From: Bugula neritina
Lineage: Eukaryota > Animalia > Bryozoa
Direction of reading: 5' to 3'
Length of the DNA: 64,000 bases
NCBI GenBank assembly: GCA_964035545.1
Contig: OZ037765.1
Location: forward strand, 7,450,698-7,514,697
The notes beneath the pieces are model-generated. The model was given only the letters and a program-made list of their open reading frames with translations. It did not search any database and was not told the origin of the DNA. Made by a program: the position numbers and the translations under genes. Every line of letters starts with the position of its first letter. The stretch's first letter is position 1. Positions 1 through 64,000 of the stretch are shown piece by piece.

Positions 1-53
1 TCGAAAGTTGGACACTCCCGACTTCTAAAATTTACCACCAATCGTCGGGCAAA

Positions 54-132
54 AATCAGATACCCAAACTTTGGGCACACGGAATCAGATGCCCAAACTT
101 TGGGCACACGGAATCAGATGCCCAAATTTCGG
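54..132. repeat. Short tandem repeat, 29-bp unit CCCAAACTTTGGGCACACGGAATCAGATG (~2.5 copies), probably the end of a DNA transposon cut by the window edge
   Basis: Direct repeats at ~63-91 and 92-120 plus partial copies; each unit contains a CCCAAA/TTTGGG hairpin; CpG-rich relative to flanks. Confidence 0.6.
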
Positions 133-419
133 TACTCTCCGACTTCGGCTAAGGATCGGTTTACAAAACAAAAAAAATTGGACAGGTAAAAACATAATAC
201 AAGAAAAAACAACTTCTAAAAATTACCTCAAAAGCTATTACAATATTGACTGTATATGAATATTCCCCTTATGTAGCTATTCTTATTGTGATATGTAAGG
301 AATACTAATTACATTAAGTTTATATCCTGTTGATTTATTTCGTGTAATGTATTCCAATTTCTCTCCTTTTCTTATTCTTAGTCTACTAATATCATTATCA
401 TTTTACAAAAAGAGTTGAT

Positions 420-545
420 GAGGCTCTGTTTGCACTGCAGCGTTTTTCATCTGGGCACATAACTCCAAACAACGATACTGTAGACTGTGAAACTGAGTAC
501 AGCAGTTGCAAAACATATAGAGCAATAAATTCTTTTGAATTGTAA
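420..545 (+). repeat. Dispersed repeat fragment (second copy at ~3020-3135)
   Basis: Shared blocks TTTGCAYTGCA...AACTCCAAAC...TGTGAAACTGAGTA..AGTTGCRAAACATATAGA at both sites. Confidence 0.55.
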
Positions 546-1545
546 TAATTAGCTTAATTACACAGTATCAGTATGAGGTTGAGGTACGTATGAAACTAGA
601 AGTGATATCATTTTTATTCTATTTTTAAAATACAAAATAATTGAACTTGGAGGTTAATATGCTTTTTAACAAGAGCTGGGAGAAGCTCCAGAATCAAATT
701 CAGACTACAATATTTTTAATTCTATGTTGCATTTGGCATTTCATTTTTCAATCTTCAAAAGTGTTTGCTCAGCTATGTTTGGTGCAATATACATACATAC
801 ATATACATATATATATTTTTTTAAAAATGAATTCCGAAAAGTAAAAACACATACATATATATGTACATAGTTCACTGTAACACAGCATAGCTTTACACCA
901 CAAAGTTTATTTTATTTTACAATGTGTGTTGTTTATTCCTAGAAAAATTACAGTATTTCTTATTGTTTGAAAATTGAATTAGTTAATTTTGCTGTCAGTT
1001 ATTGATAGCCTGTCAAGACATCTACATGTGGCAATCATAATGAAATGTACGTGTTGAATTCCATTCAGTTGAATCACTTATAGTTGGTTATATGCAGGTA
1101 TAAGGCTTTATTCAACCTATCAGCAGTTAAATGTTAGAGTTTATATTTAGCATCTAACTTTACCCAACTTTAGCTGTCCAGTAAGTAGCCTTGTGAAACA
1201 ACCTGCCGCAAAGAAAAATCTTGTAAGTTAATATTTACAAATAAAATTTAAAATAGGAAATAGATCTTTATTTGAAATTTTAAAGAGTTTTCATCATTAC
1301 TAACTGTATGCAGATAAGGAGTAATTAGAGGTGGTGTGATTGCATATATATAACTAAAACATGTTTGCATCCGCAGTTAACCAAACATAATATTATCTCT
1401 TGAAAGTACACCCAGAATAGTTATCCATATTTTTTGAACTATTTTTAACAAAAAGATTTGAAATTGTAAATATTATACGTACTCTAAAATATTGTTAAAA
1501 CTCTTGTGTAAAAGGTGTAAGACAGTACGAGCTACAGAACACACT

Positions 1546-3533
1546 ATGGCTAAGCTGGATGTAGACAATCACTTGATGATAGTTGGCAACTTCGGGAAAT
1601 ACCAATGGCTGCAGCTGCTGCTCACAGGCATGATGGTTGCATGCTTCGGGATGCAGATGTTCGTCTCTATCTTTTCTCACGGCACACCAGATTACAAGTA
1701 AGTGAAATAGTCTATTTATAATTGGTATAATTGGTATTAAGTTGCAGTTGTCATCCCATATAGAAATACAGTTTTCAATACAATAATATAACTTGAGAAT
1801 AATTATAGAGTTGATGTTTGAAGAATATTCCGCTACCAACATCTTAATAATATATACAACTTCCTAAAAGCACAAGTACTACATAGCTGATTGAACTGTA
1901 TTCAGTTGATGTTTACTTACGCTATGCTGTGTATTTTTTGTTTTGCTACAAAAACGTTCAATTTAAAACGTTTTATATTGTTTTCACTATTTTTTCAGAT
2001 GCCAATACGCGGAGAACCTTAACAACTCAAAGGATTTCAATTCTACTCAAAGTATAGCTGTTGATGCTTGTAATGTACAAGTTAATGGCGAGTGGTGCAC
2101 GAAGTTTGACTATGACAAGAGTATGTTTATGTCTACCATAGTTACAGATGTGAGTATATAATGCAATTTTATATGGTTTCTTGTCAAAATAATATTGTAT
2201 GGCGTATGCTTTGTGCATATAGTACTTCAATCAATGATGACACGTGAAACTACATGTTATATTTATAACACTGCATACTTTTGATACTAAAAACTGTTTA
2301 TAAATGATTCTAACTATATTTAAACTATAATTTTTTTACTATAATGTCTTATACATATCACTATACATATGTGATATAAAATCATTTTATTGAATTTTCA
2401 ATACGAATAATTATATATTACATTATAGACTGCCATATACTGCACAGAACAATAAATTCTAAAGAATAAATTGACGTAGTATTATAATATTAAAATAGCA
2501 TAATATAATGTTGCGCATTATATAAAGTATAAATATTCCCCATATAACTATTATTATTTTATACTAATATATTATACCGCTGATCAATTACTCATATTAT
2601 AGACCTATTATAATTTCTCTCCTTAACTTATTTTACTAATATTATTTTCAGGTGTGTTACATTTTACTATTATACATCATTATATACTATCCTTGCAATG
2701 CTTGTCTGTATTATTATAATAAGGCACGCATGATCTAGAATGCCATTGACAAAATATTTTTGACAATGCATTAGCTTCAAATACAACTTCAGCGCTAATT
2801 TTAGTTTGATTTGGTCTGCGATAGGAAACATTATGTTACCATAGCAAATATGGCTTGGATGGCCAGTGAAGGAGTTGGAGCTCTTCTAGGTTCCTACATT
2901 AGTGACAGGTGATGTAACAATGTTTGCAATCAGCATCGATGAAAAGAGGGGCAATTTTATAAACAACATTAATATAAATACTTTGTTGAAGGATGTGAAT
3001 TATCAATGTAATTTAATGTGAGGTGACATGGCTTTGCATTGCATAATATTTCAACTCCAAACCTAGAGGCTGTAATTTGTGAAACTGAGTATTGTAGTTG
3101 CGAAACATATAGAAAAATATTTCTTATTTAAATTACAACATTAGGGGTATCACTATAGGCTGAGTTGTGTAATGGTACCAGAGGCTATTCTTATTTTAAC
3201 CTTGTTGAAGCTAAAAAACATCAATACTGGTGATTTATACTCTGAAATTTTGTAACAGGTGCTGTTAAAAACTCCATATTTCAATATTGCTAAAACATGT
3301 TTGTGGTAGTTTTGTATGTTTTGTTTTGCTGCCTTCGATTGATAAAATGTTGAATGCAACATAAAATGGAAAATCTTAAATAAGATTTTCCATTTTATGT
3401 TGCATTCAACATTTTATCAATCCAACATCAAAAGTTTTTGTTCATTTCTGTTTGGTACTTTTTCAATGATTTACTACCAAACATTTCATACAAAAACATA
3501 GAATGTTCAAAAAAAAGAAAAAAAAAATATATA

Positions 3534-3586
<53 letters not shown>

Positions 3587-3776
3587 TAGCATTTTGCAAT
3601 GCTCATGACTCCTAGGTGACCCCTAGAGTCACTTGAGCACTCTGGCTTGAGTTTACACACCTTTTAAATATGCTTTAGTAAAACTATAAGTTTTACTATT
3701 GCGAAGGTGTGGGCCATGGTACTCTGTTCTGTGCTGATGAGGGGACAAATTCCGAAACAGCTGCTGTCCACAGATT

Positions 3777-3834
<58 letters not shown>

Positions 3835-6800
3835 CACCATATCATCATCATGATTTACAGATATGGGAGAAAGCCAATGGTCATAGCAACATATCTAACG
3901 ATTGGAGTGTTTGGCAGTGTGACCGCCTCCTCTGTTAACCTCACCATGTACATCATCATACGGTGTATCATGGGATTTGTCTGCTTTGCTGGATTTTCGG
4001 CTGCTGCAGCACTCTGTAAATATTCTTTACGACTTTTTACAATACTTTGCATGTATGCTAAATGGGAAGCTTCTGTATTTCAGACTGCATAAGGTTAAAA
4101 AATAATCTGCACACTGAGATGAATAATTAAGGTCAAAAAGACAAAAACTGAATACAACATGACCAATACAGTGTACAAATATGTGAAATACAGGTAGATA
4201 ATTTAGTAATGCCACCTACCATGATGAACAGTAAATAAATATATCTATATAAACTATGCCAGATAATAATGCTGGTATCCATTTTAAGTCGAGACTGGGC
4301 GAATAAAAATGTATGACAGTTTTTTGAGTCAATAAAAATGCTACGCCTTCGAACGGAATGATTTTATGCTTGCAAAAATATTTAGTAACACTAATGGTTG
4401 GCTGTTAGATGACTACATTCCTAGCTTCATAGTGTACCTCTATTCTCCATCATCTTAGAGCAGTACATGTTTCTATCACCGGCAAGCAATGGTCTATACT
4501 CATTGACTGTTGAAATTTTACAGAGAGTTTTTTGTTGTGTATAACTAGCAGTTATGTTGCTTATAAATAGCTAAATTATACTTGTGTTTTACAAGAGAGT
4601 TTTATAATTATATTACTGAATGCTCATGTATTAGTATTTTAAAGGCTCAAAAGGCAGTGAAATTGCTGTTTAGCAGAATAAGATATTCTAGTGTAACAGA
4701 TAAAATGAAACTCCTTGGTTGATACCTTTTATACTAGTTATTAGCCTTGTAACTTATAACAATTACATCGAGCCAATTTTTAACTTTGAACCTATAGATA
4801 TATGCTATTTTAATAGGCTTAGCTCATCATGGTTTTATCAAATAATAATTGTTTTTTAGAACTTTACCAAAAAATTAATGTATTTAAACCTTATAGCTAT
4901 TTCCGACTGTTACTCCTTTTCTTTTGACAGTTTGTCAACAAATCGCCATTATAGGTTTAATATTTTTTGGACTATAACTTAATTAATTTCTCTTTTTTCT
5001 AGTGATGGAGAGTGTATCCCCTCATAAGAGATCTCAGGCTTTAAACGCTATAGACCTCTTCTGGGTGCTGGGCTACAGCTCTCTCTCTTTGTGGGGCTTC
5101 CTAATTCGAGAGTGGCGCTACTTACAGCTGGCTATTAGCATTATCGGCGTGCCTTTAGGCATCATTTCCTTTTGGTAGGTAATTTATTATTTCTAGTGAA
5201 TAGTTGAGAAACAAAAATGTCTAATACTCATACTAATGCTCAATGCTTGCCTAGATAGCATAACTCCAAGTTTCAAGTCTAGAATTTCGAAGTTTAAACC
5301 CTTGTTTTCAGGCTGCTTGAAGAAAGTCCCCACTGGTTATCAATCAATGGCAAGGAGCAGAAGTTGCTTGAGTTGCTGAATAAAATGGCTCGATGGAATG
5401 GAGTAGACATGCCTAATGCTATCCGTGGAGATTCACCCGGAGAAGAAAGCAAACTAGATTTTAAAACTGAGGAAGTGGCTGGTGGGTCAAGAGAAAACTG
5501 TTGTGACATCTGGCGCCACAAAAGAGTGATTGTCAGATTGATAGTGTACTCATTGGGGTGGTAAGTTTTAACTGGCCAGGCATGAAACAGTCTGACAATC
5601 ATTAAAGGTATTTTTTGTTCTAAAATTGATGAGAACTTAAAAATTAATGTAGCTATCATCTTGAAAAAGTTTTTAATGCAAAAACACACACACTTTATCA
5701 TTAAATATATACCAAAAGACGTTTTTGAAGCTATTACATTGTAACCTACTTTCTTGGTAGTTTAGTTAGAAAAATTTGCAGATTTCCATCCTATGTTTAT
5801 CATAAATCTTCTGTTTTAGGGTAGCTTGTGCATTCTGCTACTATGCTTTATCGTTTGGAGTGACAAACCTTCCTGGTAACTTGTACCTCAATAACTTTAT
5901 AATGAGTGGAGTAGAAGCCCTGGCTTATGTGTGCTGCTTCGTCATAGCATACACTGGACGAAAAGTGCCTACAGTTGGAAGTTATTTGGCAGGAGGGTGC
6001 AGTCTTCTGATATCCATTATAATACAGCTTTATGCACCTGGTATAGTATTTATCTGCTTTTATATTAACTAAATTATTTTGAATACACGTATGATGAAAT
6101 ATATTTAAATTTTTACCAAATTTATCAAAGGTTGCATATCCGTTCAATACAAGAGTAGTTGCTATAGTTTGCTAAATTAAAACAAAGACACCATGTAATT
6201 AACCACCGTTTACCAATTACACAATTAATATCAAGTAATGCTCTGCTATAAAAAGATATAATTGCTAGTCTAATAATTACTGACCCAGGGTTACTAATGA
6301 TCAGTAGTTGTTAATGTAAATTAATTTATCTGGCAGCTCAAAGTTATTGCGTTGGAACTGGTAAACATGGTATTGAATTCTTATTTAGAGACTTTAGCTA
6401 GAGCCAGAGCCATCACAGCACTTAGTGTTGTGGGAAAGTTCTGCATATCAGCAGCATGGCAGATAATATTTGTATGGCAGAGTGAAGTTTACCCGACGAC
6501 TCATAGGTGCATGCTGACATCTCTCAACGGTGTGGTTGGCCGTATCGGCACTATTCTAGCTCCCTACATGGTTGACTTGGTAAATACACAATATTATTTT
6601 ACTGTGAAAGCTTTAATCATTTAAAAATATGTTCTGGTTTAATATAATGACATTGAGATGGTTGAGTGACTCTAAACTGTTGCTTTACAGCACAAGTACA
6701 TTAATGTGCCCAATGAAGACATCATTTTGCCATCACTGTTTGTGGTGTTAATGGTTGGTGTTGGGCTGATGCACATCATTCCACCAGAAACTAACAAAAG

Positions 6801-7259
6801 GAAACTTCCAGTGAATTTGCATGAAGCCAATAAGTCAAGGTAAGTTTTAGTTAATTTATCTTATAGAAAACTCTAACCTTAGGAGTTGTTTTCCCATTTA
6901 TTTACAATTTCGCGCCTAAGCACCAATTTTGGCTCTTCTGAAAATACCATTAAATGCATTGATACTGCCACTAGTTTATTAACCGTAATATAATATTACT
7001 GCTTATAGATATATCAAGGTAAATATAAAACTACGGTATATTATACTTTTGGAGTGTTAGTTCTAAGGAAGTGTTCAGTACAAGAAGTTATCTGACTACA
7101 ACTATTATAAATTAAACTGGAATAATTATATAATTTGTATAAGCTTCAAGTTAAGCACTTAAACCGGCACTACATTGTAGCTTTCCATTTGCTGGAGAAC
7201 AAGATGAACTAAGAAGTACTTTCAAAGAAGATGGATTGCTGCAGACTACCAACACATAA
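1546..7259 (+). CDS. SLC22-family organic cation/anion transporter (MFS), 10 coding exons
   Basis: Exons ~1546-1697, 1999-2149, 2805-2908, 3861-4015, 5003-5174, 5312-5560, 5820-6040, 6389-6579, 6691-6839, 7181-7259; all GT-AG and in frame. SLC22 motifs: GNFGKYQ, STIVTDFDLVC, SDRYGRK, ESPHWL, EVYPTTHR, PET. Confidence 0.9.
3337..3422. repeat. Perfect inverted repeat, 42-bp arms with 2-nt spacer
   Basis: GATTGATAAAATGTTGAATGCAACATAAAATGGAAAATCTTA-AA-TAAGATTTTCCATTTTATGTTGCATTCAACATTTTATCAATC. Confidence 0.95.
3528..3584. repeat. (TG)n/(TA)n microsatellite
   Basis: Direct reading. Confidence 0.95.
3728..3774 (+). ncRNA. Minimal type I hammerhead ribozyme motif (Penelope/retrozyme-like) in SLC22 intron 3
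   Basis: Stem I TCTGTG/CACAGA; core CTGATGA (3734-3740); stem II GGGG-ACAAA-TTCC; GAAA (3754-3757); palindromic stem III ACAGC-T-GCTGT; GUC cleavage triplet at 3766-3768. Confidence 0.8.
3781..3832. repeat. (TA)n microsatellite directly after the hammerhead motif
   Basis: Direct reading. Confidence 0.95.
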
Positions 7260-7986
7260 CCTATCATCTAACTCGAGCTTAGTAGAATTAGGTATAGCTT
7301 TACACACTGCAATACACAATATATTATTTTAAAATGTCAATGAAATAAAATTAAAACTGGGAAATAGATTGAACAACAATCGTACAACTGGAAGCATTAT
7401 AATTATATGCTGGCATAAACAATAATGAATGTGGCACCGAGTAGATGATTTTTTTACTTTATTAATTTATTTGATGACTAAACCATGATGATGATCACTG
7501 TAATGTGAATAGAGTTTAGCCAAAAGATTAGCAAAGCATAAAATTTACATAATTCGGTGTTCATTTCTATTATTTTGAAACAATATAACTTTGTTTTGTA
7601 GTTCTTAGTGACTATACAATATATGCTATACATTTAGATATTTTTATTATGTATATGCTTTCCATATCTATTGCATGAATAAATTTGAATATCATATTTA
7701 AAGATGGCACAAATAAAACTAAAAGCCATTTATATTAGTTTTAGATTAACCCAGGGATTGGGAAAAAAACAAAATCTAAACGTCACAAAATCTCGAGTTC
7801 AACATGACATTTTGAGGCAACATTGGTGGCTTCCTGCGTATCAACTTTATAAAAATGAAGTATAAACACACATAACTACAATGGTAACATGTATGAGAGA
7901 TCATCTATGCAACATACTCTTCCAACATTTGCTACAAACAATATTCCTAATCATAGGTTTACTAACTCCAGCTGTAACATAGACTA

Positions 7987-10377
7987 TCAGGATTTTTCAG
8001 CATACTTCTTCTTCATTTTGGCATAATCTTTGATATGTTGTAATGACCCTTTGACAATGGACTCGGCATCATATCGTCTTTCATATACATCTACTACCTG
8101 CCCCTTAGGGTCTATAAGGTACATGCATATTGTGTGGTCTACCTGCAATAGGGAACCAATACTTTATACAAGAAAAGAATTTTTAAAATGTATTTTTATA
8201 TTATTCAAAGCCACTGCGGTGACTCGGTGATTACACCCGCAGTGTACAAATAAGGAACTTGGGCAAATATAGTACGTAAATCGACTTTTATCAATGCTTA
8301 AACTAAATTAAAGGTTATAAGAGAAAAAAATGTGTTTACATCAAAAGAAGAGAAAGCAATCATAAAAGCAGCAAACTTACTATATAGTCACCATCGCTGT
8401 CTTTTTCTCCTATACCAAAATACACTCTGTATGATTTAGCTACCTCCGATATTTCATCCATACTTCCGGTAAATCCTATTAGATTCTCAAAATCTGTAAA
8501 GCCAATGATGCACGATGATACCAACCAACATAATAATGAAGTATATATACTAATATTATATTTTAACAAACGCAAAATTTACTTCCTTTTATGTAAAAAC
8601 TCAAAGCATTAGTATCATTAGCATTGATGAGCAGTAATCAATGTTATAGAACCCAGTAAATTACCTTTACAGTACTTATGCATGTAATCTACAGTATCTC
8701 TATCGGGATCCAAGGTGATGAAAACTGGCTGCACGTTCACTGAGTTTGAACTTTTACCTGCGCAACATATTTAACAAGTGATAAACCTACGAAAGTGGAG
8801 AGTTTAAACTAGTATAAAATAGTACTTCTCATATAGATAAAAAATTTATTAATATTGGCTTGTTGGATATATACTAAATAATATTTGGAATTTTAGAAAA
8901 AACCTCTGTCATTTATTGCAATAAGAGATATAAAAAACGTACTAATGCCTTGAACAACCTTCATGAGTTTTTCTAGTTCCTCTGGACATATATCTGGACA
9001 GTGACTGAAGCCAAAATAGAGCATAAGCCACTGGCCGGTGAAGTCAGAAAACAGTCTACGTTTACCGTGCTGGTCTGTCAGGGACCAGTTGAGACTCCCC
9101 ACCCCCGACTCTGCAAGGGCGGATATTCTCTGCTCTGATTTCACTAGAAACAGTGAAGTGGAGAGCATCATCAAGTGACAGTTACTTTACTAATAACTTT
9201 GAAAATAACCAGACAAGATGAGCAGAAAAGTCAAGAAGTAAAGAAATAACAAACTCACACAACTGTTTGCCTTGTTCGAGCCACACATACAAACCATAGA
9301 GTGCAGCACTTATTAGTACTGAGACACCTATACTGATGGGTGTGATGTTTATTAACTAAAAGTAAACAATACATACATTAAGCATTGGGATATTCACTAT
9401 AATATATGTACTTGTTATTATGTGATAAAAGAAATAATTTATACTCACTGCTAGTCACATGAATTTAAAGTTATTTGTTAAAAGAACTGAAAATATTTTG
9501 CTTAGTGGACACATTACCATTCTATATTTTTGCCAACACAAGCTTGAGTCAGATTTTCTCTAATTTAAAATCATCTAAATTATATTTCATATCATATAAT
9601 TCTAATATAAGTTGGTCAAGTAGTGTCTTATTAAAAATTAATAACAAGTGCGAAGCTGCGAGCAAAAAGAGTGAAAATTTTAAAGAAAAAACTTACAGGT
9701 TGTTTCTTGGATGAGCTCTGATATCTCACTGAAGCTAAGTTGTAGAGCTATCAAAAATAAATATTTCATAGAACCACAAAAAATAATTACAGGTTCTTTG
9801 AAGTAATTCAATAATCTAGCAATCATATCTCAATCACAAATCCTGCATATCTTTAATGACACTGTATCTCAAAAACGGAAAAATTAAATTATGGTCCGGA
9901 TACTGTAAAAATCCAGTCACATTTCATAAAAGTATATTATGAAAAGTGAACATAAATGCTGAATTGAATTAAAAAATTAACTTATCTCTTATTGGTCTAA
10001 AGAATAAAATTGGCATATTTATGTTGAAAAATTATATGACAGACCGAATTTATTAGAAAATTTGAATATTTGAACAAATTGCATAATTTGAAAATGTCCA
10101 TTCTGACAAGTAATCCAAGTATGGATTTGTTTTTATCCAATATGTCACAGTAAACTAGTCTTTATGATGAAATATAACTATGAATAGACCAAAATAAATT
10201 ATTATACTTTTTACTTACTTGCATGTGCTTGTCATGGTTCCAACGAAGAATTGGTGAGCTAATGTTGGAAAAATAAAGTCTGCCTGGTGCACTAGACTTT
10301 GCTTTACAATCACAATGTCTGCATACTGAGTGACAAATTCTCCAAAAATATCTGACTTGGGATGGCTTGAGTATCAT
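7987..10377 (-). CDS. SCO1: SCO1/SCO2 cytochrome c oxidase copper chaperone, 7 coding exons
   Basis: Exons ~10377-10219, 9748-9697, 9355-9259, 9143-8943, 8757-8664, 8493-8381, 8142-7987. Motifs YFGFSHCPDICPEEL (CxxxC), PVFITLDPDRD, LIGFTGS, YIVDHT; N-terminal presequence and TM helix. Likely 5'UTR exon with donor at ~11049. Confidence 0.92.
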
Positions 10378-10399
10378 CTTTCAACACTACCTATTAAAT

Positions 10400-10880
10400 A
10401 GAATATAACTATTACTATAAGCTTTTAAGTTTTGCATAATTTTAAAGCTTTTATTGATTCATTTATTTTCAATGATTATCACTTGATCATGATAATAAAT
10501 CAAAACATAATCATAAACTTGTTGTCAGTAATTACAATTACTGATAACGTGATAAGTGATAATTATTAATTACAATCATTGATAATCATAATAATAGTCA
10601 TAATGATTATGATAAGGGTGTTTTAAACTTTATAAACATTATCAGTAATGAACTATAACTTATAGTTATAGTTATAGTTTTAAGTAATAATCATTAATCA
10701 TAATGATCTTAGTCTTACTACTAATTTTTTTAGTTCAAGCTTAGATTTAAAACTCATTCTCATACTCATATAAAAGATTAACATTTTTCAACTTTAAGTT
10801 AAAGCAAAACTAATATTGATTATAATCATCTTGATATTGATATTCATCACTTCATCATCATGATCATGGAATTCAAATTG
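10400..10880. repeat. 6-bp-periodic degenerate (ANTNNN)n tract in SCO intron 1
   Basis: e.g. GATAATCATAATAATAGTCATAATGATTATGATAAG; ACTATAACTTATAGTTATAGTTATAGT. Confidence 0.7.
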
Positions 10881-11094
10881 GATTTAAATTAAATTGTCAT
10901 GGAAATGTCAGAGATCTAAGTTATAACAACTTTTGATAGCAAGTTTCACCATTTAATTGTGAATATGACAAAAATAGCAAATGCTGATTTGAAATCAAGT
11001 ATTTGACTTATGCTTCAGCGTGACTTTCAGTTTTATTATATAATTTATACCTCGGCAACACAGCTTTTGATCGCGATTGTTGTTGTATTTGTAG

Positions 11095-11253
11095 TGAAAT
11101 TGCTTTATAGGCAGCGTCAAGTTGGGAGTGACTGAGTGCAATAGTTTGCGACTCTCGCGTTCAAAGTTGGACAAACCCTAACTTCAAACTCGAGAACTTT
11201 GAACTACTGCACTCAGTCACTACCAACTCAAAGCTGCTTATAAAACAATTTAG
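11095..11253. repeat. Imperfect inverted repeat (~75-bp arms), MITE-like hairpin at the SCO 5' end
   Basis: TTGCTTTATAGGCAGC..AGTTGGGAGTGACTGAGTGCAATAGTT versus AACTACTGCACTCAGTCACTACCAACTC..GCTGCTTATAAAACAA. Confidence 0.8.
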
Positions 11254-11534
11254 AGTGAAAAGTAACAAACTATAGCGCGTGAACCTAACAAAGTGAAAGC
11301 GGTCCACACATTATAGAAACGATGGTAAAAGTTATATGAAGACAACAGAACCTTTTGGTCGATACGTGCTTCAACCTGTGAAATATAACAATACTAGGTA
11401 GACATTCTTTTAAATGAAACACCGATTGAAATTAAATGATCTGAATAAAAAAGTATTCAAATTTTATAGTAAAGAAATACAATAAAAAACATTAATATTT
11501 GATTTTTATTTTAATTACATAAAAGAAAACTTTT

Positions 11535-12430
11535 TTAGCGGAGTGTACCGGCGATTCCGATTGTCTCAGATGGCTAGCATCATGGGGCTGCCACACTACA
11601 GTCAAAACGGCCATCTTGAACGCGTTTTCGAGGCTAAGCGTTGACCTCTGTGACGTCACAACTGAACGCAACAGTCAGTTTTTCGCGATGCGATGAAAGT
11701 TCAACATGTTCAACTGTCATCGCTGAAGTTGAGCGATCAGCCAATCACTGACTGGCCAGGTAAACCCTGATTGGTTAAGTGCTTTTACTTTTTCCACGTG
11801 CTACTAGCGAGCATTATTATTTGATTTGGTTCTTCGAAAATTATATTAATTTACTTTTAAAATAATTATGATGAAGTTATGTATGAAAGTTTCAATAAAT
11901 CATGAAAATAAGTATTCATTAGATAAATTTTGCTAAATTTTATCTGCATATTTAGTTTTTCTAATTTGGTTGAATTTTATTAGCGTACTATAACTATTAT
12001 TTTAGTTCTTTAGGCTAGTGAATGAGCTTGAATAAAGCTAAGTAATATCATTAAATAAAGCTAGTAATTTTGAATAATTGAAGCTAGTAAATTAGAATAA
12101 AAATAACTAGAAAATCTTATTAAATTATGCTAGTAAATCTCAAAAAATTGCGCTAAGATTAATTGTTGGTTACTGTGGATACTGCAGAAACTGGTTTATG
12201 GCATTCCTATTGGTTTAAAAGTTTACTGCGAGACTAGAGACAGTTAGCTTTCATCGTTCGTAGTGAACTGTAGTGTGACCAGTAAAAAGTAGGACGTGAC
12301 GTTGAAGGCATGCGCAAGCAGCTCCAAAATGGCCGCCACAGTCGCGTTTCGACTGTAGTGTGTTATGGGCATCACTGCTACACGGCAGGATGTCACTAAG
12401 AATATAAATATTAGTGGCGAGTCATGCACA
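11535..12430. promoter_or_regulatory. Probable bidirectional promoter region between SCO (-) and NDUFA9 (+)
   Basis: Two CpG-rich patches. CRE palindrome TGTGACGTCACA (~11649), CCAAT boxes (~11740, ~11770), E-box CACGTG (~11795), NRF1-like GCATGCGCA (~12308), YY1-like GCCATCTT/AAAATGGC in opposite orientations, repeated ACTGTAGTGTG. Confidence 0.55.
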
Positions 12431-12449
12431 TTGATAGAGAACCCCATAA

Positions 12450-13550
12450 AATTATTATACTTGTAGTATTAGTATTACTATTTCAATTTGCTATGCTTAA
12501 TCCTAAGATATACTTGTAGTAATAGTATGCACTACGTTACTGTGCAAATAAAGTAAAAATCAACTACTACTAGCAGTAGCTATACCGTATGGCCGTGGCG
12601 TATAACTATAGGTATAGACTTACTCTTAGAGTATAGTAATAGTAATACTAATAGTAATAACTAAATAAGTAATAGTTATACCTCCGTACACAGATATTGA
12701 TACTCATTAATCATTAATGATTAAATTTAAAATTAATGAGCTACGTCTACGACTATTTTTACCCTAGTTACTGTTAAAGTCTAACTCTAACTCTAAGCAT
12801 TAAATTTAATTATGATTGCGGATATCAGTAAGTCGCATAATCTTAAAGTTAAAGTTAATGCAATGGTAATGATAATCATTAACATTACAGTTTAAGTTAG
12901 TAAGTTACGATTATCATGACTAAGTCATTGTCATTAAGTTTAACATTAGCCAATTAGGGTTAAGAATAAGTTTAACTTTCAGCGTAATACTGATCGCCGG
13001 TCATGAACAAATATTTATTTATATTATTATTATTATTATTAATTTTAATATTATAAATTATTTTCATAATGATAATCATAATGTATTTGTTCAGTATAAT
13101 GATAAGTATAAACTGCACACTTAAAGTATTAGTAAAATAATAAAGTGACTATAACTATTAGTATTACTACAAGCATAACTTTTACTATAAGTATAACTCA
13201 GTATTAGTAATAGTATAAGATTGAGCATAGGAGTATAGCTCTGTAGAAATATTAGTATTGCAGTTACTAGTATTACTATTATTGGCATTGCCAAGTATAA
13301 CTATAAGACTAATAGTAATATTGTAATAAGTATAATATAAAATTAAATAAAATAAAAATCATATGCTTGAAGTTGAGCTTGAAATTAAATGTAATAAGTT
13401 TGGCATTTTTATAGTCATAATCATAATGAATAATCATTATAATGATACTAACTATCAAGTTGTTATTATGATTAATAATAAGATAATTTTATCATTAGAA
13501 CTAGAAGTTTATCATTAAATATAATATTTATTAAATTTGTATTACGACAA
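12450..13550. repeat. 6-bp-periodic degenerate (ANTNNN)n tract in the presumed NDUFA9 5'UTR intron
   Basis: e.g. AGTATAGTAATAGTAATACTAATAGTAATAACT; CTAACTCTAACTCTAAG; TAAAGTTAAAGTTAATG; AGTCATAATCATAATGA. Confidence 0.8.
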
Positions 13551-14253
13551 TGAGTAACATTATCAGAACAACGTTTTATATGTCGCTTTAGGCTGCTAAA
13601 AGCGCCTGCTCTCCAGTTGCAGTATAAAAACCGTTTTTGTAGTCTTGGCATTGTAGCACTGATTCAACAACATTTTACACCTCCGTGTATACATCTAATA
13701 TGTGCAACTGTGTTTATCAAAGCTATAGTATTCCTTATTTAATGATGGTAACTGTAAGTCATGGCCTGGCACTTTCATGTTTCAACGTTTGTTAAATCAT
13801 TATTATTTAAATCCTAAATCATTAATTATTTCGCTGCTACTAATACTGGTCGTATTATTGTAACAAATGTTTAGGTTTTCACTGTTGAGTGAAAGTGTAT
13901 CAACAATGATTATATTGTCATTCAACTGTTTTCTATGAATCTTATAGAAAATAGCTCTATTACCAAAGTAAATGGCAGGCTTGTGCAGGCAAGCAGCCTG
14001 TGCATTGCAAGCACCTTTGACAGCAACCACACCTAAAGGTACTATATTTATTTACATGCATATATCTTTTTGAGAGTACTGAACAGTAAATGAAACATAC
14101 TCATTTCTAAAATAAAGCATTTCAACATAACTTTAGACTAACAAAGTTGATATATCTAGATAATATAGTTGTGAGTACACTAGGTCAGCAATTAACTTTT
14201 GCAAAGTCACTCTTTAATTGGTTGCTTTCCACTATTTTATTCACTCCACTGCT

Positions 14254-14990
14254 TTACTCAGCTTTGCATGTGCTACAAATTATGATGTTCCAGATTCTGA
14301 TCTTCAGCTTCTGCCTCTCTGGTTGTTTTGACTGATTTCTTGTGGGCTTCATTCTATCTATAACAAAGAATAATAACTTAAATGAATTTGAGTTTTAATA
14401 TAGCCAAATAATTTTTACTTATATTGATAGCTCAACATTAGTAAGCTAATTCAGGAAACTTTTGATTGAATAATTATGCACTTACAATAATACACTGTTC
14501 TGCAATCACTGACTTCATCTATTTCAAAGACTCTGCCATCAATTCCATCTTTGCTTAGATTGATTCTAATTTCCTCTCCTGTGTCCAAAGATATCTCACT
14601 GGTGCTTTTGGCAGGCATCTTTCTTGTCTTGGCCATGTCGCTGTTGGTCATTAGCTTAATTTCACCAGTTTGCTCTGAACTTGTTTCAGCGATATCTTCG
14701 GCTAATGCTTTTGTACCTTCCTTCTCCTTGTATGTAATAGCCTTTTGCAGAAAGTTGTTATAAATCCGTTGAATTATGGAGGCAGGTATGAAGGTGTGGC
14801 TAGTTTTCCAAAGGCCACATTTGCTTTTCCATTTGACTTTTCGTTCTTTCACTTTTAATTCTAAGTGTCTTTACAGAGCTTCATTAATTCTGCTTTTGTA
14901 GATGGCGAAGGTCACGTGTCTCAGTTGACATTTCATTTGACTTTTCATTCTTTCTCTTTTAATTCTAAGTGTCTTTACTAGGTTTTTGCT
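14254..14990 (-). other. Unknown spliced ORF or decaying gene, antisense within the NDUFA9 5' intron (copy 1)
   Basis: Open frame 14852-14486, donor GTAAGT at ~14485, acceptor TTGTTATAG at ~14358, last exon YRMKPTRNQSKQPERQKLKIRIWNIIICSTCKAE*; no clean start codon found. Confidence 0.45.
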
Positions 14991-16181
14991 GCAAAATTTA
15001 AAACAGTATGTGCAGATACATTGTAGCATTTTATGTCTACTTTTTATAACAACTATAAACTGAATAGAAACAAATTCTCAAGTAAACTTTTATAATTAAT
15101 ATTAAATAGTAATGGATACCAGTATCAGCTTAATGTGATGAACTTTAACTATTGAAGTGAAATAATTAGCCGGTTGAGGTTACTCACCATACTAGAAAAA
15201 CCAGGCAATACACCATTGTAGTAAATACACCTTGTAACAACCTGATAAGTCAATTCTCATTATAATTCAAATATTGAATAAAGGTCCAAAGATTAACAAG
15301 AAACTCCATGTTAAAATGTATTTGTAAAATATACTGGTTCTATAAGGTTGACAGCAACTTAGTGTAGCATTAAGTGCATGACATGAAGTAAATCATTGTA
15401 TGGTGTAAAGCAAAACATAAACACTGGACTCTTTAGTAATGTTATAATGCTATAGTTAGATGAATGAGGAATTTTAAAAATTATAAATTTTTATATAAGA
15501 ATGAATTAGGATGAATATCCACCCAAACTATGGCAGTATAATTATTTAAGCATCAAGAGCAAAAATTGCAAAGAAACTTATTAGTTCAAAAAATATCAAG
15601 TGTAGAGCCAAGAATAAGCAGAGTTCCATTTAATGGATGTGTGTAGATATAGTCTTGGTACAATATGCAGATTCAGCTCGTTTCTTATAGCTACTGCTAT
15701 TAGAATAAAACCTTCCAACATGTACTTCTGCAGAGATTACATGAAGTCCTATGAGCTTTTTCTGTGAAGGAGTTGAAGCTTTTGTAATTATACTTGATGT
15801 CAAATAGAATTTTTGACTTTTCTACGATAACATTTGCAGTAAACAGGCTCACTACATATTTATATTATATAGATAGTCCAAAACAGTTTCAAATCTCACC
15901 CTAAGCAAATTGGAGAAAATTAGTTTCATTTTTCATACTTAGAGATTTCTAATAACTATTAAAAACAGCTGGCAATTCATGTATTAATTTATGAATCACC
16001 TGTAAAGTGTTGCTTTGTGTTTGTGAATGTGCGTGTAATAAAATTAAAATTATTTGTAGCTGAAGTTTCTTGAAAAAAATAACTTTAAGATAGGATTTCT
16101 GTTTGTTGAAAAGGGGTTTATACATAAGCAACAACAAACTTCTGATGAATAAAGCTGAATACATGTTTTTAATTTTTCTAG

Positions 16182-19100
16182 ATGCTCTACATATTTGCTA
16201 GAAAATCTGATAAGATGTGTGTGAATGTTTCAGGTAGAATTTCGTCTGAGAGGTTTAAATGACTTTCACCAACATATTTAATTATTTCAAAATGTTACAT
16301 GTTGCAATTAGAGAGTTGCTGGTAAAGTTCTAGAATGATTATTATAAATTGTAGCTCTGTTGAGTCGAGGGCAGCCATGTTGTTCTACACTGCTGACAAA
16401 CAGGAGAGGTAAAAGTGACCTGACTGCCTACAAACGAGGCAGAGGTGGAAGATCTTCATTCAGTGGGATCGTAGCAACAGTGTTTGGTGCTTCTGGATTC
16501 CTGGGCCGATATGTTGTAAACCAGCTGGGTAATATATTGTTGTATCAGCATTACAATTAATTGTCATTTAGGGACAGCAGTAGAGAAATTGAGATAGCCT
16601 AAGCTCTTTAATTTCATTATTAAAATTTGGTTTGGGGCGCGGTTGCATAACTTCTTATGCTACATTTCTTATCTAGAACTCAGGCTTTTCTCAATTTCTC
16701 CATTACTGCCCTTACCTCCAGTTTGTGCTTTGTGTGTTTGGTAGTAAATGTTTTTGTTGTTGATTATTTAAAATGTTGGAGTTGATTTTACTTTTAGGTA
16801 AAATAGGAGCCCAGGTGGTGATACCATATAGATGTCCAGAGTATGACGTTGATCACCTCAAACTCATGGGAGACTTGGGTCAAATATTATTTACTCCGTT
16901 CTACCTCCGAGATGAGGCGTCCATAAGAAAAGCAATGAAGTATTCTAATGTTGTCATCAACCTTGTTGGCAGAGAGTGGGAGACCAAGTAAGTGATAAAC
17001 TTAATACGGAAAACTTGTATTGTGTTATAGCCAGCTCACTGTGATTCAGCTAAACTGATAGTAAAGTTAAATTGAAACTTGACTGCCTCTTCACAGGTCA
17101 GCTGTATATGACTGTTGTTGGTAGCTACTTTCTGCATCAGTTGATCATTTAGCCTTGTTGCTGAACATAGGGATATTTTTTATGACTGAATGAGGTTCAC
17201 CAACAATGATGCTAAAATCATCACAGAAACTTGTGTTTTACTACTCATAAATGTTCAAAAAATGAACAAAATGTAGCAAGATTTGAAAAATATCTAATTA
17301 CTTTGATTTATAATTATTAACATTTCAATACTTTAAGGCAAAAAACACATGGTGATAGCAGCTAGGATTTTATAAGATTGGCGACAAACTTGATATATTA
17401 AACTTTAAAGGCATAGCAAATAAAGTAAAATGTATTGCAGTTACAAATTACAATAGAAAGTATTTAATTTTTTAAAAATATCCTATTGCTAATAACATTA
17501 GCCGGTTATGCTGAAGCTTCAGTCTCTCATTAGTTTCTATGTACAAGCTGACAGTGTATCTAGTATATTATATATATATTTAGTCATAAACAACCATTTG
17601 GAGTTTTGTTATCAATTTCAGGAACTTTACATTTGATGACGTGCACGTAGCTGGCGCAGAGCTCATTGCCCGTGTTGCAGCAGAACAGCGTGTAGAGAAA
17701 CTCATTCATCTATCAGCTATAAATGCTTCCGACCCTCAGTACACACTGTGGAATAAGGCCTCTCAGTTTACTGTTAGCAAGGTGAGCTGGTCTTGTCTTC
17801 TATTATTGCATTTGACCTTTACCCTTGTACCTCTCACGTTGTAGCATAGTGGGGTTTTGGTGCTGTTGTTCGTTTTGGAGCTTGGCTGTTGAAGAATCTC
17901 TGACACACTTCATTTATTTATAATGACATATTTTATTATAAAATTCGGGATATAGTAAAATGCCGGATTTAACTTGCAGAGCTGTTAAATTCAGTGTCCG
18001 GTCAAAATGGTGCAGTTAATAATGACACAAGTAATAATGGCACAAATGGAAAAGTAGGTAAAAATGGCACATTTTCAATATTAGGGTTTGTGGTAAGGGT
18101 TTAATTGGCTTGGGGATGGGGTTTGAGTTTGGGGTTTAGGAAAATTTAGCATCAGTTTGCCATTTTTACCTACTTGCCATTTGTGCCGTTTTTACCTGTG
18201 CCTCTTCTACCTAAAATCATTGAATTTAGCCATTTTGTCCCGATACAGACATACATAAACCACAAAACTAGGATTCAAGCCCTTCTCGTGACCTATGGAA
18301 TTTCGTGAGAAATGGATCCATGAGATATGAAGGGGAATACTCTATATAAATATTTGAATACTGCATAGATAAAGTATGCCAGGGATTCTTTAAGTTGTTG
18401 ATGTTATATCTAATAGGTCTATCTACAAATGAGTTATTATATTTATATGGCGGTTGGTGATCACCAACTCTTCATTATGCTGTAGGGTAAGGGTGAACAA
18501 GCTGTAAAAGATCAGTTCCCAGAAGCTGTTATAATGAGACCATCAGATATGTGGGGTGATGAAGATCGATACCTCAATTATTACGCTAGTCACTGTAAGT
18601 ACTATCACTAGAACATAATAATTGACTGTTTAAATGCTGTCTTACTCTGTTTTTCTATGTGGAACTTCAGAAAAATGTATTTCTTTAAATTTGATGTTAC
18701 AGTAAAGTAGTTTGAAATTGGGCAGTGAAAGTAGGATTTTATTCACCAATGTTCTTAATTATTATCCATGTTGAAATAATTTGTAAGTATAGCCCTACAA
18801 TTCATCTCCCGGTAAACAAAGATACAGCTATTATTTTCAGAACTGATTCACTTTTTGTGATCTTTACACATATCCTACACAGTTTTACACACATATGATC
18901 TGTGAAAGCTTATAGTAATTTAACATCCAATTGTGTTAATACATTGTAGACAGGAGGCACTTTAATTCCTTTCCTTTGTGGCAAAAAGGCGAAAATACTA
19001 TAAAGCAACCAGTTGATGTAAGTTGTACACATGCAATTTTTTCTCTCTCCTATCTCCGATTTGTCCTGTTCGCATATTAGACACATGCAATTCAATAATA

Positions 19101-20687
19101 CTATACAAATCATGAGTTTATAATAGATAAAATTAAATTGTACAACAGTTTTTCTTCAATCATGTTTTTACAGTTTGTCGAAATACTGAAAGAGCTGATG
19201 TGCATCTTGTAAGGTAGAGATTTTCTTGTGCAATATTTTAGCACATGAAAATCTTTTGCTGACCTGACCCTGTTTCAAGTTTCATTCAAATTATTTTTAT
19301 GTTATACTATTATTCACAAATAACCCTATTATCATGAGCTATAGGTATTTTTATATTTGCTTCTACTAACAGGTACGAAATGTAGCTCAAGGCATTATTA
19401 AAGCTATTACAGAAAAAGGCACAAATGGCACCACCTTTGAATGTGTAGGGTAAGCTGAGATTTGAGTTTGTTAAGAAATTTTAGTATGCCTTTAGATGTT
19501 TAAACCATAATGTATTATTATAATAAATTATTAAATATGTATCATTTCTTTTAGGCCATCAAGTTACTATTTATCTGATTTAGTCGACTATTATTTTGAT
19601 GAGATGAGGATGGGTCACATCAGAAAGATCCCAATTTTACCTTCTTTCATGTAAGTCACTCGTATAAAACAAGAAAGTAGTTTTTTGCTAAAATACTGTA
19701 AGTACACTATTATATAAGTGCGAATCTTTTACCTTGTTCACTATTTTAATGTGCATTCGATATTGAAAGACGTTGGAGAGTATTTTACCATTTCTGTGCT
19801 ATGATCTTACATATTTCTATGCTGATATATATTTATAGGTTGAAAGCGCAGGTCTGTGAGACTATTTTCCCTGCTACTCCACCTATGTCTAGAGATAAAC
19901 TCATCAGGGTATGTAGACATGACATTGATTGAAGTCACAAGAATCGTTTTAATAAACTGATTTGTTCCATTGAGCTGCAAATGTATTGTGTAATAGACCC
20001 TTTTCAAAGGTCTCCGATGTCCCCTTTACAATTAAGAGTTGTGTCCTCCCAAAGCAAATAGGTAGGTTGAATCTTTGTATAAAGAGCCAACTGATTAAAA
20101 ATATAACGTTTGACTGATACTTAAAATTCTAATTATGTATGCTATAGAATTGTTCTTTTAAGAGATAGATATTTTGATATAAGCACACATATTAGCAGTA
20201 CAAAAAAATTTGAAAAAGTTTCTTCGTGGAGAATTTTGAAAAAATAAACTTGAAAGCATGTTTGTGGATTTGGTTATTGAGCAATGGTAAAGTGGCACGT
20301 CTGCATTGCTCAGCAACCAAAACCACAAAAATGAGTTCAAGCTTATTTTGTTCAAAAGTTTTTATCTTGGGAGGACACAACTCTTAATTGTAAGGGGGAC
20401 ATCGGGGTCCTCTGAAAAGGATCTATTATTGAGTAAAATTATATACAAACCGCAGTTGCTGTACTAGTAATGTGTCCTTTTAGGAAGCCAGCTCTGATAT
20501 TCTCACTGGCTGTCCTACATTGGAGGACCTGGGAGTGAAACCCAGTCCTCTGGAGCCTGCTGCCAGATATCTATTGAAAGTTCACAGGGATAGTCCAGAA
20601 TATGAAGATAGTTTAGGAGAGATCGACGATGCACCCCCACCCCCTACAGTTGCAGAGATTGAGGAGGCTAAAAAAGTTTACTTTTAG
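16182..20687 (+). CDS. NDUFA9: NADH:ubiquinone oxidoreductase subunit A9 (39 kDa, SDR fold), 10 coding exons
   Basis: Exons ~16182-16233, 16355-16528, 16798-16987, 17622-17781, 18486-18594, 18950-19017, 19373-19449, 19555-19630, 19839-19907, 20484-20687. Motifs [62 protein letters not shown]. The first exon is the least certain. Confidence 0.93.
17998..18218. mobile_element. Small non-autonomous DNA element with inverted subterminal repeats and a G-rich telomere-like core
   Basis: GGCACAAATGG..AAGTAGGTAAAAATGGCA versus TGCCATTTTTACCTACTTGCCATTTGTGCC, flanking TTAGGGTTTGTGGTAAGGG...GGGGATGGGGTTTGAGTTTGGGGTTTAGG. Confidence 0.6.
19991..20428. mobile_element. MITE with ~60-bp terminal inverted repeats in the last NDUFA9 intron
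   Basis: TAATAGACCCTTTTCA..CCGATGTCCCCTTTACAATTAAGAGTTGTGTCCTCCCAA versus TTGGGAGGACACAACTCTTAATTGTAAGGGGGACATCGG..TGAAAAGGATCTATTA; right end also kept in copy 2 (~25920-25995). Confidence 0.8.
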
Positions 20688-20871
20688 GATTCATCTTTAA
20701 GCATTTTTTTTGGTTTGTTATGTGTAGAGTATTTCGACTATGAAGAGTTGAGTGGAACTTTTATTCACATTTATTCCTAACACCATCAGTAATTTGCAGT
20801 GTTGTCTTTGAAGAAAGTATTTTGTAAAAATCGCTTGTTTTTACCAATAAATAAATTACTATCTTATATAC

Positions 20872-21280
20872 TATTTTTTTGGCTAGGAAACATTGTCGTG
20901 AAGTGATTGTAAAGTAAGTTTTCAGTGATACAGCTGTGCAAGTTTTTATTAATACATGCAACAACAAAAAACCAATGGAAAGAAAATCTACAATAATTAC
21001 CTGCTGCCCTCAGCAATTCTGACATCCTCAACTTCTTGTTATCATAAACAGAGACCAATCATCCTAAATGAAACCAGCAATTAATTGGGAAAAGTTCCAA
21101 ACAAAATAAAACTTTTGCTGTGAATTGATGATGTACTGAAAGTGTTTCACCTCTATGAGTGGCTCATCTTTGATATGAGGAGCTGCTTGGATTATCAGTT
21201 TGTCTGATTTTTTTCACCATTCTACTTTGACCAACTGTAGGCCATAGCGGAAACTGTGAGCCCCATCTGTTGGTATAAAG
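20872..21280 (-). pseudogene. Duplicated, deleted remnant of DNAI7 3' exons
   Basis: 21150-21278 matches exon 27002-27130; 21000-21066 matches exon 26806-26907 with internal deletions; last coding exon missing. Confidence 0.88.
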
Positions 21281-21719
21281 CTTTGGCTATTTTGCCTCAG
21301 CATTATAGCACTAATCAAACAATACTTTGCACTTCTAATTCCATGCATACAATTAATATTTTAAACTGTATCACAGCTATAGTATTCCTTATTTAGTGTC
21401 AGTAACTGTGAGCCATAGCCTGCAGCACTTTCAACTTATTTTTGTATTTATAATTATTTTGCTGCTACTAGTATTGGTCATAATTGCAACAAATGTGTAA
21501 TTCCTCACTGTTAAGTGAAAGTGTAACGATAATGTGTATATATTCGTTCAACTGTTTTCTATGAATCTTATAGAGAATAGCTCCATGGCAGGCTTGTTGT
21601 CATTATATGATAGTTGAATATATTGTAAGCTTATCTCATTTATTGGATCTATATAAATACTGTGTTTTATATGATAATTCATCCACCCTAATATAAATCA
21701 GTAAATGATTCACATCCTA

Positions 21720-23433
21720 CAGTGCTGTGAAAAGTTTTTAAGGATGCTTGCAGAATTTCTATGTATCTTGTTTAGTAGGCATTTCTGGTAAGTTCTTGGT
21801 ATTTTCCTGTAAGTTCTATATATCAAAATGGCCCCTAGAATGTGCACATGTTTATAAATTGCTACTGTTGTGATGTTTTCCACCCATTTTCGAGCTAACT
21901 ACACAAGCAGCTAGGAAAGCGCAACTCCTGTATTTTTATGTTCCCAAAGTTTATCACTTTTGATAACCACAAAAGGCTAAACAGTGAAATTTGACTTTGT
22001 GCATGGCATCATGATATCATAAAGTATGACTTTCCTCCATAATTTGAAATCTGTCATTAAGTTGTGAGCTTTACATGGTGTCTACTTGGGTGCTGCACAG
22101 AGACAAAATGAGAGCAGTAAATCTTAGTTCAGAAGCAAGGTTTGTAATAATTTTCTTGCATAAGGAAGGTTATTCAATTAGGAAAATATTTGAATAGGTT
22201 GGCAAAAGCAAAGACAATTGTACGTCAAATTATCAAGAAGTTTATGGATGTGTAGCAGATCGACCTGGAAGTGGACGACCAAGAATAAGCACACCCAGAG
22301 ATAACAAGGTTCTCCTTGGGATCAGCAAAAATGATCATCATAAAACAAGTCCTGAGTTGGCTAAGAATGGTCAGAATCAACAGGAACAACAGTTCTGACA
22401 TCCCTGATAAGACGAAGATTGTTGAGCCATGGTCTACGTGGCTGCAAAGCAAAAAGAAAGCCTCTACTAACCGAGCTACGGTGGGCCAGGGAGTATGCTA
22501 GTTGGACGCTGAATGATTAGAAAAACAGTAATTATTTCAGATGAATCCACATTTAATCAATTAATGTGAACAATCAGGCTGGAAACTGTTTTGTTAGAAG
22601 ATACCAGTATGAGGAATATAACCCCTAATGTATTCGTCCAGCAATTAAGTACTCTATCAGTGTTATGTTCTGGGGTTGTATAACATCAAAAGGTGTAGGC
22701 CAACTCACTATTTGCTCTGGAATGATGTTATTGCCCAAAAATATATAGAGAATCTCAATGCTAAACTTCTTCCAATCACCAAAAAAAACTTCTTATTTTA
22801 AATGAAATTTACATATTTCAAGATGACATGCACTATGCCATCGGGCAAAAGACTTTTTAAGAGTGGATGAAAAAGCAGAGGGTCTCAACACTTAGCTTAC
22901 CAGCACAAAGCCCTGACTTGAACCCAATAAAAAAATTATGGCCCAGAATGGCTAAGGTAGTCTCTTCAAAGAAGCCAACAACTAAGGTGACACTCACATA
23001 GTCTGTAATTCATGCATGGTATCATGTTGTGACTGAAAACGAGTTGGAGAAGCTGTACGAGTCGATGCGACATGTGATATTAAGAATAACGGCTAGCCAA
23101 CAAAACATTGATGCTAAAATTTAAAGCACTGTGTGTTGCAATGCTGCTATAAGGTGTATAACAAATCACGTAGGTATATAATATTTTTCTATATTTTAAG
23201 TAAAATATTCTAATGTCATACAGTACACACAAATTGTGAGAGCATCAAATAATTCCCATATATGCATAGTATCTCATTGTTTCACCCAAATTTTGGAAGG
23301 AAGTAAAAAGAGACACTAATAATTTATATGAATGAGACAAGGAGATCTTGAGGATCATTTTGATAGGCACCATGCCTATGGAAATGCTTTTATTATGTTG
23401 TAAAATTAGTCCTTAAACTTTTGCACAGCACTG
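21720..23433 (+). mobile_element. Tc1/mariner DNA transposon (~1.7 kb) with a degenerate transposase
   Basis: TA-CAGTGCTGTGAAAAGTTTTTAAGGA ... TCCTTAAACTTTTGCACAGCACTG-TA (TIRs plus TA TSD). Remnants FSDES (~22535), VMFWGCITSKGVG (~22662), FQDD (~22817), PAQSPDLNPI..LW (~22900), with stops and frameshifts. Absent from duplication copy 1. Confidence 0.92.
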
Positions 23434-24081
23434 TATAAACGCCTACAAATGACTAAAATTAAAACTACACAAATTAGTTACAACAAATCAAGCCATTAAG
23501 ACGCTTGTGCAGGCAAGCACCTTTGACAGCAGCCACACCTATAAAGGTACTAAATTTATTTACATGCATATATCTTTTTGAGAGTATTGAACAGTAAATG
23601 AAACATACTCATTTCTTAAAAGAAATGATATATTTAATAAAGCAGCTTTTAGGTGCTTTATTCTGTCTTTAGCATGTAACTGGTAATTTCATGATCATAG
23701 TTATATTTAGTTATTATTCATCAGACACAACTTTAATATGTTGCATTGTATTACTGCCAATGTTATAATTGATCTGAGATTCAAGATACACATTTAGATT
23801 GTTTTGTGCAAATATAATTTTTAGCATTGTTGAATCTCCAAAAATGCAACAATGTGTAAACCAGAACAATTTAATAATATGTCGTATTTTCAAAGTTGCA
23901 AGATACTATGCATGCTATTGTATTGAAGAACATTTTTCACCACAACACTCGAACATGACTTTCGACTAGCAAAGTCCACCTATCTAGATAATATAGTTGT
24001 GAGTACACTGGGTCAGCTATTAACTTCTGCAAAGTCACTCTTTAATTAGTTGCCTTCCACTACTTTATTCATTTCACTACT

Positions 24082-24945
24082 TCACTCAGCTTTGCATGTG
24101 TTACAGATTATGATATTCCAGATTCTGGTCTTTAGCTTCTGCCTCTCTGGTTGTTTTGGCTGATTTATTGTAGGCTCCATTCTATCTATAACAAAGAACA
24201 ATAACTTAAATAAATTTGAGTTTCAATATATAGCCAAATAATTTTTACTTATATTGATAGCTCAACATTAGTAAGCTAATTTAGGAAACTTTTGACTGAA
24301 TAATTATGCACTTACAATACACTGTTCTGCAATCATTGACTTCATCTATTTCAAAGACTCTGCCATCAATTCCATCTTTGCTTAGTTTAATCTCAACTGT
24401 TCTTTGTTTTTTCTCTTCTGAGTTCAAAGATATCTCACTGATGCTTCTGGCAGGCATCTTTCTTGTCTTGGCTATGACGCTGTTGGTCATTGGATTACTT
24501 TCATCATTTGTTTGAGAAATACTCCCAGTTTATTTTGAACTTGTTTCAATGGTATCTTCGGCTAGTGCTTCTGCACCTTCCTTCTTATCCTTGTATGTAA
24601 TAGCCTTCTGCAGAAATTTGTTAAAATCCTGTTGAATTATGGAGGCTGGTATGAAGGTGTGGCTAGTTTTCCAAAGGCCACATTTGCCTTTCTATTTAAT
24701 TTTTTGTTCTTTCTCTTATAATTCTAAGTGTCTTTACTTGGTTTCTGCTCCTGTAGACTTAGCTGCTCTATGTTCTACTGCTCTACTTACAAAATTGTAA
24801 TTCAATTTTTGAATCAGTTGATAAAACAGAGCTTCATTAATTCTGCTCTTGTAGATGGCGAAGGCCACATATCTCATTTGACATTTCATTTGAGTTTTCA
24901 TTCTTTCTCTTTTAATTCTAAGTGTCTTTACTAGGGACTTACTGC
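24082..24945 (-). pseudogene. Copy 2 of the unknown antisense spliced ORF, with nonsense changes
   Basis: Same donor, acceptor and terminal ..ICNTCKAE*; in-frame indels versus copy 1, but TGG>TAG (~24693) and CAA>TAA (~24531). Confidence 0.6.
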
Positions 24946-25299
24946 AAATTTTATAAGAGATAGATGGCAGTTATGTATGAATTTTATAACAATTTATATA
25001 AATTTACATGCAGAGAAATAAATCTTCAATTGAACTTGTAACTAATATTAAATAGCAATGAATACCAGTATCTGCATAATGTGATAAAAACTTTAACTGT
25101 TAAAGTGAAATAATTAGCTGGTAAAGTTTACTTACTGTACTAGAAAACCCAGACTACATCATTGTAGTAAAGAAACTTTATAGAAACCCGATATGACAAT
25201 TATCATAAATCTAATAGATAAAAATGAACTGCATGTTAAAATGTGATGGATAAATATACTGGTCAAAAGCTTGACCCCAACTCAGCAAAACATAGTATA

Positions 25300-26256
25300 A
25301 TGTTGATCACACCTGAAACTTATGGGAGACTTGACTCAATTAATATTATTTATATACTCCATTCTAACTCCAAAATGAGGCATTCATAAGAAAAGCTATG
25401 AAGTATTCTAATGTTGTCATCAACCTTGCTGGCAGAGAGAGTTCGAGACCAAGTGAGTGCAACTAGATACAGAAACTTGCTTTTTGTTACAACCAGCTGC
25501 ATATAAACTTGAAAATAGCAATTTCAGCAATACATTCAACTAAACTGGTTTTTTAAACTGTTGATGTTCTAATTACTATAGGCACATCTATCATCAACTA
25601 AGACTTTGTTATATGGTGGTTGGTGATCACCAGCTTTTCATTATATTCTGTAAGGCAAAGATCAGTTTCCAGAAGCTGCATGTTATGATCTTATGTACTT
25701 GTAGGTTGAAAGCGCAAGTCTGTAAGACTATTTTCCCTGCTACTCCTATTATGACTAGAGATAAACTTATCAGGGTATGTAGACATGACATTGATTGAAG
25801 TCACAAGAAAAATATAATATTTAATAAAATGATTTGTTGTTCTGTTGAGCTGCAATTGTAGAATAATATTTGCTAACTACAGTAGCTTATACAAGTTTAT
25901 TTTGTTTAAAGTTTATATCTTGGGAGGACACAACTCTTAATTGTGAAGGGGACATCGGGGGGGGGGGGGGTGGGGTCCTCTGAAAAGGATCTATTGTTGA
26001 ATAATATTTGCAAACTACAGTAGCTTGTACTAGTAATTTGCGCTTTTAGGAAGCCAGCTCTGATATTCTCACTGGCTGTCCTACATTGGAGGACCTCGGA
26101 GTGAAACTCAGTACCCTGGAACCTGCTGCCAGATATCTATTGAAAGTTCACAGGAATAGTCTAGAATATGAAGATAGTTTAGGAGAAATCGACGATGCGC
26201 CCTATCCCTTACAGTTAGTTGCTGGGATTGAAGAGGCTAAAGAAGTTTACTTTTAG
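25300..26256 (+). pseudogene. NDUFA9 pseudogene (fragmented duplicate)
   Basis: Fragments of exons 3, 5 and 9 plus a near-complete last exon (26050-26256), with frameshifts and large deletions; first exons absent. Confidence 0.9.
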
Positions 26257-26513
26257 GATTTATCTCCAAGAGTTTTTTTTGTTATGTAAAAAGCATTTCG
26301 GCTATGAGTAGTTGAGTGGAACTTTTATTCATATTTATTCCTAACACCATCAATAATTTGCAGTGTTGTCTTTGAAGAAAGTATTTTGTAAAAATCACTT
26401 GTTTTTTAACAATAAATAAGTTATCATCTTATATACAGTCAAACTCATTCAAGTAGCAAAAGTGTCCACTTGCTAACAGAAAGAAAGCAATAAACCAGCT
26501 GAACTTGTGGAGT

Positions 26514-29500
26514 TTACGAATATATAAGGAATCGTGTGCTCCTCAACAGCTCGGCTACTGTGTGAGTGAAGAATGTAGACGATTCCGTCAGACGTTTCTG
26601 GCCTTCCTCTGAAGATATCTGTTGCGCCATGTGATACATATCGGCATGGAACTGGAAAGAAGACAGGCAGCTTTATTTTTGGTAGCAAAAATTGTTGTGA
26701 AGTGTTTGTAATTATTCTTTAATTCTCAGTAACATATGTGTACTTTCATGAGAACATACAATGAAAAAAATTAATGAATAGAGTACTACCATATAGAGTA
26801 ATTACCTCGCTGCCCTCAGCAAAATCTTCGCTAAAATTTTCATCAAACTCTGACATCCTCAGCTTCATTGACCTCTTTCTTGTTATCATAAACAGAGACC
26901 AATCATCCTATAAAAAAAATCAGCAACTCATTAAAAGTTATATAAGAAAATCTACACTTCTGATATACATGTGAACAGATATTTAACTGTAGGTGCTTTA
27001 CCTCTATGAGTGGCTCATTTTTGATATGAGGAGCTGCTTGGATGATCAGTTTGTCTGATTCCTTTTCACCATTCCACTTTGACCAACTGTAGGCCATAGC
27101 AGAAGCTGTGAGCCCCATCTGTTGGTAAAGTCTTGTCTCGGCTATACTGTTCTTGTCTTGTATCGTGACATACTTGTGAGAGTCGTCATTAGGAAATATG
27201 TTAATACCAGTCTCCCTCAATGCCTACAATGCAAAATATAGTTAACTGGTTGTGTTTCTAGTTAATAGACTTACCTTTTTTTTATTTGGAAACCAATTGA
27301 AAGTTGATGATTTTAATTAGTCTAATGTTTTGTTTATTATAAAAAAAAAAGTTCTACAATGTGAAAATATAAATACATCATTTAACAATACATGTATAAT
27401 AGGAGACTTTCTCTCCGAAGTCATATCTTCATTCTAGCTAAAGTATGTAAATTTCACATTTTTTAATAATCTAAGAAAATTCTAGGTAGCAGAAAACTTT
27501 TAATCAGATGCTTTTAATCAAAGGTCTAAAACTACCAATTGTCTAAATCAAATGCTTGTGTCATTTAAGGCTTACGACTACCAATTATTGTGTAAATCAA
27601 ACATACAGCTTGGAAGTTCCTCAGTGACATCCATTTGCCTCTCAGGTGAGCAACTTCTGGTCTGTCTACAGGTGCCACCAGACAGCATTCAGTATCCTGA
27701 AACAAACTCAGACTCTATACACAGTGCAGCCACACATTGTAAACTTTTTCAGTCAAACTACACAAAACTAGATTTTGCCAGCAAGATGCACATATGATTT
27801 AATGAAACAATGAGAGATTATGATTTGTCAACTTATAAATATGTCAACAAAGCATTCTGCAGAATGAAGATTAGATAATATCATACAAATGGTTACCCTA
27901 CATCTCACATTATGTAGTTAGATAGGTTCAGAAAAAACTTCATTCGTAGCTATTTGAAACTAAGCAAAATGCATAAAAATTCAGAAATTTTGAGTAAATG
28001 ATGAACTGTGTACTACACTCACTTTAACTTCTATCTCTAACTCCACTATAGCAGCAATTAGGGTGAATAGACAGTGGTTGAGTCCCTTGGGGCGAATTTC
28101 CCAGGATTGAAATGGCATGTTAATGTGAACATCTTGAAGCAATGCAAATGTCCCGAAATAGCAAGTTTTGAATGATAACCTCCGAGTCTCTAGAAGTAAA
28201 AACCAAATACATTATAAACACGTAAAAAGTAACAATCTTTACTATGTTTAGAATAATCTAAACATAGGCAAGTAATGTTAAAAGGTTCAGTGTTCGTACA
28301 CTACCAGCTGTACCTTCAACAAATGTTGTATCTTGGAAGCCATCTTGACGCCACACTAATTTCTGATCATCCCACCGTGCAATGGTTGGATCTTCAAAGA
28401 AGAATGAATCTTCTGGAATTTTGAACTGCACGTTTATCAGTGGCCTGTAAATCAAAACCTTATTTATGAAATGCATGCAATACAATGTTTCAATTTTTCA
28501 TTCAGCAGTTACAATAATTACAAATAATGCTATACGTTCATATAACTAATTATACAACCTTTCTTCTTTTTTAGTTGCAGGGTCATCATTGGCTTGTGCC
28601 TGTGCTTTGAGGGCCTGCACCTGGGGATTTACGTCATCAGCAATGTAGTCGTAGAAGTTGAGATGGGCTGGCTGGGCATCTGGTAAATATATAGTTAAAC
28701 TGCGGGCACTAAACATCATAGCAAAACGACTTTATGATAAAAACAACTTTTTTACAAGAACATATCAAAATAATTAATGCTAAATACCAAAAAGTTGAGT
28801 AAAACTGAACTGACAAGCAAATAGCAAAGCAACCAGACCATTTGGTCAAATTTTTTAAAAACTTCAGAGCCTAGCACAGAATTATATAATATGAAACTCA
28901 TTTGATTGCAGGCAGTTGTAGGGCTATGAAAAAGCAATTAGTTGTGACACTGTAGGGCAAGCACAGGTCTGGTAAGGATTATGAAAAACCTTATATTAAA
29001 ATTACAAATCTTCAAGTTGAAGTATAAAACTAAAATAAAAGATGAATGCCATTTTTTTCTATGGGATAAAACATGTCGGGTAACATTTTAACAGCAAACT
29101 TTTATGTCAGCTAGAGTCATTGCTCATATGCATGAAAAATTTCGAAATTTAGTTGTCATAAATTAAACAAAAGCTAATTATTAAGAACTCCTACAGTCTG
29201 ACATATATATTTTCCTAACTAGAAGCTATACATAAGCAAGCAGTGTCTACATACGCTGAGTAATAGTCCAGGAGTTGACTGTCTTTGGTTGGGGTGGCAA
29301 ATGTAAAAGACTGAAGTGTATGATACCCCCGAGAGGTCTGTATGTTCTCAGATCTATCATATCCTCATCTCCATCAAAGTCCTCAAAATCTTCAAGCTCT
29401 AAAAGCAATAGTTAAGGTAACTTTTGAAAAAGTAGAAATCAAGGAACATAAAATTTTATAGGCAACCCAAAATTAAAAAATAGATTTTAAGACTCTTAAG

Positions 29501-32500
29501 GCAATTCAAGAGAAAACTAAATAATGCTGTGTATAAATGATGAAAGGTTTAGAAAGGTATTCCCAGAAAGAAGATAAAATTATAACATACTTGTAAGGAG
29601 ATGTAAGTCAGCATAACCTAATTCTAGTTGTGAGGAAATTAGCAGCTAATTAACATTATTCACAATTATCATGAAGTACAGGTTGGTGAATTAAAAAATA
29701 CTAACAAAACTTTAACATTAGGAGTTAAAGATTTCCGATTAAACTACTAGTCAAGCTTACATGAAAAAGTAGTAATGCAATAAAAGGATGTAATTGCTAT
29801 ATTGTATTTATTAAATATTATAGTAAGAATATACCTTTCAATAAGCCTACAATGAAGAGAATTAGACATGTATAATATAATATGTGTGGGCATGTATCTT
29901 CTATTTAAATGATTATTCAATAACATGCTTAACATTCCAAGAAATTAAGTCACAACGAAAACTGTTTCCGTTATAATATACAATATATATATTATACGCG
30001 CACACACACATTAAAAGAAACTGCTATCAAACATTCAAACTGCATGCATGCAAGTGTACACTATTTTCTTACAGCCAAAGAAAGTTTAAAAATTTAGAGG
30101 ATCTAGTTGCTAGATGTAGGAACTTGACAGGAATTTCAATGATGTTAAATCTGTCACACCTGGAGTCTGGATCAGGTCATCTTCAATTATTTCAGGCGGT
30201 TCTTCAACAGCTTTCTCCTCCTTATCTTCTCCGTCTTCTTCTTCAGGCTTGTTTAGTAAAGCCATGAGATCCTAGAAATTCATCACAATGAGATAGTCTA
30301 TGCATTAGGAAAATAAAAGCATAGAATTCAGTACTAATGGACAGCAGATTACAGTATACATACACCATGTGAAAACTATAATTTGGGCTTGCAAAAAAGT
30401 AATTCTATTAAATTTAATCTGTTAAAACTAAAAGGAGAAACATGATTGCCAATTTAAAAATGAAATACTACCAGTACAAGTACTAAGTGAGACTTGGAAG
30501 CAAAAATTTAACAGTTCAGAAGCTATACATTTTGTAGAATGAGCATTAAAAAAAGAATTATCATATTTTGCTTTGAGATTTACACAGTCACCACAGCATA
30601 GTGTTATGGCTGTAAAATCTGGCAATAAAGACACAAAACAAGCAAAAATCATAAATAAATATGCGTGGCAGAAGTAAAACTATAAGAGATCTGGTGCATT
30701 TAACAAAGTATAAAACATAGTGCCTTCCTCTATTCACTTCCACACCTGAGAATGACAAATTATATTCACATATTATATTTACATCTATTTTCATCTGCAC
30801 ATAGTAAAAACAGTAATCTCTTTAATAATGTCTGTGATATTGACTTTGAGATACCACGGCTGAGAAATAGGATTACACATAACAACAAAAGTGCTCATGC
30901 TACATGTATGCAATTGAAAGTTACTGTTCAACAGACATGCATAAAATTTTTTTGAAAAATATCTTATGCTAATACAATCTGAATTATATAATATATTTAA
31001 AAAACAAAGTTCACAACAAATTAAGAATATTGATATATATACACAATATATACAAGTATTTTTGCAAAGGAATCAATAAATGTTGACTGGTGCAAATCAA
31101 AATAATAATAACACGGGTACATACATCCATTCGACCTTCTATGTGAGAGATATCACCATCTTCGGTGACTGGCTAATTATTGTTTTAAATATAAACATTT
31201 CTGGTTAAAAATAAAAGGTAATACAGGTATGAGACTATGAGACTAGACAGGGGTTGGTATTGACAAGGTGACATGTAAAATTCTCAGCATTAGTTAGATA
31301 TAATATAACACTCAGTGGTACAATCTGCAAGTTTTCTATTTATAATGAAATACAAATCAGCAAGAATCTAAAACTGATATTTTAATATTGAACAAAGTAA
31401 GAAAACATTCAGTCAGTGCCGCCATAACTCTATCATAAAAATGTTTACCTCTGTATTTTCCCGATCTGCTTCAGGCTCTCCTTCCGCAACATTTTTACCA
31501 CTTCCTCCTCTGCTCCCTTCTCCGCCAACTTCACCATTTTCTTCATCTTTCTTTTCTTCATTTTGCTCTGCTGTGGGTTCTTCTAAAAATTCATAAACAC
31601 CTCATTATGTTTTACGGAAATTATAAAACTTCTACAATTTATAAGATAAAGTATTGTTGTATGAATACACTTGGTGACAATCTACTGTCCACTGCCATAC
31701 ATCATATATATGCTTCATCCAAATAACAATCACAGATGTTACATGGAAGAATAGGAAACTTGTTTGCAAAGAAATTCATGCTTTTGATGATGGGTTATGA
31801 GTTTAATTTAACAAACAAGTAATTGATTCTCTCCCCATCTTAAATACTCATCAGGTCATAAACAAAATTCAAATTCTTGCAATATTTATGTGGTTGCCAA
31901 TAAATTGGTTAATTCTACTATGAAACAACTATGAAATCAACAAAAATAATGTTAGCCAAAAGAGTACCTTGAAAGAAATAGATTGGACGGTTGAAAAAAA
32001 TTCTTATCAAAATCACATAGCAAATAATTTTTTGGATAAAAATATATAAACCAGGTTGCATTGTCAAAAGAATTTAACAAATAATTATAAAACAATCATT
32101 TCAAAACATAATATTTTAAAAACACATTAATCTGGTTTAAAAACAACATGCACATGTTTTGTTAATTGAAAGAATAATAATAAGAATGTTATTATTATAA
32201 TTTCAAAAAACAGAAAAAGTTATATTATTTCTCTATACCTGGCTCAGCAGGTGTTTCTTCCAGCACTTTCTTACGAGGAAGATAACTTTTCGAGAGATGA
32301 GAAAAATGGTCAAACTTAGTTATGAGGCATCTGTAAGCTACGTCGCTCAAAGTCAGTATCTTTGGTATGTCAAATGAGACTTCACTTTCAGGGAACTCAA
32401 ATGATTTAATTCTAAAAATAAATATTAATAATTGTTGCCTTTAAAGCAGAATAGTTTGTAATAAGGATGTAGTTGTATTTCTATCAAACATGTTTTAGTA

Positions 32501-35500
32501 ATGCTACCTTAGATATTCTATCTATTTATTTTTTAGCAAAAGCTGAATACGAGATTGCATATAATTAGTTGTTTAACCATATGCAGGTACATGATAGACT
32601 TCAAATTAGATAAGCTTTTGACTGCAGAATGTCTGCTTAAGATACTATCAAAACTTTTGAATAACAAGTTGTAAGAGTAGGTAATATAAACACATGCAGG
32701 TTTATAGTCACTATCCCTGTGAGAATCTCTGATGGAAGGGGTTTTTTAAAGCAGGCTAAGGACTTATTCAAGTGAGGCACAGGAGCAATTATGACTGGAT
32801 GCTCTTCCTAACACCACCAATAGTCTTTACTAGGGTTTGAACCCATGACTTGGAGTTTACTAAGCAAACGCTCTAACCCCTAGACCACGGCTGCTCTAAA
32901 TACTAGGTAATATAGACAATTATAAATAAAGAAAAAGCCAACCTGGGGTTCTTGCTAAGATTTCCCCATATATAGAGTCTGACATTATCATCTCTAAAGA
33001 CACTTTGCAGGTTGAGAGTCTCAGAGTTCATCAACTTAGTAGCCTTCAGGGTGACATCATGTGACGCCAAGTCTAACTTCTCGTTAATGAGGAGTTGAAG
33101 CTCTCTAATTGTCTGCAAATAATGGCAGTTTTATAAAACATATTTTGTGATTCCAGTAATAAAATTAATTGATTTAAAAAATTAGACAACTACAGTGTAT
33201 GTGTATACAATGACGCTGTACAAGGTAAGACAAGTTCAACTTACAACAAGATTAAAGTAACAATAAAATAGTATGAATAATTCAACATCTTACAACAAAA
33301 GTTATCACATCTCATTTGTAGCACATTACTATACACTAGTAGACAAACAATTTCAGGCTTGGTAAACAGGTGGACTCATTACACCAAAATAAACTCTCAG
33401 ACTATAATAGCCTGTTGAAAGAGGATTAATTATAGAGGGTCATAGCAAGTGTTTACCTGCTGATATCGTTCTATAGTGCTTTCAGACAGTTCACCACTGG
33501 GAGTGTCATTAATGATAAACTCCAATTCTTCTATCAGCTAAGCAGAGCAAAGTAAATTAAATTATAATACTATATGCATACACATACACAGCCAGAGTAC
33601 CCACCCTTATATAGTTTAATCTGCAGGCAGCATATATTTATAAAAATGCTATTTTAACTGGTACAATTTTCGACCAGTTTCACATGTCCTAATTACACTA
33701 ATTACATACCTAATAATCTAAGAGAAACTGTACTTTGCATCCAAATGCCAATAAAATGCATTGGAATGTTTGCTCTTTTATGTGATTAACCCAGGTATAA
33801 ACACATTTTTATATCCAAAGTTATCTGAACACATCACACTTTTATAACACACAAAGTTCCCATCACCAATGCAAGTCAATGAATATAAATTTTGATTGCT
33901 GATTCACAGTTAGGTCGAGACTCTAGACTCTACAACTTGTTAAACACATTATGCAGGGAAAACCACAACACTCACATCTCTTGTATGCCTGCATTTAGGT
34001 AAAACTGATTCAATATCATCACTTTGATTGTCTTCTCTTTCCAAATTTATATAGGTGTTTATCTCCCCTGCTATAGTAGGATCTGCAGAGCCATCACATC
34101 GCATGTACCTCTCCCACTAAAAAAACCAACATTGCATAAACTATCAACTTTAGAGATATTGTAACCTACACAAAGTATTTAGGCTATCTTTTATAGATTT
34201 TCTATTTTTTATGTTTATGTTTAAAAAATAACAAATCCATGAAAACGAAACTATCTGCTGAATCACCATATAGTTCTTAAGCACTATTATGTGCGACAAT
34301 AATATGAACAGTGCAAAGTTAAATAAGTCACAGGTATATACTGAAACCTTGGCATTTTTCCGACGGGCATCATCATTGTTTCTTATTATGCTCAAGCTCT
34401 TGTCAATCAAATCTCGAAGTTCGTCCAGTTGAGCTTTTCTTTTCTTTGATTCCTGTTGTAACATACTTGGTTAATCGCAATTTCTAGGTAAATCAGACAA
34501 CTTTCTAATATTGACATCAACTAAGGTCTTTTTAAAATAATAAGATACACTTTAAAAGCTGAGAATAAGCTAAAGGGTTAGAAATGCTGATGCTGACTAT
34601 AGTGGAAGCTGCCTAAGTTGAAATTAGTAAGACTCTACTTTCTAGAACCAGCTATTTGTCATGAATACACGATTCTGACTGTAGATTGATTGAGTAGCAG
34701 GCAAGAGGTTATACAAAGTACCTGCGACCTGCGCTATTTGAGCCAACATACCTGCAACTAAAGTAATAAATTATGAACTCAGACTACATTATAATATATG
34801 CATATAATTTATAAATATATATGTGCACACAGCCACACAAAATACTAAACCTAACAGAATTGGTTAATTTATTTCAATGTATATTATATTATTCAACAAC
34901 TAATTTAGGAAAAAAGTTTTATGCAGCAAATATTTTTTATGCAATTACTTAAAAGTATAACTATTATACAGTTTTTGGCACAACTTCACCATGTCATTAT
35001 TTTCATCAAATTACCTCTGCTTCCAGTTGTTTCCGCTCAACAGCTTCTAACTTTTCCTTTTCAGCTTTTTCTTTAGCTTCCTGCAATTGGCGCTGCTTTT
35101 CTTCCTCTATAAACAGAGAAATAATAACTTCACAAAAGGCTAATAAAACAATAAAGCTTGAAGCATTTCCATTTTAGTTAAGATATTCTAAAAAGAACCA
35201 TCAGGTTCTTGTAAATAGAGATGGTTGTTTATATTACAAATCATGATGCTGTACTTTTATTTTAATTCTAAACGGACTTTATAAAGATCATACAGTAAAA
35301 CTTGCTCTTATACTACCTAGAAGCCTTTGCTCAGTATTATTTTAGTATAATTCAAAGTAAATGTTTGTCTAAGATCACATATATCTGGAAGACCTCAAAG
35401 CTTTTCATTATGTTTGCTAACAAATTATAAATAAAATTAGTACATTGACTACATTAATACTTATATTGACAAAAATATTATAAAAATTAGAGAAACATTG

Positions 35501-36740
35501 TTTATTTAAACAAATTATACTATAATTTCCCAACCTTCTTCTTGCAACTTTTTTTCATCTTCTTCTTGCTTTAGTTTATCTTTCTCAGATTTAGTGAGCT
35601 TCTTTTTAGCTGCAGATTTAGGAGGCTGAAATAAAAATGAAGTTAAGTTATTTTGCCACAATGCTAATGCAGTAATGTAATAGATCAACTGTGGCAGATA
35701 GCAAAAGTATGCATACCTACACTACTATTATTTTCTTTAAACAAAAAAAACACAAAATAAATAATAAAACACGTGAATCATCAAGAAAATAAAAAAGCAA
35801 AATAACTTTAAAGTTCAACATAAGAAGTAATAACATTTAAACTTTTGCTATTGAAATTAAAAGTATTGTACTACTTTTCCTTTCTTTTTTCCTTTTTTGG
35901 GCTGTTGAGAAATATATAGCAAGATTAGCATTACAGCATAACTAACTACAATATGCTTTGACTATAACTTACTGTTATAGTCGCTATAACTTACTGTTAT
36001 AGTCAAAGCATAATAAACTGTTCTACTTTGACATTAGTGATGGCATAAAATCAGTTTTAACAATATAACAATGTGCCTGTATTGTAACTAAGTTTTGTAT
36101 TCTGTAGAACTTATTTTCAACTTATTGCACTAATAATTATTAGCATTTTCTAAACAAACAATCACTGTGTAATTTTGCTATATCTGCTAAAAATTGTTTC
36201 TAATGTATGATTGTATAATTATGTTCAGCTCCTATCTATCTAAATATATTTAATTCAATTCATTTTTAAGTTCAATTGAAACCAAAAAAGATGCAAGTAA
36301 TAAATATTAATGATTCAGCTAAAATTAAAAGATTTGATCCTATTGATACTGGTTTCAGTTATGTTGTTTAACCATTTGTTGCCTTAGTTTTTTACAGATA
36401 ACAAATCAACTGATGTAAACAAACATTCTCAATTTTCTGCACTTGTTTATGTTTTCACTTTGTAAAAAACTTAGTGTACAGAAACTACAAATGTCAAATT
36501 TACGCTTTAAGTTTACGGTCTAGATATCCATATTCATGTTGGTATCCATATTCATGTTGAACTTGATATCCATATTCATATTGATATTCATATATTCATA
36601 TTGACAATGAAGATTTATACACAAAACATCGATGAAAAATAGCACCCACTATAAATCATAGCTGTATATGATATCAAGTAAAAACTCTGCTTTTATTTCT
36701 TAAAAAAACTGTTTTAATAGATGTAGAAAATACTAACCAT
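26514..36740 (-). CDS. DNAI7: Dynein axonemal intermediate chain 7 (CASC1/CFAP94/IC97 family), ~19-20 coding exons
   Basis: ATG-only first coding exon at 36740-36738; K/E-rich N-terminus PKKGKKKG..KKKLTKSEKDKLKQEEDEKK; WERYMRCDGSADP; LYIWGNLSKNPR; DLRTYRPLGGI; PTIARWD; NMPFQSWEIRP; YSWSKWN; last exon 26651-26514 FHADMYHM..LLRSTRFLIYS*. Confidence 0.9.
32660..32895 (-). mobile_element. tRNA-derived SINE-like element in a DNAI7 intron
   Basis: Minus strand GCAGCCGTGGTCTAGGGGTTAGAGCG (A box) ... GGGTTCAAACCC (B box), followed by a non-tRNA body (AGGAAGAGCATCCAGTC); no complete acceptor stem. Confidence 0.65.
35953..36011. repeat. Hairpin with an internal tandem duplication
   Basis: TATGCTTTGACTATAAC-TTACT-GTTATAGTCG-CTATAAC-TTACT-GTTATAGTCAAAGCATA. 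Confidence 0.8.
36522..36605. repeat. Short 6-bp-periodic tract in DNAI7 intron 1
   Basis: GATATCCATATTCATGTTGGTATCCATATTCATGTTGAACTTGATATCCATATTCATATTGATATTC. Confidence 0.7.
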
Positions 36741-36744
36741 GATT

Positions 36745-37110
36745 TTAGCAATAATTTAACTAATGGTGAACTGGAAGGCGTCGACTATTCGTTGTTAGCC
36801 AAAATTAACATGGCGCCTTAACAACAAATTTCTCAGAACTTGGCAAAGAGGAGTAGCAAATTACTATATCAATATTTTAAGTCTTTTATAAGAACAAATG
36901 CAGTTATTATAACATTAAAGCAAAATAAAAAAATTATTAACGTTTTTACGTAAAAGAAATTAATCATTCATGTCAAAAAATATGAAATGCTGTGTTTTGA
37001 AAACTCTCACAGCCCCAAAAGCCCCAATTGAGGTAATAATAGCTGGCTATACTCTTTCTCGTAGCGAGTCAACTAGAAATTATTTCTTCCGCAGTGCAAG
37101 AGTTTTGATT
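36745..37110. promoter_or_regulatory. Bidirectional promoter region DNAI7 / ETFRF1
   Basis: Under 400 bp separate the DNAI7 ATG exon from the first ETFRF1 exon; AACATGGCGCC (YY1-like) and X-box-like GTTGTTAAGGCGCC on the minus strand at ~36813-36826. Confidence 0.55.
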
Positions 37111-37309
37111 GTTGATGAGAGCACTGCAAAAAGGTGAGTTGGGAAGCTCGCCTTTGACTTGATGTGAGTCACACTCACAGTAGATCTATTCACAGGAATA
37201 TCATCATATTTGTTATTATAATAACTTGCTTTTTGCTGCATTAAATGAAATAAATCCTGAATAGTTAGGTCATTTTAGTATTCAATAAAGTTGCTACTAA
37301 AAACATTAA

Positions 37310-37520
37310 ACAAACTCAAAGTGAAAGTCTTTTTGAAAGTAAAACTCATACTCATAGTCATAGTGAATGTCAATGTGATGGTATAAGTATTACTATTAGT
37401 CATACTGATACTGATACTATTAGTATTACATTTAGTGATTTACTCATAGTAATGAAAGATTCAAATGAAACTAATGTTCTGATAAATCTATGTTGATTAT
37501 CATTATGAATATGATGTTTA
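37310..37520. repeat. 6-bp-periodic tract in ETFRF1 intron 1
   Basis: ACTCATACTCATAGTCATAGTG; AGTCATACTGATACTGATACTATTAGTATT. Confidence 0.75.
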
Positions 37521-38977
37521 GGTCTACGAGTAAGATTAAAGCATGTCCAGTAACTAGTAAGTGAGTAGCTGTAAGCGTGTTATATTAATATTAAATTGTT
37601 ATATTAGATACTGGCCTACTGGGTGTTTTCAGATATGCTAAGTACCCACTACAACGTAAAGTACGCATACAATCATATTCTCGATAGGTACTTGTGTGCA
37701 TTATATTGTGATATCGCTTTAGTATATATTTATGTTGGTAGTGTACTAAGTACTAACTGGGCGCAATTTTTATAGAAGCTTCTACTCTTCAGTCACATCT
37801 GATCAGGAAAGACTCCAGTGCATAACATATAAGAGATTTAGTTCTAAAGCTGCCACATCAATTCAGAAGGCCCTCTCCTTGGTTACTCATCATATCTAAA
37901 GCTCTGATATTTGACATAAAGGTGAGTTCAACAAAGTGATAAATTCCGTATAGCTAAAGAGTGAAATGCTGTGATCCTTAGGGTAGAAGTCCAGGTACAA
38001 AAGTTTATATGTTAACATATGTGGAGGTATGTATGCCGTTATTCAACTAATTATTATTATATATCAACTCTAGCAATTAAATGCTTGTCCTGTATTATGA
38101 TATAGGGCCTCCATAAGGGTGTATTTAATGTTGCTCTTATAATATGCAGTACACTATGTATGGAAATTGAAAGATATAAATATGGACAAAATAGAATGCA
38201 TGTAAGCATTCAATACAAGGGAATATTGAGGCCTATAATACAAAGGATGTGTAATATTAGACTTAGTATAATAAATATAATACTGTCATGCTTTTGAAGA
38301 GGGAATTTTTGTAGTGTTGTATATCAAGAGGTCGGTGCAATAATGGAGAAAAGTCTGATTAAGTGTTTAATTCTCATGGCAAATTCCTATTTTCTGGATA
38401 ACCAACATTTTTTGAAAATAGTTTTTTCTCTAGATAATATGTAATGTGATTTTGCGTTGTACAGCAGAAGCTTCAGATAAATGCTAGAAAATCTTTTCAA
38501 CCCACAAAAAACATTTGTTTTCTTTTCTTTTGGCATAACTGACTAATGGTAGGTTACCTACTTAATTTTTGAATTCACAGAACTTGTAACAACAGTATTA
38601 TTATTTATGTCACATAATAATTAGAATTAATTCTAGAATAAAAACTGTTTTATTTTTTTCTCCCGATTGTTCAGGTGATTGAGCATACCCTTTTGTTTAA
38701 TTGGACATTTCATGGTGAAAAATAATTAACTTGTGGTGACAAGACTCCATGAGTTTTTGAGTTCAGTGTCGGTTTGAATTAAAATTAAAATTTGCCTTTC
38801 TTGATTTTTTTAGCTAAAATAAATGGAAATAATCAGTATGCTTCATGGGTATTGCATCTTAGGAAACTTTATCCACACCATTTTTATTCCCATCAAGTTT
38901 TGCCATCCTATCAGTATTTCGTTATAGATTTTGTACATGGTACTTGGACGCTTTGTACAAAGATAATCTCATAGTGA

Positions 38978-39555
38978 TGGCATACAGGCGTTCAGATGTT
39001 ATACAGCTGTACAAAAACGTATGTACTTTCCATTTCAAATTTTATTACCATACTTTAACTTAAGAAGAGTTTTACTTGGTGTTGCCATCAGATGAAATTA
39101 ATATACTGTAAGTTATTTTTTGTTTATGAGTGTTACAGTACGTGGCCCCAAAGGTTTCATAGTGCGCACAGAGTGTTTCAGAAGAAAGTTTGAGACTACA
39201 ACTTATATCGTTTTGTATATAATATTTAATGGAAATTTTCTTTTGAACTCTAATATAAAAGTTTATGACGTCATTCTATGTTTAGAGTTGTTTTTAGCTG
39301 TTGTACATGGGAAGAGAGTACCCGGCTGGATATGAATACTTTAGAAAAAGGTTAAGGACTGCTTTTTTGAACAACAAAGAAGAGATTGACCAGAGAAAGA
39401 TTGATGAACTGATAAACCGAGGAGAGTTTGTATCTAAAGAAATAGAAGCTCTGTATATGTTACGGAAATATAGAACACTGAAGAAGCGGTACTATGAAAC
39501 TGAACAATCAGAAGCTTACAAAATGCAAAAAATTGAAAGTCAGGTAGACAACTAA
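38978..39555 (+). CDS. ETFRF1: ETF regulatory factor 1 / LYR motif protein 5
   Basis: Exons 38978-39019 ([14 protein letters not shown]) and 39298-39555 ([44 protein letters not shown]); candidate leader exons ending at 37133, 37633-37687 and 37776-37921. Confidence 0.9.
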
Positions 39556-41139
39556 GTATTTATTCAGTACATAGTTATAAGCATAAAGCAGTTTAAAATT
39601 TTCATCATTTCAAATATCTATATAAAATTTTTGCTGTATGGTGCTTACTTTCACGGCAAAGTGTACTTATGTCTCAATGCTAAGCTAAAATTTCTTACAA
39701 TAAGAATTTAAACACCTGCTAATCGACAAGGTCAAACTTTTGGTCACAAGTTCAAATGATTATCTTGAGTGTAAAAGTTGATGTCAATTTTTACCCGAAG
39801 ATGCCCAATTTTTTATCTGAATGAAAATCTGGTTTTTTTATTGGTATAAAGTTTAATATTTTTCTAGTAATAAGTTGTATTGTCAATTTTGCAGATTGAT
39901 TCTATACTTTCAAATTGTCCTGTATGAGAAGATATTGGTTTCATGCAAATTGTATCTAAATTTTCACTTTTATTATAAAAATATTTATTTCATGTATTTA
40001 TTGTTTGGTCTATATGTGGAGAATTATAGTTTTTTAAATTTGTGACATGAATAGTTATCTGACTATGGAATAAAGTAATCTTGCTTCTACCACGAAAATA
40101 TTAATTAAGCTAGATAATAAATATTCTAAATATCTACCACTGATAAATCTGTAGGATGACTGTGCAATTTAACCCATGTCTTCAGTTATTAGTGATAGTG
40201 CATGTGTATAAATTATGAAAACCAATATGATGTTGTTACTTGTATGTTTTGTTCACATTACTGCAAACAATAAATTGTTGTTATTTTGATTTGTTTATAC
40301 AACAATTATGCTATGAGATGCCTACTTTTTCATCAGCACCAATTTAACACACTTACTGTGTGTAACTTATATTAGTTAAACATATAATGTAAACATAGCC
40401 AGCTTTACTTTTCTGGCTTATGTTATGCTGCATAAAATAAATGGGATGGGAATTCAATACTATATATTGAATTTAGTTTATGTCACATTTGTCATGGATA
40501 AGATACATGTAAAATTTGGCCAATAGAATTATTAGATTAAAAAAACCAAAGTATAATAATTGCATACATAAAACATGTAATGATAAATCATATAATACAA
40601 AACACCAGAAATTTTCTAAGCTTCATAATATATTTTCAATATCCCCCTCAATGATGAGTCTTAAACAGCATTGTTATAAACATGTAATATTTAGCAAAAT
40701 ATAGGTGATAAGTGCTTATACTCAACACAATAAAGATTATTTTATTTTGAATCATTACATATATTGTTCTATATAAGCAGATTTGAATAACTAAATTAAA
40801 TTATAGCCTTAATATACAATTGATACATGCTTGACTTACTGCTTTACACACACGCGCGCACACGCCTGTAGAGTTGTCTAATCTTTTAATGCAACGCAGT
40901 TCACTAGCGCGAAACTTTTCAAATATAGTTTCCCTTTTATTTTATAGATGTACAGATTTCATTTGCCGTTTTTGTTACAACTTTGGTGTCTGTCTGTTCG
41001 AGAGAAAATAGTCGCACTCACTCTAATTTGTGTAATTTTGCAAAAGTCTGTCGGTTTAAGGTTGTCACTCGTGCTAGACTCAGCATTTTTATTCAATAAA
41101 ATATATTTCTTATGTTACCTGATTCATATTGGCTTGTAA

Positions 41140-42090
41140 ATCACTAAAAGTAAAAGTAAGACTGAAGCTCAAAAGACAAAAGGTAAATCAGTAAAACTAA
41201 ATGAAAATGAAAATACTCTTAGTTCTTACTCTTACTCTTACTCTTAGTCTTACTGAGTCTTAGTGAGTTAGTCTTACTCTTCATCTTACTCTTAGTCTTA
41301 TGTTACTAGTACTACTTAGAGTTAGTAGTACTAGAACTAGTAGTACTAGTAGTAGTAGGTATGACTATTAGTATTACTATTAGTATTAATATAAGACTAC
41401 GTTATTGTTAAACTTGAAATTTATTCAATTTCATAGTTATGGTAGTAATACTAATAGTAATAGTATAACTATAAGTATAAGTATATAAGTATAATAATAA
41501 TACTAATACTGTAATAGTATAATACTATAATACTAATGGTATAATAAGTATAATACTAATAGTATAAGTATGATATTTTTACTTTTAGTTTCACTTTGAC
41601 TTTGACTTTGACTTTTAGATTTAGTTTTACTTATTTAGTTTTAGACATCCAGTTTCACATTACTGATTACAGAGTACATTTACTGGTTATTATTATTAAT
41701 TACATTTACTATTAGTAATACTCTTACTAATAGTTTATTAGTCCATTACTGTTAGTCTAATCGGTTAGTAGTGATCATACTGATACTCATACTCTTAGTC
41801 ATAGTCATAGTGATACTGAATCTGATACTCTTACTCTATCTTAATTTATATCCAAATTTCAGGCTATGATAATTATAATAATAATTATTATTCCGTGTGT
41901 CATCATAATCATAATAATGATTATTTTAATTTATGATAATATTCATATTGTCATAGTAATAACCAATAATAATAGTAAATTATTGAGCTGAAAATGCACA
42001 TTTATGGTTTAAGATTATACTTATAGTTATGCTGTTATACTTATACTTATAAAATGTAATATACTTGTAGAATACAATTATTATGAACTA
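41140..42090. repeat. 6-bp-periodic tract in U2AF2 intron 1
   Basis: CTTACTCTTACTCTTAGTCTTACT; AGTAATACTAATAGTAATAGTATAACTATAAGT; ACTTTGACTTTGACTTTGACT; ACTGATACTCATACTCTTAGTCATAGTCATAGTGATACT. Confidence 0.85.
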
Positions 42091-42467
42091 AGTCTAATGA
42101 AACCCAATTATTTCAGTTGTACTTGTTGTAAGTTTCAGTCGCAGTTTGCCATGTTTGTGCCTAAATTTACCTTCGGCTTCAGATTCAATGCAGATTAATG
42201 TTTTTGTTAAAAGCATAGTGATAACAAAAATTTAATTTTATATAAAAGAGCCTCTAGCATTTAGCATTCTTGTTTCACTAGTTTAATTCAGTCTTTGGTA
42301 CATAAATGGTTTCTTCCCAAGAATATATTATTTACTTGATATAAAGTCTGTATTATTTTATTTTATGGGTGATATTGATGAATGTGCTGTTGTTTAGTAG
42401 GGTTTGAGCACCATTCTGCATTTGCTCCTCACGGTTGCCATTGCTGGTCTCTACATATACCATTAAA

Positions 42468-47494
<5,027 letters not shown>

Positions 47495-48191
47495 CGTGCT
47501 GACTTCATTTGCTATAGCTTCAAGTGTTTACATAGATGTAATATACAGGACAGCAACTTACCTCATTTTGTAAATAAAAATTATTGTATGATTGAGTTTA
47601 TACCTTTTATTTAGCTTTGTAATGTAATGAGTTGATGTTGAACACTTAAATATCGCGATTTATTACATGCATGTTACCGCTAATATAAATCACAGTATTG
47701 TCATCATTTCCAGTGATAGCCGAAGTAAAATATAATATGTTCAATGTATACAACATAGAAAGTGAAAAAATATCTTGGACAGAGTTTTTATTAAAAAATA
47801 AATCAATTTTGAGAAAGAATCACTATAAAATGCATAGCTTTACAATGTATAACATTTTCACAGATAAGCTTTTAAAGATTAGAAAATCTACATGAGAAGA
47901 TTTAAATAATATTTTAGACGGTCTGTTTTACAAATAATAAGCCCTAAAAATTCCCAATTTTAAGTAATATATTAAAGCTATTATTTACGGGTAATATGCT
48001 CCTGGTGAAAGACTTCAAGGCTTTCTTTACGATTAAACCTCTAGTTACTAAATACAATGTGAAGCCAGAAATTGATTAAAAATATTTTCATGTATGTGTA
48101 CAATTGTTAGTCTCAGCCCCCCCCCCCTCCTCTCCTGGCCTACTCTGAGGTGAGTTGATTATATATGATGATTGTCACTGTATTCTTCAGT

Positions 48192-50921
48192 TCAAGGACC
48201 TGATGTAGGTTTTTTGTTCAAGTCAATCATGGTACAAACAAACGAAGTAATAGACTTATCATCAATGCTCTCGTGGTCCAATAAAAATGGATGAGCAAGC
48301 AGCTGGTCATAGTTGGCACGAAGTTCCACTTGCTTCTGTAAACTAAAAACAAAACGATGCCTTAACTACAACAATTAACACTTGGGAACATAAAATATTT
48401 TGAGGTTGCTTTTTCACATACCAAACTGCAACAAATTGCTGCAACTCTGGACTGTATTTTCCATCTGGAATAGTTGGTGGTGGCCCATTAACAACTTGTT
48501 TTATTTGGTGAAAAGGATCCTTCCATTGATCATATGGATAAGCGCATGTGGCAACCTCAATCTGTATCAAAGAGCAAGCATAGATAAATTACAAGTAGCT
48601 ACGAACTTTTGCTGATACTTATCAACTAAAGTAATGATACCTCACTTCTGAAGGATCATACAATACTATTGAAATACTATTACAAATTTAGGTTTTGAGT
48701 TTAAAAATGTAAAATGGCCAAGAAAATCAAATTTTTGCAGGTGGCTGTATTTACTTTTGCTCAATATAGTGATTACACTTCTTTTTGGACTAATAGTAGG
48801 TACAAGTAAATGGATATGTAGCACCTATTGTTAGATCAGTCTCAGATTTTACCAGCACATTGATTGATGCTTTATTCAATGTAAATTCAAAACTCAACCA
48901 ACATACCAGAGTTATTCCAAAACTCCAAACATCAGATTTTATCCCAAAACCTCGACAACCTTCTGGAGGGTCAATTCTTTCTGGCTAACAAGTAAATGAA
49001 AGACAGCAATCAACCTTAACACAACAATGTAACACTGTAAAATATCCAAGCAATCAACTGTATCTTCAGGTTTGAGTCATTAGAATAATGTAGACATGGC
49101 AACTTACAGACACGTGCCAAACAACTTACTGACATGTAGAACTTGCACCCTACTCTTGTCATAGCCAACGAGTTTTCCAGATAACCACTCACTCCAAAAT
49201 CACAGATTTTAATTTCACCCGCTCGATTTACCAATATATTAGACGGTTTAACATCTCTGTGTATTACACTCAACTGAGTTTTCAAAAATTTCAGGGCAGT
49301 AACAACCTAAAGATATTAAGAAAATTACCATCTGTAAATATAAAGAATTGTTATTCATCAGAAACATACAACAGGTTCTAATACAACATTTTTAAAAACC
49401 AAATTGAGAACTGCAAATATATGAAATTTCCATCAAAAATATTTTATAAAAAAGCCCTACGAAACATTGGCTTTGCTACAGTGTCTTCATCCTGAAACAT
49501 TGTTACTGTTTACTTTTACATTATTATTGCTTTGATTTCCATGCCTAGACCAAACAATCCATACTTTTCTACAACTCTTTTAACAAAAATAAAACTTTGC
49601 CGCCCAATTTCAGGTGTAAGTATACAGATTCTGAAACTACTAGTATCTCATAAACTATGCTTAAAAAACTCAGAGTTGAGGAAAAAGTCCCAGACATAGT
49701 TTTGTTGAAAAACACTTACACTGAATGCCAACTTTTTGATGAAGTGCTCACCAATATCATAATGATTGGAATGAGCAATACTATATAATCTGTCCAGAGA
49801 TAAGTCCATTAGCTCCATGCATATCCAGACTTCTCCCTACAAGTGGTAAGGAGGTGTTTCACTTTCACAATTAGCAATGTAAAGAACAAACTATTTCTTA
49901 AAACTAAACATGCATCAACATACTTCTTCAATCATAGCACCAAAGAATTTGACAGCATTTGGACAAGAGCCACTTCTCATTGACACGTCAAGATCCATAA
50001 AGTTTCGCTTCTTTTCATTAGTGTCCAGAGTGAGTGGAAACCTCTGTTAACAAACAATACTGAATAAAATTTGAATAACCTACTTAATACAAAAGTTAAG
50101 CACCTCTAAACAAGACTGTCCTAAAAACCTATCACTAAAACATCAGATATAGTAACTTCACTTTCGAAAATATAGCCCTAAGTGAACACATTTAGAAAAT
50201 TTTGAAAATATTTTATGTAAAAGCAATGTTCAGTAGAATGCATAGCAAATACAAAAATTCTACTTTAAAATGTGATTGACTAGGCTTAGCCAATAATGAA
50301 TGTTTACAAAGTAAATAATATCCACACCTTTACAGCCATTACAGTGCCTGTGGCACGATGCACCATTCTGTGAACAATTCCATAGGCACCTCTTCCTAAT
50401 TGTTCACATATATCTAAATCACTTGGGTTACAAGCTTGTTTGACTCCTTGGAGGGTAAGGGTTGATACTAACTCCCATGGACTGAAAAAATAAGAGTTGA
50501 TTCTGCTTTGAATATAGCTGCAGTGTAAGTGTAAAACAGAGCTCTAGAAACAAGATTAAATAGCTTGAACAGCTACAGAAGCCATTAAGTAGACATGAAA
50601 TTGGTGAAAAAATAACTTGCACAATATAGAAAACACCTTACATACACAGTTAGCTACTGAAACGAAATGAGCTAAAAATTATATGCTTGAAAAGACTGAA
50701 ACAAATGCTTTTTATACTGATATCACTTTATAGATGCATTATGATACACTGAGTACAATATAATAACATGATTACATTTGTGAAGTTCGTGGTAAAGGTT
50801 CAGTAGGGGGAAGTTTTTTGAACGTAAATGGCTTCCCTTTAAAATCCTTTCTTTTCCCACCAGAAGAAGAGCGAATTGTCTGATTAAGATCTTCTACTAC
50901 AGGAAACCCTTTGGCAGACAT
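48192..50921 (-). CDS. MAP2K6: MAP kinase kinase of the MKK3/MKK6 (p38-activating) group, 8 coding exons
   Basis: Exons ~50921-50776, 50481-50328, 50043-49924, 49836-49720, 49306-49130, 48985-48908, 48561-48422, 48341-48192. Motifs [59 protein letters not shown]. 5'UTR exon donor at ~52126. Co-orthologue of MAP2K3/6. Confidence 0.85.
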
Positions 50922-51944
50922 GATGTGCAGAGCCACAGATCTCCCCACTAGTATAACTTGCTACTACATGCCATAACAGTAACCTAGTAAGATAAAAAAA
51001 GACAAATTTATTTCATTGTTTGACATATATATAATTTACTACAGTCTTTACATGGTTTTAAGTGAACTCAAAAGAAAATGAAATTTTGAAAATATACTAC
51101 TGCATCAAACTAGAATTACAGTACAATGTAAACTAAAACCTGAAATTTAATGTTTATAGTTCAAGTAAGATCATGGTTCCCATCATCGTACAGCACATAA
51201 AAATTTTAAATTATATGTAGTAGTTTAATGTGTCAAAGAAAAGGTTAAAGAGCTTTTTAATGTTAAATGTGGGTATGTTTGCCTAATTTAGTACAAACTG
51301 GGAAAAACAAGGCAAAAATTATTTTTTGCTTGAAAATGACAAAAGTTGCCCAACTGATGTAATTTGACCAGCTGAATTCAAATATATATGTAAAAAATTG
51401 TTTTGAGTGGGTAATCCAACAGTTTGAGTCAAGTAGGTATATGACATTACAGCAATTTCAGTATACATAGCATGAGCTTTAGGCTGGTAAGATTGTTATT
51501 CATGAGCTACAAAGTATAATAAAACAGAAAATTGACTTTAAACTGGTTGAAAGAGGGAAAATTGTTCAAATTTATTCACCATAAACAACTATGAGTACAT
51601 ATATTGTGTGAATGTTTCATACACTAATTTTTTAGCAGAATAGAATTTATTGATTTTCTACATGATCAGATGCATTACAAAAGAAATTATTCATTAACAA
51701 ATTGAAAAGATACAATTGAAATTATTACAATAAAAAATATGCTGTTTTTTTATAATTGTATAATTTTTTTTCAGTCTTTGGCCAACTTTTCAAAATTATC
51801 TTCGCCTCTGTTATACCCCGTAACTGCCATAACACCTATAATAAACATTATTTCTTAAAAAGTCTTGGTGCTTATATGATTTGCAAAATATCTGAGTCTA
51901 TTTTATACTGAATTGAATCATTTGCATTAATTTTCTGTAATTGA

Positions 51945-52110
51945 TGGATTATAATAGTCGTAATCATGACGATATTGATAATCATCAATTTCAAACTCAA
52001 ACTGAAACTGTAATCGTAAAAGTTGGATTTTGAGGAAGTCAAATATTAACAACTTGCAACTCCTACTAAATAGTTATAGTTATAAATTAAAACTACCAAA
52101 TGATTAAATG
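51945..52110. repeat. Short 6-bp-periodic tract in MAP2K intron 1
   Basis: ATAATAGTCGTAATCATGACGATATTGATAATCAT; TCAAACTCAAACTGAAACTGTAATCGTAAA; TAGTTATAGTTATAA. Confidence 0.65.
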
Positions 52111-53739
52111 TCATGAAACACTCACCTATTTGTAGGATGTAGGTTAATTAAGAGATTAGGAATATTTTTTTGTTTAATTCAACAAGTCAATTGAATTTCA
52201 ATTTGAAACCCGTAAAATGTTGCTAAGCGGATGCGTCAGATTAATCTCTCTCAAACTTGAATTGCAATATTTCTATGTGAAATTTGACAAATAACTATAA
52301 TTTTTATGCAGCAATATAATTATCAACAAGTTCTCAATATCTATTCGAAATAAAAATAAAACTTTAGAGAAATTAAATTTAGTTTTTATTTTTATTACAA
52401 GACTTTTGAAAGTAAGTCGCTTAATAAACAGACAACTCCGCAGTAATTTCGCGCCATTTGGTTATCCATTTGCACGAAGAGGAACGGAGAGGTGAACTTT
52501 GAGTTAACTTCAACATTCAAAATCACATTGTATGCAACCACGCCAATAAAACCGGTCAATATGCATATTGTTTAAAAGAGAAAAACATATTCTACAAAAT
52601 GAAATAAATAATGTAAAGTTTTAATGAACTTGATAAAAACTATGTCTTGTTAAATGAACAAAACCTCTGAAACTTCAAAAATGTCACTAAGATATTTAGT
52701 ACAAAATACCACAGTAAACTTCAATTTCTTAGTCTAATGTTGAACGCATGTTATCAATGTTTATTCTTTCAGATTATTTAGAGGGTTTTACACAAAATAA
52801 GTGTAATTACAATCTTTCACAGCTAAAAAATACTGAAATTAGACAGCTTAAAAGTTTTATGTTTGGCATTAAGGATTTGTACTAAATTATGTGAACAGAG
52901 CCATGTACTATTTATATAAACCAAATCATTTAAAAGCTTTCTTCACATTGATATACCTATTAACTTCGTATTGAACTTACAGATAAGACAAATGTTAATG
53001 CAAGGAAAATTTTTTCTTCAGTATAAATAAAATATCAAGGTGTTTTGCCAAGATTTCAACCCACTAATTTGGAACACAATTCCAGTGATTTTATAGTTTG
53101 CTTTAATCCAGATTGAAATTGCAAATGTAGATGTCGCTAGTATAAAATACTTAAGCAGGATCCTTACTACCATATAATTTACAGCTTTATTTATAGTTAA
53201 AGGTTCTTTGATAAGATAAATAAATGGTTAAATAACTCAAGCACTTATAGACAGCTCTACTGTCTAAATGTGCTTGAAAAACAATTATATGATAATAGTA
53301 TTAGCAGCACTGACAGTTGTTGAACTAAATAAACTTTTACATAATAATGAAAGCAATAATAAATATTTACATACTTTAAGCACTTGTTAAAGCCATAGGC
53401 AAGAATTCAAAATTGTCTGTATTTGATGTAGAGAGCTGACCATTCCAATACCATTACCGTATTCATGATAACACTCAATTATAAATATATTGTAAGTTAT
53501 ACTAATACTCACATTAAATCTAATATAAAAACATTAAAACTTAATAACTTAAAAAAATAAAATGTTATCAAGCTTTCATTGCATTTAAGAAAAGATGAGA
53601 ATTGGTAAGAAAATAATATGACATATTTGTGAGGTTGCATATATACAGATGTTAGTTGACCATGGGCAGCAGACCTAGAAATTGTCAAATTTTGGTGATC
53701 TGATTTCATTATATGCTATTGCAAGTAAAATAAGTATAA

Positions 53740-55130
53740 CAAATATAATAATATAATAATTACTAAAAATATTATGTAATTATAATGCATCAAATTTAAC
53801 TATGCAAAACTAAAAGTCAGATCTAATAAAATTAATAAATATGATAATATTTAATCTTATATTAATATGATTATTAATAAAACAATAATCATAATAACCA
53901 TCAAATTTGAAAAATTAAATAAATAATACTATTATAAACATGTCATAAATATTATTAGTCAACATTATCATTATGCTTATGTATTAATAGTCTAAATTGG
54001 TAATTCTTTTGTCTATGAGCTATGAATTTCTTCAAGTTCATCTAGTTCTACTTCTGGAAGAAAATATTATATTCTACTTATACTAATACTAATACATTTG
54101 TGATTCACTAATTATAGTACTAGTAGTAAAACTAAAATTAAATTAAGTTAATCAATTTTAATTATAATTACAAAACCAACAATTGAACATGCCAGACTCA
54201 GTGACTGTGAGTGTGACATTAACTGATTAAAGTGATATGGCTTAACATATGCCACATAGCCATGCCCATACGCACATGCCTATGTCTATCACTCTATGAG
54301 TATGGCTTTGCCTTAAAGGTTACAGTCACAAATTTATAGTTAGCGTTATACTTATAGTTGTCTTGTCTTGTCTTGTCTAGTTATTCACTAAGTTATTGGT
54401 AAGCTACTGTAATTCAAAATTTTAAACTCAAAGTTGTACTAATAGTAACAGTAATACTAATAGTAATAGTTATAGTAATACTAATAGTAAAACTTAAGAC
54501 TTATGAGTTATAGCCATGCCCATGGGCCATGATCATGAATTACTAATAGTATGATTGTGATGATTATCATTATTATTATGATTACGATAATCATAATATA
54601 AATATTAATCACAATCATGAATCATAATGATAATCATTACGATTATTAATATTATCATAATTATTACTGCTACTGTGCTACTTTTACTACAAGTATAACT
54701 ATAAGTATTAGTAGTAGTACAAGTAATAATATTACTATAAGTGAATAACTATTACAGTATTAGTATTTGTATAACTTATAAATTATTAGTTATAACTAAT
54801 AACTAATACTCAAACTAATACTAATAGTAATACTAATACAGTAATAGTAATATTAATAATAATATTAATAAGTTAGTTAATAAGTAATAACTATAAGTAT
54901 AAGTATTACTATTAGTATAACTATAAGTTAATGTATAAGTATAAGTATAACATTAACTATAACTATAAGTATTAGTATAAGCATAAGTAATATTAATAAC
55001 ATAAACAGTGAAATTGAAGGTGATTTCACAAAAACAAGAATACATTGCAGACCACTTCTAGCAAGCCCATACCCGTACTTCCATTAAAATTTACTATACT
55101 ATTAGTATTTGTATCAATAATTAATATTTA
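53740..55130. repeat. Long 6-bp-periodic tract with no assigned gene
   Basis: ACTAATAGTAACAGTAATACTAATAGTAATAGTTATAGTAATACT; ATTATGATTACGATAATCATAAT; AGTATAACTATAAGTATTAGT. Confidence 0.85.
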
Positions 55131-55659
55131 CAGATTAAGATTCAGATTTACTTTGCACTTGCAGTTTCTTGTTCGATGAACTCTGGCGCATTCTTAGACT
55201 GTGATTTGTATATATCATAATAACGGCTATTTACCAAATGTGTTAGAGTTGTTATTCGAGATTAATAGTCGATGAGTTTCTGAACACTAGCTATGTCACA
55301 CCCTCTTCTCGAAATGTGACTATAGAGTTATCCCTCTAACTCTATTAACGAGAACAGAAGCAAGCTTATACAAAAACAGATAACTCCGTATACATACACA
55401 TGAAGACGATCATATTTTACGTATGCAAAATACGGGGTTATCTTTTCATAAATAGCTAAAATACTAGACCAAACGCCTTCACAAGCACTGCGGTGCGACC
55501 GAACGACAACTTGATTTCATCGAGCCTAGGGCAAGATGATATATAACCGTTTCCGCTTATTCACTCCTCGCACATGGTAAACGTTGGGAAATTCAATTCA
55601 GCCGACAAACTTTTCAACAACACTTATTTCCAATTTATTGTTCCTTAGATTGCTATAAC

Positions 55660-58600
55660 ATGGCTGAGATTTGTGATCAAGTGCCAGATGAACAGGTTAG
55701 TAACGCCGATTCTTATAGTATTAGTTACGTTACATCTTTATTTTCATTTTGTAAACCTCCACCTGATCTGAATCAGCAAGTGAGAAACTGAAACTTAACG
55801 TCAAAGTGAATGCATAATTAATATGTGATACTGGTAGTGGTAGTGATACTGATTCAGATTGAGGGAAACTGAATAAGAAAGTTAATGTGAATGCCAGTCA
55901 ATTTGAATTTTATATACATTGGGTTAAGAATAATATTCAATTTGTCATTTGAATTTCATATTAATATTCATATTGAATTTGATATTGTCTATTGATCATT
56001 TTGATAGTGATTTTATGTTCATGTTCAGTAATGATTATTTGTAATTGTAAATTATTTCAAACCTGACTTTGGCAAGCAACTGCATTTTTATTATTGTTCT
56101 ATTGGTTGAAACAAAATTTTTGATTGCCCAACTTGAAGTATTGAAGTAGTTGTTTTAATAAAAGATTGTTCAGTTTGTTACTGCTGGCTTCACACCTATA
56201 AAATGGAAGATATTGCTTTTTACAAAGATTCTTTGTGTCTTATCACTAATTTACATTTTGAAATTGAAATATATTTTTATTTTATGAAGCTTAAAATTTT
56301 ACCGATGCAGCCCTGCAAGCTTGTCATCAAAAGCCCAATACTTGCTCTTAGAGTTATTGTACACTTATTGTGTCAGAATTCAAAAGTAATGATATAAGTA
56401 TTTTCCTTCTTTCTATTAAAAAATGTACAATTGAAATATGCTTTGTTGGTTCTATCTATGCATGCTCTAGCAGAAAAAATGGCTGCTTTAATAAATAGAA
56501 ATGAAATAGAAACGCTACACTCCTGGTTGGTCATCAAAAGGATAAATGTTTTTACTATTTTACACTTGGTTGTAACTTTGCATTCCCTGTACAATATTTC
56601 ACATCTTACTTTTGCTGTCTTGTAGATAATAAAGGCACTCAAAGTGTTCCGTGAACTTGATGCCAAGAAAGACAAAATGTCGCTCATGAGCTCAAATGAC
56701 ATCCGCCTGTCATTTTCTTTCTTGAAACTTCCAAGCCAAGCATCAAAAAATTCCAAAATGCTGAAAATGTAAGTTTATTAAAACAATTCAGGGAAACAAT
56801 CATTGATGCCAATATTTAATAATTATATTTGGTATAATTATATATGATAGATTTATAATTTTCACGTTATTAAATTTCAAGATCAGATGAATTTATAGAC
56901 AGTACCAAGAGATCATTTCATATAATATTTTGATTAAATGGTGCGGTAATTGCCCTTTCTTCGTTAAAGTTCTTCTGCCACATTTAAAAGAAGCTAGTTG
57001 CTGCTGTGCCCTTGTAACTATTAGATTCAACTATCTTTTTGGTTAACGTAACTTATTCGATAATGGAATTGTCATGTTTTGAAATTTTAATTATGTTAAA
57101 TGGGCAAATAATAGTTTTAATTTTCTATCCCAACACCCAATATATTGACACTTTGTTCTGTTGTTTTACGGCTATTACTACTAATAACCATATTGGATAC
57201 ATTGCAGGGTTGAGATAATTGTAATTTTTAATTGGTTTTAATTAATTACATTTCTTCCAAGTAGTTGAATGTAATTTGTATTTGATGTATAAAAATGGCA
57301 TTGTAATTAATTACATATCTAATGTATAGAGCTCTCCCTCACTCCCTGGGCATCGAGGATGTTTGTCTATTTGTTGGTGATGGACTAGAGGCTAAATATG
57401 ACAGGACTAAGATGGATGACGTCTGTCAACTGTATGAGAATAAGTTGGCAAAGCTGGGCATAACTCAAGTCAAGGAGGTATGCTGATTGGCAGCATTATA
57501 CATTGTGCACAATCCTCGATACGAGCTCCAAATTTTCATGTGATTTGCTTTAACAATATTGTTCGTGCATCTTTCAGATTATTCCTTTGCTGAAGTTGAA
57601 ACTAGAATACCAAACGTATGAAGCTAGACGCGCATTGGCATCTAGATATGACTGCTTTTTCGCTGACGAGAAAATCATGAGGCTTCTACCTTCGCTGCTT
57701 GGGAAATCATTTTTTCAACAGAACAAGTAAGTGTAGTCATGTCTTTTACTCTGGATAGTCGACTATGTAGCAGGCTGGTCATATGTTTGTAAATTTGGTG
57801 TTTTTGCTAAATTTACCCTAAATAATAAAATTTTATTTTCTAGAGTGGTGTTTCTACAAATTTGATAGTACTATAGCACATGTATTTATTTACCAAGGAA
57901 AAAAAAATCATGTCCCAGAGACCTAAAGTGTTGGAACTTTTGGCAGTAACATAGTTTATTTTTATTTCCTTCATAATTTTAATTCCATTCCAAAAAGTTT
58001 TATCTAAATAATAACTTTATTTTCATTGTCTTATGCCATCATCGATTTATTTACTTGTCCAAAGAGATAGCTTTAGCAGGTATTCATCTGGTTTTCAAAA
58101 GCTTTTTGTTCTCTTATGTTTATGTCACTTCAATATTTTCAAAAGTCAGTTTTTTTGCAGAGAGAAATGCTAAAATTTGCAAATGATATCTTTTATTAAA
58201 AAGTCTATGAAATGATGTAAATAAAGGTAGTGTTCAATTTGATGCATTTACATATGTACTTGAATTTGTCATGCACCAAGGAGCTTGTTACTATTCTATA
58301 ATGTGCACATGAATTATCCATGGAAAGCAATTATATATTTTGGCCGCTAGTCATGCCAGTCATTCCTGCCACTTTGATAATAACTTTGCTAGTCATATTG
58401 GAAGATCATTCATTATTTTCAATACAGATTTCCTCTCCAAGTCCGACTCGGAGAAAGTTGCATGGAACGTGAGCTAAAGAAAGCTTTGCATACTGTTACA
58501 TGCCCAATTAGTTACAAAGGGAATTCATAGTGAGTAAAAAGTCACTGCTAAATTTACTCTTGACATTTGTTCCTTCTATAATGCTTTTTATGAGGTCTCT

Positions 58601-61600
58601 TTCAACTTTAATAAAAATATATATAAATTGAGGAATATATACTCAATTTGGATATCTGTTCTCTTCAAACTACATATATTGGGTAGAAAGTTGTTTCGTA
58701 ATAAGTTAGTGAAGTTAGCTAAGCAAATATTTTATGAATTGTTATTATTTATGAAGTTTAATGTTTGAATAATATTAAATTTGAGTATTCACTAATTTTA
58801 ATAGAGTAAAGCTTGAAACTGTAGGTATACTGTTCTTTATTTTCCATATTAATGTTTATAGTTTATATCAGGTGATTATACATTACCTGCTAATGATTTT
58901 AAATACTACTTTGAAATATCTTTGTTTACAGTTCAGTCGTAGTGGGCAACCTTGAAATGAAAGACAAAGAATTGGCGCAGAATATACGAAGCGCTATGCT
59001 CAATATTGCTGAAAATGGCATTGGAGGACCAAACAACATTCAAAAATTCCACTTGAATTTAAATAATTTGCCATCATTGCCAGTTTTTGTTTCTGATGGT
59101 AAGTTTTCTAAAATAAAAAAATGCGCTTTTTGTATTTCATTGTAAAAATTCGGCCTATATTAGATTGTTAAAATCTTTACAGTTATTGTCCTCTTCAAAT
59201 ATAAAGTTTAAGGATTTTGTAGAAAACTTGTCTTTTAATACTTCGGGGAAAAATTTAAATTTCTAGAGCTTACCTTTTCATAGAAAAAAAATACCCCATT
59301 TCTTCTTGTGTGAAACTCGTGAGATTCATACAATAAACACACATTGCTCATTAGGCTATTGGCCTGAATAACTTTTTGTACCTATTGATTTTTTTTCATT
59401 TTCACCTATGAATAATCTCATTGGTGTTGGTCAATTGTGCGGTACTCCTAGTTATGATCATCAGAACTTGTCATATTCTTATATTTCAAGTGGACAGATC
59501 AGCTGTTCCAATACCCAAGCTCCATAAACAGTCTGTGCCTAAGCCAACCTCCAAAGTAGAAGAAGTATCTACTATTGATGGTAAAGTCAAGATCGGAAAA
59601 GATGGAACTGTTTCAATTTACCAAAAGAATGGGCGTGTTTCGCGTATTATAGGCATGTTGTCCATTGCTACTTTAAATCTTGTAGAAATAGTGATATTTC
59701 TGGTAAAAAGTGTTAGGAGTTGCCTATAAAAACAATTAACATGTAAAGAGGTTTTGTAAGCTCCACTTCGCTCAATTTTAGCCAATATTGACCTGTAATA
59801 CACTTTCTACTAAATGAAAATGTTGTGTGCGTGCAAAAATTGTTAAAGAAAGTTTTTGTCATGCATTATTCAACTAGAAAAATTTCACATCAGGGCATTT
59901 GGTTACCAGTTTTAAAACCTATGTATGCTGCCTGGTAATCTAAATATTTCAATAGCGTCTTTTGATGGGCTGGAAAATATGACGATGTTTAGCAACTCAT
60001 TGGCTACTGAATTTAAAACGTTTTATTTGTTTTTACTTTGTTCTGCAAGAGAGAATATAGCGTATGATTAGATTTACCATTGTGTATTGTGTTGTTAGGT
60101 GGGGGACAAGATTCCAAGAAGGTAAAACGTCTTAAAAAAGGAGCAAAACTTTTGAAAACTGATGATGGAGCGAAACAGCGAAAAGTAGCTAAGGGGGCAG
60201 CTAGTCCTTCCCAAGCAAAGCAAGTGAAAACTGCATTAAAACAAGCAGCTTCAGATGCACAGCTGAATGCTAAATCAAAACAGAAGAAGAATGCGACACC
60301 AAAAGCCTCTGGCGCAGTAGTGCCGCCAAAATCAGCAAAGAAATTGAATTCAAATGCCGGCAGTCCTGCAGCAAAGGCTTCTATGGCATCTCCGCTAGCT
60401 CAGAAGGTGACTGCTTCTGAACTAGTAGAGGGAGATGCTGAGATGTCAACTGAGGCACCTCCTGCATTGAATACCAGTGGCGTATCTAAATCGACCCCAA
60501 AACCCAAGTCTGCCAAAAAAATAAAGCCCGCAACTGCATCTAAACTAAAGCCTGTGTCAAGTAATGCAGATGCAAGTTCAGCTACTCCTAAAAGTATGGT
60601 CACCAGCGCTGATAAAGTTACTAAATTGAACAAGTCTGCATCAAAACTTGCAAAGACGCCAAAATCTGCAGTAACACCCGAAGGAGTTTCAAGCCCAAAA
60701 AAAGAAGACATGAAGCAAGTGAAAACTGCCTTAAAACAAGCAGCTTCAGATGCACAGCTGAATGCTGAGTCAGAACAGAAGAAGAATGCGACACCAAAAG
60801 CCTCTGACACAGTAGTGCCGCCAAAATCAGCAAAGAAATTGAATTCAAATGCTGGCAGTCCTGCAGCAAAGGCTTCTATGGCATCTCCGCTAGCTCAGAA
60901 GGTGACTGCTTCTGAACTAGTAGAGGGAGATGCTGAGATGTCAATTAAGGCATCTCCTGCATTGAATGCCAGTGGCGTATCTAAATCGATCCCAAAACCC
61001 AAGTCTGCTAAAAAACTAGAGCCTGCGTTGAGTAATGCAGATGCAAACGCAGCTACTCCTAAAAGTATCGTCACCAGCGCTGATAAAGTTACTAAATTGA
61101 ACAAGTCTACATCAAAACTTGCAAAGACGCCAAAATCTGCAGTAACACCCGAAGGAGTTTCAAGCCCAAAAACAGAAGACATGAAGCAAGTGAAAACTGC
61201 ATTAAAACAAGCAGCTTCAGATTCACAGCTGAATGCTGAATCAAAACAGAAGAAGAATGTGACACCAAAAGCCTCTGACACAGTAGTGCCGCCAAAATCA
61301 GCAAAGAAATTGAATTCAAATGCCGGCAGTCCTTCAGTTGAACTTGAGAAAGATGCAGCAAAGGCTTCCAAGGCATCTCCACTAGCTCAGAAGGTGACTG
61401 CTTCTGAACTAGTAGAAAGAGATGCTGAGATGTCAATTAAGGCATCTCCTGCATTGAATGCCAGTGGCGTATCTAAATCGACCCCAAAACCCAAGTCTGC
61501 TAAAAAAATAAAGCTTGCGTTGAGTAATGCAGATGCAAACGCAGCTACTCCTAAAAGTATCGTCACCAGCGCTGATAAAGTTACTAAATTGAACAAGTCT

Positions 61601-62080
61601 ATATCAAAACTTGCAAAGACGCCAAAATCTGCAGTAACACTCAAAGGAGTTTCAAGCCCAAAAACAGAAGGCATGGAATTGGCTACACCAAAACTTGCAA
61701 AAACTGGAGATGGTAATTCACCGGGCTTGCCCGTCAAAGAATTGAAGAAGTCTGGTGAAAAAGCACGTGACCCTAGTAAGAATGGAAGTGAGAAAGAGAA
61801 TAATGTCGAGTCTACTTCATCTGTCGTGGTTGTAAACAAACGGAAAAGTGTAGATGCTGGTGTAAAAGATGACGGCGCCAGTGAAATTACAAACGTGAAG
61901 AAGGCTCGTAAGTCGGCATTGGCCACTCCCAAGGTGTCCCAAAATGGTGGAAAGGAAGTAGCACCTAAGTCTGTGAAAGCCTCCCCAGTTGTGCCTATGA
62001 TAACTCCACCAGGTGCCAAAAGAGTGTTGAGATCCAAGAATCGTAATACTTGCAAAAAGGCTTCACCCAAATCTGCCTGA
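55660..62080 (+). CDS. RSL1D1: Ribosomal L1 domain-containing protein 1 with a long repetitive basic C-terminus, 8 exons
   Basis: Exons ~55660-55695, 56626-56768, 57330-57477, 57578-57726, 58428-58529, 58932-59098, 59490-59652, 60099-62080. Motifs IALPHS, DVCLFV, LKLEYQTYEARRALASRYDCFFADEKIMRLLPSLLGKSFF..KFPLQV, SLPVF. Confidence 0.88.
55800..56050. repeat. 6-bp-periodic tract in RSL1D1 intron 1
   Basis: TGATACTGGTAGTGGTAGTGATACTGATTC; TTCATATTAATATTCATATTGAATTTGATATTG; ATGTTCATGTTCAGTAATGATT. Confidence 0.65.
60218..61670 (+). repeat. Three tandem coding repeats of ~470-495 bp (~160 aa) in the last RSL1D1 exon
   Basis: Units start with KQVKTALKQAASD at ~60218, ~60713 and ~61184; near-identical at the DNA level with in-frame indels. 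Confidence 0.95.
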
Positions 62081-63202
62081 TCACTGTAAAGACTATAAGT
62101 CACTACTTTTCACCCGTTTTATTTCTCGAAGTAATCTAGCGGATGAATAGTTTTATACTCTTATACACTTCATAATGCATTTTTTACTATGGTATTTACT
62201 ATATATTCATAAATATAGTAGACATATGTATTATATACATGCATGTAAATGAGTAACCATGGCTTTTATAACTGCTCTCATTTGTTAGTAGTAATGTATA
62301 GGCACATAGTTAAATTCTCTGTATTATGTGTCCTATTCACACAATTGTTAATAGACTCGAATAGCATGGCCCAGCAATGAAAGAATGGCCGTCTTGTACA
62401 TTAGGTATTGTGATGTGTCGTTTCTAAAATTAGACTTCTCGAGAAAGTTATAGCTCTTAAGGTTCTTCTGCAGTAACTAGTGCAGATAATGGTAAATCAT
62501 TAGGGCTATATTCTTAATGCATAAAATTAACAGGTACTGGCTTCAAGTGTAAAATTGTTAAATTTGTGAAGAGAGAGCACAACTACGAATCAAATTCTTT
62601 GTAATACATTAGGCCTTGAGGCATACTAAAAGTGGTGGGTTTGCACAGCAAGTACAAGTAATACCAAGTACCTTAATATTTCACTAGAACATTTGTACTT
62701 TTACCATCTCTGCTGCCTATGTGTTGTGTTGTCTACTTAAACAAAGCAGATAATTATTTCAATTTGACTAGTTCTTGTAATTTCCTGATAAAATAAAAAA
62801 AACTTAACTTGACTCAACATTAAGACTCCTGGTAGCCTTTGTGATGCCAACTCAGCTCTGCTACAGTACCTATGTAAATTAATATCTGTAGAATCACCTT
62901 GAGATGTTTGACACAAGTATGAACCATTGTTTCACAAGTGTTCTAACTCCATTTTTATTGGCACGTAGTGTGGAGCAAACTAAAGCCTATATTTCATACT
63001 ATAAAGGGAATGATAAATGCATAATATCAACATGAAATCTATGCAAACAGTACCTTTCAAGTGTAAAGAAAAAACAACAGCAGAAATAAATGAGTATTAT
63101 TTACATCATATGAGATTTGTCATTAAGAAATAATGGAAATAGTAGTAGTCAGGAATGCTAAAAGCCAAATAGTTCAAGTATAACATTTGATATGCTATTT
63201 GA

Positions 63203-63904
63203 TTAATAATTTATTTTCTTCTGAGCACCGGCCTTCTTTTGCCACAGATGATTGTGAATAGTAACTGCATCAAGAGAAACCGACAAATGCTTGGTTGACA
63301 AAACTTCTGTGAAATTCTTTCCTCCAGAGTTATATCTTCAAATACATGTAAAATTATAATTATTTCCTATTCAATGCCCTACCACATAGAAAAGAAGCAA
63401 AGTGGTCATATTATGCCATCAAGGTTCTAGCTGTATCCAGCCAAGCTAAGTTACATTGTTAGATTTGCACCATGATAAACTATTTTGTGTAACAGCTTTG
63501 AAAAACATCATTGTTAAATTGGGGAATTATTTCTAATTGATAACCTTCAGTACACTCACAAAAGTTGATTTGTTGCAGGAAAAAGAGGAAATGCTTGCAT
63601 TGCTGTCAAATACATGAGGCACATATTTTCTATTTACCACAACTATAACCAATAGTGGAATGGAATTTAATACAAATTAAATAAAAATCTTACAAATTTT
63701 AAGTTAACTAATCAATTTTAAGAATATTATAGATGCTCACTTGTAGAACCTGTGACACATGTCATCTTGGATAAACCTTGGCCCTTGGCCATGCACTTTG
63801 ACACATTGCTGTGAGTCGGGACAAAAACTGTACACAGCTTTGTATGTTTGGTTTCCATCTCGAAAGAGAATCAGAAAGTGTTTCCCGTCAGATTTAGCTA
63901 ATTC
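63203..63904 (-). CDS. CAMSAP: CAMSAP/Patronin microtubule minus-end protein, last two exons (CKK domain); gene continues beyond the window
   Basis: Exon 63904-63741 ELAKSDGKHFLILFRDGNQTYKAVYSFCPDSQQCVKVHGQGP..FYK and exon 63335-63203 YNSGGKNF..STKHLSVSLDAVTIHNHLWQKK..*; typical CKK signature. Confidence 0.88.
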
Positions 63905-64000
63905 CTGTAAAATATTTCGACAAAATTAATAGCATTTTGCAAAAACAGAATTTTAAAATTTAAAAATGTTGCGAATTTTACATAATTGCTTGATAGCAAA

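What the first reader, a model, noticed from the sequence alone, without database searches (positions are those of the whole stretch)
10400..56050. Promoter-proximal 6-bp-periodic (A-N-T-N-N-N)n tracts mark first introns: a candidate undescribed genomic signature
Seen: eight tracts (~10400-10880, 12450-13550, 36522-36605, 37310-37520, 41140-42090, 51945-52110, 53740-55130, 55800-56050). They are not copies of one repeat but mosaics of different hexamers (AGTAAT, ACTAAT, AGTATA, ACTATA, AGTTAT, ACTCAT, AGTCAT, AATGAT, AATCAT, ACTCTT, ACTTTG, AGTTAA, ATTCAT, ACTGAT). These share a strand-symmetric A-N-T triplet every 6 bp, usually with A/T at position 5. Seven tracts begin within a few hundred bp downstream of the inferred 5' end, in intron 1, of SCO, NDUFA9, DNAI7, ETFRF1, U2AF2, MAP2K and RSL1D1, whichever strand the gene is on. 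By eye they are absent from internal introns and from the SLC22 gene. Known analogue: 10-bp periodic An/Tn clusters (PATCs) in introns of C. elegans germline genes; I know of no 6-bp equivalent. Inference: possible roles are a binding lattice for a repeat-domain protein such as a C2H2 zinc-finger array, a boundary between the CpG-retaining promoter and the CpG-poor gene body, nucleosome positioning, or a nascent-RNA fold-back. A localised mutational footprint at germline-active promoters is also possible.
Basis: partly seen in the sequence, partly recalled or inferred. Interest (0 to 1): 0.92.

Follow-up and report, generated by a model that had tools for sequence, protein, structure and literature searches.

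The report
Six-base mosaics after bryozoan gene starts
In the bryozoan Bugula neritina, the non-coding DNA just after the start of most housekeeping-type genes is a patchwork of six-base words that keep one rhythm but avoid being identical copies, a gene-start signature I could not find described, most likely left by a DNA-level copying and fold-back process at active promoters.

Summary
Real. The genome is Bugula neritina (tzBugNeri2.1). An HMM trained on the window finds the eight tracts and no others there. In 200 kb of held-out DNA it finds tracts behind nine more gene starts and none at Ig, semaphorin, UNC5 or IgGFc genes. 88% of tract bases lie within 2 kb downstream of 17 inferred promoters (13% of the sequence).

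The unit is A-N-T-N-A-T, in blocks of both orientations with no sense bias. Genome-wide, four units in a row occur 18,039 times at period 6 and 224 times at period 7. Only 3.2% of (A[C/G]TAAT)x4 arrays are uniform in C/G (at least 12.5% if random), so these are not ordinary microsatellites, nor a repeat family, nor PATCs.

Corrections: tract 51945-52110 lies inside a polymorphic 1.6-kb transposon, so MAP2K's tract is 53461-55144. Against a second B. neritina assembly, tract zones turn over fast (5x more indels of 4 bp or more, new 6-bp duplications) and are not better conserved.

Best reading: a duplication and fold-back footprint of germline-active promoters, possibly co-opted; a protein-binding lattice is the main rival. 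No RNA support was obtained; 5' ends are inferred. The scan noted this before in other windows of this genome.

The parts
10397..10880 (.). Lattice tract in the intron just upstream of the inferred SCO start codon (10377, minus strand); begins about 170 bp after a donor-like site at 11050
11042..12493 (.). CpG-retaining head-to-head promoter region of SCO and NDUFA9 (CpG patches, YY1-like and CCAAT-like words); 5' ends inferred
12453..13571 (.). Lattice tract starting about 120 bp after the inferred NDUFA9 ATG (12329, plus strand)
36522..36605 (.). Short, weak tract after the inferred DNAI7 (CASC1) ATG and donor (minus strand)
   Evidence: (p=0.036)
37293..37521 (.). Lattice tract about 160 bp after a donor-like site at 37134 upstream of ETFRF1 (plus strand; inferred 5' UTR intron)
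40850..41013 (.). CpG patch at the inferred U2AF2 promoter
41143..42056 (.). Lattice tract downstream of the inferred U2AF2 5' end (plus strand); none on the upstream side
51271..52902 (.). 1,632-bp non-autonomous DNA transposon copy in MAP2K intron 1: imperfect terminal inverted repeats, ATGT on both flanks, at least 6 full copies at 89-96% identity, absent from the other B. neritina assembly
51945..52110 (.). Weak lattice tract inside the transposon, downstream (minus strand) of its own CpG/YY1-like/CCAAT-like patch at about 52400-52550
53461..55144 (.). Longest lattice tract; inferred intron 1 of MAP2K (minus strand) transcribed from the promoter shared with RSL1D1; self-complementary core 54640-54880
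55258..55698 (.). CpG-retaining head-to-head promoter of MAP2K and RSL1D1 (RSL1D1 ATG at 55660, same start annotated in the other assembly)
55785..56050 (.). Lattice tract in RSL1D1 intron 1, about 125 bp after the ATG; kept in the other assembly

Best explanation
The tracts are a self-renewing DNA-level footprint of promoters that are active in cells contributing to the next generation. In the first 0.1-1.7 kb of transcribed non-coding DNA, short tandem duplications (often 6 bp) lay down the period. Fold-back or template-switch copying within the A/T-rich, self-complementary array swaps the central base of A-C-T and A-G-T, flips whole blocks and now and then makes long palindromes, while uniform runs are lost. 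Independent loci thus converge on a hairpin-prone A-N-T-N-A-T lattice. It may since have been co-opted, as PATCs were, as a mark or torsional buffer of constitutive genes. Shown: position, grammar, turnover, strand symmetry, lack of homology. Inferred: the 5' ends, germline activity, the enzymatic cause, why the period is 6, and any function.
For: No sense/antisense bias. Between two assemblies about 10% apart, tract zones have 19 vs 3.8 indels of 4 bp or more per kb; 6-bp indels are 7 in 2.1 kb vs 7 in 26.7 kb (p=2e-5); three are exact one-copy/two-copy 6-bp duplications; C-G differences per C/G site are 0.026 vs 0.011 (p=0.017). Tracts are not better conserved than other DNA (0.113 vs 0.084). 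A single-copy fold-back palindrome of about 490 bp (arms 175 and 47 nt, 91-94%) lies inside a held-out tract. Folding z is -2.3 in tracts vs 0.1 in controls and -3.5 for 54640-54880. Rare 7-bp arrays swap C/G the same way. GC-richer hexamer runs off the lattice grade into it. Tract length ranges from 80 to 1,700 bp among neighbours. A transposon promoter carries one too. Precedent: transcription-coupled mutational bias is proposed to create PATCs (bioRxiv 10.64898/2026.08.08.743475).
Against: My toy simulations of slippage, with or without random central-base flips, gave swap/same ratios of 0.3 or less against 1.2-1.4 observed, so no mutational model has yet reproduced the C/G anti-correlation. 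Most indels are not multiples of 6 (11 of 40). Consensus bases diverge less than other A/T bases in tracts (5.0% vs 9.9%, p=0.10), which leans towards selection. The comparison rests on two tracts, and alignments in low-complexity DNA are ambiguous. No known enzyme makes 6-bp duplications at promoters.
Confidence: 0.45

Rival explanations
1. A selected binding lattice: a bryozoan repeat-reading or dimeric protein (C2H2 array, or a dimer reading overlapping pseudo-palindromes such as ACT-N3-AGT) coats the first intron of constitutive genes to license or protect them; indels are tolerated because only site density matters.
For: Unrelated loci converge on the same words (one 14-mer in 8 of 16 tracts). 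Fixed A, T, A positions with C/G freedom, and depletion of uniform runs (3.2% vs at least 12.5%), are what a reader of symmetric sites would select. Tracts persist between assemblies despite turnover. All 16 housekeeping-, ciliary- or cell-cycle-type host gene starts (plus TMC's) that I could place had one; five developmental or secreted-protein loci and SLC22 had none at their 5' ends.
Against: No significant conservation of consensus bases; the hexamer vocabulary drifts widely, including GC-rich units; 20-fold length range; no candidate protein identified.
Confidence: 0.3
2. A selected physical element: flexible, easily melted or cruciform-forming DNA that absorbs negative supercoils behind RNA polymerase II or sets the chromatin border of the promoter, with no sequence-specific reader.
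For: 24% GC, TA steps 0.18 vs 0.11, A5/T5 runs three-fold depleted, CC/GG depleted; strong hairpin potential; sharp position just downstream of the CpG peak.
Against: A 6-bp period is out of phase with the helix and gives no curvature; many simpler A/T sequences would melt as well, so the fixed A-T-A order is unexplained.
Confidence: 0.15
3. Ordinary decaying compound microsatellites or cryptically simple DNA that happen to gather near promoters.
For: TRF calls short 6/12/18-bp arrays inside the tracts; high indel rate; microsatellite enrichment in 5' non-coding DNA is known in plants (PMC1781443 abstract).
Against: Slippage makes neighbours identical; here neighbours swap C and G more often than they match (122 vs 87), although C-G is the rarest substitution class (5%); uniform arrays are four-fold depleted genome-wide; true (TA)n and (GT)n microsatellites lie elsewhere.
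Confidence: 0.07
4. Relics of one satellite or transposon family that targeted promoters.
For: One tract lies in a transposon; PATCs are reported to derive from Helitron minisatellites.
Against: Tract-to-tract matches are mostly about 70% (up to 82% over short stretches), in many registers and both orientations; flanks share nothing; genome hits of a tract cover only the core.
Confidence: 0.03

Closest known systems
C. elegans PATCs (periodic An/Tn clusters; PMC4947018, PMC7725773, bioRxiv 10.64898/2026.08.08.743475)
   Same: Non-coding, periodic, non-homologous sequence character of gene introns; proposed origin by transcription-coupled mutation in germline-active genes; possible licensing role.
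   Different: Period 6 (and 3) instead of 10; A/T runs depleted instead of clustered; confined to the first 0.1-1.7 kb after the promoter; dyad-symmetric lattice with C/G swapping; no transposon precursor found; function untested.
Microsatellites enriched in 5' non-coding regions (plants; PMC1781443) and cryptically simple DNA (Tautz, Trick and Dover 1986, from memory)
   Same: Short-unit repetitiveness near gene starts, fast indel turnover.
   Different: Units differ between neighbours by complement swaps; uniform runs are depleted; one lattice is shared genome-wide; no strand bias.
Quasi-palindrome template-switch mutagenesis (PMC8604942 abstract)
   Same: Complement-type changes, inverted blocks and fold-back palindromes.
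   Different: Known as scattered events at inverted repeats, not as a kilobase-scale periodic zone at thousands of promoters.
Plant telo-boxes (PMC3022908 abstract) and intron-mediated-enhancement signals (PMC8157754 abstract)
   Same: Short words enriched at the 5' end or first intron of genes.
   Different: Discrete motifs, not periodic tracts; the sequence here is unrelated to TTAGGG.

Membership tests
PATC | 10-bp periodicity | tested here: not met
   Autocorrelation 0.291 at lag 10 and 0.290 at lag 11 vs 0.515 at lag 6
PATC | Clusters of An/Tn runs | tested here: not met
   A5/T5 runs 2.0 per kb vs 5.6 in controls
PATC | Non-coding, intronic, non-homologous between loci | tested here: met
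   intron status inferred without RNA
PATC | Tied to germline expression and protects from silencing | not testable with these tools
   Only gene identity as a proxy
Microsatellite / compound microsatellite | Adjacent units identical (slippage homogenisation) | tested here: not met
   268 of 8,446 four-unit arrays uniform, 3.2% vs at least 12.5%; swaps exceed matches
Microsatellite / compound microsatellite | Length change in whole units | tested here: inconclusive
   6-bp indels enriched 13-fold, but only 11 of 40 indels of 4 bp or more are multiples of 6
Satellite or transposon family | Collinear homology with shared ends or flanks | tested here: not met
Nascent-RNA protein-binding motif cluster | Sense-strand bias | tested here: not met
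   4045 vs 4298 bases; 8 of 18 tracts with sense excess
CpG island / unmethylated promoter element | CpG retention | tested here: not met
   CpG o/e 0.39 in tracts; the CpG peak lies 200-400 bp on the promoter side
Known structured RNA family | Rfam match | tested here: not met
   No match at gathering score in the window
Zinc-finger or dimer binding array | Specific protein occupancy with 6-bp phasing | not testable with these tools
   Needs footprinting or pull-down

The most novel reading that the evidence does not exclude
The lattice is a selected, lineage-specific 'self' code: a 6-bp-phased array of pseudo-palindromic sites read by a dedicated protein, which licenses constitutive and germline genes and which transposons mimic at their own promoters; or it is the product of an undescribed promoter-coupled enzyme activity that writes 6-bp duplications with complement swaps.
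Probability: 0.35. Interest if true: 0.92.

Novelty: new variant of a known kind. Interest (0 to 1): 0.74.

Why it matters
On the order of 10,000 such tracts (17 in 264 kb, extrapolated) would make this a large, unannotated sequence class of an animal genome. It gives a sequence-only marker of promoter position and probable gene class in a phylum with little functional genomics. It offers a second, independent system beside nematode PATCs for asking whether periodic intronic DNA is a scar of germline transcription, a licensing signal, or both. The avoidance of uniform repeats is the opposite of what microsatellite theory predicts and points to an undescribed mutational or selective rule.

Tried and rejected
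Those places were sent to no search tool afterwards: genome searches went beside them and they were masked in local alignments. So there is no RNA evidence.

The 'backwards' control of the pattern search is not a true negative, because the lattice read backwards is largely the lattice itself; period 7 was used instead.

My first reading that cyclin B has tracts on both sides was wrong: it is one tract split by a 568-bp solo LTR.

Two Logan/JGI contigs of B. neritina relatives were unspliced and lacked the promoter.

No annotated genome of another bryozoan was reachable. ETFRF1 loci of Mytilus trossulus and Littorina saxatilis, the RSL1D1 locus of Lytechinus pictus and an unnamed contig with a 71%-identical ETFRF1 show no promoter-proximal tract; these are four loci, and the true promoter may lie outside some of them.

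Rejected: branch-point or poly(A)-site explanations (no strand bias); a gene-body methylation correlate; a MITE origin of the fold-back palindrome (single copy).

Nine paper searches found no description of the feature; the library omits most subscription journals.
Full report
Identity. The window is G000:C1:7450698-7514697 of a 216,009,554-bp assembly whose longest scaffold is 35,640,107 bp. Both figures match Bugula neritina tzBugNeri2.1 exactly (PMC11480708). Gene names in the window are supported by homologues or by the gene table of the second assembly, GCA_010799875.2: ETFRF1, NDUFA9, DNAI7/CASC1, and U2AF2 (RRM), MAP2K (kinase), RSL1D1 and CAMSAP. SCO and SLC22 rest on my reading of the translations.

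Observation. Lag-6 A-N-T pairs exceed dinucleotide shuffles in all eight tracts, strongly in six and weakly in 36522-36605 and 51945-52110. An HMM with six forward and six reverse phases, trained on the window, marks these eight and nothing else there. The learned unit is A(.72) N T(.89) N A(.76) T(.67). Whole-base autocorrelation peaks at 6 (0.515) and falls through 12, 18 and 24, with a smaller peak at 3 and none at 10; controls are flat at 0.29. Genome-wide, (A[C/G]TNAT) four times in a row occurs 18,039 times at period 6 and 224 times at period 7; base composition alone predicts fewer than one.

Position. I fetched the next 200 kb, predicted exons with a codon model, and confirmed six of ten test exons at or above Pfam cut-offs (cyclin, Ig, COMM, IgGFc-binding, SHIPPO, ZU5); the TMC, semaphorin, SAAL1-like, HEMK1 and SDF2 names are my reading. 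Tracts follow the inferred starts of CAMSAP and SDF2 (head to head), TMC, cyclin B, a COMM-domain gene, STPG2 and an unnamed minus-strand gene (head to head), and SAAL1-like and HEMK1 (head to head). Two Ig-domain genes, a semaphorin, the EGF/collagen/IgGFc locus, UNC5 and SLC22 have none at their 5' ends. The remaining HMM calls are ordinary mini- or microsatellites or under about 110 bp. With 17 promoter anchors, 88% of tract bases fall in the 13% of sequence within 2 kb downstream; circular shifts give at most 3,619 bases against 8,859 observed; first tract edges lie about 100-430 bp from the anchor, and about 170 bp from the SCO donor. Caveat: some anchors were placed knowing the tracts; the ATG-based ones (NDUFA9, DNAI7, RSL1D1, COMMD) were not. 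CpG peaks 200-400 bp on the promoter side of the tract edge and is low inside. Tracts appear on both sides of a promoter only where two genes diverge; U2AF2, COMMD and TMC have a downstream tract only. No RNA check was possible.

Corrections. Window 51271-52902 is missing from the second assembly and has at least six full copies at 89-96% identity, with imperfect terminal inverted repeats and ATGT on both flanks. It is a non-autonomous DNA transposon copy, and tract 51945-52110 lies in it, downstream of the element's own CpG patch. In the second assembly the only clear CpG patch upstream of MAP2K is the one shared with RSL1D1, so 53461-55144 is the MAP2K tract. The apparent pair at cyclin B is one tract split by a recent solo LTR.

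Not a repeat family. Tracts match each other at mostly about 70%, in many registers and both orientations, and their flanks share nothing. A genome search with the TMC tract hits only cores, on both strands.

Grammar. Orientation is unrelated to transcription: 4,045 sense against 4,298 antisense bases. At the two variable positions neighbouring units keep the strong/weak class and tend to swap to the complement: at position 2, C to G 68, C to C 42, G to C 54, G to G 45; at position 4, C to G 31, C to C 18, G to C 28, G to G 16. Genome-wide, of 8,446 (A[C/G]TAAT)x4 arrays only 151 are all-C and 117 all-G: 3.2% against a minimum of 12.5% for independent draws (matches overlap, so the nominal p-value overstates the certainty). 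Slippage does the opposite, and C-G is the rarest substitution class here (5%). The rare 7-bp arrays swap C and G in the same way. Because the lattice is dyad-symmetric, tracts fold: mean z -2.3 against 0.1 in controls, and z -3.5 as DNA for 54640-54880. They are 24% GC yet poor in A5/T5 runs and rich in TA steps.

Evolution. The MAP2K and RSL1D1 tracts persist in the second assembly but turn over fast: divergence 0.113 vs 0.084; indels of 4 bp or more 19 vs 3.8 per kb; 6-bp indels 7 in 2.1 kb vs 7 in 26.7 kb; three exact 6-bp one-copy/two-copy duplications in or next to the tracts; a 7-bp insertion that forms a palindrome; and C-G differences 2.4-fold higher per site (p=0.017). Consensus bases diverge less than other A/T bases (5.0% vs 9.9%), but not significantly. 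A held-out tract contains a single-copy fold-back palindrome of about 490 bp. Four loci from other animals show no promoter-proximal tract; whether other bryozoans have it is open.

Mechanism. The evidence points to the double-stranded DNA level. I favour a footprint (0.45): short duplications set the period, fold-back copying within the self-complementary array swaps central bases and flips blocks, uniform runs are lost, and this happens in the open, torsionally stressed DNA just behind promoters active in the germ line, possibly with later co-option. The PATC preprint reports this kind of route for a 10-bp signature. The weak point is that my toy models did not reproduce the anti-correlation and that no enzyme explains the number six. 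A selected binding lattice (0.30) explains convergence and anti-correlation well but has no conservation signal or candidate protein yet. A selected physical element (0.15), ordinary microsatellites (0.07) and transposon relics (0.03) follow.

Comparison and novelty. It may work like a PATC but fails PATC membership (period, An/Tn runs), fails the defining test for microsatellites, and is no satellite or transposon family. Nine literature searches found no description. I file it as a new variant of periodic or cryptically simple intronic DNA marking active genes, with about a one-in-three chance that it proves a new kind of code or mutational process. Other windows of this genome gave the same note; these are AI notes, used as leads and not as support.

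Noticed in passing
window 21300-27127: Partial tandem duplicate of NDUFA9 (76-92% identical to pieces of 13648-21275) that starts just after the tract and lacks promoter and tract; present in both assemblies.
   Followed up: partly
small contigs C101, C110, C66, C160, C230 and others: Intronless Ras-family genes with many in-frame TAA/TAG: probably ciliate DNA (TAR read as Gln) left in the assembly's unplaced scaffolds.
   Followed up: no
L006:1400-1969; L021 about 1-400; L004 about 4700-5350; window 51271-52902: Mobile-element insertions cluster in or next to tracts: a solo LTR splits the cyclin B tract, a Gypsy-like piece appears to split the SAAL1-like tract, a LINE fragment abuts the TMC tract, and a DNA transposon sits in MAP2K intron 1.
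   Followed up: partly
window 35500-39600 and L031: The head-to-head DNAI7 (CASC1) and ETFRF1 (LYRM5) pair is also found in Littorina saxatilis; from memory the same pair lies next to KRAS in vertebrates.
   Followed up: partly
G000:C3:31404896-31404967, C1:23808337-23808388 and about 200 other matches: Rare 7-bp-period arrays with the same C/G swap, several containing AP-1/Yap-like pseudo-palindromes (TGA-S-TCA, TTA-S-TAA).
   Followed up: partly
window 60080-62080: RSL1D1 ends in a 666-codon exon with internal repeats of about 165 aa; the other assembly lacks one repeat.
   Followed up: no
   Followed up: partly
window 45787-46003: 18-bp minisatellite (12 copies) in a U2AF2 intron, shorter in the other assembly.
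   Followed up: no
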